Shown one piece after another: positions 1-61,102 of a DNA stretch of 61,102 bases (positions within the stretch are counted from its first letter, which is position 1; the number at the start of each line of letters is the position of its first letter). Under the pieces are notes generated by a model. It had not been told where the DNA came from. It saw nothing but the letters and a program-made list of their open reading frames with translations, and ran no database searches. Location of the stretch: contig CAZOQP010000002.1 in the NCBI GenBank assembly GCA_964582295.1, positions 148,268 through 209,369 on the forward strand. Direction: 5' to 3'. This stretch comes from an uncultured Candidatus Saccharibacteria bacterium. Its GTDB lineage: Bacteria > Patescibacteriota > Minisyncoccia > Phycocordibacterales > Zambryskibacteraceae. The position numbers were made by a program, and so were the translations under genes.

Positions 1-87
1 GTTCGCACCTCTGAAAGCGAAATATCCGCCCACTATTAATAGGGCTGCCAATATTACGCCCCAGGTTATTTTTGTTTGCTTTTGCAT
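1..87 (-). CDS. 5' end of a membrane-anchored protein running off the window edge
   Basis: ATG at 87 read by hand: MQKQTKITWGVILAALLIVGGYFAFRGAN..., a basic N-terminus plus TM helix, open to base 1. Confidence 0.7.
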   Translation of the reverse strand, partial: MQKQTKITWGVILAALLIVGGYFAFRGAN

Positions 88-158
88 ATCAACTAGGACG
101 GAAGGGCAGAGCACCCCTTACACCTTTCTTTAAGGGAATACCCGTGCCTTACCAGCTT

Positions 159-995
159 CTAGAAGACCACCGAAGTGTCGCTCTGTACTTCAAACTCTGC
201 ACTCGCCTCGCTCTCCGTCACAAGCTTATTTTTGAGTATGTTGTGCACGCGTGCCGATATCTCCGCTTGTTCACGTACCGAGAACACTCCCGTGGTGTTG
301 GCGGTCAGTATTTCATCTATATCGTTCCAGATAAGCTCTTCAAGTTCGGATGAAGTTGTGGTTTTTCCAGAGATCATGAAGCCGTACCATGGGAAATCCA
401 CGTCCACCTCCCCTTCAGCATCCACTGTAATGCCTACTGTGTAACTAACAGGTATGAGGGCTGCCAATCTTCCGCGTTCTTTGTATTTGGCTTCAACACT
501 TTCAGCAGTGAACCCCATTTCATCAAGCTTCTGGTCTTCCCGGATCATTCCGGTTACAAATGCCTTAAGATCAATTTCAGAAGAAACTTCGCTTGCCGCC
601 GCAGGCGTGCTTATTTCAACACCCGTGTTAGGTATCCCGACGATACCGCGTGAATCCGCTTCAGCACCCGCCTCGGCTTCAGCTTCCACTTGGGAGCGTG
701 TGACGATTAGATCCATTGCCCCGACAGCAGGAATGGAAACTGCGCTTCCTTGCCCGTTGCCAACACCCGAAATATTGCTTTCAGTGTCGCTTTCAGCCGA
801 CACCTCAGCCGAGGTGTCGGCATTCATATCTGTATCCAGATCGAGGTCCGTCGTCACATTCGTATCCACGTTAAGGTCCGCATCCAGATAATTCTGGGCC
901 AGGCCCACGTATTGAGTAAGAGAAGCCGCCGATGCGCCTATGCTAAAAGAAAGCGCAGCCGCAGGCAGCAATGATAGGAGAAGTATTTTTTTCAT
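159..995 (-). CDS. Secreted acidic low-complexity hypothetical protein
   Basis: 278 aa ORF with signal peptide (MKKILLLSLLPAAALS) and D/E/A/S/T-rich N-half. Confidence 0.8.
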   Translation of the reverse strand: MKKILLLSLLPAAALSFSIGASAASLTQYVGLAQNYLDADLNVDTNVTTDLDLDTDMNADTSAEVSAESDTESNISGVGNGQGSAVSIPAVGAMDLIVTRSQVEAEAEAGAEADSRGIVGIPNTGVEISTPAAASEVSSEIDLKAFVTGMIREDQKLDEMGFTAESVEAKYKERGRLAALIPVSYTVGITVDAEGEVDVDFPWYGFMISGKTTTSSELEELIWNDIDEILTANTTGVFSVREQAEISARVHNILKNKLVTESEASAEFEVQSDTSVVF

Positions 996-1098
996 AAGAG
1001 TTTAGTGGCTAAAAAAGTAATAGAACCCTAAGAGGGATCTATACCCCTAGACGGCCTGCCACGAAACATCTTTCAGTTGAGCAAAAAACGAACTGGTA

Positions 1099-1263
1099 TT
1101 AGGCGCACCTCAAGCATGAATTCTGCCTTGTCCTTGTTTTTATATATTTTTTTCCGCAGGCGCATGTCAAAATCTCCGTTTTTTGCGGGTTCTCTATCCA
1201 CTTTCCGTTCTTCTGGAAAGTTTTGGGGATTATAGGAACGGATGAGCGGTGTTTTATATTCAT
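1099..1263 (-). CDS. Small putative Zn-binding protein (54 aa)
   Basis: ATG 1 nt after the helicase stop; MNIKHRSS...TCACGKKY...SCLRCA with CxC and CxxC. Confidence 0.6.
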   Translation of the reverse strand: MNIKHRSSVPIIPKTFQKNGKWIENPQKTEILTCACGKKYIKTRTRQNSCLRCA

Positions 1264-1264
1264 T

Positions 1265-2455
1265 TTATTCAACAAATGTAAGCGCCTTACCTTTCTTTCC
1301 GCCGCGTCCTGTTCTGCCAATACGGTGAACGTAGTCGTCATGAGTAGCCGGAAGGTCAAAGTTGATGACGTGCGAAACGCCATCTATATCAAGTCCGCGG
1401 GCGGCCACGTCTGTCGCAACGAGTATCTGCACATGGTTCTGTTTAAAGAGGGTCAGAGCTTTCTGGCGTCTGATTTGGTTTTTATTGCCATGAATTGATT
1501 CAGCTTTGAATCCTTTTCCTGCAAGAGTGTGGGCCAGGCGCTCCACCCCGTGTTTAGTGCGTCCGAATATGAGAACTTTATCAAAGCCCACTTCGCGCAA
1601 AAGACCAAAAAGCACTTCAAGCTTGTCCTTTCCGCGCACATTTACGACATCCTGCTCAATATTTTCAGCAGTTTCGGCAGTTTTCACGGAAACGCTCACC
1701 GGGTCACGCAGGAATTCTTTAATAAGGCCCTCTACTTCGCGGGAAACGGTAGCAGAAAAGAAAAGTGTCTGGCGGTTTTTCGGTGTCAGAGCAAGCATGA
1801 AGCGCATGGTGGCGAGGAATCCCATATCAAGCATACGATCCGATTCGTCCAAAACAACAGTGTTGAAAATTCCAAGATTTAGCACTTTGCGATCCACCAA
1901 GTCTTTCAGGCGGCCGGGAGTGCCGATGACCATATTGTTGAAATAGCGAAGCTCTCTCATCTGGCGTCCAATATTCGCACCACCTATGCATGTTACGGAA
2001 TGAAACTGCATTCCCTTTGCAAATGCTTTGAATTCTTCTTCTATCTGAATAGCAAGCTCGCGGGTGGGCACCATTACGAGCACCGCTTCTTTTCGGTTCA
2101 AAATCATCTTGTTTATGAGAGGTATCAAAAAGGCCGCCGTCTTTCCGGTGCCGGTGTTGGCAATACCCACCACATCTTTGCCATTCAAAATATGAGGAAT
2201 AACCCCGTCCTGAATAGGTGTCGGAGTTATATATCCCTTGGCCGTAATATTCGCCTTCACTTTTTCGTCAACGGCAAAATCCTTGAAGAAATGCTTCGGT
2301 ACGAAAACAGGCGCTTCCGCCAGAGCTACAGCTTTATTTATAAAGCGTCTCGGGTCTATACGTTCGCCTCTATGGGGAGATGCTCTGCGGGAAGGCCCTC
2401 GTCTGAAAGACGGTCGGGCGCCGCTCGGGCGTCTGGAAAAACTTTGTGTATGCAC
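1265..2455 (-). CDS. DEAD-box RNA helicase (RhlE/CshA-like)
   Basis: Q motif (TPIQ), Walker A TGTGKT, PTRELA, TPGRL, DESD, SAT, ATDVAARGLD, HRIGRTGR. Confidence 0.95.
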   Translation of the reverse strand: MHTQSFSRRPSGARPSFRRGPSRRASPHRGERIDPRRFINKAVALAEAPVFVPKHFFKDFAVDEKVKANITAKGYITPTPIQDGVIPHILNGKDVVGIANTGTGKTAAFLIPLINKMILNRKEAVLVMVPTRELAIQIEEEFKAFAKGMQFHSVTCIGGANIGRQMRELRYFNNMVIGTPGRLKDLVDRKVLNLGIFNTVVLDESDRMLDMGFLATMRFMLALTPKNRQTLFFSATVSREVEGLIKEFLRDPVSVSVKTAETAENIEQDVVNVRGKDKLEVLFGLLREVGFDKVLIFGRTKHGVERLAHTLAGKGFKAESIHGNKNQIRRQKALTLFKQNHVQILVATDVAARGLDIDGVSHVINFDLPATHDDYVHRIGRTGRGGKKGKALTFVE

Positions 2456-2506
2456 TTTGGGTTTAGAGTAATCCTTCCCAAAGCGTCTGGTGAGGGAAAC
2501 CCCTCA
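2453..2506 (-). promoter_or_regulatory. Structured 5' leader of the helicase
   Basis: Minus strand CGCTTTGGG-N15-CCCAAAGTG pairs over the GTG start; upstream hairpin TGAGGG/CCCTCA. Confidence 0.45.
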
Positions 2507-2540
2507 GAGCAAGAAAACGAGTGAGATGTATTACCTTTCT

Positions 2541-2569
2541 AGTATATACCAAAGCTATATTCTTGTCAA
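2541..2569 (-). promoter_or_regulatory. Sigma70 promoter of the helicase
   Basis: TTGACA-N17-TATACT on the minus strand. Confidence 0.75.
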
Positions 2570-2632
2570 GTCCCCTTTTCTGTGGGGTTAAGGGGGTCTG
2601 CGGACTCTATGTAAAAGCATTTTACAGCAAAA

Positions 2633-2678
2633 CCTCCCCAGTGAGATAGTTCGCGGAAGCGCTATCTCACTGGGGAGG
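2633..2678. terminator. 17-bp hairpin downstream of the KGG gene (GTGAGATA family)
   Basis: CCTCCCCAGTGAGATAG-N12-CTATCTCACTGGGGAGG. Confidence 0.7.
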
Positions 2679-2721
2679 AAAAAGCAGAGAAGTTGCTTTT
2701 TTGTTTTAGGAGGAAGAAGGA

Positions 2722-2988
2722 TTACGACCTTCTACTTCCTGATGCCTGGCCGCCTTTTCTGCCGGCCTCACGAGCTTCTTCGGAGGTAAATTCGTGAGCG
2801 GTACCGCGTCTATGCGCTTCCACTCCGCCCTTGCGTGCTATTTCACGCTGGCGCTCGTCGTCCATCGAGGCAAACCCTCTTGTACTTGTGTTACTTGAGC
2901 TTCGGTTGGTATTGCTAGAGTCGTCGTTGTCCATGTCCACATCATTGATGTTATTTGTGTTGTTTGTGTTGTCTTCGTATCGTGGCAT
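2722..2988 (-). CDS. KGG-repeat general stress protein
   Basis: RGFASMD..RQREIARKGG and HEFTSEEAREAGRKGG motifs. Confidence 0.9.
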   Translation of the reverse strand: MPRYEDNTNNTNNINDVDMDNDDSSNTNRSSSNTSTRGFASMDDERQREIARKGGVEAHRRGTAHEFTSEEAREAGRKGGQASGSRRS

Positions 2989-3152
2989 ATTTTTTCAGGT
3001 TTTATTATTGTCCTAATAATAGGGAAACTTTCTCTATCATTTGGCTAATAATCCTCGACCTCGGTACTCCAAGATGACGGCACGCTAAATACTTCATTAC
3101 ACTAAAGACGAGCTTGACACGGGTGTGTTAATTTAAGAAAAAAAATTTCGTA

Positions 3153-3638
3153 CTATGCTCTTTTCCACTCTGTTTTTATTCCTTTGCGCTGATTATCAGC
3201 CATTTGAAGCTCATCATAAATACCGTCTATGAGCTCGTAATTTTTAGATTCCTCGAGCGTTACCCATTCAAATTTATCTGTCTCATTTTCCTGCAATCTA
3301 ACTTCCCCGTTGGCATAGTCGGCCATACATGAAATAACAAGAGAGGGTGCGCCGTCTGCATGCACTGTGGCTAAGCTCGTAACGTATTCAATATTTTTTA
3401 TCTGGAGTCCCACCTCTTCCGCCACCTCCCTTTTAAGCACTTGCTCCAGAACGTTGTACCAATAATCTTTTGTATCTTTAGGAAGATTTATATAATCGTT
3501 GGTTTCCAGTTTCCCTCCCGGGACTGTCCACATTCCAGGGAAACGTTTCTTTGTGAGCGCACGTCGGGTTATAAGATACTTGCCATCTTTGACAATGATA
3601 GCAGTAGTAACAACCTCATGCAGATATTGGTTTTCCAT
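3153..3638 (-). CDS. NUDIX hydrolase
   Basis: PGGKLE...LKREVAEEVGL Nudix box (with insertion). Confidence 0.9.
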   Translation of the reverse strand: MENQYLHEVVTTAIIVKDGKYLITRRALTKKRFPGMWTVPGGKLETNDYINLPKDTKDYWYNVLEQVLKREVAEEVGLQIKNIEYVTSLATVHADGAPSLVISCMADYANGEVRLQENETDKFEWVTLEESKNYELIDGIYDELQMADNQRKGIKTEWKRA

Positions 3639-3656
3639 ATCCCGATTGTATCAAAA

Positions 3657-4091
3657 TTAATTTTCAGTCTGCTTTCCCCTGTTTCTTAGACCCAATATGA
3701 CAAAAACAAGTGCGTAAACTATATGCTCATCAACTATAGGATTATTTTCCGGCGGAAGAAGAGCGAGCCACATAAGAATCATCATCACTGTGCCAGACAT
3801 AGCTCCCCAGAAAACAAATCTGTTCAGCAATAAAGTAAGCCCTATAAAAAGGAGCCCGAGCATAAACATCCAATCCACTACAGCCACTCCTGCCAAACTA
3901 TGAAAGAAATCTGCGAAGGGGCCCTTGACGGCATTGGTAAGGAAACCAAATGTGGGTGAGCCCCCATTTATCCATGCATTTGCTTTTTCCGTTGCAAAAC
4001 CCAGTCCGAAAGCTTTATCCACGAACGCCCAAAGAAAGATAAACGACATCACGAAACGCAGTTTCAAAAATGCGATATTTTGTATATTCAT
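3657..4091 (-). CDS. DoxX/DoxD-family membrane protein
   Basis: LRFVMSFIFLWAFVDK, W-x-NGGSPT-x-GFL, 4 TM segments, NPIVDEH; ATG at 4091 preferred over TTG 4097. Confidence 0.8.
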   Translation of the reverse strand: MNIQNIAFLKLRFVMSFIFLWAFVDKAFGLGFATEKANAWINGGSPTFGFLTNAVKGPFADFFHSLAGVAVVDWMFMLGLLFIGLTLLLNRFVFWGAMSGTVMMILMWLALLPPENNPIVDEHIVYALVFVILGLRNRGKQTEN

Positions 4092-4268
4092 ATGCAATTA
4101 TTGTACCACCACAAAAATAATGGCTGGGGTTTACATATCCCCCAATGGTGTTAAACTCCTTAGGTAAGCCTTATGGCTTGCTCGTGTGAATTATAAGTAT
4201 CTCGTTATAAGACTGGAGTAATCCAGTCATTGTCTTTCTAAGACTGGCGAGACTAACTATTGATTACA

Positions 4269-4421
4269 ATGGACGACGCACAAAATGTTCAGAATCCTCA
4301 ACAGGATCCGAACAATACTCCGCAGGCAACTCCTATAGAGGAGAACATCATGCCAAAGCCGGAAGCCACTACTCAAGTAGAAGAGGCCGCTCCGGAAGGG
4401 GCTCCACAGGCTCAGGCCTAA
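4269..4421 (+). CDS. Small acidic Pro/Gln-rich protein (50 aa), not in the ORF track
   Basis: MDDAQNVQNPQQDPNNTPQATPIEENIMPKPEATTQVEEAAPEGAPQAQA*, followed directly by a terminator. Confidence 0.65.
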   Translation: MDDAQNVQNPQQDPNNTPQATPIEENIMPKPEATTQVEEAAPEGAPQAQA

Positions 4422-4423
4422 GC

Positions 4424-4468
4424 AAAACAAAAAAGTGTCGACCTATCAGGTCGACACTTTTTTGTTTT
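4424..4468. terminator. Bidirectional intrinsic terminator
   Basis: AAAACAAAAAAGTGTCGACC-TATCA-GGTCGACACTTTTTTGTTTT between convergent genes. Confidence 0.85.
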
Positions 4469-4469
4469 C

Positions 4470-4503
4470 AGTAAATTTGTACGATATATCGTACAAATTT
4501 ACT
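4470..4503. repeat. Loopless palindrome, family A copy 1
   Basis: AGTAAATTTGTACGATATATCGTACAAATTTACT, perfect 34 bp. Confidence 0.9.
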
Positions 4504-4508
4504 ATTCT

Positions 4509-5684
4509 TCACACTTGACGCTCTATATCTTTCGGGCGTGTAGGCAGTGATCTGATAATAGTCTCGTAAAGATGCATAAGTTTTCTGGCAATGATATTAC
4601 TTGAAAACTGCCTGGAAGTTTCCATTGCCTTTAAGGAAATCTTTTCCCGTAATTTTTTGTCATTCAGTAGCTGTCCCGCTATTTCAATTGCTTCTTTTTG
4701 GGAGTTCACGAGAAATCCGTTTTCACCGTTTCTAATAATTTCTGGAGCAACACCGATAGGATATACGATAGGCACCAGTCCTTGTGACATCCCCTCAATA
4801 AGACTAAGTGAAAATCCTTCGTAACGGGACGGAATGAACAGAATGCCGCCCCGGAGCGGGCGAAGCATTTCAGGTAGGTTATCTTTTTTTGTATTTGCGA
4901 ATACCGTGTGATTCGGAATTTCTGACCGAAGCCATGCCACTAATTTTTTGTTCGTAGTTATGCAAAAGGTTGATTTCTTGATATTTGGAAATTGTTGAAA
5001 AAAGTGAATAAGGCGATCAAGTCCTTTCAATTTTAATGTAAACGCATCGCTCCCGAGTCGGCCTAGAAATACCAGAGATGGTTCAGGCGCAAATTCCTGA
5101 TGAGAGGGATCAAGCCAGTAATCTTCAATAGCGTTATGGATCAGATGGATTTTTTTCTCATCTACACCAATGGACAATAATTCCTGGCGTACATGCTCTG
5201 AAGTAGCTACAACTGCTGTGGCTCTGGAAGCCACATATTCTTCAATGTCTGCGATGTCTCTCAGTGGTCGTCGTGTCTTGATGTTCAATTCGCTTATGAT
5301 CCCCTTACTCTTAAGCCTATACCAGATCTTCCGGCTCCCATTCTCAATATCCTTTGCTTGGGGAGTGGATGTAAGAAAACCGCGCGTAACCGAGCCAAAG
5401 TGGCTGACTACAGGCACCGGATAAGCCAGAAAGGGTAGAGGTGTATATGTCGTGCCTTGGATGATATTAAATTTTAGGATCTCCTTTCTGTGTTCGAGAA
5501 GGGAGTAGAAGAAAAGGATACTTTTTAGACCACCCAGATGTAACGGTGTATCAACGAGAGAGGTTCGCGGATAGAAGTTTTTTATATCAACTCCGGCATC
5601 TTTTAATTTCAAGGCCATGAGGTCATTTATGTAATGTGCCCCTGTACCAAGCTTCTTTTCATTATGTATGAATGCGATTTTCAT
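4509..5684 (-). CDS. Glycosyltransferase family 4 (GT-B)
   Basis: PSRYEGFSLSLIEGMSQG and NGENGFLV motifs. Confidence 0.9.
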   Translation of the reverse strand: MKIAFIHNEKKLGTGAHYINDLMALKLKDAGVDIKNFYPRTSLVDTPLHLGGLKSILFFYSLLEHRKEILKFNIIQGTTYTPLPFLAYPVPVVSHFGSVTRGFLTSTPQAKDIENGSRKIWYRLKSKGIISELNIKTRRPLRDIADIEEYVASRATAVVATSEHVRQELLSIGVDEKKIHLIHNAIEDYWLDPSHQEFAPEPSLVFLGRLGSDAFTLKLKGLDRLIHFFQQFPNIKKSTFCITTNKKLVAWLRSEIPNHTVFANTKKDNLPEMLRPLRGGILFIPSRYEGFSLSLIEGMSQGLVPIVYPIGVAPEIIRNGENGFLVNSQKEAIEIAGQLLNDKKLREKISLKAMETSRQFSSNIIARKLMHLYETIIRSLPTRPKDIERQV

Positions 5685-5763
5685 GAACGTAAAAGAATTT
5701 CTTTTTGAATGTTTAGAGCAACTCCAAAGAATGCCGTGAGCGCTCCATGGGTCTGACTATAAG

Positions 5764-5967
5764 TTATTTCGGACATACGAATTCACACTTTGGTCCGGTG
5801 CGGCCGACATAAGAACCGTCAGGGCACTGCATTGCATCCATAGTGCAGGCAACCAGCCCGTCGTATCCCCCACCCTTGTTCCTTTCATAACCATGATCCA
5901 AACCGAGGTAGTACCCCACTCCAATACCAAGAGCAAGGATAATCGCCATAATAATCTTTATATTCAT
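5764..5967 (-). CDS. Small membrane-anchored Cys-rich protein
   Basis: TM helix + ACTMDAMQCPDGSYVGRTGPKCEFVCP module; leaderless-type promoter upstream. Confidence 0.8.
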   Translation of the reverse strand: MNIKIIMAIILALGIGVGYYLGLDHGYERNKGGGYDGLVACTMDAMQCPDGSYVGRTGPKCEFVCPK

Positions 5968-6014
5968 AAAACCATTCTAACACTTGATAGCATAATTTAT
6001 TTGATTACTAGCCC

Positions 6015-6052
6015 TCCCTCAATTTGTACGATATATCGTACAAATTGAGGGA
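6015..6052. repeat. Loopless palindrome, family A copy 2
   Basis: TCCCTCAATTTGTACGATATATCGTACAAATTGAGGGA, perfect 38 bp. Confidence 0.9.
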
Positions 6053-6081
6053 TATTATTTTGGAGTCAATATCCTCTTCTA

Positions 6082-7059
6082 TTATTTCAAATATTTATCC
6101 ACGTTCTCCACATGCTCCTCGTATGTAACTCCGCAATGGATATCCCCCGATCCGTCGTGGAGATAAAAAAGGCATTTCGTTTCTTCCGGATAAAGGACTG
6201 CTTCTATAGCATCAATTCCCGGGTTTGCTATCGGATGAGGCGGCAATCCTGTATGCAAATAGGTGTTATAGGGAGATATCAAATTCTTGTCTGAAGGCAC
6301 AACGGTCGCCCACCAGCCATCTCTCGTATTACCTTTTATGTACTGAAGCGTTGCATCCACCTGAAGCTTCATTCCTATTTCAAGTCTGTTCCAGAGAATT
6401 CCTGCAATGAGCGCCATATCTTTTTTGCCTCCCGATTCTCTTTCAATGAGCGATGCCATTTTCATAACAGTTGGCCAACGAATGTTTTGTTTTAGTGCTT
6501 CTTCTGCATATGGAGCGAATACTTCGTTGAAACGCGTATTGAGGCGCTTAGCGACATCTGCAGTACTCTCATCAATAGGTATGAGGTAAGTGTCTGGAAA
6601 ATACACACCCTCTTTTGTATTAAGTGTAAGCTCCGTATCCTTCGTTAAAAATTGCTTGGCCTGGGCATCGTTCCATCCGAGGGTCTCTTGCATAAGCTCC
6701 GCGATCTGCTCTTTGCGCAACCCCTCGCGCACTTTTACCCATTTCATATATGGCTCCGCTTTGAGCGACCTGGATACCTGAAATGCGTTCCAGTCTTTTT
6801 CCAGTTTATATCCGCCAGGCTCGATGGCCGCCAGGTGTATCAATCCGAAAGCCCAAACATGTTTGATGAATCCCTCTTCCGCAAGTTTTCTCAAAGCATC
6901 GCCGCGCGATGCTTCAATGGGCACCACGAAACGCTCCGCAACCCCCTCCGATTGCGGCGCCCCAAATATGGATGAATATGAAAAGAACAGGATAACTCCC
7001 AACACCAAGAAAATTCCCGCAATGATGACGAGAAGTTTCTTGTTTTTAGATCCGGACAT
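6082..7059 (-). CDS. mltG: Endolytic transglycosylase MltG (YceG-like)
   Basis: N-terminal TM, EGVYFPDTY, ASLIERE, LQVDAT, SPYNTYLHTGLPPHPIANPG. Confidence 0.9.
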   Translation of the reverse strand: MSGSKNKKLLVIIAGIFLVLGVILFFSYSSIFGAPQSEGVAERFVVPIEASRGDALRKLAEEGFIKHVWAFGLIHLAAIEPGGYKLEKDWNAFQVSRSLKAEPYMKWVKVREGLRKEQIAELMQETLGWNDAQAKQFLTKDTELTLNTKEGVYFPDTYLIPIDESTADVAKRLNTRFNEVFAPYAEEALKQNIRWPTVMKMASLIERESGGKKDMALIAGILWNRLEIGMKLQVDATLQYIKGNTRDGWWATVVPSDKNLISPYNTYLHTGLPPHPIANPGIDAIEAVLYPEETKCLFYLHDGSGDIHCGVTYEEHVENVDKYLK

Positions 7060-7090
7060 TAAAAGCATCGTTTTATTTGGTTACTAACTA

Positions 7091-7130
7091 AATCCTCAAT
7101 TTGTACGATATATCGTACAAATTGAGGATT
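7091..7130. repeat. Loopless palindrome, family A copy 3
   Basis: AATCCTCAATTTGTACGATATATCGTACAAATTGAGGATT, perfect 40 bp. Confidence 0.9.
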
Positions 7131-7152
7131 ATTATTTTGATGACTTGAACCT

Positions 7153-7938
7153 CTACTTTAAATATTTATCCAGAAAGGCAATGGTTTTCTCCCACGCATC
7201 CTTTGTTTCTTCTGGTGCATAGTTCATACCGGACGGGTTCGCAAAAGCGTGTCCGACCCCGGGATATATATGTATCTCATTCGGCACTCCGAGCGTATCT
7301 AATGCAGTATCGAATTGGTTCACACTTTCAACGGATATGGATTGGTCGTTCCCTGCGAAAATTCCGAGCACTGGCCATTTGATGGGAGAGAGGGCCTGGG
7401 TGGTGGTTGCGAGACGCCCGTAATAAATGATGGTGGCGTCAAGCGGCTCTCCAGATAGTGCCAGCTGGAGAGATTGTGCACCCCCGAAACACCACCCGAG
7501 TGATGCTACTTTGGTCGCACCCTTGGACTTCAAATACGAGGCAGCGGCCTGCATGTTCTCAATACCTTTGTTTTGGTCGTAATTTGCGGTAAGAGCACGC
7601 GCCTCGTCCTGTGTTTCCACAACACTTCCCAGAAGATCTACTGCAAGAACCATATATCCCTCACGTGCAAGTTGTTCCGCCGTTTTGCGTATCTCTGGGC
7701 GCAAGCCGCGATTTTCATGGATCATAACCACACCTGGGTAGTCGCCATCTGCCTCTGGTCTTACAAAATATCCGTTCGCTCCGGCTATGTACGAAACATT
7801 CTCGGAAATGATAGGCGTATCATTTCCGTTCTCAAGCATTTGCTCGTTGGTCATCTTCCCTGCCCGGCCACTTGCCTGCCACCACAAAAACCCTATCACT
7901 ATAAGGATCGCGATAATTCCTAAGATATTTTTAGTCAT
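7153..7938 (-). CDS. Dienelactone hydrolase family protein
   Basis: HENRGL, GWCFGG nucleophile motif, YPGVGHAFAN. Confidence 0.9.
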   Translation of the reverse strand: MTKNILGIIAILIVIGFLWWQASGRAGKMTNEQMLENGNDTPIISENVSYIAGANGYFVRPEADGDYPGVVMIHENRGLRPEIRKTAEQLAREGYMVLAVDLLGSVVETQDEARALTANYDQNKGIENMQAAASYLKSKGATKVASLGWCFGGAQSLQLALSGEPLDATIIYYGRLATTTQALSPIKWPVLGIFAGNDQSISVESVNQFDTALDTLGVPNEIHIYPGVGHAFANPSGMNYAPEETKDAWEKTIAFLDKYLK

Positions 7939-8068
7939 AAAAAAATTATATCAAATAAAGACGGACATTCAGGCTATTTCTTTTCTAGATAAGAAAAGTG
8001 GTTATTCGCGCAAAGGCTAAGTTCTTTATGAAGTAAATACACCCCTTCTACAGAGGGGGTGTATTTTT

Positions 8069-9319
8069 TTACTGAGTAAAACCAATAAAAGAGCTGACTG
8101 ATAAATTGGTGGGTTTACTTTGCATTGTCACAGTATCTAGGATTTCCGTTATACCACCTTTTAGCCCACTTACAAACAAACTTCGATTATCTGGTGCCCA
8201 GATGGTTTTAATTATTATAGGATTTTGCACCTCACCATCAAACCAATCACGCTGAATGTTATCAACCCGTTTTCCAATAGATCTCGAAGTATTGTTTTTG
8301 AGATCTAGTACAAAAATCTCTACTTCAACTTGAGCAGGGGTGCCGTTATCATCTTTTATGTCTATCCCTCTTGTGATTAAAATTATTGCTTTCTCACCGC
8401 TAGGGGAAATACTCTGTATCTGGACAGGGTTAAAGTAACTGGAATCAATTTTTGTAAAGTTACCCCAGTCAGTTTGGGTTAGATCGGTGACTCTCTCGGT
8501 GTTTACGTCAAAAAGCACAAGCTTGCTACCTGTCCAGGTAATAAACGACCTGCTATCCGGTAGCCACCTAATATTTTTTATATCTAAAGGAACTACAGAA
8601 CTAGTTATATTTTGAGCAAGTAGATTCACCTTAAGAAATACCGTCTTATTTTTTAATAAATCTTGATCATCAGAGCTGAAATACTTGGAAAGTATAAGAG
8701 TTTTCTTATCAGGAGACCATGATAAAACCCTGTATTGATAACAGGGAGCGGTTTTTGTATTTGAACACCCGTTATCAATAAGTAATCGTTCAACCTGATC
8801 CTCAAAAGAAATAATCTTTACCTCTCCCTGATCAGTATAAGCACTCATTTTACTGTCGTCAGACATTAGTATCCCATCAGTAACAAAATGGCTGTAATTA
8901 GGTGTGAAGGAAAAAACTTTCTCTTCACTATTATCTCGGAGATCTTTCTCGAAAACGGTATATGTTGAAGTGAAAGGATTTACTGAATAATCAGTCTTGC
9001 CACGATCCGAGTAATATATCTTCTCAGTTTCGTAGTTTAAACCAAGAAAGGTCTTATCGTGTCCAATATTTCCAAAATCTTCATCAAAGAGCAATTTTGC
9101 TTTCTTGCCATCAAGGTTGCTTATACAAATTGAACTCACGCCTCCTTTATAAATAAGCTTGTTCTCTAAATTGATATCCGATGAGCTATTTGTGTACGGG
9201 AAAGTTCGGGTACAAGACTCAAGATAAGCTATCAATAAAGGCCGCCCACCGTGGAATAGTACGATCACCGCAATAGCTCCTAGGAGCCCTATGAGAACTA
9301 TCTTCTTAAGGAGATTCAT
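8069..9319 (-). CDS. Membrane-anchored beta-propeller-like (TolB/WD40-like) protein
   Basis: N-terminal TM; repeated WSPD/WLPD/WAPD/SPSG blade motifs. Confidence 0.6.
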   Translation of the reverse strand: MNLLKKIVLIGLLGAIAVIVLFHGGRPLLIAYLESCTRTFPYTNSSSDINLENKLIYKGGVSSICISNLDGKKAKLLFDEDFGNIGHDKTFLGLNYETEKIYYSDRGKTDYSVNPFTSTYTVFEKDLRDNSEEKVFSFTPNYSHFVTDGILMSDDSKMSAYTDQGEVKIISFEDQVERLLIDNGCSNTKTAPCYQYRVLSWSPDKKTLILSKYFSSDDQDLLKNKTVFLKVNLLAQNITSSVVPLDIKNIRWLPDSRSFITWTGSKLVLFDVNTERVTDLTQTDWGNFTKIDSSYFNPVQIQSISPSGEKAIILITRGIDIKDDNGTPAQVEVEIFVLDLKNNTSRSIGKRVDNIQRDWFDGEVQNPIIIKTIWAPDNRSLFVSGLKGGITEILDTVTMQSKPTNLSVSSFIGFTQ

Positions 9320-9368
9320 TCACCCCACCCTACTATATCTCCAAGTCTTTGGGAAATTGGGATACATA

Positions 9369-9923
9369 TTATTCAATTTCAAAACTTAAGCTGACCTGCG
9401 GCCATCTTTCCTGCCATCTTTTTTTCTTTACGCGCTCTTTTATCATGGGCAATTTATTCAAAAAGGCGGGTGTAGGCCTCACCACAAAATTCACCAGATC
9501 ATCAATACCATATGGAGCAAAAAGCTTTAACTCACTACCTTTCATACTTACACCTATTGCTGTTACGGTTTCAGGCCACTTTGATATTGCATCCTCGGTA
9601 GAAAGGTAGGGCGACAAATCGTTCCATTTATGAGCGTAATATTCATTTACTATCTCCCAACTTTTATTGGTTTCCGTCTGTAATTTTTTTGATAACTCCT
9701 CATCTTCACTTTCATCATTCCCTTGTGGGTCAAAATACACCAGGTCAATATCACTGGTATCAACTTCGGCTTTTAAGTTTCCTGATAGATAATCCCAAAC
9801 TTTATTTCTTACAAACCCCGCACCAATTATCCAATCTTTCAAATTTTGTTTTTCCGCTATACGCAAAATATCCATCATCCATTTATCGCTTTTTATGATC
9901 TCCAAAATCCCCGCTTCGTTCAT
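9369..9923 (-). CDS. Nucleotidyltransferase family protein (DUF925-like)
   Basis: IGAGFVRNKVWD, DIDLVYFD, WPETVTAIGV, APYGIDDL; start moved to ATG 9923. Confidence 0.85.
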   Translation of the reverse strand: MNEAGILEIIKSDKWMMDILRIAEKQNLKDWIIGAGFVRNKVWDYLSGNLKAEVDTSDIDLVYFDPQGNDESEDEELSKKLQTETNKSWEIVNEYYAHKWNDLSPYLSTEDAISKWPETVTAIGVSMKGSELKLFAPYGIDDLVNFVVRPTPAFLNKLPMIKERVKKKRWQERWPQVSLSFEIE

Positions 9924-9982
9924 ATAAACGTATTTTACACCTTCTTCACAACACACCTCGAGCGTCGCACGGGTTGATTACT

Positions 9983-10627
9983 TTATCTTATACCCGTGTC
10001 GCAGGAAACGGTGGTTATTGTGTAGGAGTTGGTTTTTACTTCGATAACTTCACTTTTAGCGCAAGAAGGCATGGAAGGGCCGCCGGGTGCAGAACGTATG
10101 AGGTAAAAGCCAGGAGCAATGGAGACGCTGAATACTCCTTGAGAGTCCGAATTGAAGTACTTCAAAATTTTTGTTCCGTCTGTAGAGGTGAGGACGAGAT
10201 CGGTTTTAAAGGGTCTGTCAGCACACTCCGGGTCTGGCGGATTTTGCATCACGGGACAGGTAGGACCCAGCATGACTGTACCTCTCACACCGCTCTCGGA
10301 GGTATATGGAGGACAAACGAACTCACACTTCGACCCAGTCCGACCGACATAGGAGCCGTCAGGGCACTGCATTGCATCCATAGTGCATGCGACCGGCGGG
10401 ATAATTGGGGGTGTAATCGGATCAGGAATCTCTCTCACAAAGGTTCGACCATCTGGGGTCCGGCACTGCTCCGGATAAGACTCCATAATTGGATATCCAG
10501 TCGCCGCACACTCCTCAAATGTTGAGATGTCAGCTGCTCTATCCTGTTTTTTCTCTATACTTATAAAATATCCCCCAACTAGAACGGCAACTAACACAAT
10601 AATTCCTATAATAATTTTGTTTGACAC
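9983..10627 (-). CDS. Surface-anchored multi-module Cys-rich protein
   Basis: TM + FEECAATGYPIMESYPEQC + CTMDAMQCPDG module + GPTCP...C-terminal beta domain. Confidence 0.8.
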   Translation of the reverse strand: MSNKIIIGIIVLVAVLVGGYFISIEKKQDRAADISTFEECAATGYPIMESYPEQCRTPDGRTFVREIPDPITPPIIPPVACTMDAMQCPDGSYVGRTGSKCEFVCPPYTSESGVRGTVMLGPTCPVMQNPPDPECADRPFKTDLVLTSTDGTKILKYFNSDSQGVFSVSIAPGFYLIRSAPGGPSMPSCAKSEVIEVKTNSYTITTVSCDTGIR

Positions 10628-10645
10628 GAGCGAATTATATCATTG

Positions 10646-10716
10646 CTGCGGGACTTGGAATCGAACCAAAATTTTCTGCTTCAAAGGCAGACGTCCGACC
10701 ATTAGACGATCCCGCA
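10646..10716 (-). tRNA. tRNA-Gln(TTG)
   Basis: Acceptor TGCGGGA/TCCCGCA, anticodon arm TCTGC-CTTTGAA-GCAGA, GGTTCGATTCC. Confidence 0.95.
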
Positions 10717-10735
10717 ATACGATACAGTTGCTAGC

Positions 10736-11776
10736 TTATAGGTTTTGGCTGCCCGCTTCAAGAATCTTCATCAGTGCAAGCTCCAGAGGGAGCTCCGGAA
10801 TGACGAAACGGCCAGTTGAGGAATATGCGGAAAGGATCTCCAGAAGCGCGGCCGCGTTTATTTTTGAGGTTTTGTCTTTAGCTACTTTTTCAAGCACTTC
10901 TATATCTTCTGGTGAAAATCGGCTAGCGAGAGATTTTTTTGAGACCGGATCAAAGCGGAGCAGGAGCACAGCACGGATTTTGTATATAAGAAGCTTTAGG
11001 AATATTTTTACATCTGTGCCAGCTTCGGCTGATTCACGCACAGCATCCAAAGCTCTCGCAGAATCCCCTGCTGATATCGCCATAAGTGCTTCGTTAACTG
11101 TTTTATGCTTCGGTGCGCCTGTAACTTTCTCCACATCCTCGGCAGAAATTTCTTTGCCGGAAGAGACAGTTACAACTTTCTGCAAAATACCGTACGCATC
11201 CCGGAAAGAACCATCGCCCAAGAGCGCCATTAGCTCGGCGGCATCACTTGAAACTTTCAACCCTTCCTTTTTGGCCGCATCTTCAACTACTTTTTTAAGT
11301 ATGGCCTCTGATGGCTTTTTGAAAGAAAACGTCTGACAACGCGAGACGACAGTTTCCGGAACTTTTTCAAGCTCTGTCGTCGCCATTATGAAAATAACGT
11401 GCCTCGGTGGCTCTTCAAGTGTTTTCAAAAGAGCATTCCAGGCAGAAGCGGAAAGCATGTGTACTTCGTCTAAAATATATACCTTGTGTTTTGACTGAAA
11501 AGGCAAAGTGCTCACCCCATCTATAAGATCGCGCATGCTCTCCACTTTAGACTGCGAAGCGGCATCCATTTCGTAAATATCATTTTCGTGCGTACCTATT
11601 TCGTTCGCCAGAATACGAGCGATTGATGTTTTGCCTGTACCGCGCGAGCCGGTGAAAAGATAAGCGTGGGAAATACTTCCTTTCTCAATTGAGGCCTCAA
11701 GCACTGAAACTATCGTGTCTTGCCCGACCACCTCTTTGAATTTCTTGGGGCGATATTTTCTGTAGAGCGTTTCCAT
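10736..11776 (-). CDS. dnaX: DNA polymerase III gamma/tau (short form)
   Basis: LYRKYRP, GSRGTGKTS, ILDEVHML, NALLKTLEEPP; start moved to ATG 11776. Confidence 0.95.
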   Translation of the reverse strand: METLYRKYRPKKFKEVVGQDTIVSVLEASIEKGSISHAYLFTGSRGTGKTSIARILANEIGTHENDIYEMDAASQSKVESMRDLIDGVSTLPFQSKHKVYILDEVHMLSASAWNALLKTLEEPPRHVIFIMATTELEKVPETVVSRCQTFSFKKPSEAILKKVVEDAAKKEGLKVSSDAAELMALLGDGSFRDAYGILQKVVTVSSGKEISAEDVEKVTGAPKHKTVNEALMAISAGDSARALDAVRESAEAGTDVKIFLKLLIYKIRAVLLLRFDPVSKKSLASRFSPEDIEVLEKVAKDKTSKINAAALLEILSAYSSTGRFVIPELPLELALMKILEAGSQNL

Positions 11777-11794
11777 TGGAGTGATTATAACAAA

Positions 11795-11827
11795 AAGGGC
11801 GTACGACATAACATGTCGTACGCCCTT
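11795..11827. terminator. Hairpin between the lipoprotein gene and dnaX
   Basis: AAGGGCGTACGACAT-AAC-ATGTCGTACGCCCTT. Confidence 0.7.
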
Positions 11828-11860
11828 CACTCTTCGCTCCGCTCAACTACCCGCTCCGCT

Positions 11861-11879
11861 CCGTAGGACTGTCCTACGG
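11861..11879. repeat. Palindrome CGTAGGACWGTCCTACG, copy 1
   Basis: CCGTAGGAC-T-GTCCTACGG; second copy at 15695-15715. Confidence 0.7.
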
Positions 11880-12590
11880 TATCACATCCACCACACACTT
11901 GATTGACGGCACCCCGGTTACGTTCCTCAAGGAAACCGTTACTGTAACGGGACCCACAGAGCCCGTTGGGGCAATACCACGAAGCATTCCTGTCTCCGTA
12001 TTCAGAACCGCCACTCGAGTCCCGTCAGAGGAAGCCCAAATGAAAGACGGACTGAACGTCGGAAAACCGGCGTTCACAACCACTCGTGTTGAGCCGCACG
12101 CCCCAGCTTCCTGCCCCACCCTGATGGTGGTGCGCACGGAATCCGTGCCGTTGGTCCATGTGAAGGATTGGACGGGTGCGCTCGCAACCGGCTGTTGTAC
12201 CACCACTGTAATAGATGGGTTGGTACACACGGACGGCTGCTGACGGACACATGCCCTGATGTGGGCAGTTCCGACCGCATGGCCGTAAAGGACACCATCC
12301 ATAACAGATACGATGCCTGAAGCATCAGAGCTCCAATCCACCGGGAAATTGCATCCAGCGGGCGGTGTGCGTGTGGGCACTACCGTTACAGCTACAGCCA
12401 GACCACGGCTACCGCCGACATTCATTGGTATCGGGTTGATGGACGGCTGGACGGAGGAAAATCTCACGTCCGCACACGAAGCAGTGTTTCCGCTCGGTCC
12501 AACACCGCCGTCATCATAGTGGTTGTTGTACTCGCACCCCGTAATAAGGAACGAGAGAAACAGGAAAAACCTGCGGATCCGCTTTCGCAT
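11874..12590 (-). CDS. Lipoprotein with two Ig-like (Big_2-type) domains
   Basis: Lipobox LITG-C; two W-x-SSD...V...G-x-L-x-G/A repeats; SD GGAGGGG. Confidence 0.75.
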   Translation of the reverse strand: MRKRIRRFFLFLSFLITGCEYNNHYDDGGVGPSGNTASCADVRFSSVQPSINPIPMNVGGSRGLAVAVTVVPTRTPPAGCNFPVDWSSDASGIVSVMDGVLYGHAVGTAHIRACVRQQPSVCTNPSITVVVQQPVASAPVQSFTWTNGTDSVRTTIRVGQEAGACGSTRVVVNAGFPTFSPSFIWASSDGTRVAVLNTETGMLRGIAPTGSVGPVTVTVSLRNVTGVPSIKCVVDVIP

Positions 12591-12717
12591 CTTCCCCTCC
12601 GGGAAAGAATATGGGTGTTTTTAGGTGCATAGGAACAGAGAACTCTGCTCCTTATTTACCACATCAAGAAATGCATGTCAATGAGCCGCACCAAGCTCTT
12701 CCATAAACCAAGACGAG

Positions 12718-12777
12718 AAAAAGGCAGTACCCTTTCAGGATTGTGGAGTCCTGAACGAAAGGATACTGCCTTTTTTT
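12718..12777. terminator. Long imperfect hairpin with A/T tails
   Basis: AAAAGGCAGTACCCTTTC..AGGA/TCCT..GAAAGGATACTGCCTTTT. Confidence 0.65.
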
Positions 12778-13053
12778 GCACACCGGATGGCAGTGCCGCT
12801 GCGCCGAACGGGAGACTTATCAGCTCCGGGAGATGTATTGATGCGGGAGTGTTTTCCTCACTCACAGAGGACTCAACCAGCCCACCTTCCATCTTCGCCG
12901 AGCCGGAACATGACCACCTGCCAGCAACCACGCTCTACTGCACACACCTCATGCAGCCCACGAAACAACCTTCATAGGTTTTCTCCGTGTACGAGGGTTC
13001 TACCATCAATGCTACTCCCATTTAGTGAGCAGTCAACCCTGTAAAAAAAGAGC

Positions 13054-13095
13054 GTCCCCTATTCTAATGTTCTTAAGAACATTAGAATAGGGGAC
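13054..13095. repeat. Loopless palindrome, family B copy 1
   Basis: GTCCCCTATTCTAATGTTCTTAAGAACATTAGAATAGGGGAC, perfect 42 bp. Confidence 0.85.
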
Positions 13096-13109
13096 CAGAA
13101 AAAATTATG

Positions 13110-13305
13110 CAAAACAAAAGCGCGCCGCACTAAGAGGATTCCGGGCCTCCGTAATGCGAACGCGCTCCATCCCTCTCTGACACTTCGACAGAGCGGATGA
13201 TCTTGCGGGGGTGTCCGCGGTGCTAAGCTACAAATTGTCTAACTGTCAGAACCCCTGCCACGAGGCCGAGCACTACCTAACACCGCGGACACCCTTTTCG
13301 TTTCT
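13110..13305 (-). ncRNA. Putative stand-alone structured RNA (~195 nt)
   Basis: Consensus promoter upstream; long stem GGGTGTCCGCGGTGTTAGG/CTTAGCACCGCGGACACCC; two more hairpins, the last followed by TTTTGTTTT; no ORF. Confidence 0.55.
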
Positions 13306-13311
13306 TGTATA

Positions 13312-13340
13312 AGCTTAGCACAAAGCAGTATTTATGTCAA
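13312..13340 (-). promoter_or_regulatory. Sigma70 promoter
   Basis: TTGACA-N17-TAAGCT with extended TG. Confidence 0.75.
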
Positions 13341-13384
13341 TCCCCTACTAGATTCTGTCGTAGGTATCAATATTTATAAAAATG

Positions 13385-13740
13385 GAAAGGGACCAGCGAA
13401 TGCTGGCCCCTTTTGATGTCTTCGCACGTTTTTTTGCTTCTGTTTGGACTTACTAGGGATCCTTCAACTGCCCGTACCAACAGCGGTAGCGGCGCATGTT
13501 GTTTGGTCCTCCAAACGGTTGGCGGGGAAGGGGCGCGCTCCCGTGCTAGGAGCGGAGAAGGCGCATCTAGCTCACCGCATGCCGCGGCATGCTAGATGGC
13601 ACCACCAGCGGCGCAGAATCCACCATTGCTCGTGTCCGGCGAATTCATGTGAAGGTCGATTCTCATGATTGATCACCCCCGATGAAGGTTCATGGAGCCC
13701 CAATGACTCCGAAGTCCCCGTCTCTTGCGAGTGGGACAGC
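13385..13740 (-). ncRNA. Possible structured RNA (~355 nt) downstream of dusB
   Basis: TGa-TATATT at the dusB stop, CTC-GCAA-GAG and other hairpins, terminator at 13386-13414; only short ORFs. Confidence 0.3.
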
Positions 13741-13752
13741 ATATTTAATATA

Positions 13753-14706
13753 TCAGCCCTTTATGAATGTTTCAACGAGGTTTTCCACTTCCTGTGCATT
13801 AGAGGTTTCCATAAGTTTTAGCCGCAATTCGTGCGCACCCTCAAATCCGTTTACGTACGCCTTGTAATGCTTCTTCATTATTGAAAAGTTTTTTATACCA
13901 CCAAGCAATTCTTCAAAAAGTTTCGTGTGCTCCACCATCACCTTAAGCTTCTCCTCAACGGTCGGGATGTGTTCCGAAAAAAGCCAAGGGTTTCCGAAAA
14001 TAGCGCGGCCGAGCATCACGCCATCGCCGCCTGTTTCTTCGTGTTTCCTCCTCGCGTCGTCAACATCTACGACATCTCCATTTCCGATTATGAGCGTTTC
14101 AGGAGCAAGCTCATCTCGTATTTTTACGGCGCGAGCAACCGTGTCCCAACGCGCTGGAACTTTGGACATTTCTTTCCTGGTACGCGCATGAATAGTGACA
14201 GCTGCCACATCTTCCTTCAAAATTTCAGGGAGCCACGTCTCAAGCTCATCCTGGTTGTATCCTATGCGGGTTTTCACGGAAACGGGCTTCCCTTGCATCC
14301 CTTCTTTTGCGGCTCGTATCACTTCACGGGCAAGAGCAGGATTTTTAATAAGAGCCGCACCCGCTCCCTGCTTTTCCACACCCCTGTCCGGGCAGCCCAT
14401 GTTTATATCAAGCCCGTCAAAACCTAATTCGTGCACGAGCTTGGCGGCTTCAAGCATGTATTCAGGGCGCGAAGAAAAAAGCTGGGCCACGATAGGCCGC
14501 TCGGCTTCTGTGTATTCCAAATCTTTCAGAAGTTTTCTTTTACCATCCTCCCCAGCACGCACCAGGCCATCAGCAGAAACAAATTCCGTCCACATCACAT
14601 CGGGCTTTCCATATTTAGCAATGACACGGCGAAAGGCCGTGTCGGTAACATCCGCCATCGGAGCAAGTACGAAAAAGGGTTTCTTTAATTCCTGCCAAAA
14701 AGACAT
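13753..14706 (-). CDS. dus: tRNA-dihydrouridine synthase (DusB-like)
   Basis: LAPMADVTD, DINMGCP, VSVKTRIG, IHART, GNGDV, GVMLGRAIFGNPWLF; start ATG 14706. Confidence 0.93.
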   Translation of the reverse strand: MSFWQELKKPFFVLAPMADVTDTAFRRVIAKYGKPDVMWTEFVSADGLVRAGEDGKRKLLKDLEYTEAERPIVAQLFSSRPEYMLEAAKLVHELGFDGLDINMGCPDRGVEKQGAGAALIKNPALAREVIRAAKEGMQGKPVSVKTRIGYNQDELETWLPEILKEDVAAVTIHARTRKEMSKVPARWDTVARAVKIRDELAPETLIIGNGDVVDVDDARRKHEETGGDGVMLGRAIFGNPWLFSEHIPTVEEKLKVMVEHTKLFEELLGGIKNFSIMKKHYKAYVNGFEGAHELRLKLMETSNAQEVENLVETFIKG

Positions 14707-14726
14707 AAGTGACCAATATAACAAAA

Positions 14727-14751
14727 CTCCGCACCAATTTCTGGTGCGGAG
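14727..14751 (-). terminator. Hairpin upstream of the dus promoter
   Basis: CTCCGCACCA-ATTTC-TGGTGCGGAG, T-run on the minus side. Confidence 0.7.
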
Positions 14752-14805
14752 GGAAGATCGCCGGATCGTAGCATGCGAGTACGACCCGAAATAAATTTGA
14801 ATGAT

Positions 14806-14938
14806 TAGGGGTCATTCAAATCTATAGTTTGTTCAGCCATTGGAGAGCTAAATTAGCTCACGGAACCTGGATGTTCCACCCTTGCGGACGTACACCCAAG
14901 AGTAGACCGCTCGCATACCTGAAGCAAACTCAATCTGA
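14806..14938 (-). ncRNA. Candidate 6S-like RNA (short)
   Basis: TATAAT at 14943-14948; rod with closing stem AGTTTG-C-TTCAG/CTGAA-CAAACT, central bubble with GAGCTA/TAGCTC hairpin, terminal GCAA loop. Confidence 0.35.
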
Positions 14939-14977
14939 CAGTATTATAACTAGCGTAAATTAAAAAAACTAGCAAAG

Positions 14978-15017
14978 AAAAACGGCACCGTACCTTGGGA
15001 GGTAGTGTGCCGTTTTT
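14978..15017. terminator. Bidirectional terminator
   Basis: AAAAACGGCAC...GTGCCGTTTTT. Confidence 0.75.
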
Positions 15018-15603
15018 GTGGTCGTTCTGGTTTCTTCTGGTCTTCGCTCGTGATGAGGAAGGTCCATTGGATTCCAGAGGACCTGAAAATCAAGTTGCGT
15101 GTTTCCTTCCGAATGGAAACACATTGACGATTCCACAGCTTTCGGTGGAATGGGCCTTCTGTAGTGGTGCGAGGGCGAACTTTTTAGGGTCCTCCATCAC
15201 AAACCGCAGCTGGCTTTTATCTGAAAAGAGTTGCCCCTTTTCACGTCTCTAAGTATCCCTGATGCCGGATTCCTATATCGCGGAAGCGATTTTTGAGCTC
15301 GTCCGAAGACTTACTCTCAATCTGTCGTAGCGATTAGCATTTCCTTTCGGTCATGCTATTCACTAAGTCTGCCGCACTAGGAAAAATTTACCTTATCGGC
15401 TTCATTAGCATGCTTGCGCATTCTAATGAAAAAAGCATCGCCTTTAAGGTACGCTGGAGCCGAAGCCCCTGCGACGGTATCTTAGAAAAGACTTGCGTCT
15501 CTTCTTCGCTCTTTTCGTGAGGGTTGCCTCCATTGCTGGAGACCGCCTTCGCTACTAGGTGCGATCGGTGAGATACTTACAACTTTGAACGTACTGGGTC
15601 TGG
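14980..15603 (-). ncRNA. Large highly structured RNA of unknown family (core 15250-15579)
   Basis: Own promoter and terminator; closing stem TAAGTATCTC/GGGATACTTA; 4 GNRA and 2 cUUCGg loops on the minus strand only; no convincing ORF. Confidence 0.6.
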
Positions 15604-15609
15604 TGTGAG

Positions 15610-15638
15610 AGCTTACACATGTCGTTATCCACAGTCAA
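15610..15638 (-). promoter_or_regulatory. Sigma70 promoter with a DnaA box in the spacer
   Basis: TTGACT-N17-TAAGCT; TTATCCACA at 15625-15633. Confidence 0.7.
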
Positions 15639-15694
15639 GCGTTTAAAACTTTATAAAACAAATTGGACAATTCTGTCAAAACTATTGCAAAATC

Positions 15695-15752
15695 TACGTA
15701 GGACAGTCCTACGTACAAAGGTTTATCCTTTGGCAAAGGATAAACCTTTGTA
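15695..15752. repeat. Two abutting palindromes downstream of ftsQ
   Basis: TACGTAGGAC-A-GTCCTACGTA (15695-15715) and TACAAAGGTTTATCCTTTG-G-CAAAGGATAAACCTTTGTA (15714-15752). Confidence 0.8.
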
Positions 15753-15755
15753 ATG

Positions 15756-16565
15756 TTATTTATAGAAAATTTTGTTGCCGAATCGTAGATCTATATAAGA
15801 AACAGAAACTCCCCCCTTGCCATCCGCTAGGCGGTTTTTAGGGCTTGTTAAAAGCGAGGTCAGATTATTCACCGTCAAGCTGTCCTCTTGCCGCAAAGAG
15901 ACAAAGATATCGCCGTGAGAAAGAGTGAAAGTTACAAAACCGTTCTCACCAAAAGAAATTTCCCTCACTGTAAGGCCGAGAGTGGAAAAGCTTTGTACAA
16001 GGCGGCCCACGCGTGAGAATACTTCTTCGTCTGCCACTCGGCTTCCGATAGGTTCTCCATCAAGCACTGTACGGAAAGATACATATATAGGAGAGGAGAA
16101 AACGGGGGCCTTGTCGTAAATGAAACCGCTTTTATCGGTGAAATAACACACCTCCTTTGGAGCGCCGTCGCACCAAATAGAAAACGGTTCTCTTTCCGTT
16201 ACATTAACTTTAAGAGTATTCGGCCACGAAAAAGCTAGGTCCACATTTCCGGCGACCGGAAATGCACTCATGAGTGTTCGGGAAAGATTTCTTTTACCGT
16301 AAGTGAGAAGCGTCGCACGGGGAAATACCATAAATATTTTTCCACTGACGATCTCCACTATTTTTTCAGACACCACGGTACTTCCTATGGTTTGAGCACC
16401 TGTTACTTCCACTGTCCGGATAGCGAGCCATGGCAGGCGCACTACGGCAATAGGAAGAATTATCAAAATGATAAGCGTAAGCGCTGTGAGCGAGAATGCT
16501 CTTGTCCTTTTTTTCCTTTTTCGGTCAAGGATTTTCTGGGAACGAAGGATTGACTCTCCTTTCAT
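15756..16565 (-). CDS. ftsQ: Cell division protein FtsQ/DivIB-like
   Basis: Basic N-terminus, single TM, POTRA-like IRTVEVTG, V-x-EREP, C-terminal YIDLRFGNKIFYK. Confidence 0.75.
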   Translation of the reverse strand: MKGESILRSQKILDRKRKKRTRAFSLTALTLIILIILPIAVVRLPWLAIRTVEVTGAQTIGSTVVSEKIVEIVSGKIFMVFPRATLLTYGKRNLSRTLMSAFPVAGNVDLAFSWPNTLKVNVTEREPFSIWCDGAPKEVCYFTDKSGFIYDKAPVFSSPIYVSFRTVLDGEPIGSRVADEEVFSRVGRLVQSFSTLGLTVREISFGENGFVTFTLSHGDIFVSLRQEDSLTVNNLTSLLTSPKNRLADGKGGVSVSYIDLRFGNKIFYK

Positions 16566-16580
16566 GTAAATAAGAGCTGG

Positions 16581-17846
16581 TTAAGCGGACATTTTATCCC
16601 TGCCGCCCATGAAGCTTCGCAAAACTTCCGGGATGACTACACTGCCGTCCGCCTGCTGATAATTTTCAACGAGGGATACAAGAATGCGCGGCGTGGGAAT
16701 GGCTGTTGAATTGAGCGAATGAGCATATCTCATGGTGCCATCTACATCTTTATAACGGATGTTCAAGCGACGGGTCTGGAAATCATGGAAATATGAGGCC
16801 GAGCTTATTTCGCGGTATTTTTCTTCCAAAGGAACCCACAGCTCTATGTCATATTTTTTTACCTGCCCTAATCCCAAATCGCCTCCACAATTTGCAACAG
16901 TGTGATACGGGATGCCTAGAGATTCAATGAACTCCTCTGTGTTGCGATTCAGGTCCTCGTGGTGCTTCACCGATTCTTCATGGCTCGCTTCGCAAAGAAT
17001 GACCTGCTCCAGCTTGAAGAATTCATGAACACGGATAAGACCCTTCACATCTTTGCTGTAGCTTCCCGCTTCGCGACGGAAACATGGCGAGAAGGAAAGA
17101 TATTTTTTAGGGAGTTCTTCTTTGGATAGCACTTCGTCTGCATGAAAACCCATAGTGGCAACTTCGGCCGTGCCGGCGAGATAATCCCCATCCTGAGTTT
17201 TATAAAGATCCTCTTCGCCTTGCGGAACAAAGCCGGTACCAAGAAGAGATTCCCGGCGTACAAGAGATGGCACTATCATGGGAGTAAATCCCTTGCCGAG
17301 GAAAAAATTGAGCCCGTATTGCCAGATAGCATAGGAAAGCAGGGCTCCGTCATTCTTCAAAAAATATCCGCGAAAGCCAGCCACTTTGGTGCCGCGCTCA
17401 AGATCTACCATGTCCAATGCTTTCATTATTTCAATGTGGCTTTTTGGTGTGAAATCGAATTTAGGAAGTTCCCCCCATTTTTTTATTTCCTGGTTATCCG
17501 CATCGGATTCCCCGTCCGGCACCGAAATATCAGGAACATTGGGGACCTGAAGCATTAGCTTCTGCCATTCAGCCATTACGGTTTTCAACTTCTCTTCCTC
17601 CTGCGACAGTTCCTCTTTGAGAACACGCATTTCCGAAAGCAGGGCTTCTTTTTCCGTCCCCGACATTTTTACTATCTCTCCACCAACTTCATTCTGGCGG
17701 GCGCGCTTTTTTTCAACCGCATCAAGAAGTGCCCGGCGTTCGTCGTCTATATTTAAAAGCTCCTGAATATCAAAATTTATGCGCTTCTTTTTGGCTGCCC
17801 CGGCGATCAGATCTTTATTTTCACGTATAAAACGAATATCCAGCAT
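16581..17846 (-). CDS. serS: Serine--tRNA ligase
   Basis: MLDIRFIREN, GTAEV, CFRREAGS, GLIRVHEF, EISSAS. Confidence 0.97.
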   Translation of the reverse strand: MLDIRFIRENKDLIAGAAKKKRINFDIQELLNIDDERRALLDAVEKKRARQNEVGGEIVKMSGTEKEALLSEMRVLKEELSQEEEKLKTVMAEWQKLMLQVPNVPDISVPDGESDADNQEIKKWGELPKFDFTPKSHIEIMKALDMVDLERGTKVAGFRGYFLKNDGALLSYAIWQYGLNFFLGKGFTPMIVPSLVRRESLLGTGFVPQGEEDLYKTQDGDYLAGTAEVATMGFHADEVLSKEELPKKYLSFSPCFRREAGSYSKDVKGLIRVHEFFKLEQVILCEASHEESVKHHEDLNRNTEEFIESLGIPYHTVANCGGDLGLGQVKKYDIELWVPLEEKYREISSASYFHDFQTRRLNIRYKDVDGTMRYAHSLNSTAIPTPRILVSLVENYQQADGSVVIPEVLRSFMGGRDKMSA

Positions 17847-17908
17847 GGGCTATATTCTAGCAAAGAAAAAGAAAGGGCGGTTCCGGCATACGCCGGAACC
17901 GCCCTTAT

Positions 17909-19042
17909 TTATCTCGGAGACTTCCCTGCCGCAATTCCGCGACTTGAATGCCGCTCGTCACCGGTAACTTCCTTGTATCTACCAAGAAATCTGGGAATGG
18001 TAAGCGGCGCCGAAAGATCTGCCATTTCGCACTCGAGTTTAGCTGACCAACTCACTTGCGGACGAAGGAAACAATCCACTTCATACTTCTGTCCGTTAAT
18101 GTAAAAGATGAAGCGAGTCTTAACGATAGTTTGAAGTGATCTATCCTTCTCATTGCTAAGCAGGCGGTCATATTCGGCCTTGCTGATCGGCGGCTCATTT
18201 TCGTGCCGCGAACCCGGCTTCCCGGCCGGTCTCTTTTCCGCGTAGTAATAGCTCTTATGGTCATCAACGGTTTCTATTCGCACTCGCCGTTCCAGTTCAG
18301 GATCGTCACTCACTAGATAATCCTGAACAATATGCTTCATCACCGTATCTGATGGAAGCCTATTACGCTCGAAATTGTCCAGAATAAACCATCTCTCATT
18401 CTCAAGAGGTTCGGGCATGTTTAGCACTCGGGCAAAATGTGAAAGAGCTCGACGCTTCTTTTCTTCGAACCCCGTGGAGTTGTCTACTATGAACAGATGC
18501 CTGTGATCTTTCCACGCATCACGAAGTCTCTTATCAAGTGCGCGTGCCTCTTCTGGAGGCTCAGTGCGATACGGGTTATTGTCAAAACTGTAAAACTCCT
18601 CTGCACCATCGGCGGCCGTTACCATGTGGATCACCGCCTTGTAACGATCTCTTAACGCATGGTGATTGAGATTGAACTCTTCGCACATACGAAGGTAATT
18701 CTCTCTCCCCACATATGCAATACCGTCCAGGATCCCTCTATCGCACAGAAGAACGAGTGGTTTATCCGTGTCTAGTGCGGTAAGCATCCGATAATATCGT
18801 TCTTCCTTATCGAGGGAGTAGACCATGAGGTGCCGCTGGAAATCAAAGTCCCTTAGCCATTTGTCCCGTGGCGCAAAACCTGCATCCATGAACCCTGTGG
18901 CTACTTCCGACATGCATGCGACGCGCATGCCCCAATCTTCACACAATCGTTTTGCAGCAGAGAGAATATCTGATTTACCACTGCAAGGTCCGCCGCCAAA
19001 GGCAATTGCTGAAAACCTCGGATCAAACCCAAATGAACTCAT
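17909..19042 (-). CDS. P-loop NTPase (AAA_28/Ttd14-like) fused to a CYTH-like domain
   Basis: GGPCSGKS, LCDRGILDG, VIHMVTAADGAEEFY; C-terminal E-N-E-R-W-F and RVRI, KTR, YEVD; start ATG 19042 with GGAG. Confidence 0.75.
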   Translation of the reverse strand: MSSFGFDPRFSAIAFGGGPCSGKSDILSAAKRLCEDWGMRVACMSEVATGFMDAGFAPRDKWLRDFDFQRHLMVYSLDKEERYYRMLTALDTDKPLVLLCDRGILDGIAYVGRENYLRMCEEFNLNHHALRDRYKAVIHMVTAADGAEEFYSFDNNPYRTEPPEEARALDKRLRDAWKDHRHLFIVDNSTGFEEKKRRALSHFARVLNMPEPLENERWFILDNFERNRLPSDTVMKHIVQDYLVSDDPELERRVRIETVDDHKSYYYAEKRPAGKPGSRHENEPPISKAEYDRLLSNEKDRSLQTIVKTRFIFYINGQKYEVDCFLRPQVSWSAKLECEMADLSAPLTIPRFLGRYKEVTGDERHSSRGIAAGKSPR

Positions 19043-19122
19043 TATCGTCTCCGTAATGGAAATGTTCAGTCCTATCGTAATAGTAGGGATACGGGGAAGC
19101 GTGTCAATGTTAGAATAATTGC

Positions 19123-20040
19123 ATGTCATACGAGATCCGGGATTTGCCGGCATTTGAATGGCCTTTTCTTTTAAAGCAGATACCGGATCCCCCCAAAACT
19201 TTGCGAGTAGCGGGAGTGCTTCCCCCGGCTGATTTCAAACTGCTCGCCATTGTGGGCTCGCGCGCCATGACGAATTACGGCCGCGAAGCCATTGAAAAAA
19301 TAGTGGGCTGGCTTCGCGGGGAACCTGTCTCAATTGTTTCCGGCCTTGCTTTAGGTGTGGATGCGGCCGCGCACCGCGCGGCTCTCCGCGAAGGACTGCA
19401 TACCATTGCTGTGCCAGGTTCTGGTTTGGATGGACGTGTGATATATCCGCGCAATAATGAAGCTCTTGCACGGGACATATTGGAAGCGGGCGGCGCTCTT
19501 CTTTCAGAATTTCCTGACGACTTTCGCCCACGCCCTGAAAGTTTTCCACAGCGGAATAGAATAATGGCGGGAATGTCCCATGCAACGCTTCTTATAGAAG
19601 CACAGGAACGTTCAGGCACGCTTATCACAGCGCGGCTCGCTCTTGATTACAACAGGAACATAGGAGTGGTACCCGGAAGCATCTTTTCAGCCCAGTCGCG
19701 CGGAGTGAACCGGCTCTTGCGGGAAGGCGCCTCTCCGATCTTGGACAAAGAGCATATTTTTGAATTACTAAAACTTCCGATGCCGGATGAAAGTGCCGCC
19801 TCAACGCCGAAACAAATGCTCCTTCTAGGTCTTACACCTGAAGAACAGGAAGTGGTGAACCTTTTGGAGCAAGGCGGAAAAAGCGCAGATGATCTTATTC
19901 AGGAGGCGTCCCTATCTCCCTCAACGGTGCTTGCTATCATTTCTTCTCTTTCAATAAAAGGCATCATTAAAGAAGAATTGGGACAAGTTGAATTGCGCAC
20001 AACTAACAGAGAAAATTTGGACAACAAGGATGAAGCGTGA
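19123..20040 (+). CDS. dprA: DNA-processing protein DprA
   Basis: IVGSR, VSGLALGVD, FPQRNRIMAG, SGTLITA, C-terminal winged helix. Confidence 0.95.
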   Translation: MSYEIRDLPAFEWPFLLKQIPDPPKTLRVAGVLPPADFKLLAIVGSRAMTNYGREAIEKIVGWLRGEPVSIVSGLALGVDAAAHRAALREGLHTIAVPGSGLDGRVIYPRNNEALARDILEAGGALLSEFPDDFRPRPESFPQRNRIMAGMSHATLLIEAQERSGTLITARLALDYNRNIGVVPGSIFSAQSRGVNRLLREGASPILDKEHIFELLKLPMPDESAASTPKQMLLLGLTPEEQEVVNLLEQGGKSADDLIQEASLSPSTVLAIISSLSIKGIIKEELGQVELRTTNRENLDNKDEA

Positions 20041-20055
20041 TACAAGTAAGAGCTA

Positions 20056-22266
20056 ATGACAAAATTAGTAATTGTTGAGTCCCCGTCAAAAGCGAAGACT
20101 ATTGGGAAATATTTGGGAGAAGATTACGACGTTGTCGCATCCGTCGGCCACGTGCGCGATCTTCCGAAATCCCAAAAGAAAGCTATCGATATTGAGGGCG
20201 GTTTTATTCCGCACTATGAGATATCCAAAGGCAAGGAACTGATAGTTGAAGATATAAAAAGGAGAGCTAAAAAGGCAGACGAAGTACTTTTGGCAACCGA
20301 CCCCGACCGTGAGGGAGAAGCAATTGCATGGCACATTGTAGAGGCCACAGGCCTATCAAATTCAAAGCACGAAGCACGAAATCCTAAAATAAAGCGCATA
20401 GTTTTCCACGAGATCACAAAAGAAGCGGTGAACGAAGCATTGGAGCATCCGCGCGAGATAGATGAAAAACTTAAAACCGCTCAGGAAGCACGCCGAGTTT
20501 TGGACCGGCTGGTGGGTTACGACCTCTCGGGACTTATCTGGAAAAAAGTGCGCTACGGCCTTTCAGCAGGACGCGTGCAATCGCCAGCCCTTCGTATCCT
20601 TGCGGAACGCGAAAGAGAAATAAAAGCTTTCGTATCACATCCTTTCTGGATAATCCGGGGAATTTTCAAAACAAGTAATAGCGAAGAGTTCACAGCCGAA
20701 AGTCCTGAAGAAGTTCTGGATGAAAAAGAAGCGGAGAGAATAGTAGAGGAAGGAAAAAAAGCCACATGGAGTGTTGCAGATGTTGAAGAAACGAAAGTAA
20801 TGCGCTCTCCCCGCCCGCCCTTTACCACATCCACTCTCCAGCAGGCCGCCTCGAGCCGTCTCGGCCTTTCCCCGTCAAACACTATGCGTATTGCCCAAAA
20901 GCTTTACGAAGCGGGTTATATCACTTATATGCGTACCGATTCCACAAACCTCGCCAATGCAGCGCTCGGCATGATAGCGGGCACTATTGAAAAGGAATTC
21001 GGAAAAGACATGCATCAGGCGCGCACTTTCAAAACTAAATCCAAGAATGCCCAGGAAGCACACGAAGCCATCCGCCCCACAAATATGGGAAAGAAATCCG
21101 CGGGCGGAACGGATGCGGAGAAAAAACTTTATACACTTATTTGGTCACGCACTGCCGCTTCGCAAATGAAAGATGCGGAAACTATGCGCACGTCCATTAC
21201 TGTGACCGCGGACAGTAATTTGCCGAAGCTTAAAGCCGTTGGAACCCGCGTCATTTCAGACGGATGGCTTTTAGCCGACCCGCGTGCAAAAGGTGAAGAT
21301 GTAATATTGCCGAAAATAGCCAAAGGCGAATCTCTTAAGACCAAAACATTTGAAAGTGAGAGAAAGGAAACTACTCCCCCGCCCCGTTATTCCGAAGCGG
21401 GTCTGGTGAAAGAGCTTGAAAAACGCGGTATCGGAAGGCCGTCCACATATGCATCTATCATTAAAACTTTGCTAGATCGCGAGTACGTCACAAAAGAAGG
21501 GCGCTCTTTGAAGCCGACAGACACAGGAGAGGTAGTATCTCAATTTTTGGAAGATAATTTCGCCACGTATATTTCAGATACTTTCACCGCAGAAATGGAA
21601 GATGAACTGGACGATATCGCTCTAGGTAAGCGTGAATACGTGAAAACTCTTTCGGATTTTTATACGGTGTTCGCAAAAGATGTGAAGGAGAAATCAACGA
21701 GCGCCAAAATAACGAATCTCGGGGATGCGGATGCAAAATATGTCTGCCCTAAATGCGGAAGTGCAATGGTGGTGAAGCTTTCGCGTGCAGGCAGATTCCT
21801 TTCCTGTTCGCGTTTCCCTGAATGCGACGGAGCACTCACAATAGACGGCGAGGAAATGCCGAAAGATAAAGAAATAGGTGTGCACCCTGAAAGCGGACTG
21901 ACTATTTTTATGAAAACAGGACGCTTCGGTCCGTATGTTCAGGTGGGAGAAATGCCTACAGGAAAAGGAGCGAGCAAAAAAGAAAAACCAAAACGGGCTT
22001 CCATACCAAAAGACAAAAACCTTGATGAAGTGACACTGGAAGATGCGCTTGTTTATCTTTCTCTTCCGCGTCTCCTCGGTACTCATCCAGAAACGGGGGC
22101 GACTATCACGGCCAATGTCGGCCGCTTCGGGCCGTACATCGTGCATGAAAAAGATTTCCGCTCTCTCAAAAAAGATGACGTGTACACTATTTCCCTTGAG
22201 CGTGCTTTGGAGATACTTAAAGAACCGAAAAAGGTAGGACGCGGAAGATTTGCGAAGAAGAAGTAA
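20056..22266 (+). CDS. topA: DNA topoisomerase I
   Basis: LVIVESPSKAKTI, DPDREGEAI, AGRVQS, ITYMRTDS, Zn ribbon, C-terminal GRFGPY repeats. Confidence 0.97.
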   Translation: MTKLVIVESPSKAKTIGKYLGEDYDVVASVGHVRDLPKSQKKAIDIEGGFIPHYEISKGKELIVEDIKRRAKKADEVLLATDPDREGEAIAWHIVEATGLSNSKHEARNPKIKRIVFHEITKEAVNEALEHPREIDEKLKTAQEARRVLDRLVGYDLSGLIWKKVRYGLSAGRVQSPALRILAEREREIKAFVSHPFWIIRGIFKTSNSEEFTAESPEEVLDEKEAERIVEEGKKATWSVADVEETKVMRSPRPPFTTSTLQQAASSRLGLSPSNTMRIAQKLYEAGYITYMRTDSTNLANAALGMIAGTIEKEFGKDMHQARTFKTKSKNAQEAHEAIRPTNMGKKSAGGTDAEKKLYTLIWSRTAASQMKDAETMRTSITVTADSNLPKLKAVGTRVISDGWLLADPRAKGEDVILPKIAKGESLKTKTFESERKETTPPPRYSEAGLVKELEKRGIGRPSTYASIIKTLLDREYVTKEGRSLKPTDTGEVVSQFLEDNFATYISDTFTAEMEDELDDIALGKREYVKTLSDFYTVFAKDVKEKSTSAKITNLGDADAKYVCPKCGSAMVVKLSRAGRFLSCSRFPECDGALTIDGEEMPKDKEIGVHPESGLTIFMKTGRFGPYVQVGEMPTGKGASKKEKPKRASIPKDKNLDEVTLEDALVYLSLPRLLGTHPETGATITANVGRFGPYIVHEKDFRSLKKDDVYTISLERALEILKEPKKVGRGRFAKKK

Positions 22267-22353
22267 GTTGACTTTATAGCTAAAAAGCGTAGAAATGGGG
22301 GCGGAAGGTCTTTTATATCACTACAACTTCATCACCTACAACAGGAGTGCATC

Positions 22354-23823
22354 ATGCACGTCGATTTCGGCATCATGGGTAGAGAGCTTGGCATCCGTCC
22401 TGACGGCATCCGAATCGCCCTCGGAATCCCGACCAAACTTCAGAGATTAGTACGCTCTGCCATCGTCTTCGAAGACATCGCGGCACTGAATAACGAATTT
22501 GTGGAGGGGGACCGTTATAGAAATTGCGGCCCCAAGTTCGAGCAAGCTGAGAAAGAGGAGTATCTCGCCCGCAGGACCGAGCTCTTCCCTGCCTATCTCG
22601 CACGCTTTGAGACAATCGAGAGCTTCAAGGAATTCGGAATGAGTCCTGGGGGCTTCCGTATCACAAGCAACGAGGAGGCTTCAGAAGCATCAGAGAAATT
22701 CTGTGGGCTCTTCAAAAGTGAGATTGAAAAAGCTAAGAAGCTGTCTGAAGGAAAGCTCGAGCGTCTGATGGAAATCCGTGCATCAATCTCACTCTTCGTT
22801 CAACAGATTGAAGATGGCAGAGAGCACGGTGGAATTTCAGTCTATAGGGCTTTACAAAACGCTATGGACAGTATCCGAGACGCCTTCCGCGATGAACTCC
22901 GAGTCGCGAATGACAAGGGTGTCACCCAGATGATCCTTGTATTCAAGAAACTCGGCAACGGTCTCTCAAGAAGCGACCTTGGAGACAGGCATTCAGTTAA
23001 TCACGAACTTCCTTGGAGCATTCTCTGGAGGAGTGCTGCAACCATGGAGGAAATATTCCTCATTGAGAAGGAAGTTCCAAATAGCTTTTTGGACGAAAAA
23101 GAAATTGAGAATTGTCTCGCAAATCTGTCCGAGAATGCAATCGAGGGAGAAAAATCCTTTGAAGCAGCTTTTGCCAAAGCAAAGCTCCTAAGCGGGCGAG
23201 ATGGCTACCGAGCAAGTCGGGCATACAGCCGGGCATTGACCGTGGCAGCAGGAAAAATCCGTTTTAAGAGCCAGTTGCGGCAATTCATCGCCGTTTGGGA
23301 GACACGAAAAGAGGGCAGATCAATATCTGGCGACGAAAAGTATCCCACTCTCCCTGATTCTGTCCTCAAGAAGTGGAACTATTTCTTCCTCAAGCGTGCC
23401 GAGAGTGAGCAGAACCTCTCTAAGCTCGCCCAACTGATGGATGAATCGCCGTGGAGCTCGAAGACCAAACAAGTCGCTTCCAAACGACTTCAAGATCACT
23501 TCGCTCGGGAGCTCGCTCAAGCGCAGACCGAGAAGGAAGCTGAACGCGTATCGAAAGATGCCAAGGCTCTTTCAATATACATTCTTGTTCCTGCGTACCA
23601 ACGCAAAATGGATATTCGCGGGGAGCACAACGCAGAGCGGATCCGCAGTCTCTGGGAGACAATCGAACGCGGCGATACCGTTGATGATGAGAAGAAGGTG
23701 CTTATCGGCCTCTTCCATGAGTTCAAGGCGTCTGATCCGGAGAAAGCCCGAAATGTTCTTATCCGGCTAGCTCGGCACTTCCCGGCTGAGACGGTTGATG
23801 AAATTCCGACTGAAGCATTGTAG
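22354..23823 (+). CDS. Hypothetical helical protein (489 aa)
   Basis: Long ORF with SD AGGAG and its own downstream hairpin (CCCGCGCGGC-ACA-GCCGCGCGGG); no recognised motif. Confidence 0.75.
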   Translation: MHVDFGIMGRELGIRPDGIRIALGIPTKLQRLVRSAIVFEDIAALNNEFVEGDRYRNCGPKFEQAEKEEYLARRTELFPAYLARFETIESFKEFGMSPGGFRITSNEEASEASEKFCGLFKSEIEKAKKLSEGKLERLMEIRASISLFVQQIEDGREHGGISVYRALQNAMDSIRDAFRDELRVANDKGVTQMILVFKKLGNGLSRSDLGDRHSVNHELPWSILWRSAATMEEIFLIEKEVPNSFLDEKEIENCLANLSENAIEGEKSFEAAFAKAKLLSGRDGYRASRAYSRALTVAAGKIRFKSQLRQFIAVWETRKEGRSISGDEKYPTLPDSVLKKWNYFFLKRAESEQNLSKLAQLMDESPWSSKTKQVASKRLQDHFARELAQAQTEKEAERVSKDAKALSIYILVPAYQRKMDIRGEHNAERIRSLWETIERGDTVDDEKKVLIGLFHEFKASDPEKARNVLIRLARHFPAETVDEIPTEAL

Positions 23824-23877
23824 TGATCACAACATGTACATACAATCCCGCGCGGCACAGCCGCGCGGGGTTTCTTT

Positions 23878-24858
23878 TTATACCGTAAAGTTTTTTACGG
23901 AGTACAGATCGCTGTCGTCTTGTTTTATTTCCTCGGAAGAACGATCGTCAACAGGTGCTTGGGGAAGTTCTTCCGCAAGGGCGATTTGCTTTTCCTCGGC
24001 TTTGTCTAACATTGCATTTTTGTGAGTTGCCTGCCCTTTTCGCAAAAGCTCCGCGATACCTTCCAGGTCGTCGTAATCAAAAAAATCAATAAGTATCTTG
24101 CCGCCTTTTTCACGTCTTTCAATATAAACGCGGGTACCCAAAGCTTCCTGAAGTTTCTCTTCCATATCCGCAAGAGCCGGGTCCTTCATAAGTTCTTTTT
24201 TGCGGGCACGCTCAAAAGCGATAGAGCGGGATATCCTCTCCGCTTCACGCACAGACATCTTCTTTATCATAATCTCGCGGAAGAGTGTCATCTGCTCCTC
24301 CGGCTTGTCTATAAGCATCATCAAAGGGCGTGTGTGGCCTTCGGATATCTTGCCTTCCGAAAGCGCATCCACTATTTCCACGGGTAGTGTGAGGATGCGC
24401 ATGGTATTCGTAACGTATTCGCGGCTCTTCCCTACTTTTTTTGCTATCTCGTTGTGCTTGAAGCCAAATTCTTTTGCCAGCCGATCAAAAGCGCGGGCGC
24501 GGTCAACAACATTCAGGTCCTGCCTTTGAATATTCTCAATAATGGCAAGCTCCAATTTCATGAGATCAGATTCCTCCCCCACCTTAATAAGAACGGGCAC
24601 CTGGAAAAGTCCGGCCAGGCGAGCGGCACGCAAACGCCTTTCGCCTGCGATGAGCTCGTATTCAACACTTAGTCCACCATCTTCTTTTTGTAGCTCTTTG
24701 CGTGTTACCACAAGCGCCTGCAATACGCCATATTGGCGTATTGAATCGGCAAGCGACCGAAGCTCATCTTCGGAAAATTCCCGGCGTGGCTGGAAGGGGT
24801 TGGGTTTTATTTTCTCAACCTCTATCCAAAAAATCTTATCTTCATAGAAACGCGACAT
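23878..24858 (-). CDS. parB: ParB/Spo0J family partition protein
   Basis: PNPFQPRREF, IAGERRLRAA, IENIQRQDLN, HTH; true start ATG 24858 because the longer ORF overlaps tRNA-Leu. Confidence 0.92.
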   Translation of the reverse strand: MSRFYEDKIFWIEVEKIKPNPFQPRREFSEDELRSLADSIRQYGVLQALVVTRKELQKEDGGLSVEYELIAGERRLRAARLAGLFQVPVLIKVGEESDLMKLELAIIENIQRQDLNVVDRARAFDRLAKEFGFKHNEIAKKVGKSREYVTNTMRILTLPVEIVDALSEGKISEGHTRPLMMLIDKPEEQMTLFREIMIKKMSVREAERISRSIAFERARKKELMKDPALADMEEKLQEALGTRVYIERREKGGKILIDFFDYDDLEGIAELLRKGQATHKNAMLDKAEEKQIALAEELPQAPVDDRSSEEIKQDDSDLYSVKNFTV

Positions 24859-24912
24859 GGGAATATTGTAACATTGCGAAAAGGAATGTATCGTGTTCAA
24901 CGTAGAGTTATT

Positions 24913-24998
24913 GCTGGGATGGCGGAATGGCAGACGCGATGGACTCAAAATCCATTGTCCGCAAGGATGTGAGGGTTCAAGTCCCTCTCCCAGCACCA
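24913..24998 (+). tRNA. tRNA-Leu(CAA)
   Basis: GCTGGGA/TCCCAGC, ATGGA-CTCAAAA-TCCAT, long variable arm, encoded CCA. Confidence 0.95.
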
Positions 24999-25093
24999 AA
25001 TAAACTTCTTTGTTTTGGGTGATTTTTAGGCCCAAACTAAGCCGTTTTTGGGAGGTACTTGACAAATACCTTTAATGGGTGTATAGTGGTAAT

Positions 25094-25666
25094 ATGGATA
25101 CAGTTTTGAGAAATGACTTCCAAATACACAAGGAGAATAGCACTCCGGCGTGGCATGTGAGCCTTCAGGCCTTTCTTGCGCTTTTTGTGCTTATTCTTCT
25201 TCCTCTTGTTTTCAGCGCTAAATCTTTTGTGGTAGCGCTCCTTTCCCCTTCTCCTGAAAAAGAAACACCGAAAGAGGAAGTGGCTTCTGCCAATCCTACA
25301 TTCGCACGTTTTCTTGCGACCGTCGTATTCGGTGTGGGTGAGGAAAATATCGTAATGAATGAGGAGACCGGCGAGGAACATATCATTCTTCCTTATGGCG
25401 GAAACGTGGACAGCGGAGGAAATATTTCTGCAGGCGGTGCCGTGCAAAGCGGCGGGTGGACAACCCAGCCCACGACCGACGGAAGTTTTGACACTATCAG
25501 AAGCGGCGGACGTGTGCGCGATACCGGAGGCAATATTCCAAGTGGTGGTGATATAAGCAACGGTGGCACTGCGAACGCGGGTGGCAATGTCCCTGCAGGA
25601 GGTGGTATTTCTTCAGGAGGAAGCATATCCGCTGGTGGTTCAATTCCTTCGGGAGGCAGCATCTAA
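25094..25666 (+). CDS. Membrane protein with Gly-rich hexapeptide repeats
   Basis: TM helix then (x)GG(x)I/V(x) repeats; TTGACA-N17-TATAGT-N6-ATG. Confidence 0.75.
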   Translation: MDTVLRNDFQIHKENSTPAWHVSLQAFLALFVLILLPLVFSAKSFVVALLSPSPEKETPKEEVASANPTFARFLATVVFGVGEENIVMNEETGEEHIILPYGGNVDSGGNISAGGAVQSGGWTTQPTTDGSFDTIRSGGRVRDTGGNIPSGGDISNGGTANAGGNVPAGGGISSGGSISAGGSIPSGGSI

Positions 25667-25687
25667 CTCAAGCTTCTATTTAAGAGC

Positions 25688-25727
25688 AACACAAAAATCC
25701 TCCGCAATAGCGGAGGATTTTTGTGTT
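25688..25727. terminator. Hairpin (CACAAAAAT family)
   Basis: AACACAAAAATCCTCCGC-AATA-GCGGAGGATTTTTGTGTT. Confidence 0.75.
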
Positions 25728-25740
25728 ATAACATTCCGGC

Positions 25741-26646
25741 ATGAAGAAAATTAAAGTTATTGCGATAGTCGGCCCGACGGCACTTGGCAAAAGCGAACTC
25801 GCCGTGTTTTTGGCGAGGAAATTGAATGGCGAAGTGGTCTCGGCCGATTCTCGTCAAGTGTACCAAGGCATGGACATAGGCACGGGAAAAATCACACCCA
25901 AAGATATGAAAGGTATTCCTCACCACATGCTTGATATCGCCAGCCCCAAGAGACGCATAACGGTAGTGAAGTATGCCGCGCTTGCGCGGCGCGCGATAGG
26001 AGATATCGCGCGCCGCGGCAACGTACCAATCGTTTGTGGCGGAAGTGGTTTTTATATTGAAGAATTACTTTTCCCCTCTTCTCTTCCCAATGTTCCGGCA
26101 GATAAAAAACTTCGGGCGAAACTTTCCAAAATGAGTACGGAAAAACTTTTCGCCAAGCTTATGAAAAAAGACCCGAGACGCGCTAAAACCCTGGACCCGA
26201 AAAATAAAGTGCGTATCATCAGGGCGCTTGAGATAACTGAAGCTCTTGGCCGGGTACCAAAACGAAAGAAGGGGCAGAGCCCTTACAAAGTGCTCACTAT
26301 AGGGCTTGATGCGCCTATAGAAACCATACGCTCAAAAGTGCAGAGACGTCTGCGGAAAAGGATGAATGCGGGGCTCGTAGCTGAAGGAAAGAAGCTTCAA
26401 AAGAAAAGTCTTACTTTTAAAGCAATGGAAAGTTTTGGCCTTGAATATAAATGGCTTTCCCTTTTCATACAAAAGAAAATTGATAGGAAGGAATTCATGG
26501 AAGGGCTTGAAAAAGATATCGTAGCTTATGCAAAACGGCAAAAAACATGGTTCCGTGCGAAAAAGAATATTTATTGGCTTGAGGCGGATAACAAAAAGAT
26601 ACGTACAAAATCACTCACCCTCGCCAAGCAATTCCTGGACAAATAA
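25741..26646 (+). CDS. miaA: tRNA dimethylallyltransferase
   Basis: GPTALGKS, SADSRQVYQGMDIGTGK, PHHMLD, YAKRQKTWF. Confidence 0.96.
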   Translation: MKKIKVIAIVGPTALGKSELAVFLARKLNGEVVSADSRQVYQGMDIGTGKITPKDMKGIPHHMLDIASPKRRITVVKYAALARRAIGDIARRGNVPIVCGGSGFYIEELLFPSSLPNVPADKKLRAKLSKMSTEKLFAKLMKKDPRRAKTLDPKNKVRIIRALEITEALGRVPKRKKGQSPYKVLTIGLDAPIETIRSKVQRRLRKRMNAGLVAEGKKLQKKSLTFKAMESFGLEYKWLSLFIQKKIDRKEFMEGLEKDIVAYAKRQKTWFRAKKNIYWLEADNKKIRTKSLTLAKQFLDK

Positions 26647-26694
26647 AAATTGTACAGGTAATCTCTGTGAGGAAACCACCTTCCGGAGGGAATA

Positions 26695-26847
26695 ATGAAG
26701 AGGCAATTAGTGCTCGGTGCAATACTCGTATTGGTAGGTATCGCACCAGACTTAATGAGCGTCCTTTTTTTCGGGGTTGTAACGGTTCTTTTTGCCGCAT
26801 TGCTGACGACCATGATGCGGTCAAGCTCAAGAAAGGACACTACCTGA
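26695..26847 (+). CDS. Small two-TM membrane protein (50 aa), not in the ORF track
   Basis: SD GGAGGG; MKRQLVLGAILVLVGIAPDLMSVLFFGVVTVLFAALLTTMMRSSSRKDTT*. Confidence 0.6.
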   Translation: MKRQLVLGAILVLVGIAPDLMSVLFFGVVTVLFAALLTTMMRSSSRKDTT

Positions 26848-26901
26848 AAGACGGGGGTAACACGTCACACTAGCGAATTTGCTGGGTGACGTGTTTTCAA
26901 T

Positions 26902-27080
26902 TGGCGGGCGGTGGAGGAATCGGCGACAGCTCACTAATTCGCCCTGTCCATTTTGGCGGGGCTCATAAGTGGCTCCTGCCCGGGCTCGTCCCGCGTAGCG
27001 GGACTCCGCCTTTCGATTCCTCACCATCCTCGCAACGATGAACCGCTCAAATAGCCCCCGGCTATTCTCGCGGGTCATTG
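26902..27080 (-). mobile_element. tRNA-Trp 3'-anchored mini-element (176-bp repeat spacing)
   Basis: 19-bp direct repeat of the tRNA 3' end (26904-26922 vs 27080-27098) plus an inverted T-arm copy at 27012-27025. Confidence 0.55.
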
Positions 27081-27151
27081 CGGGCGGTGGAGGAATCGAA
27101 CCCCCGACAGCGGATTTGGAGGCCGCAGTTATACCATTTAACTAACCGCCC
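27081..27151 (-). tRNA. tRNA-Trp(CCA)
   Basis: GGGCGGT/ACCGCCC, GCGG-C-CTCCAAA-T-CCGC, GGTTCGATTCC. Confidence 0.93.
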
Positions 27152-27174
27152 AGTAAACGCGATTATAACAAATT

Positions 27175-27338
27175 CCGCTCGCCGTGCCTTTCGGCGTACA
27201 CGCATAAATTTGCCCAGCGGCAAATTTTGCTGTCTCTCAGCTCGCCAAAGTAAAGAGCCCCTCGTGATTACACTCGGGGTCATTGACTTACCTAGCTTTC
27301 TCGCTTCCGAGACGTACGGCGAAAGGCACGGCTCGCTA
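27175..27338 (-). repeat. GAGCGA-flanked palindromic element 1
   Basis: Arms GCCGTGCCTTTCGGCGTAC / GTACGGCGAAAGGCACGGC (1 mismatch); flanks TAGCGA and GAGCGG on the minus strand. Confidence 0.65.
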
Positions 27339-27349
27339 CAAAATCCTTA

Positions 27350-27473
27350 GAGCGAGGGGTGATGACGAAAAGAGGCAGTGCAGCGCGAGGGTGCCGTTGC
27401 TGAATGGTTGCATTCAGACGGTGAGCAAGCAGCAGATTTTTATGCGTACTCTTTTCGTCATCACCCCGAGCGA
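27350..27473 (+). repeat. GAGCGA-flanked palindromic element 2
   Basis: GAGCGA-GGGGTGATGACGAAAAGAG...CTCTTTTCGTCATCACCCC-GAGCGA; close copy at 56550. Confidence 0.85.
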
Positions 27474-27659
27474 CTTTTATTTCTTGGCTTCCTTGAAAAT
27501 CACCCTCTTTCGGAGCTTTTTGGAGTATTTTTTAAGCTCTATTTTGCGCTCTACTTTGCGCTTATTCTTGCGGGTGTAATACACCTCGCCCGTTTCCTTA
27601 TTGCGGAGAATTATAAGTTGGTCTTGTGACATGATGAGGGAAAGATACCACAGCTCTGT

Positions 27660-28802
27660 TTAATTGCAAACCGTCCGCCGAAGGTGGGGGGCTATATGGA
27701 CCAGTATCTCATGGGAGATAGTTTCTGAGAGTTTCGCCATTGATTCCACGGAGTTCTTATTCTCTCGGCATCGGCTTATGATGATTACCGAATCGCTAAT
27801 TTTGGCATCCGGAACTTCGCTAACATCGATTGAGGAAATATTCATGCTCACCCTGCCAATAATGGGACACATGATGCCTTTCAAAGAGACAAATCCCCTG
27901 TCTGACAGTCTCCGGTCAATACCCTCAAAATATCCCGCGGGAATGGTAGCAACGGACGTCTGCTTTTCTGTTTTGTAAGTGCAGTTATATCCCACGTGCT
28001 CTCCGGGAAGGATTGTTTTGACGGACGTAATGAGCGAGCGCATTTCAAGAACAGGTTTGAGAGGCAGATCTCCTGAGTGCTTGGACGAAATACCGTAAAG
28101 ACCAAGCCCTAGACGTGCGACATTGGTGCTTTCAGGCGCAAAACGCACTCCGGCTGTTGCCGAAATATGAAAAAACCGGATGTCCTCAAATTCCTTTTTA
28201 AAACATCTCACGGATTCTTCCCACTTCACTAATTGTTTATTTGTAAATGTATCTTTTTCACCATCTGCATCAGCAAAGTGAGAACATAAACCTTCAAGTG
28301 TTAATAAAGTCTGTCCTTTTATAATCTTGATTGCTTCGTTTATATCATTTTCGGAAATACCCTGCCGATGCATACCAGTATCTATTTTTAAGTGAACCAC
28401 CTTCGGACTTCTGGCAGTTTCAGCAAGACTCTTTAATTGTTCAATGCTTGTGATTGTAAATGACACATTAGAGAGAGACGACGAATTGATGTTTTCGGGG
28501 CTTGCATACCCAACGATAAGAATTTTTGATTTTATATCCTCACCACGCAGAAGCATTGCTTCATAAAGCGAATCAACTACGAAAAAAGGTACGTTTTCCC
28601 CATCAAGTACACGGGCAACAGGCACAAGCCCATGGCCGTAAGCATTACTCTTTAGGACTGGAGCAAAAGATATTTTTGGGTATGAAGATATGTACGTACA
28701 TAAATTATGAATGAGACTGTTTTTTGAAATAAAAATTTCAATAGAAGGACTATAGGGCGACAGAGACTTTTTGACAGTCCTTAACCACGAGAGAAATTTC
28801 AT
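27660..28802 (-). CDS. alr: Alanine racemase
   Basis: VLKSNAYGHG PLP lysine, HLKIDTGMHRQG, HVGYNCTY, GRVSMN. Confidence 0.95.
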   Translation of the reverse strand: MKFLSWLRTVKKSLSPYSPSIEIFISKNSLIHNLCTYISSYPKISFAPVLKSNAYGHGLVPVARVLDGENVPFFVVDSLYEAMLLRGEDIKSKILIVGYASPENINSSSLSNVSFTITSIEQLKSLAETARSPKVVHLKIDTGMHRQGISENDINEAIKIIKGQTLLTLEGLCSHFADADGEKDTFTNKQLVKWEESVRCFKKEFEDIRFFHISATAGVRFAPESTNVARLGLGLYGISSKHSGDLPLKPVLEMRSLITSVKTILPGEHVGYNCTYKTEKQTSVATIPAGYFEGIDRRLSDRGFVSLKGIMCPIIGRVSMNISSIDVSEVPDAKISDSVIIISRCRENKNSVESMAKLSETISHEILVHIAPHLRRTVCN

Positions 28803-28917
28803 ATTCTATGATTATATCAAGCAGATGAATATTCACGTAAGCTGACCATGTCTTAGGCTTGAAGCCCAACAAATTTGACGTATGATGGCCCTCGGCAACC
28901 TTTAATCAAGAGGCTAT

Positions 28918-29172
28918 ATGAGCAATCGCTCTGTTGGCAAAATGTCAGGCAAGGTATGGTTCAGAAGAGAAATTGCTGACCTGAAACGACGCCAAAAAAT
29001 AGACCCTCAAGAGTTCCGTGCACGAGTTCTTGTGGTTTACCAAGCTCTCCAGACAATTGTAAGTCCGGGGATGAAAATTAATCTGTCTAAAGGAGGCGAC
29101 GAGGTTTTGGATACCAAGATCAGAACATTGGTTCAATCTGTGAGCCCAGTTGATACAAAAGATGGAAAGTGA
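28918..29172 (+). CDS. Hypothetical protein (84 aa)
   Basis: ORF with AGAGG upstream, followed by palindrome TTTAGAGCGCTCATATGAGCGCTCTAAA (29178-29205). Confidence 0.55.
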   Translation: MSNRSVGKMSGKVWFRREIADLKRRQKIDPQEFRARVLVVYQALQTIVSPGMKINLSKGGDEVLDTKIRTLVQSVSPVDTKDGK

Positions 29173-29274
29173 AATATTTTAGAGCGCTCATATGAGCGCT
29201 CTAAACTTTTTAATATTGTTTTCCTTATAACAAATGAGGCCCGCCATGTTCTTTGGCGGGCCTCTTAGACGGTA

Positions 29275-29838
29275 CTATCGAAACAACGTAGCAATTTTCT
29301 TCCGCAAGTTTCTTTGTTGTGCAAGCCTCCAGCGGCGAAGTTTTTTCCATTCTACTTCCAAAAACTTGGGCGGCTCAGGAAGCGGACCATAGCCTTCAAG
29401 TTGGTCCTGCTGCTTCACGAACTCGCACATGCAATTGGGAACCGTGCGACCGTATCTGTCGCACAGACAAGGTCCATACTTAAGTGGCAGAAGTCGGAGC
29501 TCTCCCCGTCTGATTTTTTCCCGCTCCTCGAGCATCCGTCGATGCGATTCGATTGCCTTACTCTCAGTACATGCACAGAAACTGAGTTCGCGACCACAGC
29601 GACAAAACCTCGGCAATGGCGAAAGAAGCCTTGGATAGAAATCCGCACCGCCACCATAGACCCCGCGGATCTGCTCCCATCTGCCACCATTGTCTTCGTC
29701 GTAAGAAAGACCGATCTGCTTATCCTTGCAATACCACGGATCATGCAGGACTTTCGTCCCATCTTCGTTCAAAAGCTCTCGCCCGCAATTTTGGCAATAG
29801 GTTTTCTGAAATCGTTCAGCGAAATCCTTTCTAGCCAT
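29275..29838 (-). CDS. Cys-rich hypothetical protein, putative Zn-binding
   Basis: SD AGGAGG; CQNC, CRCG..CAC, CLCD..CMC clusters; own promoter TTGACA-N18-TAAGGT. Confidence 0.65.
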   Translation of the reverse strand: MARKDFAERFQKTYCQNCGRELLNEDGTKVLHDPWYCKDKQIGLSYDEDNGGRWEQIRGVYGGGADFYPRLLSPLPRFCRCGRELSFCACTESKAIESHRRMLEEREKIRRGELRLLPLKYGPCLCDRYGRTVPNCMCEFVKQQDQLEGYGPLPEPPKFLEVEWKKLRRWRLAQQRNLRKKIATLFR

Positions 29839-29948
29839 GTAGCAACCTCCTTTTTATTGAATTGACTGTTCTGGGCGCACCTTATCACATATTTAAAAAA
29901 CATGTCAATCTCATGTTTACACTGAACGATCTTTAGCGAGTCGAAGTG

Positions 29949-30030
29949 TGCGTCGGGAGGGACTCGAACCCACGATGCCCGAAGGCCGGAGATTTACAGT
30001 CTCCTGGAATAGCCGCTATCCGACCGACGC
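29949..30030 (-). tRNA. tRNA-Tyr(GTA)
   Basis: GCGTCGG/CCGACGC, GGAGA-CTGTAAA-TCTCC, long variable arm. Confidence 0.93.
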
Positions 30031-30083
30031 AGTGCTTCATAATCTAGCAGATTATGGTGTGATTTACGAGAGAAAGGGATTGA

Positions 30084-32792
30084 TTACTTCTGCGCCGATT
30101 CTTTAGGTTTGTCCGCTTTCTTTTTTGTTTCGGTGTTCGTCCACAGGCTTCCGCGGCGGCCTTTTTTGATATCAAAAATAAATTCGTCGTTCTTCACGTT
30201 CACTACCACTTCCCCGCCACGTGACAATCCTTTGGATATCATAAGAGACGCAATCGGTGTCAATATCTTGTTCTGAATAACACGCTTCAAAGGGCGCGCA
30301 CCGTATTGAGGACTGTATCCTTCTTTGGCTAAAAGCTCGTAAGCCGGCTCTGAAATAATAAGGGTCAATTCCCTATCTACTAGGCGCTTCTTCACTTGCT
30401 CCACCTGAATATCCACAATACTGCGGATGGCATCCTTCGAAAGAACATCAAAGAGAATGATGTCATCCAAGCGGTTCAGGAATTCGGGGCGGAAAAATTC
30501 CTTGAGACTTACCATCACTTTTTCCTTTGCAGATTCGTAATCTCCCCCGCCATCTCCCAAGTTGAAACCTACACGCTCCATTTTGTCTATGTATTGAGCA
30601 CCAATGTTTGAAGTAAGGATGATAAGGGTGTTCTTGAAGTTAACGGTGCGGCCTTTAGCATCCGTCAGGCGGCCGTTATCAAGCACTTGAAGCAAAATGT
30701 TGAATACCTCCGGGTGAGCTTTTTCTATTTCGTCAAAAAGAATAACAGCATACGGTCTGTGGCGCACCATCTCGGTAAGCTGGCCTCCTTCCTCGTGCCC
30801 CACGTAGCCGGGCGGCGAACCGATAAGCTTTGAAACAGAATGTTTTTCCATGAATTCAGACATATCCACGCGGATGAGAGCTTTCTCGTCGTCAAACAAA
30901 AATTCAGCAAGAGCTTTGGTGAGCTCTGTTTTTCCTACACCCGTCGGCCCGAGGAAAATAAATGAGCCGACGGGGCGGTTCGGATCAGAAATGCCCGCGC
31001 GTGAGCGCTTCACTGTGTCGGCAATTTTTTTCACCGCTTCGTCCTGGCCCACCACGCGTGCTTTCAGGAATTCTTCCATGCGGGAGAGGCGCTCGGCTTC
31101 CTGTTCAAGCATGCGGGTAACAGGAATACCCGTCCAACGCGAAACGATGTCTGCAATATCTTCTGCAGTTATCTCCTCGCGAAGCATTCTGCGCGAGCTT
31201 TGCATGCGCTTCAGACGCTTTGATTTCTGCTCAAGCTCCCGCTCCAAAAACGGTATCTCGCCGTAACGGATTTCCGCTGCCCGTGCAAGGTCTGCCCTAG
31301 CTTCCGCACCTTCCGCTTCCAGGCGAAGCTTTTCCAGGTTTTTCTTTATATCTTTGAGCCCCTCAACGGTCTGCTTCTCCCCCTTCCACTTCATTTCAAT
31401 GTCACGGGTCTTTTCCTTCAATGCCTGCACCTCTTCTTCTATGGTTTTTATGCGTGCTTTGGTTTTCGCATCTTTTGTGGTCTCTATTTCTTTTTTGAGC
31501 GCCTGCCTTTCTATCTCCAAACGGCGCACTTTGGTTGCTGTTTCCTCAAGAATAGGCGGCATATTTTCAAGAGAAATTTTCAAATGCGAAGCGGCTTCGT
31601 CTATGAGGTCAACCGCTTTGTCTGGCAAAAACCTGTCGGTAATGTAGCGAGATGAAAGATTAACTGCCGCCACTATAGCTTCGTCGGTTATACGCACCCC
31701 GTGATAAAGCTCGTATTTTTCCTTGAGCCCGCGAAGAACGGCGACAGCATCTTCAACTGTCGGCTCATTCACATGAACGGGCTGGAAACGTCTTGTTAAG
31801 GCCGGGTCTTTCTCAATATGTTTCTGATATTCCTTAAGTGTCGTGGCGCCAATTGCCCGCAATTCCCCGCGCGCAAGAGGCGGCTTCAGCATGTTTGAAG
31901 CATCCATGGCGCCTTCAGCCGCACCTGCTCCGACGATAGTGTGTATCTCGTCTATGAAAAGAATTATCTTTCCTTCGGAGCGCTCTATTTCTTTTATTAT
32001 ATTTTTCAGACGCTCTTCAAATTCACCGCGATATTTGGTTCCGGCGATAAGGAGACCGAGGTCAAGCGAGACTAGCTCTTTGTCTTTAAGCGACTCCGGC
32101 ACATTTCCCGATGACATACGCTGGGCGAGGCCTTCAACAATGGCGGTCTTTCCCACTCCGGCTTCTCCTATGAGTATCGGGTTGTTCTTTGTACGACGGG
32201 AAAGTATTTGTACGATGCGGGCTATTTCATTGTCTCGTCCGATGACCGGATCAAGCTTATTTTCACGTGCAAGCTTCGTAAGCGAGCGTGTGTATTTCAA
32301 AATAGATTTTGGTTTTTTCGGATCTTTCTCCCGTCCGTCCTTAGTGGTTTTCAATTCCTCAATGGTGCGCACTACCAGAGCTCTGTCCAGTTTGAAGCGT
32401 GCCAAAAGATCGCGTGCAGAACTAGGCACTTCAAGAATGGAAATGAACAAATGCTCAACAGAAACAAATTCGTCACCCAAAGATTTCGCCGCCTTGAGGC
32501 CGTTGTCTATTGTCTGAGCGAGCTCGGGGGTGAGATATATCTGATAAGAGGAAGAGAGGACAGAGGAGCTGTCGGAGCCTTCAAGAGACTCAAGTATGGA
32601 ATCCGTGAGGAGGATACTATCAACATCCAGGCGGTCAAGAATGAGCCCTACAGTGGACTCCTCCTGCAGAGTGAGCGCCGCCAAAAGGTGGAGAGGATTG
32701 ACATGATTCTGCCCACGCTCAATAGCAAGCTCATGAGCTCTTTTCAGGGCTTCCTTGGCTTTAGTTGTGAATTGATGGAATGGAGGAGGCAT
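30084..32792 (-). CDS. clpB: ATP-dependent chaperone ClpB
   Basis: Two AAA+ modules ([16 protein letters not shown]), coiled-coil M domain with AEIRYG, GARPLKR. Confidence 0.93.
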
Positions 32793-32848
32793 AACAGAAA
32801 AAATACATTCAAAGGAGGGTCAGGTCAAGCGATTTTTGGAAGTACTAC

Positions 32849-33628
32849 TTAACGAACGGCTTCCAGCAGAAGCGGGCTATAAATGAAGAAGCGCCCTGTT
32901 TCAAGATCTGAACGCCTGATGCCTACTATGTCGCCTGAAAGATCTATGAGGGGAGAACCGTTGGTGGCGCGGGTGCGGTCAAAATCCGTCTCTATTGTGC
33001 GCGGACTCGTGGAAGATGTCCCCTGAATATTGCTGATGTGCCCCACCAGCGCCACGTTGTCTATCTGCCCTTCAATAACGACAACCGTCTGCCCGAGTTT
33101 CGGAATGCTTTTTGTGAATGTGGCCGGGGTCACTCCGTTCACTGGAACAGAAGCTGCTCTGAAAAGAATGACGCCTGGTTCAGGTACATCTTTCTGTATA
33201 GCAAGATTCACAGTAGTGCCGTCTGCAAAGGTTCCGGTTGAAGCATATTGCGGAACGAAAAGCGGCGTGCGCTCCGCAATTATCTCGCCTTCTTGAGAAA
33301 TGACCACTCCGATTGCATAAAAAGTGGGAGAACCGTCGGGTCCGATCTGCCTGATACGCACAACCGAGCTCATATTTTTAGTAATAGCGGCCGTTACTTT
33401 GTCGTCTTCCGAGACCACCTGAACCTCTCTCACTGTGCGAGTGCCTTCCGGAGTGGTAACCACACGCTCAATGGTTCTCTCCACCACGCGGTTTATCGTC
33501 TGGCTCACAGTAGCAGGCGCTTCCTGTAAAAGAGAAACTGTCATAATGCCCGTCGCAATTGACGTGACGAAAGAAACAAGAAGAGTGAGGAGAACAAGCT
33601 GGGTCTTCGTAAGGTGCTCCATGTTCAT
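32849..33628 (-). CDS. Membrane-anchored trypsin-fold protein, catalytic triad apparently lost
   Basis: LTKTQLVLLTLLVSFVTSIATG anchor; trypsin-like layout with TNGSPLIDLSGDIVGI in place of GNSGGPL. Confidence 0.6.
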   Translation of the reverse strand: MNMEHLTKTQLVLLTLLVSFVTSIATGIMTVSLLQEAPATVSQTINRVVERTIERVVTTPEGTRTVREVQVVSEDDKVTAAITKNMSSVVRIRQIGPDGSPTFYAIGVVISQEGEIIAERTPLFVPQYASTGTFADGTTVNLAIQKDVPEPGVILFRAASVPVNGVTPATFTKSIPKLGQTVVVIEGQIDNVALVGHISNIQGTSSTSPRTIETDFDRTRATNGSPLIDLSGDIVGIRRSDLETGRFFIYSPLLLEAVR

Positions 33629-33645
33629 TTAATTATACATCACAC

Positions 33646-34863
33646 TTATTTACTGTGCGACAACTTAATGTGCGTACCTGTGGCTTGGGGAACCGCACGT
33701 TTCAGTGCCGCGATAATTACATTTAGGTCTTTTTCAGTGGTACCGCGACCGAATGAAAAACGCAGAGAAGAAAAAGCGCAATCCTTCTTAACCGCAGACG
33801 AGAAAATTTCATCCTCCAGATTCTCGCACGCGCTTGACGCTGACGCACTCACACCTTCCGAGTCAAGGATAAGGACTGCCTGCTCCGCGAGAAGACCGGG
33901 GAAGCATATATTCACATTGCCAGGGTGACGGAAAACACCAATGTCAGGGCCGTTCAAAACAGCTTCTGGAAAATGTTTGGTGATAAGGCGGAGGAAATTT
34001 TTCTGAAGCTTTGCCAAGCGCTTGTTTTCTGCGGGACGCTTTTCTTCGGCTTCTACAAGGGCTTCTGCAAAGCCAGCGATGCAGGAAACATTTTCAGTGC
34101 CTGCTCGCAGACCCCTTTCCTGTCCACCTCCCCGGAAGACAGCTTCCAAAGCAACTCCCCTTTTCACAAAAAGTGCTCCCACCCCTTTAGGTCCGTATAT
34201 TTTTCCTGAATCAAGGGTCATCATGTCAATTCCTAAAACATTTTTATCAAGAGGCAGGATACCTGCCGCAGCGCTTGCGTCCAAATGCACATACGGCATC
34301 CGGGTTTTGTTGTCCTTCCGATGGGAACGTACTATCTTCATAATGTCTCGCACTTTTTGGATTGTGCCTATCTCCCCATTTATAAGACCGAATGAGATGA
34401 TGATCGGTTTCCTTGAGAGTTCCTTTTTAAGAGCTTTAAGATCCAAATGTCCGGCATCATCGGCCGGAATTAAGGAAATATCCGTTTGCGAAAAATTATC
34501 CGCCGCACGAGTGAGAGACGGATGATCTATGGAAGATACCAGAATGCGGGGCTTTGCATTTTTATTCATATCCTTATGTACGTACATAAGGATGACACCC
34601 TGAATGGCAAGATTATTAGCTTCGGTGCCACCTGAAGTGAATACAATCTCATCCGGCTCCGCACCAATTACCTTGGCAATCTTGCGGCGCGCAGAGGAAA
34701 GGATAGTAGCCGCGGCAACACCGCCCGCATAAAGTGCACTCGGATTATGCCAAAAAGCTTTTTCAGCCGACCTCATAGCTTTCAAGGCGCGCGAAGAAAG
34801 AGGTGTTGCCGCGGCGTAATCCGCATACACTTTCCTCTTTTTCCTGTTATTACGAGCTTTCAT
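33646..34863 (-). CDS. Cysteine desulfurase (IscS/NifS-like)
   Basis: YADYAAATP, FTSGGTEANN, SGKIYGPKG, RAGTEN, SASSAC; start 34863 fits a leaderless promoter (34872 possible). Confidence 0.9.
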   Translation of the reverse strand: MKARNNRKKRKVYADYAAATPLSSRALKAMRSAEKAFWHNPSALYAGGVAAATILSSARRKIAKVIGAEPDEIVFTSGGTEANNLAIQGVILMYVHKDMNKNAKPRILVSSIDHPSLTRAADNFSQTDISLIPADDAGHLDLKALKKELSRKPIIISFGLINGEIGTIQKVRDIMKIVRSHRKDNKTRMPYVHLDASAAAGILPLDKNVLGIDMMTLDSGKIYGPKGVGALFVKRGVALEAVFRGGGQERGLRAGTENVSCIAGFAEALVEAEEKRPAENKRLAKLQKNFLRLITKHFPEAVLNGPDIGVFRHPGNVNICFPGLLAEQAVLILDSEGVSASASSACENLEDEIFSSAVKKDCAFSSLRFSFGRGTTEKDLNVIIAALKRAVPQATGTHIKLSHSK

Positions 34864-34959
34864 GGAAGTCATTGTGGCATTTTGGTGAAAATGAGGAAAA
34901 TTGCAAACGGGAAATAATAGTCATTTAATGTTAATATCACGAAACCGAAGTGAAAAAGC

Positions 34960-35445
34960 ATGGCTATATTTACTCCTTATCTTCCGTATATTGCATTAGG
35001 CGCGCTCGCGCTCGGCTTTTTGTCGCTCATATTTAGCATACTTATATATGTGAGGGTGAGAAAATTTTTCAGTATCGGCAAGGGAAATTCGTTCGAGGGA
35101 GCAGTGAGAACGCTTTCATCCGATGTTTCGGAGCTCGGAACATTTCGCGGTGAATTGGAGACATACATTGAAAAACTTGAAAAGCGGCTCACCAGAAGCA
35201 CTCAGGCCATTCACTCCCGCAGATACAATCCTTTCAAGGGCGCTGGGGAGGGAGGGCTGCAATCGCACTCAACGGCACTTTTGTCTGAGAACGGCGATGG
35301 TGTGATGCTCTCCGCTCTTTCCACACGCGACCGCGTAAGCATTTTCGCCAAATCTATAAAAAATTTCGCCTGTGAAGATTTGGAACTAAGTCCGGAGGAA
35401 AAAGAGATAATCGCCGACGCTAAGAAAACAATTTCAACGATATGA
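34960..35445 (+). CDS. DUF4446-like membrane protein
   Basis: TM, RRYNPFK..GG.QS.S.ALL.E.GDGV, ELSPEEKE. Confidence 0.75.
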   Translation: MAIFTPYLPYIALGALALGFLSLIFSILIYVRVRKFFSIGKGNSFEGAVRTLSSDVSELGTFRGELETYIEKLEKRLTRSTQAIHSRRYNPFKGAGEGGLQSHSTALLSENGDGVMLSALSTRDRVSIFAKSIKNFACEDLELSPEEKEIIADAKKTISTI

Positions 35446-36929
35446 CCAACACTCCACAAAGCCGCCCACCCGTGGTCGTAATCATGGGCCATATAGACCA
35501 TGGCAAATCAACACTTCTTGATTTCATTCGCCGTTCTAATGTTGCGGAAAAGGAAGCTGGTGGCATCACTCAGCACATCTCTGCTTACGAGGCGAGTGTT
35601 CCTCACGAAGGCAGTGAGAGAAAAATAACTTTTATTGATACACCGGGGCATGAAGCCTTCCGCTCAATGCGAGGATCAGGCGGCCAGGCCGCGGATATTG
35701 CAGTGCTTGTGGTTTCAGCTGAAGACGGTGTGAAGCCGCAAACTAAAGAAGCAATAGAGTGGATACAGAAAAACAAACTCCCATTCGTGACGGCCTTCAC
35801 TAAAACCGACAGACCCGAGGCAAATGTGGAAACAGCAAAGCAATCCCTCGCTGAAGCCGGCATTTACGTGGAAGGATATGGCGGAGAGGTGCCTTGGGTC
35901 GGTGTTTCCGGCACTACAGGCGACGGTGTTCCTGAACTTTTGGAAACCATTATTCTTTTGGCTGACATCCACGGAATAAAAGACGAGAACCCTGGTGAGA
36001 TGCTAGGAATTATTTTGGAAAGCCACCGCGACCCTAAAAAAGGCATCACCGCAACGGTCATCATCAAACAAGGAGTCCTTTCTAAAGGCGGCTTCGTGGC
36101 GGCCCCGGGCTCAATTGCTCCGGTAAGGATACTTGAGAACTTTTCCAGTAAAGCAATTGACGAAGCGGGGGCCGGAACACCTGTGAGGATAATCGGCTGG
36201 GAGAGCGCGCCTGAAGTGGGAGGAGAGATGCGAGCTTTTGAAGATAAGGATGCAGCCCGCGCATTTGCGGAAAAAACGCCCGCAGTAAAAGAGGCGGCAT
36301 CTGCAGGAATGCTGGGAGACAAAAAAATGGTTCCGCTCATTGTACGAGCAGACACTGCCGGAAGCCTCAATGCTCTGGTGTACGAGATAGGTAAATTTAC
36401 CCACGAGCGCGTGGCGCCCAAAATAATTTCTGCCAGCATCGGAACTTTGAGCGAAAATGACGTCAAAACAGCACAGACCAATAAGGACTCAATACTGGTA
36501 GCTTTTCATACGGGAATAGACAGCTCTGCAAAATCTTTGGCAGAGCGCCTAGGCACTCCGGTTCTTGCAGACGAAATAATTTACAAGCTCACGGAAAATC
36601 TTTTTGAAGAAATAAAGAAACGTGCACCTATCATTACTGCGGAGAAAATAATAGGCATCGGCCAGATAGTGAGAACATTCAGTGCCGCCAAAGACAAACA
36701 GATAGTGGGAGGCAAAGTGAAGGAAGGAGTGATACGTCTCGGAGCACAGGTGAACATTTTGCGCAGGGGCACTGCAATAGGCCAGGGAAAATTAAAGGAG
36801 CTTCAATATATGAAAGAAAGGATAAGCGAGGCGGCGGAAGGACGAGAATTCGGAGCGCTTATTGAGTCCAAAATGGAGATAGCAGTGGGAGACGAAGTGC
36901 AGGCTTTTGAGCTTGAGCAAATACAATAA
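35442..36929 (+). CDS. infB: Translation initiation factor IF-2 (minimal, no N-domain)
   Basis: RPPVVVIMGHIDHGKSTLLD, GGITQHI, DTPGHEAF. Confidence 0.96.
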   Translation: MTNTPQSRPPVVVIMGHIDHGKSTLLDFIRRSNVAEKEAGGITQHISAYEASVPHEGSERKITFIDTPGHEAFRSMRGSGGQAADIAVLVVSAEDGVKPQTKEAIEWIQKNKLPFVTAFTKTDRPEANVETAKQSLAEAGIYVEGYGGEVPWVGVSGTTGDGVPELLETIILLADIHGIKDENPGEMLGIILESHRDPKKGITATVIIKQGVLSKGGFVAAPGSIAPVRILENFSSKAIDEAGAGTPVRIIGWESAPEVGGEMRAFEDKDAARAFAEKTPAVKEAASAGMLGDKKMVPLIVRADTAGSLNALVYEIGKFTHERVAPKIISASIGTLSENDVKTAQTNKDSILVAFHTGIDSSAKSLAERLGTPVLADEIIYKLTENLFEEIKKRAPIITAEKIIGIGQIVRTFSAAKDKQIVGGKVKEGVIRLGAQVNILRRGTAIGQGKLKELQYMKERISEAAEGREFGALIESKMEIAVGDEVQAFELEQIQ

Positions 36930-36933
36930 AGAG

Positions 36934-37260
36934 ATGCCGATTCCGAAAAAACATAAAAAAGAAAAACTTTCCTCGGTACTTGAACACTTGGCTGCCGAGT
37001 TCATCGCGCGCGAAGCCAACCGCTCTCCCCTTGTGACAGTAACCGGCTCGCGCCTTTCAGATTCTGGAAGGCATATAGATATTCTTATTTCCGTCCTGCC
37101 CGAACATCAGGAAGAAGCTGCGATAGATTTCCTGACACGGCACAAAAAAGATTTTGCGAAATTCGTGGAAGAAAGAGCACGTGTGGGCCGTATGCCCGGC
37201 TTTGATTTCCTAGTTGACACCGGAGAAAAGAATCGACGCAGAGTAGAGGATATAATATAG
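36934..37260 (+). CDS. rbfA: Ribosome-binding factor A
   Basis: Follows infB; LVTVT..LS.D, R.P.F.F..D; start ATG 36934. Confidence 0.8.
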   Translation: MPIPKKHKKEKLSSVLEHLAAEFIAREANRSPLVTVTGSRLSDSGRHIDILISVLPEHQEEAAIDFLTRHKKDFAKFVEERARVGRMPGFDFLVDTGEKNRRRVEDII

Positions 37261-37269
37261 TCTGAATGC

Positions 37270-37344
37270 GGCGTAGTGGTGAAGTGGTAACACAGCGGTC
37301 TGCAAAACCGCGATGCGGGGGTTCGATTCCCCCCTACGCCTCCA
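37270..37344 (+). tRNA. tRNA-Cys(GCA)
   Basis: GGCGTAG/CTACGCC, GCGGT-CTGCAAA-ACCGC, U discriminator, encoded CCA. Confidence 0.95.
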
Positions 37345-37368
37345 GAAAACCCCGCGGGGTTTTCTAAC

Positions 37369-37449
37369 GCCCGGGTGGCGTAATGGCAGCCGCGCTCGAC
37401 TTAAGATCGAGTTCCGAAAGGAGTGTGAGTTCAAGTCTCACCCCGGGCA
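37369..37449 (+). tRNA. tRNA-Leu(TAA)
   Basis: GCCCGGG/CCCGGGC, CTCGA-CTTAAGA-TCGAG; preceded by palindrome GAAAACCCCGCGGGGTTTTC. Confidence 0.95.
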
Positions 37450-37472
37450 CCCCAAATAAAGCGGATACGAAA

Positions 37473-37505
37473 AGCCGCGTGATGTGTTGAACACATCACG
37501 CGGCT
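37473..37505. terminator. Palindrome between the tRNAs and gmk
   Basis: AGCCGCGTGATGTGTT-G-AACACATCACGCGGCT. Confidence 0.65.
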
Positions 37506-37520
37506 ATGGCCCGAAATTTT

Positions 37521-38114
37521 TCATAGGCCACGACTCCACATTGCCGCAAGTACGCGGTTAAGTGCGGATTTACCAGGAGTCCCCTCCTGCAGATTTTGCA
37601 CTAAAACGAAAGGGAGCCGCAAGCTCCGCATCTTCACCGGCGTCCAATCTTCTGCTTCTTTAAGGCGTGCGGCGGCAACCAGAGGATCATCTCCCCTTTT
37701 TATCATGCGCTCCAATTCATGATGCCCGGGATCTTCAATAAAAAAAGAAAGTACTCTCTCCGGGCCGGCGAATTCGTGCAGTTTTGCCACTGCTTCAGGC
37801 ACAAGCGTCATGACAGAAACCGTTTCTCCCTCGAGCGCTTTCTCTACATCCACTCTCCTGGTGGCGTAGAAATAGCCGCTATGGGATATGTTCCAGAGAA
37901 ATGAATGTTCGGACTTGAGAATCTGGAACTGACTAAGGGAAATGTATTCATATTCCCCCTTTACATCCCGCGGACTTTCAGGGCGTGTAGTAACGCTCCG
38001 TCCTTGAAAAATTTTAATGTCCGGTCTTGCTGTGAGAACCTTGCGAGCGATAGTGCTTTTCCCTACCCCGGGCGGTCCGGTAAACGTAACAAACCGCAGA
38101 AGTGCATCATGCAT
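37521..38114 (-). CDS. gmk: Guanylate kinase-like protein
   Basis: GPPGVGKST, SVTTRP, EYEYIS, YFYAT; start ATG 38114. Confidence 0.8.
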   Translation of the reverse strand: MHDALLRFVTFTGPPGVGKSTIARKVLTARPDIKIFQGRSVTTRPESPRDVKGEYEYISLSQFQILKSEHSFLWNISHSGYFYATRRVDVEKALEGETVSVMTLVPEAVAKLHEFAGPERVLSFFIEDPGHHELERMIKRGDDPLVAAARLKEAEDWTPVKMRSLRLPFVLVQNLQEGTPGKSALNRVLAAMWSRGL

Positions 38115-38252
38115 AAGCCCCCTATGGTTTTGAAGATTGCTTTCTCTGCTCCCATTCAAACATGCATAATCATCAAACACAATTAAGCTGTTCTATTTGA
38201 TGGAATAACAAGCTTGAAGCTTACAGATTTAAGCTATAAGCTTTATCAGTCC

Positions 38253-38325
38253 CCGCCCATAACTCAGTTGGTAGAGTAGCCGCCTCTTAAGCGGAATGTC
38301 GTTGGTTCGAATCCAACTGGGCGGA
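38253..38325 (+). tRNA. tRNA-Lys(CTT)
   Basis: CCGCCCA/TGGGCGG, CCGC-CTCTTAA-GCGG, GTTGG-TTCGAAT-CCAAC. Confidence 0.92.
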
Positions 38326-38417
38326 CATGTAGTGATAAGCTCCTGATAAAGACAGATTGGACAAAAGGACAACCTCAAGTAAAGTAACCGCAGAACCTCA
38401 CCCGGAGAAACAGTTCA

Positions 38418-39089
38418 ATGACATCCGACACAGTGAAAGAATCGCCTGCACGGCAGTTCCTGCGTGAGACATTCGAGAAAGTGGTCCTAAGAATGAACGG
38501 GGTAAGTATCCCTCTTCTGGGACGAAACATCTGGATAGAGGAAGGGCCGAAAAGGCATTTTCTTGGCAGTGAGCTAGTCTTCATCCGGACAGAGAAACAT
38601 GCCTGGGCTTTATGTTTTTCCGAAAAATCTGCGGGTAGATATGCCGAGGAGCGGGCTGCTGACATTTCTGCAGTTCTTGTTTTGCCGAAATCTCAGCAGA
38701 AAGGCAAATTGGTCGAAGCTAGAGATACACACGGCATATTCGGAACGTGCTATGCCGACGTTGATTCTCCGATCTTCGATCCCCAATCCATTCTGCAACT
38801 CCTCATGGAAACATTTGAGGGCGGTGAAGATCTTCGGAACTCCATCTTGGCGGGAGACAATCTTGGCCGCATCGGTACACGTGATACTTCACGCTTTGCC
38901 GACTTCATGCATGCACTGGGGCATAAGGCGTTTGAAAACCATCGTTACGATTCCTTCTCTGAATATCCGGAGGAAATGCAGGAGCTATCTATCAGGAATA
39001 TCTGCCGACTTCTTGCAGGAGAGAATATTTCTGCACAAAGTTGGGATGTCGGCGGTAACCTTCGGATAGGACTACCGAAAGGAGTTTGA
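38418..39089 (+). CDS. Hypothetical protein (223 aa)
   Basis: Long ORF between two tRNAs, followed by palindrome GAGGGAGCACGGCCGTGCTCCCTC (39100-39123). Confidence 0.65.
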   Translation: MTSDTVKESPARQFLRETFEKVVLRMNGVSIPLLGRNIWIEEGPKRHFLGSELVFIRTEKHAWALCFSEKSAGRYAEERAADISAVLVLPKSQQKGKLVEARDTHGIFGTCYADVDSPIFDPQSILQLLMETFEGGEDLRNSILAGDNLGRIGTRDTSRFADFMHALGHKAFENHRYDSFSEYPEEMQELSIRNICRLLAGENISAQSWDVGGNLRIGLPKGV

Positions 39090-39150
39090 ATAAGCGCGAG
39101 AGGGAGCACGGCCGTGCTCCCTCGAATTGTTTATGACACAATAGAAAAAC

Positions 39151-39231
39151 GGGCGGGTGGTGAAATGGTATACACGCTAGTTTTAGGAACTGGTCCCGCA
39201 AGGGGTGGAGGTTCAAGTCCTCTCCCGCCCA
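39151..39231 (+). tRNA. tRNA-Leu(TAG)
   Basis: GGGCGGG/CCCGCCC, CTAGT-TTTAGGA-ACTGG, long variable arm. Confidence 0.95.
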
Positions 39232-39391
39232 CAAATTTAACGAAGTGAAATTGTGCAGCGAGAAAGCAAACTGCTTTGCTTTCGTGAGAGGACTTGAAAA
39301 GGTTCTCCTAAATTTTTGAGTCTGCTATTGCGGATGAAAAAATAGGAAACCTGTACTGAAGCTGTAAGATTCAGGATCTCTCCCGCGCACA
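39232..39391 (+). mobile_element. tRNA-Leu 3'-anchored mini-element (158-bp repeat spacing)
   Basis: Inverted T-arm copy GAGAGGACTTGAA (39286-39298) and an 18/22 direct copy of the tRNA 3' end (39370-39391). Confidence 0.55.
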
Positions 39392-39468
39392 CTTGACTTT
39401 TATATGTATAGTATGATATAATAGTGGCAGAGCAGTACCTAACACACTACTCACACGAGGGTACTACA

Positions 39469-40482
39469 TTGTCTCCGTTTCTACTCCTGTCTCTGCTAAG
39501 CATAGTGGTCATTGTGACCCTCTGCTGGCTCATCCCTAACGCATTTGCGAATGAACACAAATTCTGGAATCGCGTCCATGAAAATGAGATTGTGTTCGTT
39601 AAGAAGGAAGGGAAAGTTGTCTTGGGCTTCTGCGGTGTCCCGGGAGTCCGATTCGCCGGAGCTATTCCCGGACACAGGCAGCCAAACAAACTGCTGAAAG
39701 GAGCGGATCCGTGCGGGTACTACGCGCTCGTCCCTGATTCCACACATCAAGGAGATCAGGGACTACACTGGATCGGAATTTTTCCAAGGTACCAGGTACA
39801 CAGTCATGTTTTTGCCTGGTCAAAGTTCGCTCAGGAAAAGGACAAGCCGGTTGAAGTAGTTGTCGCTCGGCAGGAAGAAGTTTTCTCGATGTACCATCGC
39901 TCTACATACGCGATTGTCGTCGAAGGCCGCACCAACGACAACATGCCCGGTCAGTCTATCCTCCAAGTGGAGATCGAGACCATTAGACCGTACGTCGCCC
40001 TCTTCGTAATACGTAAGTGGCTTGATGTGACAAAAATGTACATTGAGTCACGGGTCAACAAAGTCATCGGCAGGATAAACTTCGATGCAATCACGAGTGC
40101 ACGATGGAAGAGGACGTACGAACAAGAGCTCGTAAGCTCCATTCTCGCTCTCAATGACGACATCGGTTTTGACCCGAACAACGTGCGAACACTGATTGAT
40201 GAGGTCGGTGTGAGAATCCGCAACGTATCTTGGAGTCAGTTCGTTCCGACTCCGGGCCAGAAACTGGAGGAGATTTATCTTCTCGATGCCCGCGGGACTG
40301 CGGAGGCGAAAAACCTCAAGCGGCTCGTCAAGAGCGGTGGAGGAACACCTGAACAGGTGCTCGACTACCTGAAAAACAGGGAGTTGGCCGACGCACTCAA
40401 GAATACCAAAGCAAGTACCATTGTCGTCGGGAGTTCCGGCATCGGTGTAAATGTCGGCGGTGGAGGCAGCAAGAAGCCATAA
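39469..40482 (+). CDS. SPFH/Band-7-like membrane protein
   Basis: N-terminal TM, beta-rich insert, SPFH-like core (GVRIRNVSW), A..EA coiled tail; TTG start with GAGGG. Confidence 0.6.
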   Translation: MSPFLLLSLLSIVVIVTLCWLIPNAFANEHKFWNRVHENEIVFVKKEGKVVLGFCGVPGVRFAGAIPGHRQPNKLLKGADPCGYYALVPDSTHQGDQGLHWIGIFPRYQVHSHVFAWSKFAQEKDKPVEVVVARQEEVFSMYHRSTYAIVVEGRTNDNMPGQSILQVEIETIRPYVALFVIRKWLDVTKMYIESRVNKVIGRINFDAITSARWKRTYEQELVSSILALNDDIGFDPNNVRTLIDEVGVRIRNVSWSQFVPTPGQKLEEIYLLDARGTAEAKNLKRLVKSGGGTPEQVLDYLKNRELADALKNTKASTIVVGSSGIGVNVGGGGSKKP

Positions 40483-40646
40483 ATGAGCCTTTGTGGGCCA
40501 AGGCCCAGGATACTTCAAAGTATCCTGGGCCTTTTCATTTTTATGCCTATTTCTAAGCCCTATATAATAAACTTGACAAGAATGTTTTATATGCTATACT
40601 GTAGGGAGAGCCCGAGAAATCAATCATCTTCGCCTGGAGGGGCATC

Positions 40647-41348
40647 ATGTTCTGGATCTTTGAGATACTCTGGATTATCGCTTGCGGAGGGATTGCGATC
40701 TACCTCTTCGCGAACAGAGGAGAACAGTGGTACATCGACTACGTGGGGCCACGGCTTCATGTTCTCATCGGTATCGCGGTTGCCGGTTTCGTCCTCGGTG
40801 CTACTTTTATTATCATGGAAAATTTCTTTCCGGATAATATGAAATGGTTCCGTGGATATGGCCCCAACGACTATGGGCATATGCATACATTCGTAACGTG
40901 CATACTCATCGTTGGTGCTCTGCTCGCAACGCGAAATAACGTTGCCCGCAGTGTCGGCACGGTACTCTTCTCTGTCGCTTCCCTTTCACTTGCTATCAGC
41001 ATGAGTGATGCGTGGAGGCGGTATCCGAAGACCCCGAAAGAAACTCGGGCGGTGACAACGACTGGTGGAGCATTGGTGTCCAGACAGGAATTAAGACAGG
41101 ACACCATCACACTTGTTGCAGGCATGGAAACAACGGTGCCGATACCGGTGTGTCGCGAATCACGGGCAACGTACGTCGTCACCGACACTGTGGCGATCCG
41201 CGTCAACGGAAGAGCGGACACGGTATACGTCGCTCCCGGCGAACTTCCAGACCTTGGAAGGTCAGTATCGTCGTTGAGTGTCACCTCCAGGACGAACGGA
41301 ATGGTGGCGCTCACGTCATGGAAGTCAAATCATCCGGTATGCCGTTAG
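40647..41348 (+). CDS. Multi-TM membrane protein with C-terminal extracellular beta domain
   Basis: 4 hydrophobic segments; promoter TTGACA-N16-TATACT and SD GGAGGGG. Confidence 0.7.
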   Translation: MFWIFEILWIIACGGIAIYLFANRGEQWYIDYVGPRLHVLIGIAVAGFVLGATFIIMENFFPDNMKWFRGYGPNDYGHMHTFVTCILIVGALLATRNNVARSVGTVLFSVASLSLAISMSDAWRRYPKTPKETRAVTTTGGALVSRQELRQDTITLVAGMETTVPIPVCRESRATYVVTDTVAIRVNGRADTVYVAPGELPDLGRSVSSLSVTSRTNGMVALTSWKSNHPVCR

Positions 41349-41413
41349 AGAAAAGCAACAGCCGACACATTACAATGTGTCGGCTGTTTTTCTTTGGTTG
41401 GAATTTTATTTAC

Positions 41414-41677
41414 CTAGCGACCAAAGAGGAATGTGGGCAGGGGTAAACCAAAAGTTCCAAGTACTATCCTGATGATGCCGAATACCGAGAACATAATAAG
41501 AAGCCCTACAAGCCCCCACACTATGTTCCTCTGTCCTTCCTTACGTTTCTCCGCATCTGCAGGGTTTCTCATGAAGTTAAAGAGTCCCCAGAGGAACAAG
41601 AGAACCGCCACGGCAAAGCCGAATGTGATAAGAGGATTAAGGATAATCCCGTTTACCTTGTGGATGAATTCGGTCAC
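41414..41677 (-). CDS. TrbC/VirB2-like pilin (6 of 6)
   Basis: Two TM helices around a basic loop; GQRNIVWGLVGLLIMFSVFGII. Confidence 0.8.
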   Translation of the reverse strand: MTEFIHKVNGIILNPLITFGFAVAVLLFLWGLFNFMRNPADAEKRKEGQRNIVWGLVGLLIMFSVFGIIRIVLGTFGLPLPTFLFGR

Positions 41678-41698
41678 GAAGTACTCTAACGAGGAATG

Positions 41699-42055
41699 TT
41701 AATTGACCTGATTGACTCTCGGAACGTTAGGCAAGCCCTCTCCTTGTCTGATGCCCAAAGCGTTTCCCAGAAATGCCACTAATCCCCAAACAGAAACCAT
41801 CACGAAGAGGGCGACGATGCCCCAGATCATGGTGTCCTTTCCTTTCTTTTTTGCCTCCTCATCTCCAGCGGCAAGCACGAACCTTGCTAAACCATAGAAG
41901 AAGAACAGCAATGCCAGAGCCACTACTATAGGTAGGGATGTGTTGATAATTGAACCTATTCTCACTACAAATGTCTCAAGGTTACCCAACGGCTGTTGAG
42001 CAAGAGCGAGCATAGGCAATGCGAATGTGCTAGATGCGGCGATAAATCGTTTCAT
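41699..42055 (-). CDS. TrbC/VirB2-like pilin (5 of 6)
   Basis: Signal peptide, GKDTMIWGIVALFVMVSVWGLV; start ATG 42055. Confidence 0.8.
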   Translation of the reverse strand: MKRFIAASSTFALPMLALAQQPLGNLETFVVRIGSIINTSLPIVVALALLFFFYGLARFVLAAGDEEAKKKGKDTMIWGIVALFVMVSVWGLVAFLGNALGIRQGEGLPNVPRVNQVN

Positions 42056-42145
42056 ATTCTTAATATTATTCTTAAAACCCACTTATTTAGGTTTATAGCA
42101 TTATACCGCACATAGACAGCCCTAAGGGCTTCGTGGGGATATCTA

Positions 42146-42562
42146 TTAAAGAGCTCCGCCGAATATATCGTGCTGAATGAAAGCAACCAGTCCCCACACA
42201 GAAACCATTACAAAAAGGGCGATAATACCCCAAAGCATTGTTTTCCTTCCCTCTTCTATGGCTTTTGTGTCGCCTTGAGCGCGCACAACTTTAAATACGC
42301 CCCATAGAAATACCAGGAGGGCGGCTGAAACAGTGATGGGAATGAGGCGGTTAAAGAACTGACCGACACAAATTATTATCTCCTGGATATTATCATTGGA
42401 ACACGAGAGAGACGTCTGCGAGGTCTGCGGACAACCAACAGGAAATGGGCCGCTACCGCCAGTGCGGCAACGAGGGTCAATATTTATGCCCTGGGCAGAA
42501 GAAAAAAGAGGAAGAACGACAAAGACGAGAAGTAAAACTGATATGAACTTTTTTATTTTCAT
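42146..42562 (-). CDS. TrbC/VirB2-like pilin (4 of 6)
   Basis: GRKTMLWGIIALFVMVSVWGLV; start ATG 42562 (ATGA overlap). Confidence 0.8.
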   Translation of the reverse strand: MKIKKFISVLLLVFVVLPLFSSAQGINIDPRCRTGGSGPFPVGCPQTSQTSLSCSNDNIQEIIICVGQFFNRLIPITVSAALLVFLWGVFKVVRAQGDTKAIEEGRKTMLWGIIALFVMVSVWGLVAFIQHDIFGGAL

Positions 42563-42897
42563 TGAGGCAACTGGGGCAGTCCTATTCTTCCTCCGAAGAC
42601 ACTTACATGGAGCAGATTCACGATACCGAAGAAAGATATCATCACAAAAAGGATAATGATGCCCCATATCATAAGTTGCTTCCCTTCATCTTCTGCCTTT
42701 TCGCTTCCCGCCTTTTTTATGAAAATAAGAAGACCTTTGAAAAAGAACCACAAAGAAACCACAATGATGACGGGTATCAAAAGGTTTATGATGTTTATGA
42801 AAAGTGCAAGAAATCCTTTGAAATCAGTGGGAGCGTCCCCTACTTGATATATCGCAGGAAGCGCAGGCAAAAGTTTGGTTTTAAGTCTTGAACGCAT
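42559..42897 (-). CDS. TrbC/VirB2-like pilin (3 of 6)
   Basis: GKQLMIWGIIILFVMISFFGIV. Confidence 0.75.
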   Translation of the reverse strand: MRSRLKTKLLPALPAIYQVGDAPTDFKGFLALFINIINLLIPVIIVVSLWFFFKGLLIFIKKAGSEKAEDEGKQLMIWGIIILFVMISFFGIVNLLHVSVFGGRIGLPQLPQ

Positions 42898-43306
42898 CTA
42901 ATGTGTTTTGAATAGCATACGAAATGGCAAGCGCCCCCAGAAGAATGGCCGCTCCTATTACAGAATAAAGAAGACTGGCACGGGCTTTTTTAATTTTGTC
43001 TTCGCTTCCCATTGCTGTAACAAAAAGAAAGCCGGAATATATGATCATCAAGGTAACCACTATTCCACCTATAGGCATTATCACTTTTTCAAGGACTGCG
43101 TTTATAAGCTCACCCAGAGTGTTACCGAGCTTAAAGGGGTTTTCTATTTTTCCGGTACTCGGAATGTTCCCTTGGGTGGTACCACCTGGAATATTACCCT
43201 GATTGGTTCTCTGAGCGACTACCTCATGCACTGGAAAAAGCACCAATGAGAACAAAATAGAAAAACCGAAGAGGATAGACACGGTGATTGAAATATTTTT
43301 TTTCAT
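42881..43306 (-). CDS. TrbC/VirB2-like pilin (2 of 6)
   Basis: IENPF, YSGFLFVTAMGSEDKIKKAR..LLYSVIGAAILLGA; start ATG 43306. Confidence 0.8.
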   Translation of the reverse strand: MKKNISITVSILFGFSILFSLVLFPVHEVVAQRTNQGNIPGGTTQGNIPSTGKIENPFKLGNTLGELINAVLEKVIMPIGGIVVTLMIIYSGFLFVTAMGSEDKIKKARASLLYSVIGAAILLGALAISYAIQNTLDAFKT

Positions 43307-43307
43307 A

Positions 43308-43982
43308 TCAGTTGCGTATTCTTTCCAGAAGATCAATAGGCCCCCCTTCCCCGCTCGGTAATACGAATGTATTCATTATAGTGTACACCACCAAAAAGGC
43401 GGCCAGGATGATGATAAAGCCCTTGCCTATTTTCATAAGAAGTTCCTTTCCTTCCTTTATCTTTCCGGGATCCCCTTGAGATGTGAGTATCTTGAAGCCG
43501 GCCACTGCAAACCCTACGGCCGCAACGGGAAGAGAAAGCAGAATGAGGAATTCTATTATGTTATTCGCAAGAGTTACTAGGTCATTAAAATCACAAGGGT
43601 CTGCCTCCGTACCTTTGCAGGGAATAAGTCCGTTATCATCCGGAGTGCTTACGTCTGGCTGGGGAGCAGATAATTCTCCTGTATTCGGCTGTGTTTCGGG
43701 TAACACAAATACCGAGCCAGCTTCTCCTCCAGCATCGATACTGTCACCTGCCTCAATAATATCCCTCGTCTCTATGTCACCACCCGTTTGCACATCGCCT
43801 CCACCTGGAACACTTCCACCAGATCTGATGGCTCCGCCCGAGCGAGTGGAACCGCCGCTTTGAGTGTTTCCTCCGGATTCAATAGGCGGGGTGCCGAAAG
43901 GTGCCGTGGTTTGGGCAGACGCCTCAAGATAAGCAAAGGAGAGGACTGCGATGAGAATGGAGATGGCGAATATATTTCGCAT
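43308..43982 (-). CDS. TrbC/VirB2-like pilin with Gly-rich hexapeptide stalk (1 of 6)
   Basis: Signal peptide, SGGxxx repeats, GLIPC..C, AGFKILTSQGDPGKIKEGK. Confidence 0.8.
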   Translation of the reverse strand: MRNIFAISILIAVLSFAYLEASAQTTAPFGTPPIESGGNTQSGGSTRSGGAIRSGGSVPGGGDVQTGGDIETRDIIEAGDSIDAGGEAGSVFVLPETQPNTGELSAPQPDVSTPDDNGLIPCKGTEADPCDFNDLVTLANNIIEFLILLSLPVAAVGFAVAGFKILTSQGDPGKIKEGKELLMKIGKGFIIILAAFLVVYTIMNTFVLPSGEGGPIDLLERIRN

Positions 43983-43986
43983 AGTG

Positions 43987-45303
43987 TCAGATATTTTGGC
44001 CGGACGCCTGCGGGATCAAATTCTCAAGAAGTGTTTGGAACTCGGCTTGGCCACGATTCACCGCTTCTTCCACCCGCAGGCGTCCGCTTGTAACGTTCTC
44101 TATCATGTTCTTGAAAATAATGTCTGTGGCTTCTGTATCAGGATCCTTCCATGCAACGGCCCGGATGGCTGAATCATAAAATATGGCGGCAAAAGGATCG
44201 GCCGGAACTGTTTTCAAAAGATCGCGCCGTGCCGGAGGCAAAGCAACCATTCCTGAAAGTAAACTCACGGATGGTGTACTCATCATTTCAAAAGCAACAC
44301 CGAATGCGGCTGTGGGGTTGAATGTAGCTTTGGTTACTGCAATAGTCAGGAAACGCCCGTAAGTAATTTCCCGTAAAGAGCCGGATGATTGCGGAAGGCG
44401 TGCCGCATCAAAAGAAAGATTTGGATTTTTGTCGCGTATTTTCTGAAGGTCTGATGCAAGACCCACAAACATCGCCGAATCCCCCGCTGCGAATTGGGTC
44501 AGAGAATCTGGCAGAGAACGGTTCCAGGTGTAGAAGATCTTGGCGGGGTTTGAAAATTCAGTGAAGAAAAGGAGTGCCGCATTGCCAGGCCCATAAGGAA
44601 GATTATATGTGTTGGTAAGAGTTGCCCTTATATAGAGGCTGGTGTCTTCTACAATCCTTCCTCCCGCCTGCATCACCATGGTGGCGAGTATCGGCTTTGC
44701 ATAAAGCACGTTGTTGTAGCTTCCTAGAGGAATAGCTGATTGAGAGATGGCTCCCGTATTCACATTTTTAGTTGTGAGATTCGCCGCAAGAGTGTACATA
44801 TCTGCCCAAAGAGCAGGCGGCGAGATGAGCGAAGCATTAGTGAAAATATCTCGGTTGTAATAAAGAACCAAAGGATCAACAACGAGAGGCACACCAAGAT
44901 AACCTTTGGGTGTTGCAAGGACCGCCGCCCCTTCTATGAAATCATTCTGGAAATCTCTCTGCGAGAAAGACTCAAAAGGAATAACGTAAAGCTTGGCTTG
45001 GTTTTTAAGTATTCGCTCATGGAAAGCCAGTACTACGTCGGGCCCTCGGCCCTCGGCTATGGCATTTACGAGTTCGCTGTCAAAACCCGAGTCGGGAATG
45101 AAGGTGTAGCTTATGTTATAGAGCTTGTTCCCGTATATAGGAGAGGAGGCATACCAGCTGTTCCATAAATTCGTGGGTAGTGTGCCCCACACAGAAATGT
45201 CCGCCGTGGCCTGACCGCCGCCTTTGTACACGGAAAAGGCGATGACTCCGCCGACGATAGCAAGACCGAATATTATAATGACAGCGAGCTGAAACTTCGT
45301 CAT
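43987..45303 (-). CDS. Extracellular solute-binding-protein-like, membrane anchored
   Basis: TM anchor, ISVWG, GRGPDVV, PLVVDPLVLYYNRDIF (family-1 SBP pattern). Confidence 0.8.
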   Translation of the reverse strand: MTKFQLAVIIIFGLAIVGGVIAFSVYKGGGQATADISVWGTLPTNLWNSWYASSPIYGNKLYNISYTFIPDSGFDSELVNAIAEGRGPDVVLAFHERILKNQAKLYVIPFESFSQRDFQNDFIEGAAVLATPKGYLGVPLVVDPLVLYYNRDIFTNASLISPPALWADMYTLAANLTTKNVNTGAISQSAIPLGSYNNVLYAKPILATMVMQAGGRIVEDTSLYIRATLTNTYNLPYGPGNAALLFFTEFSNPAKIFYTWNRSLPDSLTQFAAGDSAMFVGLASDLQKIRDKNPNLSFDAARLPQSSGSLREITYGRFLTIAVTKATFNPTAAFGVAFEMMSTPSVSLLSGMVALPPARRDLLKTVPADPFAAIFYDSAIRAVAWKDPDTEATDIIFKNMIENVTSGRLRVEEAVNRGQAEFQTLLENLIPQASGQNI

Positions 45304-45364
45304 TTGCATACATACATATAGTAACCCACAACCAGCGAGCAACAATTCACACCATGAACTTAAA

Positions 45365-45504
45365 GAGCGAGGGGTATTCCTTGAAAATGTTTTTTGAGTA
45401 AAGCACTCAGACACGAAAAGAGACTCAGACCCGGGGCACGCCCCGGAGTGGTCTCTTTTCGTGTCTGAGTGCGTGCCTCCATTTTCAGAGAATACCCCGA
45501 GCGA
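45365..45504 (+). repeat. GAGCGA-flanked palindromic element 3
   Basis: GAGCGA-GGGGTATTC...GAATACCCC-GAGCGA with inner 20-bp arms ACTCAGACACGAAAAGAGAC/GTCTCTTTTCGTGTCTGAGT. Confidence 0.8.
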
Positions 45505-45508
45505 CGTT

Positions 45509-47983
45509 TTACAGGCACACGGCAGAGGCCAAAGAATCCCCCTCTCTCAATTTCATAATTCGCACGCCCTGGGTCTGGCGGCCAAGCGACGGTATCTCGT
45601 CCGTTCCTACACGAATGACCTGCCCCCTTTTGGATATCGTCACAAGTTCCTCTTCATCTGATACCACAATGGCGGAGGCCATTATTTTTCCTGTTTTCGG
45701 CGTTACCTGGGAGGTCTTGATGCCGGAGCCGCCGCGCTTTTGCACTTTGTATTCGCCAATTGGAGTTTTCTTTCCGTAGCCGTTGTTTGAAACTGTCAAA
45801 AGCTGGGCCCTGGATCCATCTTCTTTAGGTACCACTTGCGCACCTATGATGGTGTCGCCTTTTTTGAGGGACATCAAACGTACGCCGCCTGCGGTACGCC
45901 CCATCTCCCGAACATCATTTTCAGAAAAACGGATAGATTGCCCGGCTTCGGTCGCTAAAATGGCTGTGTCTCCTTTTTTGCATAAAGAAACAGATTCCAA
46001 TTTGTCTCCTGCCGCGAGTTTAATGGCAATGATTCCTGATGCGCGTACATCTTTGAAGCTGTCTGCAGAAACTCTTTTCCCTGTGCCGTTCTTTGTAACC
46101 ATAAGAAGAGACATTCCGCTCGCAGCTTTGGCTTCCTTTGGTACAGGTAAAATAGAAGTGATGCGTTCATCCTCCGTAATGGCAAGAAAATTCACGATGG
46201 ATTTACCTTTGGTTGCGCGCTTACCTTCAGGCAGTTCAAACATCTTGAGCTGGTAGGCCTTGCCCTTATCCGAGAAGAAAAGGAGATCAGCATGAGTGGA
46301 GGCGGAAAGAATATTGGTCACGAAATCCTCTTCTTTTGTATCAAGGTCAATAACACCGACACCTCCCCTTTTTTGTTTTCTATATTCTTCGGGTTTGGTG
46401 CGCTTCACATATCCGCCCGCCGTCAATACGAGCGTCTGTTCTTCGTCCGCAATGAGATCCTCAACAGAAAAAGATTTGGCAGCGTGCTTTACTATCTTGG
46501 TGCGGCGCTCATCGCCGAAAGTTGCCGCATGTGCCGCCACTTCCTTCTTTACTATTTCCGAAACTTTTTTAGGAGATGCCAAAATACTGCGAAGGTCGGC
46601 GATGAGCGCCTGCACCTCCTTCAGTTCGTTCTCTACTTTCTGCCTTTCAAGTCCGGCCAATTTCTGCAAACGCATTTCCAAAATAGCGACCGCCTGCTTG
46701 TCCGAGAATTTGAATTCTTTTATTAAAGCACCCTTGGCTGTCTCCACATCTTTAGATTTGCGGATAAGCGCAATGATTTTATCTATATGATCAAGGGCTT
46801 TTTTAAGGCCGAGCAAAATGTGTTCGCGATCAACTGCGCGCGAAAGATCAAATTCTGTGCGGCGCTTCACCACCACGCGGCGGTGCGCCACAAATTCTCC
46901 GATAATGTCTTTAAGCGACAATGTCTGCGGCACACCCGCAACAATCGCCACCAAGTTGTAATGGAAAGTGTCTTCAAGCTGGGTGTGTTTATACAAACTG
47001 TTCAAAACCTTCTGCGGCTGTGAGCCGGATTTGAGTTCTATCACAATGCGGATGTCGGAGGTTGATTCATCGCGCATATCCCGGATGCCTTCCACTTTTT
47101 TCTCGCGAACAAGCTCTGCGATGTTTTGTATAAGATCCGCTTTGTTCACGCGGAAAGGAAGCTCCGTTATGATTATCTGGAATTGCCCAAGCTTCGGCTC
47201 CACTATTTCAGCTACTGCCCGCACCACTACCCCGCCCCGACCCGTAGCGGACGCATGGTGAATATCTTTTTCATTGAAAGCGACGCCGCCCGTCGGGAAA
47301 TCTGGGCCTTTAATGAACTTCATCACGTCTTCCGCGGAAGCATCTGAATTATCCACAAAGTAAGAAACCGCATCCGCCACTTCGCGCAGATTGTGCGGCG
47401 GTATGTTGGTTGCCATGCCGACAGCAATACCCAAAGTGCCGTTCAAAAGAAGATTCGGAAGGGCTGCAGGCAAAACAGTGGGCTCCATTTTCCGGCCGTC
47501 GTAGTTGGGGCGGAAATCAACAGTATCTTTTTCAATGTCCGCCAAAAGCTCTCCTGAGAGGCGCGACATCTTGGCTTCCGTGTAGCGGTAGGCGGCGGCC
47601 GAGTCTCCGTCAATTGAACCGAAATTTCCCTGCCCCAGCACCAGCGGATAACGGGTTTTGAAATCCTGAGCAAGCTGGACCATGGAATCATAAACAGCCA
47701 CGTCGCCGTGAGGGTGGTAATTACCCAAGACTTCTCCGACGACTGTCGCCGACTTTCTGAATTTAGCCGAAGCGGTGAGACCCATTCCGTGCATAGCGTA
47801 AAGAATGCGGCGGTGAACGGGCTTCATACCGTCGCGAACATCCGGCAATGCACGCGCCGTGATGACGGACATGGCGTAATCCAGATACGACTCCTTCATT
47901 TCCGTAACGATGGAGCGCGAAACCACCCCTGCGCCACCGCGCGGGTCAATTACATTTTCCGGATTGTCCTTTTCTTTTTTCAT
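45509..47983 (-). CDS. gyrA: DNA gyrase subunit A
   Basis: [14 protein letters not shown] catalytic Tyr, GyrA box QKRGGVG, beta-pinwheel repeats. Confidence 0.97.
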
Positions 47984-48333
47984 TATTGGTTAACTCGTTC
48001 AGCTTCCGATTTTATCTTTTCGTACTGATTTTGCCAGCCATCCACATTAGATATCATTTCCGTTGAACCGCGAACCGCATCCATGAACCCTTTGTAGGCA
48101 GAACCGACTTCTGCTTTTAGAGATGCAAATGGCGACGGATTCACATTTTCCTCCGCTTTCGCCTGCCTTTCCGCTGATTCAAAACGGTAAGGCAGGATGA
48201 TGAAGGCCCAGACGGCAAAAAGTGCAAGAGTGAAGCCGCCCGCTATCCCTAAAGCTATGGCATGCCTTGCGTGGGCTGGCTTTTCCCGCGCCGATTCTAT
48301 GGCATTAAGGGTTTTGTCAATGAAGCGCTTCAT
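47983..48333 (-). CDS. Hypothetical single-TM protein
   Basis: ATG 48333; central hydrophobic helix; co-oriented between the MBL gene and gyrA. Confidence 0.65.
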
Positions 48334-48337
48334 ATTC

Positions 48338-48961
48338 CTATTCCACAGAAAGCACCGAGACATCGCTCTCTTTGCCTTCCAGGTCTTTTTTCTTCAGGGT
48401 CAGCTTTTCCGCCGGTTTCGCACTTTCCTCTCCCGCCTCTTTCAAAAAAGTCTTGAGAGTTTTCTCATCGTAATGCATCGGAATGATAAGAGACGGCTCA
48501 AGCTTCACCGCCATTTTATAGCTTTCAGCAGGACCAAGCACTCCTTCGCCTCCGATAGGTGTGAAAAGGATATCTATGTCTTCCAATTCCTCCGCGACTT
48601 TCGGATCAAGGGTGGTGTGCGAGAGCGCTCCTAAAAAGCAAAGGTTCATATTCTCAAGATTAACGAGATATATGGTGTTGCTTCTTTCCTCGCCGCCATA
48701 ATTGCTTTTGGACGGAAAACCTTTCACGAAAAGTCCGCCTATTTCATATTCTCCGGGACCCGAAATAACGAAAGGCATTTTGTCGGCACGCGAAACAGCG
48801 TCAGCGCCGTTCATGTCACGATCCTTAAGTGAGATAAGGGCCACATCCGCCCCAAAACGCGGAGCTTTGAGCTTTGAATCCTTGGAAATAGGGTTGAAAG
48901 CGATAGTTGTATCGCCGAAAGTCACCTTGAAGAATTCAAGGCCATGATATGTGATTACCAT
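48338..48961 (-). CDS. MBL-fold metallo-hydrolase-like protein (Lactamase_B_3-like)
   Basis: ITYHG..FFK, GPGEYEIGG, DILFTPIGG, IIPMHY; the metal-binding HxHxDH motif appears degenerate. Confidence 0.8.
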   Translation of the reverse strand: MVITYHGLEFFKVTFGDTTIAFNPISKDSKLKAPRFGADVALISLKDRDMNGADAVSRADKMPFVISGPGEYEIGGLFVKGFPSKSNYGGEERSNTIYLVNLENMNLCFLGALSHTTLDPKVAEELEDIDILFTPIGGEGVLGPAESYKMAVKLEPSLIIPMHYDEKTLKTFLKEAGEESAKPAEKLTLKKKDLEGKESDVSVLSVE

Positions 48962-49249
48962 TTGCCTATTATATCAAAAACGGCCCATTTTAGCCACATA
49001 TTTAACAATATATTCCCTCACTTGACAATATATCCACATATGGGTGTATAATCTAGAGTGGACCCTCAACGCAGGAGGATTATCGATTACACGAAAAACC
49101 AAGCGGATTTGTCATCACTGGGGTAAGAAAGAAGTACCGTAAGAAGGGAAGTACAATGTGGAAGACTGGGAACCAAGAGTGCGCGCCGTACTGTGGACGG
49201 CGCGCACTTTTCCTTTTTATACAATCAATAAAAATGTTATAAATTACCT

Positions 49250-49696
49250 GTGAACAATATTGTGCTCGCGAACGTTGTCGTCGCAGTCCATGCAACTCTC
49301 ATCTTCAGTGTCCTGGTGGGGATATTAATAAGCGTGCGCTATAAAAGATTCCGACCACTTGAAACTTTTGCACTTATCGCCTTCATTCTCATTTGGTCGC
49401 TTTACGGCGCTTGCCCTCTCACTAACCTGGAAGATTATTTAAGAGGAGGACCCCCGTCCGCCACATCGCTTACCAACACGGGATTCATTCCATATTATCT
49501 CCGCGACCTTTTCGGCATTGAGTTGCCCAGACGTTTCGTGGTAAACAGTATTTACGCGACAGGCGCGATCTTTTTCCTCATCTCCATAGAGTGGCTAAGT
49601 CCCTACATAAACATAGAAATTGGAAAGGCCAGGAAATTTTTTCGCCGTAAAGAGCGCAAAGAGAGTGGTCCACGCGGACGCCGCAGGAAGCGATAG
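49250..49696 (+). CDS. DUF2784-like membrane protein
   Basis: VVAVH..., CPLTNLEDYLR, GFIPYYL. Confidence 0.75.
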   Translation: MNNIVLANVVVAVHATLIFSVLVGILISVRYKRFRPLETFALIAFILIWSLYGACPLTNLEDYLRGGPPSATSLTNTGFIPYYLRDLFGIELPRRFVVNSIYATGAIFFLISIEWLSPYINIEIGKARKFFRRKERKESGPRGRRRKR

Positions 49697-49787
49697 CACT
49701 GGCAAACTATCGCTTTTTGTGATACATTTGCCCCGCCACACTAAAAAGTGGCTTTTTTAGAACTTATTATCAGTTAACCATTAACAG

Positions 49788-49844
49788 CCCGGGGTCATCC
49801 CGCTCAAGAGAGTGTGAAAGTAACGGCCATGAGCGGCCCCCGGG
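49788..49844 (+). promoter_or_regulatory. Structured rpsA leader
   Basis: CCCGGGG..CCGCTCA...TGAGCGG-CCCCCGGG stem ending 8 nt before ATG. Confidence 0.5.
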
Positions 49845-49852
49845 AACACCAA

Positions 49853-50938
49853 ATGACAACCAAAGAATTAGAAACAAGGGAGAACTCGGTGATGCATAAA
49901 TACCTCGCCGACTCCCCCAACCCGCCAACACCAGACGACATAGTGGAGGGTAAAGTTATAGGGATTGATAAAGCAGCCATTTATGTTGACCTCGTGCCCT
50001 TCGGCACAGGCATCATTTTCGGACGTGAATTTTTCCAGGCGCGCGACATCATAAAGAACGTGAATGTGGGCGACACCATCGCTGGCAAAGTGGTGGGTTT
50101 TGACAACCCTGAAGGATATATAGAAATATCACTCAAGGAAGCACGCCAGGCACAGATATGGCAGGAAGCAGAAGACGCCATCCGCGACAAAAAGCAGTTT
50201 GAAGTACTCATTGCAGACGCAAACAAGGGCGGGCTTATCATCAGCTGGCAGGGCATTCAGGGATTTTTGCCTGCATCACAGCTCAAACCCGAGCACTACC
50301 CTCGCGTAACTGACGGCGACAAAGACAAGATATTAGACGAGCTTCGAAAGCTTGTGGGCGAGCGTTTGGATGTCGCAATAATCGCGGCCATGCCGAAGGA
50401 AGGTAAGCTTATCTTCTCTGAAAAAGGCGAGATGGAAAAAAGCCGAAGCGAGCTGGTGGATAAATATGCGCTCGGCGAGGAAACAATGGGTGAAGTTACA
50501 GGCGCCGTGGATTTCGGAATCTTCGTGAAGCTTGAAGAGGGCTTGGAAGGGCTGGTGCACATTTCTGAAATGGACTGGTCGCTCGTGGAAAATCCGCGCG
50601 CAATGTACAAAGCCGGAGACCGTGTGAAAGTGAAAGTGATAGATATAAAGGACGGCAAAGTTTCGCTCTCCATTAAGGCCTTGAAACAGAACCCTTGGCA
50701 GGACGCTCTAAAGAAATACAAGAAAGGCGATGTAGTGAAGGGTGTTGTCATCAAATTCAACAAACACGGAGCACTCGCATCAATTGAAGAAGGTGTGGCA
50801 GGCCTCGTGCATGTTTCGGAATTCGGTTCAGAGGATAAACTTCGTGAAAAGCTGGGTCTTGGAAAGGTTTACAACTTCAAGATAGCCACCTTTGATCCGA
50901 AAGAGCAGAAAATGACCCTTAGTTTTGTAGAAAATTAA
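49853..50938 (+). CDS. rpsA: 30S ribosomal protein S1 (short, about 4 S1 domains)
   Basis: GFLPASQL, EGLVHISEMDW, SLSIKAL, GLVHVSE; start ATG 49853. Confidence 0.92.
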   Translation: MTTKELETRENSVMHKYLADSPNPPTPDDIVEGKVIGIDKAAIYVDLVPFGTGIIFGREFFQARDIIKNVNVGDTIAGKVVGFDNPEGYIEISLKEARQAQIWQEAEDAIRDKKQFEVLIADANKGGLIISWQGIQGFLPASQLKPEHYPRVTDGDKDKILDELRKLVGERLDVAIIAAMPKEGKLIFSEKGEMEKSRSELVDKYALGEETMGEVTGAVDFGIFVKLEEGLEGLVHISEMDWSLVENPRAMYKAGDRVKVKVIDIKDGKVSLSIKALKQNPWQDALKKYKKGDVVKGVVIKFNKHGALASIEEGVAGLVHVSEFGSEDKLREKLGLGKVYNFKIATFDPKEQKMTLSFVEN

Positions 50939-50955
50939 GAGCTCAACAGCCGGGT

Positions 50956-50991
50956 GCACAAAAAATGGCCGATATCGGCCATTTTTTGTGC
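50956..50991. repeat. Loopless palindrome (CACAAAAAAT family)
   Basis: GCACAAAAAATGGCCGATATCGGCCATTTTTTGTGC, perfect 36 bp. Confidence 0.8.
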
Positions 50992-51075
50992 TAACTATTG
51001 ACTTTTTACTGTTGAGTATGATATAATATAGAAAGAACAAAGAAGTACCATACCAATTCCTTTCCGGAGGAAACC

Positions 51076-51561
51076 GTGCAACGCACCGAGGAAGCAACCG
51101 AGGCCCGTGATCTGGTTTTATATCTGATCGGCGGGCTTTCTATCGTCGCGCTGGATCGAATGATCCCGAATCACAGGAAAATCCAGTGCGTCACAGAAGG
51201 AGAGCTCCACCGTGCCATTCTTCTCTTCTGTATACATATCGGTTACCCAACCGACTGTAACGAACTGAAGTGGGTTGCGGGACGGGTTCAAGCTGTCACG
51301 GATGCACTTGGTGAACTTGCACAGCGTGGTTTCCAAGCAAGAGAGTTTCGCCTCGGGGGGGAGAACTACAATGGTTTCCCACTCAACGACGCAGTGGAGA
51401 ACTATGCCAAAATACTCGCCGATCTCCGGGAGAAATGCCATGGCGATGTACGCTCCGATGTTTTGGTAAGGGCGTCGTCACTAGTCTCGCAAACAATGCG
51501 AGATGAGAATGAACGTCGCCGGAAGCCTGCCAAACAGCAGTCGGGAAGATCAGGATGGTGA
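51076..51561 (+). CDS. Hypothetical protein (161 aa)
   Basis: SD GGAGG, promoter TTGACT-N18-TATAAT, downstream 20-bp hairpin. Confidence 0.65.
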   Translation: MQRTEEATEARDLVLYLIGGLSIVALDRMIPNHRKIQCVTEGELHRAILLFCIHIGYPTDCNELKWVAGRVQAVTDALGELAQRGFQAREFRLGGENYNGFPLNDAVENYAKILADLREKCHGDVRSDVLVRASSLVSQTMRDENERRRKPAKQQSGRSGW

Positions 51562-51565
51562 TAAC

Positions 51566-51609
51566 ACCACCCCGTGAGATATCGCTTGCGCGATATCTCA
51601 CGGGGTGGT
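51566..51609. terminator. 20-bp hairpin (GTGAGATA family)
   Basis: ACCACCCCGTGAGATATCGC-TTGC-GCGATATCTCACGGGGTGGT between convergent genes. Confidence 0.8.
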
Positions 51610-51615
51610 TTTCAA

Positions 51616-51960
51616 TTACGACAAAATTTCGTTCAATCTTTCCAAAAATTCATTCTTCTTTTCATGGGTCGGTCTTGTCAGCCCACTTTTCATTATTACG
51701 TCCACCTCATCTTTTATATGAGAGATACCTGCATTCATATATTCGGCTTCCTCTTTTGATATTTCTCTGTCTTCCGCAGCCATTTCTATTTCTACATGAA
51801 GAGCTGCCATTTTATTGTTCAAAGCTCCGAACCAATTGTTGCGGTCCTCTGCGACATCATTTTCTAATCCGCCAAATAACTCCTGCCAGAGTTTTTTAAG
51901 GCGTTCTTTTCCTCCGCCAGCTGGCGGATCCACTTCAACCGGATTTTTTATTCCATCCAT
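51616..51960 (-). CDS. Hypothetical acidic helical protein
   Basis: 114 aa ORF directly downstream of pth. Confidence 0.65.
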   Translation of the reverse strand: MDGIKNPVEVDPPAGGGKERLKKLWQELFGGLENDVAEDRNNWFGALNNKMAALHVEIEMAAEDREISKEEAEYMNAGISHIKDEVDVIMKSGLTRPTHEKKNEFLERLNEILS

Positions 51961-51969
51961 AATTATTTT

Positions 51970-52557
51970 CTAACCATTATAAACGCTCGCCGCATGCATC
52001 GGAGATTCAGACACTACGGTCTCAACCGCCTCTAGAGCTCTCTTTATTGCTTTAGCCGCCGCCAATTTTTCAGGTGCACGGAACTCGCCTAGCACAAGTG
52101 CGATAATTTTATCCTTGCCTTTAGGCTTCTTTGGCTTGCCAGAGGGTGAAAGCGGCAAAACGCCAAGCTTTAATCTGTACATCGCTTCAGTTTTAACAGC
52201 CCGCACCACTGACTCCACTCCCCTGTGGCCGCCCGAGCCGCGATTGAAAACTATTTTCATTGAACCGAGCCCCATATCAATGTCGTCGTGTATCACAAGA
52301 AGATCCTTCGCCGCTTTAGCGCTCTTAACATATGCTCCCACCGCTTTGCCAGAAGCATTCATACCGACATCTGGAAGTATTAAAACGACACTTTCCTTGC
52401 CTATTTTGCCTTTCGCCACATCTGCTTTGGACTTTGCTTCTTTTTTGAATTCCATTCCATGAGCTTTGGCGAGCTTCAGCACAACATCGCGGCCGATGTT
52501 GTGCCGAGTGCCATCATATTCTTTTTCTGGATTCCCGAGCCCTGCTATATGCCACAT
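51970..52557 (-). CDS. pth: Peptidyl-tRNA hydrolase
   Basis: GLGNPEKEYDGTRHNIG, MNASG, HDDID, GGHRG. Confidence 0.95.
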   Translation of the reverse strand: MWHIAGLGNPEKEYDGTRHNIGRDVVLKLAKAHGMEFKKEAKSKADVAKGKIGKESVVLILPDVGMNASGKAVGAYVKSAKAAKDLLVIHDDIDMGLGSMKIVFNRGSGGHRGVESVVRAVKTEAMYRLKLGVLPLSPSGKPKKPKGKDKIIALVLGEFRAPEKLAAAKAIKRALEAVETVVSESPMHAASVYNG

Positions 52558-52631
52558 AATGAGCCGATTTTATCACGAAAAAAGATGTAAAACTTGTTCT
52601 CTTGCAGATGCCGTACTACAATGCCTTACAA

Positions 52632-53252
52632 ATGAATCCAGATAGTGAAGAAACAAAGATCTTTTCTCCCCCTCCTCCGCGAAAAAAATGGTACCAATAT
52701 GGTTTTATCCGGGACGTCGGCTCTTTCATCCTCATCGTGGTCTTCGTGGTTATTCCTTTCAGGATTTACGTGGCTCAGCCATATCTGGTGACGGGTGGCT
52801 CCATGGACCCTACATTTGAGAACGGCGAATATCTGATAGTGGACCAGCTTTCATATCGCTTTGATGACCCGAAGCGGGGCGAGGTCATTATTTTCCGTTT
52901 CCCGAAAGACCCTAGGGAGTTTTTCATCAAAAGGGTCGTCGGGTTGCCTGGCGAGACGGTCAAGCTTTCTATAGGTGGCGTCACCATAGTGAACAAAGAT
53001 AATCCTGAAGGATTTCTCCTCTCCGAACCGTACGTTGTTTTTGACAAAAAAGATGCACTCATCATGAACCTGAAAGATAACGAGTATTTTGTGATGGGAG
53101 ACAACCGTATAGCGAGCGCCGATTCACGCCTGTGGGGGCCAGTGCCGCGCGAAAATGTGGTTGGTAGACCATTCGTGGCTCTTTTCCCGCTCAGCAAGAT
53201 ACGCTTCATGCCGGGCTCGGTTTCCGCCTTTGAACAGACTTTGCAAAAATAA
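52632..53252 (+). CDS. lepB: Signal peptidase I
   Basis: GGSMDPT (Ser), FIKRVVGLPGE (Lys), MGDNR.ASADSR.WG; start ATG 52632. Confidence 0.95.
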   Translation: MNPDSEETKIFSPPPPRKKWYQYGFIRDVGSFILIVVFVVIPFRIYVAQPYLVTGGSMDPTFENGEYLIVDQLSYRFDDPKRGEVIIFRFPKDPREFFIKRVVGLPGETVKLSIGGVTIVNKDNPEGFLLSEPYVVFDKKDALIMNLKDNEYFVMGDNRIASADSRLWGPVPRENVVGRPFVALFPLSKIRFMPGSVSAFEQTLQK

Positions 53253-53264
53253 TATTCCGTTTTC

Positions 53265-54446
53265 ATGAAAGCCAAAGAAAAAATAAAAGAAGTGGAAATG
53301 GCTTATACGCCTAAAGCTCCTGCATTTCCCGTGCGCCCGTTCTCCCTTAAGGCAGATGAGACCGCCTCTTTTTTCGGCTTCAACTCAATGGATTCATTCC
53401 TGCCGGGAAGGCAGGACAGAGAATATGCACGTGAGCTTGCGGACGGCAATACACAGGCCGTGCCATTCCTTGATGAAGATGTGGCTTTCGTAAAAAAATA
53501 CCTTGCCGAAAGCTGGTTTGACAGGCCGCATCCCCTTCTTCTTTCATCCCACAACAGCATGGACAAGAAGAAAACTTCGGTGAGCTTGCGGCTGGTAGGC
53601 ATTGCAGGATCGGCCGCGGAAGCACTTGCTATAAGGACTTCCCTTTCGCTTTTGGAGGAAGCTGGGCACAAAAATCTCATGGTGGCACTTGGTTCTATCG
53701 GAGACCGCGAATCAATGAACGATTTCGACCGCGCGGTCGCCTCTTTCCTGCGCAAAAACACCCCTCTTATGCTGCCTGAAATGCGGAAACTTATGCGCGA
53801 GAATCCTCTTGCTCTTCTGACGGACAAAAAATATGTGGGCTCCCCTTTTGCTGAGCGTTTCCCCACACCAATCGCTTCCCTTTCGCCAACTGCACGTAAT
53901 CTTCTGAAAGAGGTCATTGAATATGTGGAAGCAATGGATGTTCCGTACTTTTTGGACACGGCGCTTGTGGGGCCACGCTCCATTTCGCACCATATTGTTT
54001 TTGAGATACGTGATGCGGAAAGCGGCGAGGTTTTCTCGCGAGGATTACGTCTTTCACCCCTCATAAAACGTATGGGAGGAAAAAGGGAGACGGCTTTCCT
54101 TTCTGTTACGGTCGCGGCCGGAGCCACCAAGGCCGTGCGGAAACTTGCTCCCGTGCCCAAGTTCCATTTCGTACAGCTCGGATATTCCGCAAAACTCCTT
54201 TCGCTTTCTCTTGTTGAAAGATTAAGAAAGGAGGGAGTGGCGGTACTTTTCCACATCTCACGCGACAAACTGCTTTCCCAATTGGGCCCCGAAGATAAAA
54301 CTCCATTTTTGATAATCATGGGTCACAAAGAAGCACTGGATAAAACTGTGGTCATCCGCGACAACGAAACCCGTGCCCAGATCATAGTCCCCCTCGCCGA
54401 CGCTCCAGCTTTCATAAAAAAGGTCCTCAAAAGAGGCCGCGTATAA
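53265..54446 (+). CDS. Degenerate histidyl-tRNA synthetase-like protein
   Basis: HisRS-like layout (PY.LD..LV, VFEI, C-terminal IIMG..E....V.IRD anticodon-binding domain) with eroded motifs 2 and 3. Confidence 0.65.
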   Translation: MKAKEKIKEVEMAYTPKAPAFPVRPFSLKADETASFFGFNSMDSFLPGRQDREYARELADGNTQAVPFLDEDVAFVKKYLAESWFDRPHPLLLSSHNSMDKKKTSVSLRLVGIAGSAAEALAIRTSLSLLEEAGHKNLMVALGSIGDRESMNDFDRAVASFLRKNTPLMLPEMRKLMRENPLALLTDKKYVGSPFAERFPTPIASLSPTARNLLKEVIEYVEAMDVPYFLDTALVGPRSISHHIVFEIRDAESGEVFSRGLRLSPLIKRMGGKRETAFLSVTVAAGATKAVRKLAPVPKFHFVQLGYSAKLLSLSLVERLRKEGVAVLFHISRDKLLSQLGPEDKTPFLIIMGHKEALDKTVVIRDNETRAQIIVPLADAPAFIKKVLKRGRV

Positions 54447-54447
54447 T

Positions 54448-54486
54448 CCCCCAGGATAAACCTGAGTCCCAGGTTTATCCTGGGGG
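54448..54486. terminator. 17-bp hairpin (AGGATAAACCT family)
   Basis: CCCCCAGGATAAACCTG-AGTCC-CAGGTTTATCCTGGGGG. Confidence 0.75.
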
Positions 54487-54542
54487 TGGCTTACAGCTTA
54501 AAGCTTGAAGCTTACATCTTTGTGTGTTAAAGTCTTCCGGCA

Positions 54543-54791
54543 ATGAGTATTAATGTTGAAGTAACACGTGGATCAACCGAGAACAGTCTCTCGGTCCTTC
54601 GCCGTTTCACCAAAAGGGTGCAGGGTTCAGGCGTCCTCCCCCGCGTACGCAGCAAGCGCTATTCCGAGCGCAGTATCTCCGAGAATGTGAAGAAAAAGCG
54701 GGCTCTCAAGCGCTTGAAGAAGCGCGCCGTTATCACCCAGGCCCTCAAGATGGGCAAAACCATTGAGAAAGTCCGTGGCCGCAGGCGCTAA
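54543..54791 (+). CDS. rpsU: 30S ribosomal protein S21 (divergent)
   Basis: V.V...EN..S.LRRF.KRV..SG.L...R..RY..R pattern, highly basic. Confidence 0.75.
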   Translation: MSINVEVTRGSTENSLSVLRRFTKRVQGSGVLPRVRSKRYSERSISENVKKKRALKRLKKRAVITQALKMGKTIEKVRGRRR

Positions 54792-55233
54792 AAAAGTTTC
54801 AGTCTCTTTTGTGGCTTTAAGCGCCGCGCGCGGAATTCCGCGCGCGGCGCTTACGCGCGCAGCCCATTTAATACTCTCCTCCTCATACGAACTCTCTGTA
54901 GTTTTCACTAATTCCGCTCATTCACAGCAACTGAATAAAAAATTCCGCCGCAAAAATTATCCTGCGAATGTGCTTTCATTCCCCCTTTCATCATCTTCGG
55001 GAGAAATATTTTTGGACATCAAAAAAATATCAAAAGAAGCGAAAGATTTCGGCCTTTCCGGCAAAAATGCTGTCATTTATATGTTTATCCACGCACTCCT
55101 GCATTTGAAAGGCCGCAAACACGGCGCTACAATGGACGCTGAAGAAAGGCGCACTTTGGAGAAACTAAAAATCCCCATGCCTTTCCACTTGAACCAACAC
55201 ACACATGGCAAGAAACATCGCCGTCGGCATTGA
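54763..55233 (+). CDS. ybeY: rRNA maturation endoribonuclease YbeY
   Basis: LNKKFR.K..PANVLSF, GEIF, HALLHLKG..H; start uncertain (GTG 54811 plausible). Confidence 0.85.
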   Translation: MRKSVAAGAKKVSVSFVALSAARGIPRAALTRAAHLILSSSYELSVVFTNSAHSQQLNKKFRRKNYPANVLSFPLSSSSGEIFLDIKKISKEAKDFGLSGKNAVIYMFIHALLHLKGRKHGATMDAEERRTLEKLKIPMPFHLNQHTHGKKHRRRH

Positions 55234-56389
55234 TTTGGGCTCTAGCACTGTAAAGGTGGTGGTAGCTGAAAGGGGCAACTCCGCCCCGCGTATTCTTGCG
55301 ACAGGTGTGGCGGAATCAAAAGGCCTGCGGCATGGCTACGTGGTGAATTCTGCGGAAGCGGCGCGCGCGGTGAAAATGGCAAAAGAGATGGCGGAGAAAC
55401 AGTCCGGCATCCGCATAGAATCAGCCATTGTATCTGTGGGAGGTGTCGGCCTTTCAGGTATCACATCTTCAGGCACCGCAACCATCACAAGACAGGATGA
55501 CGAAATACACGAAGGAGATATTGAAGAAGCTCTGCGCGCCGCCGAAAATGCCATTCCTAAAAGCGAGATAAAGAACCGCCGCATCCTTTACAACATCCCA
55601 ACCGAATACATTATTGATAAAAAACCTGTTTTCGGAAAAGTGCTCGGCATGAGAGGTAGCGAACTGACAGTGAAAGCTCTTTTCATAACCTGTCTCGAAA
55701 GCCATGTGAAAGAACTAGTGGAAACACTTGCCGAAGCCGGCATTGAAACTTTGGATGTATGTGCTGCACCCATTGCCGCAAGCTTCGTAACACTTACCAA
55801 ATCCCAGAAGATCGCCGGCTGCATTTTGGTAAACATTGGCTCAGAAACCACATCTGTCGCCGTGTTTGAAAATAATCTTCCACTTTCTCTTGAAGTTTTT
55901 CCCATGGGCTCTGTTGATATCACACACGCCCTTGCTTTGGGTCTTAAAATATCTCTTGAAGAGGCCGAGATGGTGAAGCGCGGCGGCATTACGAACGATG
56001 ATTATCCGCGTCGGAAACTGGACGACATTATCACTTCGCGCATGGGAGATATTTTTGATCTCGTGGAAGCGCATCTCAAGAAAACAGGCCGTGCCGGCCT
56101 TTTACCTGCAGGTGTAGTGGTAGTCGGTGGTGGAGCAAACTTTGCAACAATTGAGGATTTTGCGCGCGCCGCTCTTCGCCTTCCATCGCGTATCGCACAT
56201 ATTGAACTTGGCCACCGGGATAGAACTATCCGTGATTCTTCGTGGGCTGTTGCTTATGGACTTTGCTATCTCGGACTTGAATCCGATGATGACTTTCCTC
56301 TTTCACTTGCTTCACTTTCAGGAATGCTTAAAAAGCGAGGAAAACTTGAAGCTATCGCCAAAAATTGGTTTTCTAAATTCATACCCTGA
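55205..56389 (+). CDS. ftsA: Cell division protein FtsA
   Basis: GIDLGSS, S.GLRHG.V, LVNIGSETT, VVVGGGANF. Confidence 0.93.
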   Translation: MARNIAVGIDLGSSTVKVVVAERGNSAPRILATGVAESKGLRHGYVVNSAEAARAVKMAKEMAEKQSGIRIESAIVSVGGVGLSGITSSGTATITRQDDEIHEGDIEEALRAAENAIPKSEIKNRRILYNIPTEYIIDKKPVFGKVLGMRGSELTVKALFITCLESHVKELVETLAEAGIETLDVCAAPIAASFVTLTKSQKIAGCILVNIGSETTSVAVFENNLPLSLEVFPMGSVDITHALALGLKISLEEAEMVKRGGITNDDYPRRKLDDIITSRMGDIFDLVEAHLKKTGRAGLLPAGVVVVGGGANFATIEDFARAALRLPSRIAHIELGHRDRTIRDSSWAVAYGLCYLGLESDDDFPLSLASLSGMLKKRGKLEAIAKNWFSKFIP

Positions 56390-56394
56390 AGACG

Positions 56395-56486
56395 TCACTC
56401 AGATAACACCCTTTTTCAAACAGTTGCCGCTTCGGTGTTTACGAAATCACCTCCCGCGTGTGTGAAAAAGGGTGTTATCTTCGCTC
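56395..56486 (-). repeat. GAGCGA-flanked palindromic element 4
   Basis: 18-bp arms AGATAACACCCTTTTTCA/TGAAAAAGGGTGTTATCT; minus-strand flanks GAGCGA and GAGTGA. Confidence 0.75.
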
Positions 56487-56509
56487 CTTAAGTATTAGAA
56501 CTTAACTTA

Positions 56510-56687
56510 AAGCGAGCAGTACGGAGTTTTTCAAACTAGAGTTAATTTAGAGCGAGGGGTGATGACGAAAAGAGGCTGTGCAGCGCGACGGCGCGAGGGT
56601 GAGCAAAAAATCAGCAGATTTTTATGCGTACTCTTTTCGTCATCACCCCGAGCGAATGCTGTTTGAAAAACTCCGTACTGCGAGCGA
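56510..56687 (+). repeat. GAGCGA-flanked palindromic element 5 (outer)
   Basis: AAGCGA-GCAGTACGGAGTTTTTCAAAC...GTTTGAAAAACTCCGTACTGC-GAGCGA, perfect 21-bp arms. Confidence 0.8.
56550..56655 (+). repeat. GAGCGA-flanked palindromic element 6 (nested in element 5)
   Basis: Same 19-bp arms and GCAGATTTTTATGCGTA core as 27350-27473. Confidence 0.85.
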
Positions 56688-56775
56688 AATTTACAGCACA
56701 AAAAAGGTAAAAATCAAGGAGTTGCGCGGTTTTTAGGTTTAAGTAGTATGGGCGGCAATTAATAAAGAAAATCAA

Positions 56776-57948
56776 ATGCCGCAAATCAAACCAGACGTGG
56801 AATCGTTCGCTCGCATTAAGGTCATCGGAGTAGGCGGATCAGGCCGAAATGCCTTGAACCATATGGTCAATTCCAAGGTGAAAGGGGTTGATTTCATAGC
56901 GGTTAATACGGACGCCCAGGACCTTCATCATTCAACTGCCAAGAAGAAGATACACATCGGCAAGAACCTCACCCGAGGCCTCGGCACCGGTATGGACCCA
57001 GAGCTCGGAAAAAGAGCGGTTGACGAAACCAAGGAGGAAATCCAGGAAGCCGTCAAAGGCGCGGATATGGTCTTCATCGCCTGCGGCATGGGCGGAGGCA
57101 CCGGAACCGGAGCGGCTCCCGCTATAGCTCGCACAGCTCGCGAGGCAGGATGCCTTACTGTAGGTGTAGTTACAAAGCCCTTCTCTTTTGAAGGTATCCA
57201 GAGAATGCGCATTGCCGAAGTCGGATTGGAAGAACTTCGCGATTCAGTGGACGCTCTCATAGTGATACCGAACGACCGTCTTCTCGCTGCAATAGATAAG
57301 GACACTACCGCTAAAAGCGCATTCGCAATGTGCGACGACATTTTGAAACAGGCCGTGGAAGGAATTTCAGATCTCATCACCACCCCCGGTATCATCAACA
57401 TTGACTTCGCGGATATCAAAGCCATCCTTGAAAGCGCAGGGCCGGCCCTTATGGGTATCGGGCATGCTTCAGGCGACAACCGTGCAGTGGATGCAGCGCG
57501 TCTCGCTATCAATTCCCCGCTTTTAGAGGTTTCCATTGCAGGAGCAAAGGGTGTCCTCTTCTCAATTTCAGGAAACGACGACCTCACTATGTTTGAGATA
57601 CAGGATGCGGCTAAGGTCATCACCGAGTCGGTTGACCCGAACGCCAAGATCATCTTCGGAACTGTGAAGGACGAGAAACTGAAGAAGAACGAATTGAAGA
57701 TAACCGTCATTGCTTCGGGTTTTCCTGAAGGTACGGTTCGCAAAGAGATAATGAGCACAGCCGCTGACCGTGGAAAAATATTCAACATCGTTGAAACTGT
57801 AAAGAACGATAGGAAAGAAGAGGAAAAGAAAAATAATAAAGAAGAAAAAGAAATGAAGACGGAGCCGGTTCCTCCAGTAAAGAAAGATGACGATGACGAC
57901 AGGTGGGATGCGGTACCTTCGTTTTTGAGACGTTCACGACTTAAATAG
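56776..57948 (+). CDS. ftsZ: Cell division protein FtsZ
   Basis: IKVIGVGGSG, GMGGGTGTG tubulin signature, NIDFAD, C-terminal VPSFLR. Confidence 0.98.
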   Translation: MPQIKPDVESFARIKVIGVGGSGRNALNHMVNSKVKGVDFIAVNTDAQDLHHSTAKKKIHIGKNLTRGLGTGMDPELGKRAVDETKEEIQEAVKGADMVFIACGMGGGTGTGAAPAIARTAREAGCLTVGVVTKPFSFEGIQRMRIAEVGLEELRDSVDALIVIPNDRLLAAIDKDTTAKSAFAMCDDILKQAVEGISDLITTPGIINIDFADIKAILESAGPALMGIGHASGDNRAVDAARLAINSPLLEVSIAGAKGVLFSISGNDDLTMFEIQDAAKVITESVDPNAKIIFGTVKDEKLKKNELKITVIASGFPEGTVRKEIMSTAADRGKIFNIVETVKNDRKEEEKKNNKEEKEMKTEPVPPVKKDDDDDRWDAVPSFLRRSRLK

Positions 57949-57965
57949 TTAAACCACCATAAAGT

Positions 57966-58005
57966 GTCCACAAAAAATAGCGATATATCGCTATTTTTTG
58001 TGGAC
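57966..58005. repeat. Loopless palindrome (CACAAAAAAT family)
   Basis: GTCCACAAAAAATAGCGATATATCGCTATTTTTTGTGGAC, perfect 40 bp. Confidence 0.8.
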
Positions 58006-58071
58006 TTGACTTTTGGGTCAAAAATATCGTATACTATTAGCAGAACCTCCCACATCAACCAGGAGAGTCCA

Positions 58072-58503
58072 GTGCAAAGCCTTTTGAGAATGACCACCCT
58101 GTTTATGGCCGTCCCAGCATTTACGTTCTGGGTCGCCTCGGCATTTCCGATTAAGGGTTCCCTTGTTGTCACCTTTACAGCGATTGCCGGTATCGTGACC
58201 CTGATCAAAGCTTTTCTATGGGCCAACGGGCGGGACCAGATACTTGAAGAGCTAATGGCGAGAGAACCACGTTATCTTCGTACCTGGATAATGGCTCTCC
58301 TCCTGACTCCTGTTGTGTGGAGCGTCCTCATGTTGGCGAGTGTTGTAGGGGTACTTCCATTTGGGGCAACGTATGTGGTGATCGGCATCGGAGTGGTAGT
58401 AGGCGCCCATCGCTTGTACATGGGAAGGCCCGGAATCGGAAGGACCCGCTTTCGCTCACGTTCACGTTCACAGCCGAAATTCCGGCACGGGATATCTGGC
58501 TGA
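58072..58503 (+). CDS. Small multi-TM membrane protein
   Basis: GTG 58072 with SD AGGAG; promoter TTGACT-N18-TATACT; 4 hydrophobic segments; 16-bp hairpin downstream. Confidence 0.65.
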   Translation: MQSLLRMTTLFMAVPAFTFWVASAFPIKGSLVVTFTAIAGIVTLIKAFLWANGRDQILEELMAREPRYLRTWIMALLLTPVVWSVLMLASVVGVLPFGATYVVIGIGVVVGAHRLYMGRPGIGRTRFRSRSRSQPKFRHGISG

Positions 58504-58595
58504 ACCATGAAGTATCACAATAGAGCCGTCGCGCAAAGCGCGACGGCTCTATTTCATTTTCCGTTTTTTATACTTTTCTGATACTCTTACTCGTT

Positions 58596-59531
58596 ATGGA
58601 ATATGAACTCGCGATCATAGGCGGAGGGCCGGCAGGAGTTTCCGCAGCCGTATATGCGGCCCGCAAAAAATTAAAGACTATTTTCATCACCGAATCATTC
58701 GGTGGGCAGAGCTATGATTCCGAGGATATACAGAACTGGATAGGAACACCACATATTTCAGGTCACGATCTTGCAGAAGCTTTTGAAAAACACGTGCGCG
58801 AATATGCTGGCGGAACGGTGGAGATCACTCTTGGAGAAAGAGTAACTTCAATAAAAAAAGAGGGTGGCATTTTTAAGATCACTGTAGGCGGCACTGTGCA
58901 CGAAGCTAAAACCATTCTTATATCAACCGGCTCCTCGCGCCGTAAATTGGATATACCGGGTGCTGCGGAATTTGAGAACAAAGGCATCACTTATTGCGCG
59001 TCCTGCGACGGGCCTGTGTTCGCCGGAAAAAATGTAGCCGTTATAGGAGGCGGCAATGCCGGATTTGAAACAGCCGCCCAGCTCCTGGCTTACTGCCCTT
59101 CCGTTACGCTTCTTCAACACGGAGAGCGTTTCAAAGCGGATGAAATGACAGTTGAAGCTGTTTTGAAACATCCAAACATGAAAACTGTTTTGAATGCCGA
59201 CCCGATTGAAATAAAAGGAGATAAATTCGTGAACACTCTCGTGTATCGAGACCCAACAGGCAATCACGAGCTGCCAGTTGAAGGAGTTTTTGTAGAAATA
59301 GGCCTTCTCCCCAACACGGAGATTGTGAACGGATTAGTTGATCGCGATACATACAACCGCATTAAAATAGACCCGCGTACCCAAAAAACTTCCCTACCTG
59401 GCATATGGGCAGCCGGAGACGTGAGCGATGTCATTTACCACCAGAACAACATTGCCTCTGGCGACGGTGTACGAGCTCTGGAAGATATTTATATACACAT
59501 CCGCGCAGGCGGCTCCCCAGACATGCGTTAA
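58596..59531 (+). CDS. trxB: Thioredoxin reductase-like FAD oxidoreductase
   Basis: IIGGGPAG, YCASCDG, VIGGGNAG, WAAGD. Confidence 0.9.
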   Translation: MEYELAIIGGGPAGVSAAVYAARKKLKTIFITESFGGQSYDSEDIQNWIGTPHISGHDLAEAFEKHVREYAGGTVEITLGERVTSIKKEGGIFKITVGGTVHEAKTILISTGSSRRKLDIPGAAEFENKGITYCASCDGPVFAGKNVAVIGGGNAGFETAAQLLAYCPSVTLLQHGERFKADEMTVEAVLKHPNMKTVLNADPIEIKGDKFVNTLVYRDPTGNHELPVEGVFVEIGLLPNTEIVNGLVDRDTYNRIKIDPRTQKTSLPGIWAAGDVSDVIYHQNNIASGDGVRALEDIYIHIRAGGSPDMR

Positions 59532-59575
59532 TTTTCTATTCTGATGTTCGTACGAACATCAGAATAGAAAATTAA
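59528..59575. repeat. Loopless palindrome, family B copy 2
   Basis: TTAATTTTCTATTCTGATGTTCGTACGAACATCAGAATAGAAAATTAA, perfect 48 bp. Confidence 0.85.
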
Positions 59576-59629
59576 TAAGAAAACGCGCGGCCAGGAAAAT
59601 CCTGTCCGCGCGTTGTTTTTCTCACTTAC

Positions 59630-60631
59630 TTACTGACCGAACCTTCGTATGAGGTAAGACATTGTGTCCCAACTCATGCCGTTTGGACTATTCACTGGCC
59701 CATCCGACTTCTTTCCGTCGTCGCCAATGCATATACCATTACAATCGTCGCTATTGGCCCAGATGATGGCCGCCCCGATCAGCAGAGCTCCAACTACTAT
59801 AGCCAACCCCGTACGATCTTTTTTTACCGTTGCATGGTTACTACGCTTCTTGGAGCTACCTGTGGAATGTTTAGCAGCACTGTCTTCCACCTCCTTTTTC
59901 ACCCCTGCCGCACCGCCGGACACTTTGATATTCAGTGAGTCCAGAAAGCGGTGAAGTACGACGAGCGAGTCCGTACGACCTGTCACAGGCACTTGGACCG
60001 TACGCGGAGCGTCAACAAGAACCTCGGAGGTCCTTACTGCAGCATCTCTTGCGAGAAGCTCAGTATTGTTGACAGCGTTCCCACAAAGGAGCGAGAGTAT
60101 ATTCAATCCGGAGTTATTCTCCCGGAGGAACATCTCTTTCTGGCGACAAGTGCGGCGATAATTCATTCCAACCTTCCGCGAGATCTCCATGATGTACGAC
60201 AGTTCCACAGGAGTACCTGCCGCACATTCCACTTCTTCAAGCGTCCCGAGCCATTTCGCAAATTCTGCGCATGAAGAGAACTTGAAATTAGAGCCCTCCA
60301 GCACAGCCCCCATGAACTGCTCGGGTGTGCCCCGGCGAACAGACCAATTCCGCTTGCAAACGTTTTCCACAAGATCGGTTTTGGAAACTTCGCGCGTAAA
60401 TATGGCACGCGCGCGATCCTGCAGGGAGTCGGTGGGAGATGTCTTCTTTGCTGTATCACTTCTGGCAGTGTCTGCCAGGCGCTGTACTGAATCGGTAACC
60501 ACTTTGCAGTTCCGACGCAGCTGGTCCATTGCGCTACATGGCCGCGTAGCGGGCGGGGTTTGGCTTTGGGCGGCTCCTGTAAAGACCAGTGCCAGCCCCA
60601 GAGCCGCAGAAACCAGGAAACTGAAACGCAC
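59630..60631 (-). CDS. Secreted Cys-containing protein with C-terminal TM anchor
   Basis: Signal peptide, about 10 Cys, C-terminal LAIVVGALLIGAAIIWA; SD AGGAG. Confidence 0.75.
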   Translation of the reverse strand: MRFSFLVSAALGLALVFTGAAQSQTPPATRPCSAMDQLRRNCKVVTDSVQRLADTARSDTAKKTSPTDSLQDRARAIFTREVSKTDLVENVCKRNWSVRRGTPEQFMGAVLEGSNFKFSSCAEFAKWLGTLEEVECAAGTPVELSYIMEISRKVGMNYRRTCRQKEMFLRENNSGLNILSLLCGNAVNNTELLARDAAVRTSEVLVDAPRTVQVPVTGRTDSLVVLHRFLDSLNIKVSGGAAGVKKEVEDSAAKHSTGSSKKRSNHATVKKDRTGLAIVVGALLIGAAIIWANSDDCNGICIGDDGKKSDGPVNSPNGMSWDTMSYLIRRFGQ

Positions 60632-60743
60632 TTTGAGCTCCTTTCAGATTGTGAGAAATTTTCAGATGTACTTCTATCCTTTTTGGATTCTATCACATAT
60701 GACGGAAAAGTAAAGATGAGCTTACATAAGCACTTTAAGCGAG

Positions 60744-60816
60744 TGCGCGGTAGAGGACTTGAACCTCTGGCCCTCTCAACGTCAATGAGATGCTCTACCA
60801 ACTGAGCTAACCGCGC
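60744..60816 (-). tRNA. tRNA-Val(GAC)
   Basis: GCGCGGT/ACCGCGC, TCTCA-TTGACGT-TGAGA. Confidence 0.95.
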
Positions 60817-60834
60817 GGCATTTTTATCACACGG

Positions 60835-60921
60835 CGGAGGGGAAGAGATTTGAACTCTTGATACCCTTTCGGGTATGCCGGTTTTCGAAACCGGTGCCTT
60901 CAACCACTCAGCCACCCCTCC
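60835..60921 (-). tRNA. tRNA-Ser(CGA)
   Basis: GGAGGGG/CCCCTCC, CCGGT-TTCGAAA-ACCGG, long variable arm. Confidence 0.95.
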
Positions 60922-60978
60922 AATATCGTCGCCAATCCTAGCATTTTGGCCCAAAAATGCTATATTTTGGCCTATTAA

Positions 60979-61050
60979 GGCCCTATCGTCTATCGGTTAG
61001 GACACGAGCTTTTCAAGCTCGGAAGCAGGGTTCGACTCCCTGTAGGGTCA
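60979..61050 (+). tRNA. tRNA-Glu(TTC)
   Basis: GGCCCTA/TAGGGTC, CGAGC-TTTTCAA-GCTCG. Confidence 0.95.
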
Positions 61051-61102
61051 CAAAACGCGAGTTCAAGAAAAGCGCACTGCTGCGCTTTTCTGCGTTTTGT
61101 GA
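61048..61102 (+). mobile_element. Start of a third tRNA 3'-anchored element (truncated by the window)
   Basis: TCACAAAACGC/GCGTTTTGTGA arms around GAAAAGCGCA-CTGC-TGCGCTTTTC; same CTGC-loop hairpin as after tRNA-Leu(TAG). Confidence 0.45.

Follow-up and report, generated by a model that had tools for sequence, protein, structure and literature searches.

Large structured non-coding RNAs of more than 400 nt are scarce in bacteria, with only about a dozen classes known, and almost every one that has been studied turned out to be a ribozyme, a ribonucleoprotein core or, recently, a self-assembling RNA cage. ROOL and GOLLD are large ornate RNAs of bacteria and phages that form RNA-only cages by cryo-EM, had no known biochemical function when first described and are reported to have a patchy, often phage-borne distribution (bioRxiv 10.1101/2024.12.08.627333). 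OLE RNA, of about 610 nt in extremophilic Firmicutes, works with the OapA/B/C proteins, is strongly conserved in sequence and has dedicated neighbouring protein genes. Bacterial type A RNase P RNA combines a conserved helical framework and long-range closing helices with variable peripheral hairpins. A rather different kind of precedent is offered by capsule and O-antigen loci and by restriction-modification specificity genes, in which conserved flanks enclose a central unit that exists as several unalignable types exchanged by flank recombination, although these loci encode proteins.

The locus examined here lies within a 61,102-nucleotide stretch of DNA (hereafter the window) from an uncultured Candidatus Saccharibacteria bacterium (GCA_964582295.1 CAZOQP010000002.1:148268-209369), belonging to a 567,816-bp, 7-contig, about 99% complete genome. 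On the minus strand, between an ftsQ-like POTRA gene (itself preceded by serS) and dus, all in the same orientation, lies a predicted transcript of about 625 nt at 14978-15603 that is probably a new class of functional RNA whose job is unknown. It shares with ROOL and GOLLD the approximate size class of 0.6 kb, a stand-alone gene, a multi-domain fold rich in tetraloops and signs of horizontal mobility. It differs from them in being chromosomal, in a fixed ftsQ-dus slot rather than in a prophage or next to tRNAs, in being apparently confined to one genus of the Candidate Phyla Radiation (CPR), in its far less conserved primary sequence and in the lack of any covariance-model match; oligomerisation was not assayed. 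With OLE it has in common the length of about 600 nt, a highly structured nature and a probable abundance, and the RNP-scaffold mode of action proposed below is modelled on OLE, but its sequence is at random-level identity between species, no dedicated protein gene is linked to it and no Rfam match was found. With RNase P RNA it shares the helical framework with variable hairpins, the long-range closing helices and its own promoter and terminator, yet it has none of the conserved regions of RNase P RNA and evolves much faster. As in the idiomorph-like protein loci, the types are distributed incongruently with the genome background and the break-points are sharp, but the exchanged unit is a single structured RNA gene, for which no described precedent is known.

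The observation made in an earlier note on this sequence, of a promoter- and terminator-bounded stretch without a credible ORF that carries an elaborate fold, was borne out. The -35 element TTGACT lies at 15633-15638, followed by a 17-nt spacer and the -10 element TAAGCT at 15610-15615 (promoter P1, 15610-15638), whereas the intrinsic terminator occupies 14978-15017. The proposed closing helix of TAAGTATCTC (15570-15579) and GGGATACTTA (15250-15259) is present and pairs with a mean probability of 0.98 in the ensemble, and all six tetraloop hairpins listed in the note are present with pair probabilities of 0.91-1.00. The longest ORFs overlapping the region are 85 aa on the plus strand and 55 aa on the minus strand, none of which has a Pfam hit. 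Two long-range pairings claimed in the note are not supported: CGCAC-CTAG/CTAG-TGCG is found neither in the MFE structure nor in the ensemble and costs +7 kcal/mol when forced, and AGACTTA/TAAGTCT has a pair probability of 0 and overlaps the GTC-TTCG-GAC hairpin, also listed in the note, so that the two cannot coexist. The -10 box matches the E. coli consensus at only 3 of 6 positions and the promoter is not called by a simple consensus scanner, so its reality rests on conservation in the homologues. The sense strand folds to an MFE of -229.9 kcal/mol against -171.2 +/- 6.8 for dinucleotide shuffles (z = -8.6), while the antisense strand gives z = -6.1. Seven hairpins with a GNRA or UUCG loop on a stem of at least 3 bp were counted, against 1.18 +/- 1.06 in 500 shuffles, none of which reached 7; across 13 homologues the count is 53 on the sense strand and 19 on the antisense strand.

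All parts of the element lie on the minus strand. A conserved upstream block at 15634-15694 is AT-rich and UP-like and contains the inverted repeat TTGACA-N4-TGTCCAA, which also reads as a second TTGACA-N17-TATAAA promoter-like site. The start of the predicted transcript is inferred about 7 nt after the -10 box, at the conserved CCAGACC (15597-15603), and its 3' end at the terminator U-run; neither end was mapped. The 5' strand of helix P0 (UCAA.GUUGU, 15579-15588) pairs with its 3' strand (GCAAC.UUGA, 15090-15098) with probabilities of 0.56-0.85. The 5' strand of helix P1 (AAGUAUCUC, 15570-15578) pairs with its 3' strand (GGGAUACUU, 15251-15259) with a probability of 0.98, thereby closing domain I, and corresponds to the closing helix of the note. 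Domain I (15260-15569) is a multi-branched core of about 310 nt with four GCAA, two UUCG and one GAAA hairpin and the conserved ACCUAG motif. Domain II (15099-15247), of about 150 nt, comprises four hairpins or branches between P1 and P0, including GGGG-GCAA-CUC, a CCUAAAAAG loop, and the AUUCCAC/GUGGAAU and GUGUUUCC/GGAAACAC hairpins, with pair probabilities of 0.80-1.00. The 3' module Hb (15020-15083) is a long irregular hairpin whose 3' strand is CA-rich (ACCAGAAGAAACCAGAACGACC), with pair probabilities of 0.90-1.00, and sits at the position of the Hb module that carries GAUGAC...GCCAUCA in other members. The terminator itself is formed by AAAAACGGCAC..GUGCCGUUUUU with an inner UACCU-CCCA-AGGUA hairpin, followed by UUUUUCUUU, at a pair probability of 0.96. 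Most helices have a pair probability above 0.9.

The element could not be assigned to a catalogued RNA. A scan against the 4227 covariance models of Rfam 15 at gathering thresholds returned only 11 tRNAs in the window, and at E<=10 over 14600-15800 nothing overlapped 14978-15610; four homologous loci likewise gave no hit. These searches include ROOL, GOLLD, OLE and raiA, as well as the intron models, and the free-standing position between ftsQ and dus with its own promoter and terminator is not that of a group I or group II intron. The RNase P RNA of the genome (RF00010) was found elsewhere, at 17647-18029 of contig C5 with 109.8 bits, as was its tmRNA (RF00023), at 40931-41312 of contig C1 with 103.8 bits. 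ARAGORN found nothing at the locus, although it also missed the tmRNA that Infernal finds, and the RNA ends in a terminator and not in a T-arm/CCA. No SRP-clan hit appeared at E<=10, RF00169 found nothing genome-wide in 8 genomes of the family (the large-SRP model was not run genome-wide), and the GA/AA 2x2 loop under the GAAA hairpin differs from the 4x4 SRP loop. Literature searches for large RNAs of CPR/Patescibacteria, confined to open-access text, found nothing relevant.

BLASTn of the RNA against 40 relatives recovered only itself, and the locus is single-copy in its genome, but counterparts were uncovered by synteny. The same-genus genomes G003 and G004 each have a promoter- and terminator-bounded non-coding stretch of about 600 nt between ftsQ and dus, with z = -6.9 and -6.7. 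In genomes of other genera no such RNA gap was seen: G017 has 30 nt between the ORFs, and in G012 the slot is filled by ORFs, an 839-aa ORF occupying most of it. Among the loci where the flanking genes could be placed, comprising 20 relatives' loci and 80 metagenome loci retrieved through Dus, the gap is usually 10-50 nt; some are larger, from about 200 nt up to 3.7 kb, with several of 2.8-3.2 kb. None of the nine longer gaps tested folds like the three genus members, but the shuffles were not exactly dinucleotide-preserving and these z-scores are only indicative. Searching with the fast-evolving FtsQ-like protein, alone and as a profile, gave nine further genus-level proteins, and every contig long enough shows a 690-1360 nt non-coding gap. 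A pattern of promoter and leader then recovered the copies of the same-genus genomes G001 and G002 on other contigs; only the 69%-complete G005 lacks one. In all, 13 sequences of about 11 distinct kinds, 395-635 nt long, were obtained (loci on retrieved contigs are given as L numbers below). The sources of the related contigs are ERZ28563803, JGI 3300014208, JGI 3300047629, SRR22870119, SRR22746125, SRR13723392 and SRR22388013.

Global MAFFT alignments of the first three homologues, and later of all 12, were near-random and gave no consensus fold, and a pairwise alignment of the window copy with L142 gave only scattered blocks in the 5' domain. The members nevertheless share an AT-rich upstream block and a GCTTGAC-N17/18-TAnnAT promoter, the block being 86-88% identical over about 60 nt between the window and L143 and L144/L145 while the RNA body is about 42% identical. 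They also share a 5' leader CCAGACC-N-GUUCUU, helix P0 joining the leader-proximal segment to the segment just before the 3' module, helix P1 stacked on P0 and closing a core of about 250-310 nt, an ACCUAG motif early in the core, a second domain of hairpins, a CUCCCAAGAG hairpin in most members, the irregular hairpin Hb, carrying GAUGAC...GCCAUCA in most members, a CA-rich stretch and a terminator formed by a GC-rich hairpin plus U-run. P0 and P1 differ in sequence in every type but stay complementary. The stacked P0+P1 architecture is predicted independently in the MFE of 10 of 11 representatives and in 10 of 264 dinucleotide shuffles (3.8%), replacing a broad-window test of own-versus-foreign complementarity that had no power (self 8.7 against cross 8.0 bp).

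Compensatory change was demonstrated in two subgroups that can be aligned by sequence. In the first (G003, L147, L151 and G002, about 72% identical), RNAalifold predicts 164 pairs, of which 26 have both sides changed, and 98.9% of cells are paired; with the partner slid by 1-3 columns pairing falls to 36-44% and only 1-4 double changes remain, and none of 500 shuffles reaches the covariation score. The second (L143, L152 and L149) has 138 pairs, 32 with both sides changed, and more breaks because the alignment is poorer. These alignments hold only 3-4 sequences each and show selection on pairing in sister types; the window copy has no alignable relative, and the evidence for it is therefore thermodynamic and architectural. 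The interpretation given in the earlier note, of an independently transcribed, large, ornate non-coding RNA possibly of a new family, was supported on each point that was tested. Of the outcomes that the note had declared beforehand to count against novelty or function, a confident Rfam hit, a lack of homologues and a lack of covariation were each looked for and did not materialise, whereas minus-strand transcription, also named there, was not examined, so that expression, strand and ends are inferred only. With about 625 nt, no credible ORF, covariation in sister types and conserved transcription signals, the element satisfies an operational definition of a large structured bacterial ncRNA. 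The apparent confinement to one genus and the exchangeable RNA body go beyond what the note had claimed.

A covariance model of the 3' module (R1) was built from 8 sequences, an earlier five-sequence seed having been misaligned by MAFFT and dropped. R1 recovers its seeds at 89-117 bits and the non-seed G004 at 33 bits, L144 and L152 only at terminator-noise level, and neither L142 nor the window copy, the latter being too divergent. Over 301 genomes from 190 genera of the order, it gives outside the genus only terminator-level hits, which are terminators next to coding sequence. The family therefore looks genus-restricted, albeit R1 is not sensitive enough to exclude very divergent relatives. 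The promoter and leader pattern, over all 86 genomes of the family, finds the RNA only in this genus; hits of the promoter with CAGAC in 13 genomes of other genera are nearly all mRNA promoters followed by SD+ATG, and one (L161, in genome G044) is a different structured RNA of about 265 nt.

The global identity of the window RNA to the six homologues first compared is 41-44%, which is random-alignment level, and 41-46% over all eleven, whereas RNase P RNA of the same genomes is 68-75% identical. The similarity pattern of the RNA also contradicts that of its flanks, most clearly in L151 against G004. The last 71 residues of SerRS are 100% identical, FtsQ is 78% and Dus 87% identical, and the DNA is 70-93% identical across ftsQ, 89-91% in the windows covering the ftsQ 3' end and most of the upstream intergenic block, and 81% in the window that holds the promoter. 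Identity falls to 36-39% exactly over the RNA body and returns to about 80-85% in dus. The RNA of L151 is instead 72% identical to that of G003 and L147, whose FtsQ is only 51% identical and whose flanking DNA is less similar than the RNA itself. L152 is a second case, a three-way mosaic combining a SerRS like that of L144, an FtsQ like that of G004 and an RNA like that of L143. Vertical descent with uneven rates cannot give this pattern, which points to replacement of the RNA body by recombination at its conserved flanks, with several deeply diverged types persisting within one genus.

The favoured explanation, held with moderate confidence overall, is that 14978-15603 is a real, independently transcribed gene for a highly structured non-coding RNA that founds a previously uncatalogued family in one genus of Paceibacteria-type CPR bacteria. 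The analysis itself demonstrates a single-copy, promoter- and terminator-bounded, non-coding, highly structured element with a conserved architecture, pairing kept by compensatory change in an otherwise drifting primary sequence, restriction to one genus within the sensitivity noted above, and cassette-like exchange; that it is transcribed and stable and acts in trans is deduced rather than demonstrated. A real new structured RNA gene family is considered highly likely. Its specific mechanism is proposed only tentatively as a folded particle serving as a scaffold for one or more proteins, in which the few conserved elements, namely the 5' CCAGACC-GUUCUU leader, ACCUAG, the CUCCCAAGAG hairpin, the GAUGAC/GCCAUCA stem and the CA-rich tail, would be the contact points, and a partner, target or antagonist that is itself variable would explain why several deeply diverged types are kept and swapped. 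The scaffold mechanism has no direct support, as no partner protein, conserved neighbour or ligand was identified, and since the same genome is rich in other unexplained structured elements, some of the structure could reflect a genome-wide habit rather than a specific function.

Among the alternatives, an RNA-only particle analogous to ROOL, GOLLD or OLE, forming a cage or dimer through loop-loop and A-minor contacts without a protein partner, is unlikely but in line with the size class, the ornate fold, the many GNRA loops, A-rich loops such as CCUAAAAAG and CUCAAAAC, and the horizontal mobility. However, no canonical 11-nt tetraloop receptor is present, no conserved self-complementary loop was identified and the CUAG of the ACCUAG motif is lost in L147 and L151. 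A protein-sequestering regulator akin to 6S or CsrB is thought equally unlikely. A-rich hairpin loops (CAUCAAAAG, CUCAAAAC and CCCAAAAG) recur in several members, L149 alone having about five, hairpins are gained and lost between members, and the conserved promoter would suggest high abundance; on the other hand, the loop motif is absent or rare in L147, L151, L142, L144 and L153, and a sponge would not need conserved long-range closing helices or GNRA/UUCG capping. A large ribozyme with a conserved core and a freely evolving periphery is regarded as slightly less likely still. Multi-domain bacterial RNAs enclosed by long-range helices are often ribozymes and a few short motifs here are invariant, but these lie mostly at the ends, no ribozyme family of Rfam was matched, a whole domain is missing in L144 (395 nt), and cassette swapping of deeply diverged types is unusual for a housekeeping catalyst.

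An extremely diverged SRP or 6S RNA is very doubtful. The failure to detect SRP RNA in the family does show that at least one universal RNA here is too divergent for Rfam, yet genomes of sister genera that lack this RNA in the slot (G017, G012) also lack a detectable SRP RNA, so the two facts are unlinked; moreover, about 600 nt is far outside the SRP and 6S size range, no 6S hit appeared even at E<=10, and a universal housekeeping RNA would not be genus-restricted or swapped. It is likewise improbable that the gap is merely a recombination hot spot filled with structured junk or a mobile-element remnant, its structure reflecting DNA-level or selfish properties. The ftsQ-dus junction is indeed variable across the lineage and the genome carries many structured repeat families, but the locus is single-copy, the promoter is more conserved than the body, the tetraloop enrichment is strand-specific, the compensatory substitutions of the first subgroup indicate purifying selection on RNA pairing, and the break-points coincide with the transcript boundaries. 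The reading as a cis-acting leader, riboswitch or attenuator of dus was rejected. Although the element lies upstream of dus on the same strand, a strong intrinsic terminator ends it in every member, and in the window, G001/L153 and L143 a further RNA gene follows it, at about 14727-14936 in the window with its own TATAAT box and terminator and with its own terminator in L153; the contig of L143 ends before dus, but where dus is on the contig that gene lies between this RNA and dus. Furthermore, most relatives express dus with a 10-50 nt gap and no such element. Apart from the dus leader, the known families and a small-protein gene, which the evidence rejects, none of these alternatives is excluded by computation alone.

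A more speculative possibility, considered unlikely though not excluded, is that the locus is an RNA idiomorph, a hypervariable, horizontally exchanged cassette taking part in a conflict or recognition process such as phage defence or decoy, interaction with the host cell of these episymbionts, or pairing with a diversified protein partner. Several ancient types would then be maintained in the genus by frequency-dependent selection and shuffled by recombination at the conserved promoter and dus flanks, which would be the first case of balancing or diversifying selection acting on a large structured RNA gene rather than on a protein locus.

The element would represent a new class from the CPR, a huge and uncultured part of bacterial diversity whose non-coding RNAs are nearly unexplored. 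Its evolutionary behaviour is unusual, in that the architecture is conserved while sequence identity is at random level and whole-gene replacement occurs between species with break-points at the transcript ends, for which no description in a structured RNA is known. It offers a natural set of about eight isostructural sequences for structure determination, be it by cryo-EM or as structure-prediction benchmarks, and for asking what is under selection. Should it prove to be merely a scaffold for a lineage-specific protein, it still adds a well-defined family to RNA catalogues and improves the annotation of CPR genomes.

Between the large RNA and dus, on the minus strand at window 14727-14948, lies a second stand-alone RNA candidate of about 200 nt, furnished with its own TATAAT box (14943-14948) and its own terminator (14727-14751). 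Homologues of this candidate sit at the same relative place in two same-genus loci, L143 and L153, the latter belonging to genome G001. A conserved apical hairpin, ACGUCC-GNAA-GGGYG, is carried on a covarying lower stem (GGGUGU/ACAUCC, GGCU/AGCU, AGCU/AGCU), and no Rfam hit was obtained. Given that small SRP RNA is undetectable in this family, the possibility that this candidate is a divergent SRP RNA or 6S RNA deserves consideration. The Rfam small-SRP model RF00169 found no SRP RNA in any of eight genomes of this family, namely the genome carrying the window and seven relatives, even at E<=1. In addition, ARAGORN missed the tmRNA that was found by Infernal at C1:40931-41312 of the former genome. 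A third terminator-ended structured stretch of about 300 nt, likewise without a Rfam hit, was observed upstream of the large RNA in some members of the genus (L144 3920-4260, L153 3320-3660, and L143 1912-2200, where L144 is a further same-genus locus). The ftsQ-dus slot can therefore hold up to three independent non-coding RNA genes.

On the ftsQ side of the slot, two perfect hairpins follow the ftsQ stop at window 15695-15752, one being an 18-bp AU-rich stem (15714-15752) and the other CGTAGGAC-TGT-CCTACG. These hairpins probably act as the ftsQ terminator or as an insulator, and the weak miRNA-model hits returned there are artefacts of the long hairpin. Outside the genus, a promoter-driven, terminator-ended, and strongly folding RNA of about 265 nt (z about -10) was encountered at 1501-1805 of locus L161, which belongs to genome G044 of another genus. 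It begins just past the end of a long ORF (288-1505), whose identity was not determined, with its promoter overlapping the last bases of that ORF. Although it starts with CACCAGAC like the large RNA, it is otherwise unrelated.

serS (window 16581-17846 and loci L142-L153) exists within the genus in two forms that are only about 33-43% identical in protein, the first being present in the window, the genomes G003 and G004, and the loci L146, L147, and L151, and the second in the loci L142, L143, L144, L149, L152, and L153 and the genomes G001 and G005. This indicates xenologous replacement and a mosaic serS-ftsQ-RNA-dus region. In addition, the dus gene of L151 carries, at about 2660-2850, an insertion of about 180 nt that is lacking in G004 and G003, with identity falling to 8-20% there, and its called product is 399 aa. 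It may be an in-frame hairpin-repeat insertion. The ftsQ-dus junction was also examined in relatives (loci L045, L049-L051, L056, L069, L094, L107, L116, and L138). In several other genera, the same junction is 2.8-3.2 kb long, with an 839-aa ORF filling most of the slot in genome G012 (L045), while others have 330-1400 nt of other sequence. The junction is a general insertion hot spot in this lineage.

Follow-up and report, generated by a model that had tools for sequence, protein, structure and literature searches.

Gene-less modules downstream of Patescibacteria tRNA genes carry inverted and direct copies of the tRNA 3' end

The 3' ends of tRNA-Trp and tRNA-Leu(TAG) in a 61,102-nucleotide stretch of DNA from an uncultured Candidatus Saccharibacteria bacterium (termed the window herein) are followed by inverted and direct copies of themselves, an observation of the initial annotation that proved genuine; tRNA-Ser(GCT), outside the window, is a third complete case. 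The complete cases belong to an uncatalogued, large Patescibacteria family of gene-less tRNA-trailer modules resembling the RtT repeat of E. coli. Complete modules are tightly folded, 150 to 210 bases long in this bacterium, devoid of genes, and located directly 3' of a tRNA gene on the same strand. All share one layout. The tRNA tail (X1) is followed first by a spacer hairpin, either conserved or terminator-like, and then by an antisense arm (A') in two parts, one exactly complementary to T54 through about C63 and, past a break, one that complements the acceptor 3' strand more loosely. Next comes a conserved multi-helix core, of which there are at least three or four types, and last X2, a direct tail copy that runs from the T-loop of the tRNA to its position 74.

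Elements behind individual tRNA genes

Two covariance models were made in this analysis, R1 for core types 1 and 2 and R2 for type 3. The tRNA-Trp element comprises the following features.

27080..27151, minus strand: tRNA-Trp(CCA) gene (ARAGORN; Rfam tRNA, 59.4 bits)
27098-27080, minus strand: X1, the last 19 nt of tRNA-Trp, C56 to C74 (direct repeat)
27038..27078, minus strand: spacer hairpin HP1a, AATGAcccgCGAG...GAGcggttCAT (inverted repeat, fold, alignment of relatives)
27012..27033, minus strand: A', gcgaggatggtGAGGAATCGAA, 11 nt exact against T54-C64, remainder wobble-paired or bulged against the acceptor 3' strand
26923..27011, minus strand: type-1 core (R1 match 26915-27023, 100.1 bits; consensus fold, covariation)
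26902..26922, minus strand: X2, 19/19 identical to the tRNA-Trp tail
26859..26895, minus strand: hairpin after X2, AACACGTCAC/GTGACGTGTT (inverted repeat)

The 19-nt tail GCGGGCGGTGGAGGAATCG at 27080-27098 recurs at 26904-26922, a spacing of 176. CAA rather than CCA follows the tRNA-Trp gene, and CA follows X2, giving ...G-CCA there. HP1a is conserved in relatives 3' of tRNA-Trp, -Ser, and -Val. The exact inverted copy measures 11 nt (27012-27022 against 27090-27100) and falls in the near-universal T-loop/T-stem portion; the remainder of A' (27023-27033) complements the acceptor strand via wobbles and bulges only. The core consists, in order, of GAAAGGCGGAG, a variable hairpin, CGAGCCCGGGCAGGAGCCAC, a tandem-G·A hairpin, and GTGAGCTGTCGC, and is closed by the pairing of A' with X2 (helix P0). 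The hairpin at 26859-26895, not called in a terminator scan, may be the one that originally trailed the tRNA-Trp gene.

On the other strand, the following features were found at tRNA-Leu(TAG) and tRNA-Glu(TTC).

39151..39232, plus strand: tRNA-Leu(TAG) gene (ARAGORN; Rfam); X1 is its tail, 39209-39233
39262..39283, plus strand: hairpin HP1b with a CTGC loop (GAAAGCAAA-CTGC-TTTGCTTTC)
39283..39298, plus strand: A', CGTGAGAGGACTTGAA, 15/16 nt (94%) complementary to 39212-39227
39299..39366, plus strand: type-3 core, AAGGTTCTCCTAAATTTTTGAG...AATAGGAAACCTGTACTG..CTGTAAG (R2 match 39283-39383, 82.3 bits; family search; covariation)
39367..39391, plus strand: X2, decayed, 20/25 (80%) against the Leu-TAG tail 39209-39233
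60979..61051, plus strand: tRNA-Glu(TTC) gene (ARAGORN; Rfam)
61048..61102, plus strand: nested terminator-like hairpin with a CTGC loop; the final 4 nt of tRNA-Glu form part of its base, and the contig end truncates it

The Leu repeats are spaced by 158, and both spacings and the architecture common to the two complete cases were as first described. The HP1b module (AGCAAGCAAACTGCTTTGCTTGCG) occurs 5' of A' in many relatives. Tailoring of the arms to each host tRNA, another early claim, held for the direct copy of Trp, which matches its own tail over 19 nt and any other tail over at most 9, and for that of Ser; the Leu(TAG) copy departs from it, since its acceptor part, CTCTCCCGCGCAC, is the tail of tRNA-Leu(GAG), which it matches over 13 nt versus 10 for its own. 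The initial annotation had also counted tRNA-Glu among the fold-back genes. The CTGC-loop hairpin said to be common to Leu and Glu is present, but an inverted T-arm copy is not visible in the 51 nt left before the contig end (61052-61102). The Glu hairpin is possibly the start of an element; relatives carry full elements 3' of tRNA-Glu that open with such a terminator-like hairpin.

For significance, the last 28 nt of each of the 42 tRNAs of the genome were matched without gaps against the 300 nt downstream, and the best scores were compared with 1,050 shuffles. Typical best scores were 4 to 8, and the eight remaining tRNAs in the window stayed at background, in agreement with the absence of elements noted there. 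A score of at least 10 had a probability of 0.005 (direct) and 0.006 (inverted), giving a joint chance of both arms of ∼3e-5 per tRNA. Three of the 42 tRNAs exceeded 10 in both orientations: Trp, Leu-TAG, and Ser-GCT (G000 C1:35250-35339; inverted 18 nt, direct 15 nt).

Distribution and covarying fold of the modules

That such gene-less, tRNA-anchored elements form a family was borne out by the models: among 86 genomes of the same taxonomic family, R1 matched 44, spread over 16 of 17 genera and with no more than 11 copies in any genome, and R2 matched 38 (up to 19 copies). In a sample of 301 genomes drawn from the whole phylum, R1 matched 10, and all 35 matches to a strict type-1 pattern in a species-representative collection were Patescibacteria. 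A same-strand tRNA lies upstream of 81 of 96 aligned matches (within 100 nt for 76), and many matches are located at contig ends. Hosts cover at least 18 amino acid specificities and, in L042, a tmRNA-like 3' end. No Rfam family matches the elements.

Covariation supports the fold. In the R1 alignment, 96.6% of cells are paired and 560 cells are changed on both sides, a value reached by 0/500 shuffles, versus 25 to 45% paired in slid controls; the type-3 alignment gave 87.6% and 115 cells (0/500 shuffles). The fold belongs to the tRNA-sense strand, as the core helices of the R1 alignment contain 56 G·U versus 8 A·C; folded sense-strand DNA would also fit such a bias (G·U or G·T). P0, an internal control in the same alignment, has 20 G·U versus 21 A·C, so the A'-X2 pairing may lack selection at the RNA level. 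This pairing closes the core into a junction with conserved, invariant unpaired bases, and the closing helix imitates the T-stem stacked on the acceptor stem in the host tRNA and ends in the discriminator base of that tRNA. Folding of the precursor predicts two mutually exclusive pairings, A'-X1 or A'-X2, in near-isoenergetic global folds, the form with X2 in the tRNA and X1 paired to A' being more stable by 5 to 13 kcal/mol; in this alternative, the whole module becomes a T-loop insertion.

In 56 elements, X2 and the tRNA tail agree at 18 or more of 19 positions. When Trp elements from several genera are compared, A' and X2 change jointly with the tRNA, as expected from the claim that the inverted arm covaries with its host. 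The three bases from position 74 are CCA in 0/56 cases after X1 and in 13/56 after X2 (types 1/2); CCA is encoded in about 12 of the genome's 44 tRNA genes. This asymmetry is limited to types 1/2 and is reversed in a type-3 element at the tRNA-Tyr of G004. RNase Z avoids precursors bearing CCA, and the asymmetry could reflect a processing constraint rather than a displaced gene end at X2.

The early suggestion of an RNA switch in pre-tRNA maturation gained from these data in part: a covarying sense-strand fold suits a DNA site no better than an RNA borne on the pre-tRNA, and the two exclusive pairings are predictions. In its immobile form, the modules would be host 3' trailers or small RNAs that aid or regulate maturation, quality control, or protection of their own tRNA, as an A'-X1/A'-X2 switch or a decoy tRNA arm, with concerted evolution of the close direct repeats keeping X2 identical and compensatory selection keeping A'. 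The strong covariation and strand bias, the joint variation of the Trp arms, the constant bipartite A' with its break at the T-stem/acceptor junction, and the paired predicted folds agree with this explanation, which we nonetheless consider unlikely in view of the distribution of the modules: about half of the genomes of the taxonomic family have no element and others have more than 19 copies, sister species carry elements behind different host tRNAs, identical tRNA-Trp is known without one, X2 copies decay (e.g., at Leu-TAG), units are heterogeneously stacked or bracket cargo, and cores resemble each other independently of host tRNA and genus.

Turnover of modules and candidate agents

Gain, loss, and swapping of modules are evident in the DNA, as are tandem stacks and modules that bracket cargo genes. 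The tRNA-Trp gene of genus g1 is followed by type 1 (G000), by no element (G001), or by type 3 (G002 and G004), and two metagenome contigs carry an identical tRNA-Trp 3' half with the element absent. The anticipated difference between orthologous loci exists in type and presence, but these loci yielded no filled site with a precise empty counterpart in homologous flanks. Two 100% identical tandem units lie 3' of a tRNA-Lys (L045), type-3 and type-2 units are stacked in L070, and genes lie between X copies in L031, L121, L123, and L142. For 43 cores with a nearest neighbor at least 80% identical, that neighbor was at a tRNA for another amino acid in 34 cases and in another genus in 33 (a noisy comparison, as cores are short and constrained); one pair, at tRNA-Tyr (genus g1) and tRNA-Val (genus g10), is 94% identical.

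The initial annotation also suggested non-autonomous integrative elements with an internal inverted att site. In such a model, X and A' of a single-stranded circle fold together into a forked hairpin mimicking the double-stranded T-arm/acceptor site, much as CTXphi attP(+) imitates dif, and the circle is inserted by a single strand exchange at one fixed phosphodiester (55|56 for types 1/2), catalyzed by a host recombinase, either the single Xer-like enzyme or an unknown one. The order X, spacer, inverted X, body, X is exactly what folded single-strand integration of the CTXphi type would leave, the flank of X2 resembles a displaced original gene end, tandem arrays and cargo-bearing versions recall CTX arrays and cassettes, and the sense-strand fold is compatible with single-stranded DNA. 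X2 has a sharp left boundary that does not shift among members of a core type (55|56 for types 1/2, about 52/53 for type 3) but varies between types, as expected if the fold rather than one enzyme sets it. A dedicated tyrosine integrase or other recombinase as partner found no support: nearly every genome of the taxonomic family has exactly one Xer-like enzyme, which would be at hand for the reaction, including genomes with 13 to 15 elements, and consistent with the recombinase-free window, 0 of 1,093 ORFs from ∼120 element loci encode a tyrosine-recombinase homologue. Moreover, known Xer half-sites are 11 bp whereas the T-arm gives only 5-bp arms, bases of the free element left of the presumed crossover would not pair (..GACGC versus AA-AGG), no copies were found in 2.9 million viral contigs, and an att site needs no elaborate conserved core. 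We rate this mobile-DNA model slightly below the host-RNA explanation.

Decayed attL/attR scars of ordinary integrase-bearing islands or prophages once in these tRNA genes would account for direct repeats from the T-loop to the tRNA end, the classic island signature in tRNA genes, and for versions with cargo. Random scars would not yield one 130- to 210-bp architecture in more than 200 copies with compensatory changes in conserved cores, and neither an integrase remnant in any of these loci nor a viral counterpart was found; because of the covariation, this explanation is close to refuted.

It is improbable, though less so than scars, that the modules are RNA-mediated selfish elements (a T-loop pseudo-intron or tRNA-primed retro-element), in which A' pairs with a tRNA or its gene, the RNA joins the T-loop by its own catalysis or RNA-repair enzymes, and the product is copied to DNA with arms re-templated on the new host. 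Customized arms, near-identical cores at unrelated tRNAs of different genera, the predicted T-loop insertion, and the conserved junction would all follow. Yet reverse transcriptase shows no link to the elements, being absent from the most element-rich genomes (G009, G014, G007, G008, G021, G027, and G034) and present in many with few or zero elements, Rfam ribozyme and intron families give no match, and the perfect run of A' is mostly 10 to 11 nt, versus the full-length copy expected from fresh templating. A hammerhead core was considered and rejected, as the junction does not match it by inspection.

Proposed mechanism and comparison with E. coli RtT

As a proposal that we hold about as likely as its alternatives together, the modules are RtT-like trailer RNAs that turn over or spread by recombination via their tRNA-derived arms. 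Read-through from the tRNA promoter would produce the module RNA, which would fold after the tRNA; A' would neutralize the redundant tail X2, and the resulting compact tRNA-arm mimic may be excised by tRNA-processing enzymes, like E. coli RtT RNA. We infer both transcription and processing. Several relatives and the tmRNA-like gene have a terminator-like hairpin with a T run between tRNA and A', which would limit read-through. X2 and its flank would be the displaced original gene end and X1 its replacement. Spread might need no dedicated enzyme if ordinary homologous recombination or gene conversion, e.g., following DNA uptake, used the conserved tRNA gene on one side and X2 on the other as homology arms, so that X2 would remain identical to the tRNA whereas A' would drift and undergo compensatory change. 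Nineteen nucleotides are short for RecA-type recombination, and homology arms leave the matching of A' and X to a new tRNA unaccounted for.

The initial annotation knew of no described family with this architecture, but one look-alike was found. The RtT RNA and 178-bp tyrT repeats of E. coli (Rfam RF00391) share the design of the Patescibacteria elements without sequence homology to them: tyrV has three 178-bp units behind it, and each of these repeats the tRNA-Tyr tail twice, once inverted at +59 and once as a 19-nt direct copy, and the outer helix of the Rfam RtT model is exactly the pairing of these copies. The X2 boundary lies at 57/58 in RtT, versus 55|56 (types 1/2) or about 52/53 (type 3) in Patescibacteria. 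A preprint that cites earlier work describes E. coli RtT as an RNA processed from the tyrT transcript, a precedent that also favors the host-RNA explanation. The RtT repeat behind E. coli tRNA-Tyr, itself unexplained, is thus the sole described counterpart that we found.

Modules behind tRNA genes of the source genome

The source genome comprises 568 kb in 7 contigs with 44 tRNAs, and the window, which is the last 61 kb of its contig C2, holds 11 tRNA genes as called by ARAGORN. The initial annotation had proposed that some of these genes are followed by small elements carrying an inverted and a direct copy of the gene's own 3' tail. To locate such elements (here termed modules, with the layout tRNA tail [X1], spacer hairpin, antisense arm [A'], core, and direct tail copy [X2]), the last 28 nt of all 44 genome tRNAs were compared with the 300 nt downstream. 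The best background scores were 4 to 8, and three tRNAs, Trp, Leu-TAG, and Ser-GCT, stood above background on the direct and the inverted match alike. In 1,050 shuffles, the probability of a score of ≥10 was ∼0.005 in either orientation, so that the joint chance is ∼3e-5 per tRNA.

Complete modules of the source genome (window coordinates unless stated otherwise)
27151-27080, minus strand: tRNA-Trp; its last 19 nt recur exactly at 26922-26904, 176 bp downstream
27022-27012, minus strand: inverted copy of the tRNA-Trp tail, 11 nt, exact
39151-39232: tRNA-Leu(TAG); its 25-nt tail recurs at 39367-39391, 158 bp downstream, with 80% identity
39283-39298: inverted copy of the tRNA-Leu(TAG) tail, 16 nt, 94% complementary
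Contig C1, outside the window: tRNA-Ser(GCT); inverted copy of 18 nt at +42 and direct copy of 15 nt at +196

For both modules of the window, the repeat spacing and the inverted arm described initially were borne out, and the remaining eight window tRNAs have tail-match scores at background, in line with the initial annotation. For tRNA-Glu(TTC), the contig ends 51 nt past the gene, and this stretch forms a nested terminator-like hairpin similar to the one with which full modules open behind tRNA-Glu in relatives; the remainder of the putative Glu module was not found among the contig ends of the assembly. A strict pattern for the CTGC-loop hairpin as a dispersed repeat, which misses the Glu hairpin, matched the Leu copy alone in the genome. 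Many module copies lie within ∼300 bp of contig ends in relatives as well (e.g., G006:C17:12-112, G008:C17:112-193, G101:C3:43-126, and the end of G014:C7); at tRNA loci, short-read assembly seems to fail on these repeats.

Over the whole window, Rfam gave no family besides tRNA at the gathering score, and a search of the Trp element against Rfam 15 at an E value of ≤10 returned tRNA only, with no match to a self-cleaving ribozyme. A three-way junction that looked hammerhead-like by eye was rejected as such, since GAAA is there but neither CUGAUGA nor an A15.1-U16.1 pair. Outside the window, tRNA-Ile(GAT) by a 16S end (contig C4 of the source genome, 411-485) has a 25-nt direct tail copy at +52 that reads CCA, which the gene itself does not; two small hairpins and no antisense arm lie between the tail copies, and this repeat may be related to the modules as a minimal form.

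A tRNA-linked family in Patescibacteria

In a BLAST comparison of the Trp gene and module with 60 relatives, the module interior recurred at many loci other than tRNA-Trp. At 18 of 20 fetched loci, the match lay ∼50 to 200 nt behind a tRNA gene of another specificity, on the tRNA strand; module loci L042 (with a tmRNA-like 3' end) and L050 were without a tRNA call. Nineteen instances compared side by side shared one layout of X1, spacer hairpin, A', conserved core, and X2, with A' ending in ..GGAATCGAA and X2 exactly copying the tRNA over C56 to C74. Spacer hairpins come in two forms, a conserved one (AATGA..CGAG..GAG..CAT) and a terminator-like one, and some spacers add a second hairpin, AGCAAGCAAA-CTGC-TTTGCTTGCG. 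The view that the arms are customized to the host tRNA stands for these modules, but the Leu-TAG module departs from it: 13 nt of its X2 (39367-39391; CTCTCCCGCGCAC) match tRNA-Leu(GAG) of contig C1 at the acceptor end better than they match its own host, which hints at an older gene state or at transfer between Leu loci. A large serine recombinase element at tRNA-Leu(GAG) has no tail copy within 6.5 kb and was set aside as unrelated, with a different mechanism. Two nucleotides past the decayed Leu X2 begins a promoter-like site (39393-39422; TTGACT, 18 nt, TG-TATAAT) that is near consensus, with 11/12 matches, and an ORF (39424-40482) lies just downstream.

Core types
Type 1: ..CGAGCCCGGGCAGGAGCCAC..GTGAGCTGACGC; Trp module of the window
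Type 2: ..GAGGCGGGGTCG..GTGAC; shorter than type 1
Type 3: ..GGTTCTCC..GGAAACCTGTACTG..CTGTAAG; Leu module of the window
Type 4: Ser-GCT module of the source genome and one tRNA-Tyr module of a relative

The Trp, Leu(TAG), and Ser(GCT) modules of one genome have three different cores. Covariance models, as suggested initially, uncovered a large family. Model R1, built from 11 type-1 cores and detecting types 1 and 2, found modules in 44 of 86 genomes from the GTDB family of the source genome, where they occur in 16 of 17 genera and reach 11 copies per genome; in a phylum-wide sample of 301 genomes, 10 had R1 matches. Model R2 (type 3) found modules in 38 of the 86 family genomes, with up to 19 copies per genome. 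When species representatives of all prokaryotes were searched with a strict type-1 pattern, the 35 matching loci came exclusively from Patescibacteria (Kaiser-, Campbell-, Yonath-, and Vogelbacteria, Spechtbacterales, Minisyncoccia, and others). A same-strand tRNA lay upstream of 81 of the 96 aligned R1 matches (≤100 nt away in 76), with 18 amino acid specificities among the hosts; the 15 matches without an upstream tRNA were mostly cut by contig ends or were second units. Other searches added tail copies behind Ile and Phe tRNAs. At L042 (genome G001, C17 ∼2700-3050), a type-1 module follows a tRNA-like 3' end (GGCGGTTCAATTCCGCCCATCTCCAC) for which ARAGORN gives no tRNA or tmRNA call and which probably belongs to a divergent tmRNA gene; a CTGC-type hairpin splits its A', and a terminator lies between gene and A'. 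A literature search on structured tRNA trailers in Patescibacteria yielded no description of the family.

The consensus fold consists of P0 (the helix of A' with X2), a GAAA linker, P1, a variable hairpin P2, P3, whose last pair takes C56 of X2, and P4 with an apical hairpin. In the R1 alignment (96 sequences), which was fitted to the model and hence somewhat favors the structure, 96.6% of the cells were paired and 560 were changed on both sides; none of 500 column shuffles scored as high, and pairing fell to 25 to 45% when the partner was slid. For type 3, 87.6% were paired with 115 double changes, again with 0 of 500 shuffles as high. A reading of the modules as mere scars fails on this covariation. 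The core helices contain 56 G·U versus 8 A·C pairs, and this excess means that the core folds as the tRNA-sense strand, whether RNA or sense single-stranded DNA; in P0 of the same alignment the numbers are 20 and 21, and P0 looks more like a drifting copy.

The antisense arm is bipartite throughout. Its perfect complement peaks sharply at 10 to 11 nt (T54 to ∼C63). The complementarity then breaks at the T-stem/acceptor junction, which in some copies is the site of the CTGC hairpin, and the last part is a looser complement of the acceptor strand. Together, A' and X2 thus mimic the T stem stacked on the acceptor stem, as in the host tRNA, with the discriminator base at the end. In all three modules tested, the whole-precursor fold in which X2 replaces X1 in the tRNA and X1 pairs with A' is predicted to be 5 to 13 kcal/mol lower, which would make a switch or competition between the two tails possible.

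Turnover, tail copies, and the search for an enzyme

Module content differs at the same tRNA within genus g1. Behind tRNA-Trp there is a type-1 module in the source genome, none in G001, and type 3 in G002 and G004; behind tRNA-Tyr there is none in the source genome, type 2 in G002, and type 3 in G004. Two metagenome contigs carry the identical tRNA-Trp 3' half with no module, in nonhomologous flanks. The comparison of orthologous loci called for by the initial annotation thus revealed differences in presence and type, but one metagenome scan and an alignment covering the Trp locus in four species of this genus, whose downstream regions are too diverged for the purpose, gave no precise pair of filled and empty sites. 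Units are also stacked: locus L045 has two tandem 158-bp units that are 100% identical, and L070 a type-3 unit together with a type-2 unit.

Four loci (L031, L121, L123, and L142) hold 1 to 3 kb of cargo between tail copies. At L031 (G009:C3, 3350-5620), tRNA-Asp is followed by two type-1 modules, 99% identical, around ∼1.8 kb with three genes (an unknown protein of 233 amino acids, a YdjM-like protein, and a SET-domain protein), forming a small island without a recombinase. At L123 (∼1120-3250) and L142 (∼1660-4950), the cargo lies between the tRNA and a distant tail copy and includes, by motif inspection only, an inositol-monophosphatase-like protein, a 2H/LigT-like phosphoesterase in which the HxTx motif occurs twice, and a protein whose C-terminal part has an HNH motif. 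An NYN fragment was also found between tail copies, and no recombinase was seen in this cargo. At the DNA level, modules are therefore gained, lost, stacked, and associated with cargo. A tRNA-Tyr core of genus g1 and a tRNA-Val core of genus g10 share 94% identity, compared with 74% between the Trp modules of two congeneric species, and 34 of 43 close nearest-neighbor cores, a comparison limited by the shortness of the cores, sit at a tRNA of another amino acid. Judged by these identities, core similarity is independent of host tRNA and taxonomy.

The base triplets that follow the two tail copies bear on which one is original. In 56 modules with an X2 identical to X1 in at least 18 of 19 positions, the three bases from position 74 read CAA after X1 in 41 and CCA in none; CCA follows X2 in 13. 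The Trp module shows the same asymmetry (G-CAA at the gene end and G-CCA at the distal copy), and ∼12 of the 44 tRNA genes of the source genome encode CCA. Since CCA occurs after X2 but never after X1 in these 56 modules, X2 with its flank resembles an original gene end that was displaced, and X1 a replacement carried by the element. RNase Z-type processing that selects against CCA after X1 could also produce the asymmetry, and the type-3 module at tRNA-Tyr of G004 has the reverse pattern.

We searched for an enzyme that might move the modules. The source genome has one tyrosine recombinase, a 320-amino-acid Xer-like protein (PF00589), and nearly all 86 family genomes have exactly one such gene, including those with 13 to 15 modules; phmmer with the 320-amino-acid protein found no match among 1,093 ORFs of module loci. 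A dedicated tyrosine integrase was therefore rejected, and the suggested partnership with a particular tyrosine recombinase did not hold up. A reverse transcriptase (PF00078) is present in 44 of the 86 family genomes and is missing from G009, G014, G007, G008, G021, G027, and G034, which are among the module-richest; it was thus rejected as a partner, there was no association with modules across the family, and models in which the modules spread through RNA are left without this enzyme. The source genome itself carries two reverse transcriptase genes of ∼343 amino acids (C2:119109-119720 and C1:61594-62205), and we take these enzymes (∼340 amino acids) to be probably of the diversity-generating kind that is common in the phylum. 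A phage origin was rejected as well, as two core patterns gave 0 matches in 2.9 million viral contigs.

Proposed working and likeness to known systems

We propose that the module would be transcribed by read-through from the tRNA, which would fold first. A' would then meet X2 and close a compact tRNA-arm mimic that tRNA-processing enzymes could trim, as for RtT (Rfam RF00391, the 178-bp repeats of Escherichia coli tyrT), and may thereby keep the spare tail harmless. For the spread of the modules, we favor recombination via the tRNA-derived arms, which would need no dedicated enzyme. Such recombination would explain that X2 stays identical to the gene while A' drifts, that arrays form and cargo is present, and that the most highly conserved genes are preferred; it leaves retargeting to new tRNAs unexplained. 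In a further reading, which we regard as rather improbable, the modules would be a protein-less, self-targeting mobile element. Its own folded nucleic acid, with the antisense arm across the insertion point and the conserved junction core, would direct insertion into the T-loop of a tRNA or tmRNA gene, and both arms would be rewritten on the new host through housekeeping enzymes alone or its own catalysis; E. coli RtT would be a domesticated or fossil relative in principle.

Should the modules be RNAs, they would form a novel class of tRNA-arm mimics, each linked to one particular tRNA, in organisms whose RNA-processing machinery is minimal. If mobile, they would be gene-less elements that land on the most conserved genes without destroying them, and would open a route to small cargo islands at tRNA genes without integrases. 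Rfam-type models should be made, as modules are at present annotated as nothing.

Williams is said to have described in 2002 that islands and prophages enter tRNA and tmRNA genes by tyrosine integrases, with a sublocation in the T-loop. Modules resemble such islands in the direct repeat from the T-loop to the tRNA 3' end, in a proximal copy that restores the gene and a distal one like the displaced original end, in tRNA and tmRNA-like targets, and in copies that bracket cargo. Unlike islands, they are gene-less units of 130 to 210 bp whose interior includes an antisense arm and a folded core that is conserved, with no integrase in the element or its locus and only the one Xer-like enzyme in the genome.

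In CTXphi-type IMEX, a folded (+)ssDNA attP is recombined by XerCD at dif. The initial annotation had considered a comparable single-strand integration, and the geometry fits: X1 and A' with the spacer hairpin are able to fold into a hairpin mimicking the target, just as two inverted site copies with a spacer of a few tens of bases form a forked hairpin mimicking the duplex target in IMEX, where the inverted copy also stays internal near one end after integration and tandem arrays occur. However, no enzyme for this was found, the module sites are tRNA (T-loop/tail) or tmRNA-like gene ends and not dif, there is no phage genome, and the conserved fold extends beyond the site and makes up the body. 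Integron cassettes are likewise gene-less or single-gene units arranged head to tail at one locus, and, as in attC, the module site would be set by a strand-specific single-strand fold and not by sequence. In modules, by contrast, the arms are host tRNA copies and the cores are conserved in sequence, and no IntI-type integrase was found among the tyrosine-recombinase matches of the family genomes (one Xer-like gene in nearly all) or in module loci. Compared with MITEs, A' and X2 would be 7- to 21-bp inverted termini around the core, with flanks that continue the inverted repeat and no direct duplication; no protein-bearing relative was found in module loci.

Mimics of the acceptor/T arm are known from the tRNA-like domain of tmRNA, the TLS of plant viruses, and mascRNA. 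The A'-X2 helix similarly mimics the stacked T stem and acceptor stem and ends at the discriminator base, with CCA next in 13 of 56 cases, and could be a substrate for RNase P, RNase Z, or the CCA-adding enzyme. It differs in having a large junction in place of the T-loop, in lacking the D and anticodon arms, and in being specific to the neighboring tRNA.

The closest likeness in design is to RtT RNA, which has been known since early descriptions of the tyrT locus. Downstream of tyrV, E. coli has three 178-bp units, each of which carries the tRNA-Tyr tail inverted at +59 and ends in a direct copy of 19 nt; the outer helix of the Rfam model consists of exactly these two copies. Like modules, the units lie directly 3' of the tRNA gene on the same strand, close with a direct tail copy paired to the upstream inverted copy as the outermost helix, place the inverted copy ∼59 nt past the previous tail, have a GC-rich multihelix interior, and form tandem arrays (178 bp versus 158 to 211 bp in Patescibacteria). 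They differ in lying behind tRNA-Tyr in the E. coli locus examined and in a direct copy that starts at position 58 and includes CCA; modules, for their part, fall into several core types, occur behind tRNAs of at least 18 specificities and behind a tmRNA-like gene, and vary in presence between close relatives. RF00391 matched neither the window at its gathering score of 45 bits nor the stretch 26850-27160 at an E value of ≤10, and R1 found nothing significant in the E. coli rttR locus (best 4.7 bits, E = 1), so that the design is the same without homology. The initial annotation knew of no described family with this architecture; no Rfam family matches the modules, but RtT shares the design. 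The mode of action of rtT is still called unknown in a 2024 preprint, in which coverage of tyrT-rttR is raised in exonuclease-resistant "mobilome" DNA under stress (doi 10.1101/2024.07.17.603846). With copies in the hundreds, more than one type of core, and abundant covariation, comparison is now possible, and the RtT design, in which a copy of the tRNA tail and its antisense clamp a folded core between them, is a general and recurrent solution in a whole bacterial phylum.

Follow-up and report, generated by a model that had tools for sequence, protein, structure and literature searches.

Why should an intact tRNA gene be followed, a short distance downstream, by a second copy of its own 3' end? 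The question is posed by the tRNA-Trp(CCA) locus of an uncultured Candidatus Saccharibacteria bacterium (genome G000, 568 kb, assembly GCA_964582295.1), which GTDB assigns to Patescibacteriota; Minisyncoccia; Phycocordibacterales; Zambryskibacteraceae. The window, that is the whole stretch of DNA that was analysed, has a length of 61,102 nt and corresponds to positions 148,268-209,369 of the forward strand of contig CAZOQP010000002.1. The gene is located on the minus strand, where ARAGORN places it at 27151..27080 and the Rfam tRNA model matches 27151..27081 with 59.4 bits. Its end reads ...TTCGATTCCTCCACCGCCC-G-CAATGA, which can also be written as ...GGGGGTTCGATTCCTCCACCGCCC-G-C followed by AATGA, with G73 at 27081 and C74 at 27080, and CCA is not encoded. 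An earlier note on this DNA had reported a 19-bp identical copy of the gene end, beginning in T-loop register 176 bp downstream, and this copy is indeed present. The 19-mer CGATTCCTCCACCGCCCGC, which spans C56 to C74, occurs exactly twice in the window, once within the working gene (27098-27080, minus strand, an exact match with 0 expected by chance) and once distally (26922-26904), at a start-to-start distance of 176 bp; there is no third copy in the window even when three mismatches are allowed, and none of 100 shuffles gave a match. As was also observed in the note, the gene ends in G-CAA and the distal copy in G-CCA, since the latter continues with CA (26905-26902) and thereby places CCA (26902..26904) directly behind the distal discriminator G73' at 26905.

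The inserted unit as a whole (26904..27079, minus strand) is composed of a 157-nt element (27079-26923) and the 19-bp duplicate (26922-26904), and scores 118.9 bits (E = 8e-34) against a covariance model, R1, that was built from nine copies. Its boundaries were set by analogy with two pairs of occupied and empty sites in other genomes (G057/G056 and G058/G062, see below). The unit begins with a left module (27032..27079) in which the pairing AAUGA/UCGUU encloses the hairpin AAUAGCC-GGG-GGCUAUU; this module shares about 80% identity with its counterpart in the tRNA-Trp elements of two other genera, and one like it is also found at Ser and Val genes. It overlaps with an antisense arm, GCGAGGAUGGUGAGGAAUCGAA (27012..27033), which was recognised from the sequence and from folds and which complements T54-C74 of both the tRNA and the distal copy, with a bulge and mismatches. 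The stretch GGTGAGGAATCGAA at 27025-27012 is the complement of T54-C68 and leaves C65 unpaired, so that the description of 27012-27025 as the antisense of the T arm with one base missing was accurate, except that these 14 nt are part of a longer arm, 27033-27012. The arm is followed by helix P2 (26983..27010), which has a GGC/GCC base, an internal loop G-GA/GA and the hairpin GUCCCGC-UAC-GCGGGAC, and by helix P3 (26922..26980), which belongs to a core of type I, reads GGC AGG AGCCAC ... GUGAGCU GUC GCC, and has C56 of the distal copy as its final C. The distal copy itself (C56' to C74', 26904..26922) closes a long stem with the antisense arm; when the element is folded alone, the prediction pairs 17 of this copy's 18 bases 56-73 (median over the family 14.5/18). 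The two hairpins that the note had listed, AATAGCC/GGCTATT and GTCCCGC-TAC-GCGGGAC, are thus both part of this architecture, and its proposal that the trailer GCAATGA can pair with TCGTTGC also holds, with one G-U pair.

The element contains no conserved reading frame; a local frame of 83 codons, which begins in the trailer, stops after 11 codons in a relative (G009). A search with 4227 Rfam families at E <= 1 found nothing in 26900-27079, and over 24000-31000 it returned only tRNAs and chance matches. Known ribozyme and K-turn motifs were also looked for by eye; the tandem G-A loops are suggestive, yet the sequence departs from the hammerhead, HDV-like and box C/D consensus.

A 13-bp hairpin (26859..26895, minus strand), seen in the sequence and in the fold, separates the element from the convergent miaA gene (25741-26646, plus strand). 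The earlier note took it for a terminator at 26859-26897. The hairpin is real, but a consensus scan calls no terminator here and a U-tract is absent on the tRNA strand; it may instead end miaA, because TTTT follows it on the plus strand. With alr upstream and miaA convergent, gene order around tRNA-Trp in G000 differs from that of the relatives. The 500-bp gap between alr and tRNA-Trp also holds dispersed repeats (window 27226-27475). These include a 96-nt stretch (27226-27321) that is 96% identical to C2:147954-148049 of the same genome, and an approximately 130-bp unit whose inverted arms are 19 nt long (about 27346-27475) and which is present in roughly 10 copies in the 568-kb genome. G000 carries two Y1-transposase-like genes of about 220 aa, which might relate to the repeats of this gap.

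The arrangement at tRNA-Trp is not confined to this genome. A 311-nt region was compared with 40 relatives. The same layout recurs behind tRNA-Trp in two other genera, represented by G009 (L002) and G008 (L004), where the repeat and the antisense arm each track the T arm of their own genome, and parts of the spacer are also matched behind tRNA-Ser, Val and Asp genes. R1 finds matches in 57 of the 86 genomes of the host family, with 0-11 copies per genome, and, under stricter filters, in 13 of 301 genomes sampled across the phylum, where it occurs patchily; the metagenome-assembled genomes of the relatives bear the labels Paceibacterota, Parcubacteria and 'Saccharibacteria'. Of the first 45 matches that were inspected, about 40 are located 35-200 nt 3' of a co-oriented tRNA gene (more than 12 specificities) or tmRNA gene, as are nearly all of the next 27. 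The tRNAs concerned are Trp, four Ser, two Val, Asp, two Glu, His, two Leu, Tyr, Gly, Gln, Lys and Met, in addition to tmRNA. Two pattern scans of viral contigs gave 131 candidate loci, of which only L160 is a true member, and no free or circular form was seen; L160, on a viral-labelled contig, is a tandem array that has no adjoining tRNA in the stretch examined.

Within G000 itself, blastn finds no further copy of the tRNA-Trp spacer and R1 gives one true match and a weak T-arm match. A repeat scan of the genome adds three units whose cores differ, behind tRNA-Leu(UAG), tRNA-Ser(GCU) and tRNA-Ile(GAU). The first is a second element in the window (39151-39392, plus strand, with the tRNA at 39151-39232), of another core type and missed by R1; it consists of the antisense stretch GTGAGAGGACTTGAA, AAGGTT...AACCT and GTACTGAAGCTGTAAGATT, and its sense copy has decayed (GATCTCTCCCGCGCACA). 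The tRNA-Ser(GCU) unit (G000:C1:~35050-35339, minus strand) is about 200 nt long. Its antisense arm measures 17 nt, its core, GAACCGGGGAAGGGUCG..., is again a different one, and its sense copy of 15 bp reads G-CCT. At tRNA-Ile(GAU) (G000:C4:~330-485, minus strand) a 54-nt insert follows C74 and a 23-bp repeat, GGTTCGAGTCCTGGCACACGCAC, is present; this unit lacks an antisense arm, and its two copies end differently, the proximal one in A-CAG and the distal one in A-CCA, ahead of a terminator.

Across the family the order of parts is the same from 5' to 3', namely the tRNA, a variable trailer hairpin, the antisense arm (complementary to T54 through about 66-74), the core and the sense copy of C56 to C74. 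Each copy carries an antisense arm and a sense copy that are matched to its own tRNA and that form a long imperfect stem capped by a conserved three-way junction. In the commonest cores the junction includes a P2 with a 3-bp base and a G-GA/GA loop, and a P3 whose base is completed by C56 of the sense copy. Cores of type I, to which the tRNA-Trp copy in the window belongs, read GGGCAGGAGCCAC...GUGAGCUGNCGCC, and type II cores read GGGGUCG...loop CAGCAG...GUGACC; with at least two more types on the same arms, there are at least four core types in total. Crude extraction of cores with regular expressions gave no clear signal of clustering by genome or by tRNA type (means 0.63, 0.62 and 0.61). 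The middle pair of the P2 base covaries over 44 copies (CG 18, AU 14, GC 11, UA 1). In alignment A2, 95.8% of cells are paired versus 77% after shuffling and 26-51% when the partners are slid, a figure that is biased upward by the fitting of the alignment to the model. In 39 of 41 copies the sense strand gives a more stable fold than its complement (-44.7 versus -38.3 kcal/mol, p = 4e-8); the structure therefore belongs to the tRNA-sense strand, either as RNA or as single-stranded DNA.

Sister genomes of genus g6 reveal how such a unit comes to lie behind a gene. At the tRNA-Val(GAC) locus the empty site of G056 reads ...GCGCA-C|TCGTATATAATAG..., and the occupied site of G057 reads ...GCGCA-C|103-nt element|CGAGTCCTCTACCGCGCAC|TCGTATATAATAGG..., so that G057 is equal to G056 plus 103 nt plus a 19-bp duplicate directly after C74; the 100-nt flanks of the two align from the first base (85/100). 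In the second pair, the empty site of G062 reads A-CCA-AATTTACCCCTTTACAAAC. The occupied G058 has a proximal copy A-C-TTGCAAAC, in which the left end of the element directly follows C74, and a distal copy A-CCA-TTCTTTTCACCCCTTTACAAAG, behind which sits the flank homologous to that of G062. At tRNA-Val(GAC), therefore, the element enters right after C74 and duplicates C56-C74; the gene stays whole, and the former downstream sequence, including CCA where this is encoded, comes to lie behind the distal copy. In set A3, which comprises 58 tRNA-plus-element units, C56 is the first base of the exact repeat in about 40, and the modal length of the repeat is 19-20 bp, with a range of 8 to 31 bp; such variation does not fit a fixed staggered cut. 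The insertion at a T-loop crossover that the earlier note had proposed is consequently borne out as an insertion in T-loop register that leaves the gene whole. The word crossover is less apt, because it implies an integrase and none is tied to the element.

The same note had suggested that the original CCA end was displaced to the far side, and that empty tRNA-Trp sites in relatives should accordingly read GCCA. Displacement is what the G058/G062 pair at tRNA-Val(GAC) displays, but tRNA-Trp itself does not conform to the prediction, as six relatives without a model-detected element at this gene (G001, G002, G012, G016, G018 and G022, the first two from the same genus as G000) read G-CAA or G-TAA and never GCCA. 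The tRNA-Trp genes of G001 and G022 may be remnants of occupied sites, because both carry the element-like trailer CAATGA. Synteny around the gene is not conserved, which limits what the relatives can tell about the ancestral tRNA-Trp end of the G000 lineage. Over the family, CCA follows the discriminator in 12 of 52 distal copies versus 4 of 58 proximal genes (Fisher p = 0.028). Most distal copies read CAA, as the proximal ends do (CAA in 38 of the 58 element-bearing genes). In G000 CCA is encoded by 10 of 44 tRNA genes, which does not differ discernibly from the proportion among distal copies; C-A-A is the commonest sequence after the discriminator (13 genes), and most of the others begin with C. 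These family-wide frequencies agree with the displacement of a native CCA to the far side.

Several observations point to movement. The bodies of tRNA-Ser(CGA) of G004 and tRNA-Ser(GGA) of G001 are very dissimilar, yet the stretch of core and antisense behind them is 98.75% identical; three positions in the sense copies and one in the antisense arms set the two elements apart, and at each of these the element agrees with its local tRNA. Tandem units are found, for example in G099, G065 and L160. Elements also occur at the edges of small gene islands: in G009 (L019, G009:C3:20800-24400) tRNA-Asp is followed by an element, by genes for a 233-aa protein, YdjM and SET, and by a second element, and in G011 (L248, G011:C1:121200-124700) tRNA-Tyr is followed by an element, by PGDYG, SLATT/DUF4231 and ThsB-TIR genes, and by a second element. 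The two elements of each island are near-identical, and in the G011 island the duplication does not stop at the repeat but reaches more than 100 nt further, into the 3' end of an adjacent gene. Near-identical cores are hence present behind different tRNAs, in tandem arrays and at island edges. At L282-L300 in genus g6 the spacing and order of a tRNA cluster vary greatly among congeners, which suggests repeated insertions; the cluster comprises tRNA-Ser(CGA), Glu(UUC) and Val(GAC), and its Glu-Val gap ranges from 3 nt to more than 650 nt.

Taken together, the 176 bp behind tRNA-Trp are most readily understood as a type I member of a family of insertion elements that contain no gene, measure only about 100-200 nt and occupy tRNA and tmRNA genes of Patescibacteria at their 3' ends, a reading to which we would give a probability of roughly 0.6. 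The element would be non-autonomous and moved by machinery that it does not encode. In the route we prefer, a single strand of the element would fold, its two arms would rebuild a double-stranded replica of the target from the T loop to C74, and a host enzyme would then recombine the folded element with the tRNA gene; such a folded form would resemble an integron attC site or the attP of phage CTX. The Xer-like protein is the only tyrosine recombinase in these genomes, and its use in this step is a guess. An inserted element is situated after the tRNA but ahead of the hairpin or terminator that trails element-free tRNA genes, and should therefore belong to the primary tRNA transcript. There, the stem of antisense arm and distal copy could hide the spare tRNA 3' end and so let the upstream tRNA fold; by analogy with a proposal made for the tRNA-linked repeats of E. 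coli, it may also provide the trailer RNA with a tRNA-like 3' processing site. A more far-reaching version, which we put forward tentatively and consider rather unlikely as it stands, is that the family represents a mobile element of a new kind, which has no protein of its own and targets the universally conserved tRNA 3' end, with both arms rewritten from each target and the core as the sole heritable part. The arms would then be copied at insertion from the tRNA gene or from the tRNA itself, possibly by strand switching at the self-complementary T-loop sequence TTCGAA during repair or replication, or possibly through an RNA intermediate, two routes that we do not rank.

The strongest competitor, although an unlikely explanation for the family as a whole, is that the unit is an RNA module of the host, either a structured trailer RNA or a switch in tRNA maturation. 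The antisense arm would pair with the T arm of its own tRNA and block its folding, or with the decoy copy and free it, and the three-way-junction core would be a sensor or a protein-binding site; alternatively, the decoy 3' end would simply allow a small RNA to be processed at its 3' end as a tRNA is, as has been suggested for RrA, RrB and RrF. The constant co-orientation of the element with the tRNA and its location upstream of the terminator are in keeping with such a role, as are the covarying, strand-specific structure and the left module, which carries the pairing on into the proximal trailer. So are two nearly isoenergetic predicted folds. In the minimum-free-energy fold of the 257-nt transcript (-126.4 kcal/mol) the 5' strands of the acceptor and T stem of the tRNA pair with the distal copy, and in the cloverleaf-enforced fold (-120.3 kcal/mol) the element is closed by its own stem of antisense arm and distal copy. 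The refolding of the tRNA 5' strands onto the distal copy that the earlier note had envisaged is thus possible on thermodynamic grounds in these models, and the order of co-transcriptional folding would favour the cloverleaf-enforced structure. A mirrored copy 5' of a tRNA-Asn gene and the transcription and processing of RrA, RrB and RrF in E. coli, according to PMC8144298, can also be cited in favour of a host RNA. It is less easily reconciled with the sporadic occurrence of the element, a given tRNA being occupied in one genome and free in a congener, with a copy number of 0 to 11, with at least four unrelated-looking cores on one arm design, with the existence of decayed copies and with near-identical cores behind different tRNAs. 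Sporadic spread, copy number, multiple cores and decay are traits of mobile elements, and the two readings are not mutually exclusive.

The mirrored unit (L025, G021:C6, 690-912) has a 13-bp repeat of the 5' end of the tRNA-Asn gene, CATTCCGGAGTAG, a hairpin and a type II core. The orientation of the core is unchanged, and the antisense of positions 1-17 adjoins the intact gene.

It is very improbable that the tRNA-Trp unit is instead the scar of an integrase-borne island or prophage, that is, an attL and attR left behind after loss of the cargo and the integrase. A direct repeat of the tRNA 3' part that starts in the T loop, the targeting of tmRNA as well and the existence of cargo-bearing composites are all reminiscent of such islands. 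However, the sequence between the repeats is conserved, covarying and found hundreds of times, which is not expected of random remnants; it includes an antisense copy of the target that att arms do not need; and the G057/G056 pair indicates that the 103-nt unit was itself inserted. Nor does the enzyme content of the genomes fit, as there is no recombinase or integrase in or near the composite islands of G009 and G011, and these genomes typically have one Xer-like tyrosine recombinase only. A tyrosine recombinase is found in 78 of 86 family genomes, nearly always exactly one, Xer-like and of about 310-330 aa, and the count is about one per genome with or without elements; that of G000 is located at C1:113847-114353, away from the element. 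None of the domains PF00589, PF00078, PF01797 and PF00239 tracks element copy number, and G008, with 11 copies, has no reverse transcriptase, Y1 transposase or serine recombinase. No HUH enzyme tracks the element either, and no moving enzyme was identified among those tested, which counts against the mobile-element reading as well. G000 also encodes reverse transcriptases (two, about 344 aa) and large serine recombinases (three, 447-550 aa); the genes of these two groups are at C2:119109-119720, C1:61594-62205, C2:108987-109421, C1:165761-166204 and C2:122967-123401, and none is near the element.

An intron-like insert, in which the tRNA 5' strands pair with the CCA-bearing distal copy, the middle is excised and the ends are rejoined, would correspond exactly to the minimum-free-energy fold of the 257-nt transcript and to the CCA on some distal copies, yet it is hardly credible given that the gene is already complete without joining, that joining would bring no gain because most distal copies read CAA like the proximal ends, that no Rfam intron or ribozyme matches at E <= 1 and that bacteria are not known to splice T-loop inserts.

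Transfer RNA genes are classic landing sites for foreign DNA, and the known users bring their own integrase. Here a gene-less element of 100-200 nt appears to enter with single-base precision after C74, with a 19-bp duplication, across a phylum of bacteria with tiny genomes; it sometimes brackets small defence islands and is predicted to be present within every transcript of an occupied tRNA. If its movement relies on host enzymes or on its own fold, this would represent a new route for the spread of DNA in genomes where genes of mobile elements are few. In annotation, the element explains many calls of 'partial tRNA' and long tRNA trailers in Patescibacteria.

A keyword search of the literature found no published description of an element at the tRNA ends of Patescibacteria. 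Tyrosine integrases that target tRNA and tmRNA genes for islands and prophages include a class with its site in the T loop, and it is the 3' part of the gene that is targeted. The element shares with these islands the tRNA or tmRNA 3' target, the rebuilt gene and the partial 3' copy at the far end, and small gene islands can sit between its copies. It differs from them in that it has no integrase or other gene and is a unit of 100-200 nt, and in that it possesses a covarying structured core and an inverted copy of the target. The attC sites of integrons and attP of the CTX phage are imperfect inverted repeats that act as a folded single-stranded stem with unpaired bases, and clusters without an integrase exist. 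In a comparable manner the antisense arm and the distal copy of the element are predicted to form an imperfect stem with C65 unpaired and a variable centre, and its arrays are cassette-like as those of attC. Unlike attC, the stem replicates the end of a tRNA gene and differs from copy to copy. The core sites of attC are RYYYAAC and GTTRRRY; the T loop of the element, GTTCGAT, has C at the fourth position and does not conform to GTTRRRY. No IntI accompanies the elements, in contrast to integrons, and the single Xer-like recombinase of each genome is unlinked. MITEs are similarly short, gene-less and multi-copy, with inverted arms and a flanking duplication, whereas the arms of the element are specific to the target and directed to one defined tRNA position, and an autonomous partner was not found.

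By analogy of layout, the closest published system appears to be the tRNA-linked repeats (TLRs) of E. coli, on which Egan and Landy in 1978 and Rudd in 1999 are also said to have written. According to Stenum et al. (2021, PMC8144298), 22 TLR units are present at ten E. coli loci, with one to five units per locus, and are transcribed together with the operon; every unit closes with 18-19 bp that exactly repeat the 3' terminus of the preceding tRNA or rRNA gene. The same account describes RrA, RrB and RrF as transcribed, leaves most TLRs without a known function and considers the repeat as a proposed RNase E processing signal (PMC8144298). Like TLRs as described there, the element lies directly behind the gene in the same orientation, and its 3' end repeats the end of the gene (19 bp at tRNA-Trp, modal length 19-20 bp over 58 units), a likeness of layout. 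Unlike the TLR repeat, which extends to the encoded CCA end, that of the element runs from C56 to C74, and the element adds an antisense copy of the repeat segment and a conserved three-way-junction core. Occupied and empty pairs furthermore document the insertion event for the element, an event that the passages of PMC8144298 considered here do not mention for TLRs. If the movement reading is true, the Patescibacterial family might offer an explanation for the tRNA-linked repeats of E. coli, which have long gone unexplained.

Follow-up and report, generated by a model that had tools for sequence, protein, structure and literature searches.

Hairpin elements with direct GAGCGA-like hexamers at gene ends: a candidate family of small mobile repeats in a Zambryskibacteraceae genome

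Elements of the IS200/IS605 type carry two separate subterminal hairpins with different left and right cleavage sites, and they insert 3' of a fixed 4- to 5-nt target with a lagging-strand bias. In integrons, the R'' and R' core sites of attC are inverted and paired within the stem, and the system includes an ORF cassette, the IntI integrase, and an attI platform. REPs, among them the GTAG and CGTC super-families, are 20 to 40 bp long and carry a 4-nt tag at a single end; in REPINs the tags are inverted (Di Nocera et al. 2013; PMC3733652). The Ssn/NTS system (SRM) combines a single-domain GIY-YIG ssDNA nuclease with a hairpin repeat that is recognized solely in single-stranded form; with a length of about 30 nt, the NTS has unlike flanks (CGTC...CYRG) and a stem whose sequence matters, and ssnA is usually flanked by the repeat (Chenal et al. 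2025; PMC11893778). In MITEs and in-gene palindromes (Correia/NEMIS, RUP, and the Rickettsia RPE), the terminal sequence is kept and a short duplication is formed (TA for Correia) (PMC3184786). TIGR-Tas is a tandem array of edge repeat, 9-nt spacer, loop repeat, and spacer, placed beside a Nop-domain gene (PMC12045711).

Here, the window (the whole stretch of 61,102 nt that was analyzed) was found to carry hairpin elements bounded by direct hexamers (Table 1). The preliminary description had listed six of them with a common grammar, and all six were confirmed in the sequence, as were the two sub-motifs said to be common to several elements, ACGAAAAGAG and TTTTTCAMAC.

Table 1. Hairpin elements and adjoining features in the window
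Feature	Position	Strand	Description
E-class element	27175..27338	-	164 nt; TAGCGA-GCCGTGCC...GGCACGGC-GAGCGG
B-class element, 124-nt variant	27350..27473	+	GAGCGA + GGGGTGATGACGAAAAGAG + core + CTCTTTTCGTCATCACCCC + GAGCGA
rpmG (L33) stop codon TAA	27477..27479	-	rpmG sense: TAA-AAG-TCGCTC-hairpin
C-class element	45365..45504	+	140 nt; GAGCGA-GGGGTATTC...GAATACCCC-GAGCGA
Inner A-like palindrome, nested in C element	45396..45479	+	stem GCACTCAGACACG
gyrA stop codon TAA	45509..45511	-	
ftsA stop codon TGA	56387..56389	+	then AGACG-TCACTC-hairpin
D-class element, short own loop	56395..56486	-	92 nt; GAGCGA-AGATAACACCC...-GAGTGA
Head-to-head spacer CTTAAGTATTAGAACTTAACTTA	56487..56509	.	between two elements of opposite orientation
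D-class scaffold	56510..56687	+	178 nt; AAGCGA-GCAGTACGGAG...-GAGCGA, encloses nested B
B-class element, nested in D scaffold loop	56550..56655	+	106 nt; both hexamers present

The E-class element consists of TAGCGA, the stem GCCGTGCCTTTCGCCGTAC, a three-way-junction core, the returning stem, and GAGCGG, and it was matched by model R1 at C2:175448-175599 with an E value of 2.4e-35. Its neighbors on either side are the tRNA-Trp promoter (TGTTATAAT) and the 124-nt B element; 3 nt separate the second hexamer of the latter from the rpmG stop. Inside the hexamers of the C element, the arms are GGGGTATTCCTTGAAAATG and CATTTTCAGAGAATACCCC, and the gyrA stop codon lies 4 nt from the second hexamer; the unit nested in this element has the constant A core, AAAAGAGAC-N26-GTCTCTTTT, between the degenerate flanks GAGTAA and GTGCCT. 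The short D element reads GAGCGA, AGATAACACCC, TTTTTCACAC, and, on the returning side, GTTTGAAAAA, GGGTGTTATCT, and GAGTGA. In the D scaffold, the nested B is preceded by AAGCGA, GCAGTACGGAG, TTTTTCAAAC, and TAGAGTTAATTTA and followed by ATGCT, GTTTGAAAAA, CTCCGTACTGC, and GAGCGA; a stop codon at C3:4945 is also followed by the distal arm of this scaffold and its hexamer without the rest. The nested B, of the same class as the B element at rpmG, has near-identical copies at C1:53440, C1:119249, and C2:40775.

The whole, very small genome of this member of the Patescibacteria (567,816 bp) was scanned for inverted repeats with arms of at least 10 and a span of at most 450. Identical direct flanking hexamers were present at 8 of the 515 repeats obtained, and in 8/8 the hexamer was GAGCGA/TCGCTC; flanks with one mismatch were present at 9, with GAGCGA/TCGCTC in 6. 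The control, 1.04 Mb from 80 related organisms, yielded 881 inverted repeats, with identical flanks in 2, one mismatch in 7, and GAGCGA flanks in 0. The genome-wide enrichment of the hexamer around long hairpins, which the preliminary description had proposed to look for, is thus present and far above chance. At least 24 elements of 80 to 211 nt occur in 568 kb, dispersed, single or paired, in five core classes (A to E), and some are nested. More than 6 loci carry near-identical B copies. The loops of D elements hold nested B or A units with both hexamers always kept, and in "half-D" forms the missing stretch is exactly the interval from the outer to the inner hexamer. These results support a single gene-less superfamily of repeats with the direct hexamer as its defining mark. 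The hexamers probably belong to the element itself, or to the slot that it occupies, and would not be a random target duplication.

The general layout is RAGCGA, an outer stem in which only the pairing is kept, one of the five cores, the complementary stem, and GAGYGN. The core of class A is a 41-nt GAGAC...GTCTC tip, classes B and E are three-way junctions with invariant junction strands, class C is a wrapper enclosing an A unit, and class D is a TTTTTCAMAC/GTTTGAAAAA scaffold whose loop carries another cassette. Outer stems of class D are inherited between copies: AGATAAYACCC, the outer stem of the 92-nt element, has three more copies elsewhere in the genome (four in total), and CAACAGCA likewise occurs four times. 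Compensatory pairing was evident in the stems and inner helices, where pairing was kept through double changes at 38 of 52 pairs, a value reached by 0 of 500 shuffles. Predicted folding tended, if at all, to favor the antisense (GAGCGA) strand, in 24/24 and 9/10 elements, a comparison that after de-duplication comes to just 32 G.T versus 18 A.C. At C5:11352, the hexamer and the outer stem are made from synonymous positions of conserved codons, and the distal arm is the complement of conserved host codons.

Position and orientation follow a strict rule. The second (proximal) hexamer as a rule stands 3 to 5 nt past the stop of the gene that reads into the element, so that the foot of the hairpin is about 9 to 11 nt beyond that stop. 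A real ORF has its stop codon 3 to 6 nt from this hexamer in 19/26 elements of this genome, compared with 5/26 on the distal side; among E copies in six species, the stop was found 9 to 10 nt from the stem in 19/28. The adjoining stop is TAA in 37 of 41 cases, versus 56% genome-wide. Orientation always tracks the abutting gene and not replication, and opposite orientations occur side by side, which argues against a lagging-strand mechanism of the IS200/IS605 type. This stop-codon rule, the conserved cores, and the turnover of slots across species are new relative to the preliminary description.

E-class hairpins, trimmed of their hexamers, were used to build a covariance model. It retrieved 42 copies, spread over all six genomes (species) of the genus, 11 of them in G003 and 5 in G004. 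Among 55 genomes from 16 further genera it gave 0 matches, and it gave none in the rest of the family. Of the 28 copies whose sequences were fetched, a left [GAT]A[GA][CT]GA was present in 20 and a right GA[GA][CT]GN in 20, so that about 70% have RAGYGA ... GARYGN. Some E and A copies have no hexamers, and these copies have longer stems; the hexamers are therefore not indispensable. The A core was absent from 60 relatives. One distant genome of another genus (proteins 60 to 68% identical) has 6 A-class copies, 2 of them with a clean RAGCGA on both sides, and one A copy there is identical over the 39-nt core match.

Slot turnover was observed at orthologous gene ends. The gyrA gene end carries a different hairpin element in each of five species of the genus, with TCRCTY-like flanks kept, and the hexamer was retained where stems had changed completely. 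Four gene ends have an E element in G003 and a C or D element here, and occupancy of a gene end tends to be shared with its orthologue (odds ratio, 6.7; p = 0.002). The preliminary description had GAGCGA as an insertion target or duplication, so that empty sites should have a single hexamer. This was not borne out: about 8 orthologous sites are occupied here but vacant in G003, 7/8 lack the hexamer, and a hexamer-like sequence (TAA-AGCGAGCGG-TTA) stands in just one, in a comparison of species about 64% identical in protein with intergenic DNA too diverged for base-level alignment. In the converse case, with an element present in G003 but not here, a free hexamer was found at 0/4 sites. The closest relative in the collections has about 84% gyrA identity.

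For candidate enzymes, two RAYT-like Y1 genes were found in the genome, outside the window, with Y1_Tnp scores above the Pfam cut-off. HUH (HFHIL/HFHLI) and Y motifs are present in both proteins, whose top NCBIfam match is the REP-associated tyrosine transposase, at 46 bits (cut-off, 80). Each Y1 gene is bracketed by a private hairpin of its own (CATAGGCAAGACCTATG for one, CCGAGGTTSAACCTCGG for the other) unrelated to the GAGCGA elements. Y1 homologues occur in 24/41 relatives regardless of elements, and most of those relatives lack elements; none was found in G003 and no match in G004, both of which bear elements. Two single-domain GIY-YIG proteins (79 and 90 aa; genes at C2:26100-26372 and C1:154127-154366) are encoded, and these genes were not found in G003 despite its 11 E copies. 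TnpB was not found, and the tyrosine recombinases of the genome amount to a single Xer-like Phage_integrase match.

Like REPs and REPINs, the elements are gene-less palindromes of many sequence families with a short unpaired tag, mostly follow ORFs in gaps between genes that are unidirectional or convergent, form frequent pairs of opposite orientation, and are presumed to be mobilized in trans. They differ in their length of 80 to 211 nt, conserved internal cores, 6-nt direct tag at both ends, true nesting, and fixed 3- to 5-nt distance from the stop, and the RAYT-like genes have other hairpins. Membership in REP/REPIN-RAYT was rejected on the RAGCGA tag at both ends, the length, and RAYT-like genes neither co-distributed with nor flanked by elements. 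As in Ssn/NTS, a hairpin repeat is oriented by non-palindromic flanks in a genome with single-domain GIY-YIG proteins; here, however, stems vary freely and flanks are identical. This membership, which calls for repeats that flank and co-occur with a single-domain GIY-YIG (cd10448) gene, was also rejected: the GIY-YIG genes are not bracketed by elements, and G003 has elements without these genes. With IS200/IS605 and their gene-less derivatives (PATEs), the elements share hairpins with short flanks in place of terminal inverted repeats recognized as duplex, and cleavage of one strand at two similar sites would free a single-stranded unit and leave one site. Unlike in IS200/IS605, one hairpin spans the element, the flanks are identical, the gene sets the orientation, and there is no TnpB or cognate TnpA; derivation from this group (PATE) was rejected on the single hairpin, the like hexamers, the mostly hexamer-free empty sites, and the lack of replication-strand bias.

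Bacterial MITEs are also small non-autonomous inverted repeats with many copies at gene ends, and some MITEs and palindromes are co-transcribed (PMC3184786). In the elements, by contrast, the termini are free to vary while the core and the direct hexamer are constant, and classical MITE membership was rejected for want of conserved terminal inverted repeats between or within classes. As with attC, recognition would be by a folded single strand with little sequence conservation, exchange would be cassette-like at a short conserved core, and the units lie at gene 3' ends. The hexamers, however, are direct, unpaired, and outside the stem, and there are no cassette ORFs; with only the one Xer-like match, attC membership was rejected as well. 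TIGR-Tas, judged on array layout, was rejected on dispersed elements with 12- to 21-bp complementary stems that are not tandem 36-nt units.

The elements have the look of small mobile repeats of a kind not yet described. We read them, with a probability of roughly 0.45, as structure-defined, gene-less mobile cassettes, with the hexamers as boundary sites carried by the element itself. Insertion, nesting, exchange, and deletion of cassettes would all take place at the two identical hexamers. A putative trans-acting enzyme would read the hairpin shape and the single-stranded tags, and cutting and joining at the hexamers may proceed through a single-strand intermediate; insertions would survive solely in the neutral strip right after stop codons. 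Counted for this reading were the hexamer enrichment, the near-identical B copies, the nesting, the half-D forms, the genus-limited E class with hexamers found again by a hexamer-free model, the A copies of the distant genome, the slot turnover at gyrA and at four further gene ends, the shared occupancy, and the pairing. Counted against it were the empty sites, most of which have no hexamer, the lack of any candidate enzyme that co-occurs with or is flanked by elements, the E and A copies without hexamers, and the strict stop-codon position and orientation with slot conservation, which fit host function equally with survivorship. The preliminary description had proposed a non-autonomous mobile family that targets or is defined by GAGCGA and is moved in trans by an enzyme encoded outside the window, with an HUH or GIY-YIG gene to be looked for. 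Its mobile family is supported, with near-identical dispersed and nested copies, and is the best reading because presence differs between species at orthologous sites; the GAGCGA target is not supported, and neither is the HUH link, given the private hairpins of the Y1 genes, their absence from G003 and G004, and the finding that no HUH or GIY-YIG gene in the genome is flanked by GAGCGA hairpins.

It is also conceivable, if unlikely, that the elements are host-useful gene-end structures, namely 3'-UTR hairpins that act as an mRNA 3'-end barrier, a processing site, or an insulator of convergent transcription. The hexamers would then be single-stranded spacers or protein/RNase sites that set the hairpin foot at about 9 nt from the stop, and mobility would be incidental or ancient. 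The offsets from the stop codon, the TAA preference, the gene-bound orientation, the slots conserved between species, the hexamer kept over completely changed stems, and the synonymous positions used at C5:11352 all fit such a role. However, no U-tract lies 3' of the hairpin in the gene sense, the scan gave no terminator or promoter, and the elements have no Rfam match (only tRNAs in the Rfam 15 gathering-threshold scan, and just generic hairpin/miRNA noise far below cut-off in E-value scans of three loci). The strand predicted to fold better, if any, is the antisense one, and near-identical copies, nesting, and genus-restricted bursts are traits of selfish repeats. Helices also switch by wholesale double swaps with G-U intermediates nearly absent (112 double-changed versus about 6 G-U cells in the E helices). 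These last counts would suit enzyme-free palindrome dynamics, in which hairpin-primed template switching during replication makes, lengthens, and homogenizes the arms, and the direct hexamers are microhomologies for slippage, with precise loss or gain between them. The codon-complementary distal arm at C5:11352, the longer stems of hexamer-less copies, the half forms that end at hexamers, and other palindrome families of like build (see below) point the same way. We nevertheless give this explanation little credence: it leaves identical 106- to 140-nt units at unlinked loci, or in another genus, and the same hexamer around five unrelated cores unexplained, and the inherited D outer stems are not made anew at each site.

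The REP/IS200-like model of the preliminary description, with GAGCGA targeted or duplicated and an HUH (RAYT/TnpA) enzyme in trans, is favored by the motifs and top match of the two Y1 proteins, by a hairpin with a short unpaired tag, which is the grammar of REPs (PMC3733652), and by one empty site with a single hexamer-like CCGCTC. It is quite improbable against the private hairpins and independent distribution of the Y1 genes, a tag that is direct and on both sides, gene-set orientation without strand bias of the IS608 kind, the hexamer-free empty sites, and the missing TnpB. An origin as classical MITEs, moved by a DDE transposase that makes a sequence-specific duplication (6-bp GAGCGA or 3-bp TAA), appears more improbable still. 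Every class does have perfect 17- to 21-bp terminal inverted repeats next to the direct repeat, and TTA is frequent on both outer sides. Yet the classes agree only in the first G of these termini, which vary within A and E, TTA is absent from the proximal side of nested copies, the bases beyond the hexamers differ in recent C and B copies, so that TAA is not a precise duplication, and a non-exhaustive look for transposases gave no autonomous partner.

Two further features were observed. The CTTAAG-N7-AACTTA layout of the head-to-head spacer was seen again at other element pairs. At least four other palindrome families in G000 and G003 likewise combine an invariant core with outer stems that vary but stay complementary.

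All six elements of the window, gene-less hairpins bracketed by direct GAGCGA hexamers (TCGCTC on the other strand), were confirmed with the coordinates and sequence grammar of the preliminary description. For the source genome (567,816 bp in 7 contigs, 46% G+C, 99% complete), an inverted-repeat census was performed (arm of at least 10, span of at most 450), and the hexamers that border the arms on their outer sides were compared. Identical direct hexamers flanked 8 of 515 inverted repeats, and all 8 were GAGCGA/TCGCTC; among 9 repeats with one-mismatch flanks, 6 carried this pair. When the same test was applied to 1.04 Mb from 80 related organisms, 881 repeats gave 2 identical and 7 one-mismatch flanks, none of them GAGCGA. 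Thus, the hexamer is enriched around long hairpins genome-wide, as the proposed family definition implied. A relaxed-grammar search with inspection brought the genome total to at least 24 elements.

The stems, earlier regarded as four different sequences, fall into five classes, each set by a conserved interior. Class A (~81 nt, 10 copies in the source genome) has a variable 12-bp outer stem around the near-constant core AAAAGAGAC-TAAGACyyGGGsmAmCGCCCCGGAGTG-GTCTCTTTT. Class B (106-124 nt) has GGGGTGATGACGAAAAGAG arms and an asymmetric, conserved interior, while in class C (140 nt) GGGGTATTCTCTGAAAATG arms enclose an A-like unit. Class D combines a variable 11-nt stem with TTTTTCAMAC ... GTKTGAAAAA, and its loop is of two kinds, either its own structured insert or TAGAGTTATTTA followed by GAGCGA-[A or B]-GAGCGA and CTGCT. 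Class E (138-164 nt) forms a three-way junction and has the junction strand TTATGCGTR in common with B. The invariant form of this strand may resemble proteobacterial dif at its XerC half-site (GCGCATAA). The consensus around the unit was ...TTTA-GAGCGA-G...C-GAGCGA-C.TTT, and copies of the same class showed little likeness outside the hexamers; thus, the constant unit runs from hexamer to hexamer.

A rule of position and orientation, new relative to the earlier account, was observed at gene ends. In 19 of 26 elements, an open reading frame (ORF) with 50 or more codons runs into the second-hexamer side, and in only 5 of 26 into the opposite side. The stop codons lie -1 to +6 nt from the second hexamer, mostly 3-5, giving in the gene's sense the layout stop-N3-5-TCGCTC-hairpin-TCGCTC-(C)TTAAG/TAAGTT. 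Within the window, the abutting genes are rpmG, gyrA, and ftsA. Convergent genes produce head-to-head element pairs separated by CTTAAG-N7-AACTTA, and because opposite orientations stand side by side, orientation goes with the gene rather than with a single replication strand. The C-termini match those of sister-species orthologues to the last residue, so the native stop has been retained. At one locus on contig C5, a gene's last codons and stop themselves supply the proximal hexamer (GCGCTC) and the outermost 7 nt of the stem; all six species keep the C terminus KMMRSE*, and the complement is found in the distal arm. Here, either the arm is a copy of host DNA or the fixation of synonymous sites produced tag and stem. 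Host copying of arms as a general rule was rejected, as D-class stems are inherited between copies; this one locus does fit it.

Coordinates of the elements and other features (positions without a prefix are in the window, which spans C2:148268-209369; C1, C2, C3, and C5 are contigs of the source genome, G000; G003 is a sister species of the same genus)
Feature	Location	Strand	Remark
tRNA-Trp	27080-27151	-	
Interval with the extended -10 box of tRNA-Trp	27152-27175		TGTTATAAT; the box begins 6 nt past the hexamer of the E element, which therefore abuts this promoter
Element, class E	27175-27338	-	Second member of a pair; no gene precedes it
B and E cores	27275-27326, 27431-27447		Invariant junction strand TTATGCGTG (CACGCATAA on the opposite strand)
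Element, class B	27350-27473	+	
Element, class C	45365-45504	+	
Element, class D	56395-56486	-	
Spacer of a head-to-head pair	56487-56509		
Element, class D scaffold	56510-56687	+	Second member of a pair; no gene precedes it
Element, class B	56550-56655	+	Nested
Element sharing the host gene's last codons	C5:11352		
Solo distal arm with hexamer	C3:4945		Behind a stop codon; matches the D scaffold of the window
Perfect-palindrome family	4470-4503, 6015-6052, 7091-7130		Centre TTTGTACGATATATCGTACAAA constant, outer arms variable and complementary; 4 genomic copies
Palindrome family ATTCTAATGTTCTTAAGAACATTAGAAT	13054-13095, 59528-59575		Outer arms variable and complementary; 5 copies
Family with core CGTAGGAC(A/T)GTCCTACG	C1:48941, C1:119428, C2:147886, C3:50220, and four more		Variable outer stems; A-tract/T-tract flanks like a bidirectional terminator
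Second hairpin family of G003	After orthologues of C1_24631, C2_31231, C2_142459, C3_48099, C3_23491		22-nt variable stems, constant tip CACGGAGAGATATACCGCGCTCCTAAA, no outer hexamers
RAYT-like gene	C1:64146-64796		Bracketed by two copies of CATAGGCAAGACCTATG
Reverse transcriptase gene with adjoining four-helix-bundle (Avd-like) gene	C1:61414-62800		1.3 kb from the RAYT-like gene
Second RAYT-like gene	C5:18277-18930		
Single-domain GIY-YIG genes	C2:26100-26372, C1:154127-154366		
Xer-like recombinase gene	C1:113847-114353		
Palindrome CCGAGGTTSAACCTCGG of the second RAYT-like gene	C5:18209, 18405, 18896		Before the gene, within the reading frame, and at its end

The sister genome G003 was compared whole, with a median protein identity of 64%. 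The gyrA gene end was filled in all five species compared, by differing elements with TCRCTY-like flanks; G001, another species of the genus, and G003 have their gyrA-end element in common, with arms that differ by compensatory changes. Four further gene ends carry E in G003 versus C or D in the source genome. Across 281 orthologue pairs (6/13/17/245), a hairpin just after the stop codon in one genome correlated with one in the other (odds ratio 6.7, p = 0.002). Taken together, these observations indicate that gene ends behave as lasting slots whose content turns over. For closer strains, a metagenome scan gave nothing above 84% identity, and an exact-protein look-up gave one 1.6-kb contig, broken at the hairpin. 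It is Logan contig SRR6868922_176482, which alone among other public contigs encodes an identical FtsA and which stops within the hairpin, 29 nt after the ftsA stop codon, an example of how hairpin repeats break short-read assemblies.

The E and A cores were also followed into other genomes. Nine E hairpins from the source genome and G003, aligned after the hexamers had been cut away, gave a consensus fold of 52 pairs with 96% of cells paired. Both sides had changed in 38 of the 52 pairs, which was matched by none of 500 shuffles, and pairing was only 34-46% in a slid-register control. The derived covariance model found 42 copies in all six genomes of the genus (3-11 per genome) and none in 55 genomes spread over 16 further genera of the family. 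Among 28 fetched matches, the left flank read [GAT]A[GA][CT]GA in 20 and the right flank GA[GA][CT]GN in 20; 22 lay against the stop codon of an ORF with 60 or more codons, 19 of these at an offset of 9-10 nt from the stem. The stop codon was TAA in 20 of the 22, versus 56% of stops genome-wide. The A core was absent from 60 relatives searched, and six copies were present in one further, distant genome, G085, which shares 60-68% protein identity with the source genome. One copy was identical over the 39-nt core match; RAGCGA was clean on both sides in two copies and partial in one. Thus, the hexamer travels with these cores from genome to genome, although in both E and A there are copies without it, which have longer stems.

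The best reading is that of a non-autonomous mobile family defined by GAGCGA, as first proposed, and it is favored by the hexamer enrichment and by B copies that are near-identical at more than six loci, a similarity that fits recent spread. The same B unit occurs free behind stop codons and within three different D scaffolds, and two half-D forms lack exactly the segment from outer to inner hexamer. Two further parts of the proposal, that the family targets GAGCGA and is moved by an HUH enzyme, were not supported. At about eight sites filled in the source genome and empty in G003, hexamer-like sequence was found only between the convergent genes C1_48437 and C1_49199 (TAA-AGCGAGCGG-TTA), and none of four sites with the reverse occupancy had a free hexamer. 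Judged by the refuting condition set in the preliminary description, these counts weigh against GAGCGA as the target, though the distance between the species is too great to settle the matter. A 3-bp TAA duplication or target was attractive for E, where TTA often lies on both outer sides; it was rejected because nested copies lack TTA and recent B and C copies vary beyond the hexamers. Small hexamer-bracketed hairpins as prior landing pads were absent from the source genome, G003, and the fetched loci. As for enzymes, the source genome encodes two distantly RAYT-like Y1_Tnp proteins, two single-domain GIY-YIG proteins plus a third, weaker match within a 448-aa frame, one Xer-like tyrosine recombinase, and no TnpB. 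None of the HUH or GIY-YIG candidate genes has the elements on its flanks; the hairpin that brackets each Y1 gene is private to it and unrelated. Of 41 relatives, 24 have Y1 homologues, and in G003, whose sequence has masked N runs, no homologue of the Y1 or small GIY-YIG proteins was found. Co-transfer of an enzyme into G085 with the A core was rejected, the homologues there being just 29-43% identical. The reverse transcriptase and Avd-like genes near one RAYT-like gene are probably a diversity-generating retroelement.

A host function at gene ends is a serious rival to mobility. Patescibacteria genomes are among the smallest and most streamlined of cells, yet the source genome gives over several kilobases to nested hairpin repeats, set with near single-base precision behind the essential rpmG, gyrA, and ftsA. 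If the hairpins serve the host at gene ends, the lineage would have its own substitute for canonical terminators, and the spacing rule would be ribosome-sized. A scan near 56200-56900 showed neither promoter nor canonical terminator, no U-tract follows the hairpins in the gene's sense, and the elements had no Rfam match. Folding energy (RNAfold) was better on the GAGCGA strand, antisense to the abutting gene, in 24 of 24 and in 9 of 10 elements, 33 of 34 in all. Choosing an RNA strand from G.U pairs was set aside, since the de-duplicated symmetric count of 32 G.T versus 18 A.C makes the preference suggestive only. A hammerhead or C/D-box reading of GUGAUGA...GAAA lacked stem II and an Rfam match, and a small ORF in B behind an AAGGAG-like left flank was discarded, the motif being present in some copies only and the start buried in the stem. 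In the E helices, nearly all changes are double and G-U cells are very few, which looks more like DNA-level arm-to-arm copying or module swapping than slow RNA drift.

If the elements are mobile, their recognition grammar, with the same tag in direct orientation at both ends, a stem of any sequence, and a conserved core, lies outside the REP/RAYT, IS200/IS605, MITE, and attC models, and they point to a structure-specific enzyme; such cassettes break assemblies and may cause gene ends to be misannotated. The nearest kinds, tagged REPs/REPINs (PMC3733652), the Ssn/NTS hairpin-nuclease pair (PMC11893778), IS200/IS605 derivatives, MITEs, and attC sites, likewise combine structure with a short tag, but from each of them the elements depart in defining features that were tested. 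The layout is wrong for TIGR-Tas arrays, and a literature search found no such elements described in the candidate phyla radiation. As a tentative mechanism, to which we give a probability of about 0.2, the hexamers would act as core sites at which non-coding gene-end hairpins are exchanged as cassettes. A structure-specific enzyme, perhaps the single Xer-like recombinase, one of the small GIY-YIG nucleases, or some other protein, would cut and rejoin folded single strands at two identical unpaired RAGCGA tags. In fixed slots 9 nt past stop codons, hairpin cassettes would be cut out, exchanged, and inserted into one another, and one arm, or at times neighboring host codons, would serve to rebuild the outer stems. 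Such exchange would be integron-like in logic, but without genes, an integrase platform, or inverted core sites; if true, it would add a new class to mobile DNA.

Several further palindrome families of the source genome likewise keep their core constant while their outer stems vary and stay complementary, a recurrence that points to a general DNA process. The tip of the second G003 family includes GCGCTCCTAA, which resembles TCGCTC-CTTAAG. The CGTAGGAC(A/T)GTCCTACG palindromes often lie between head-to-head GAGCGA elements.
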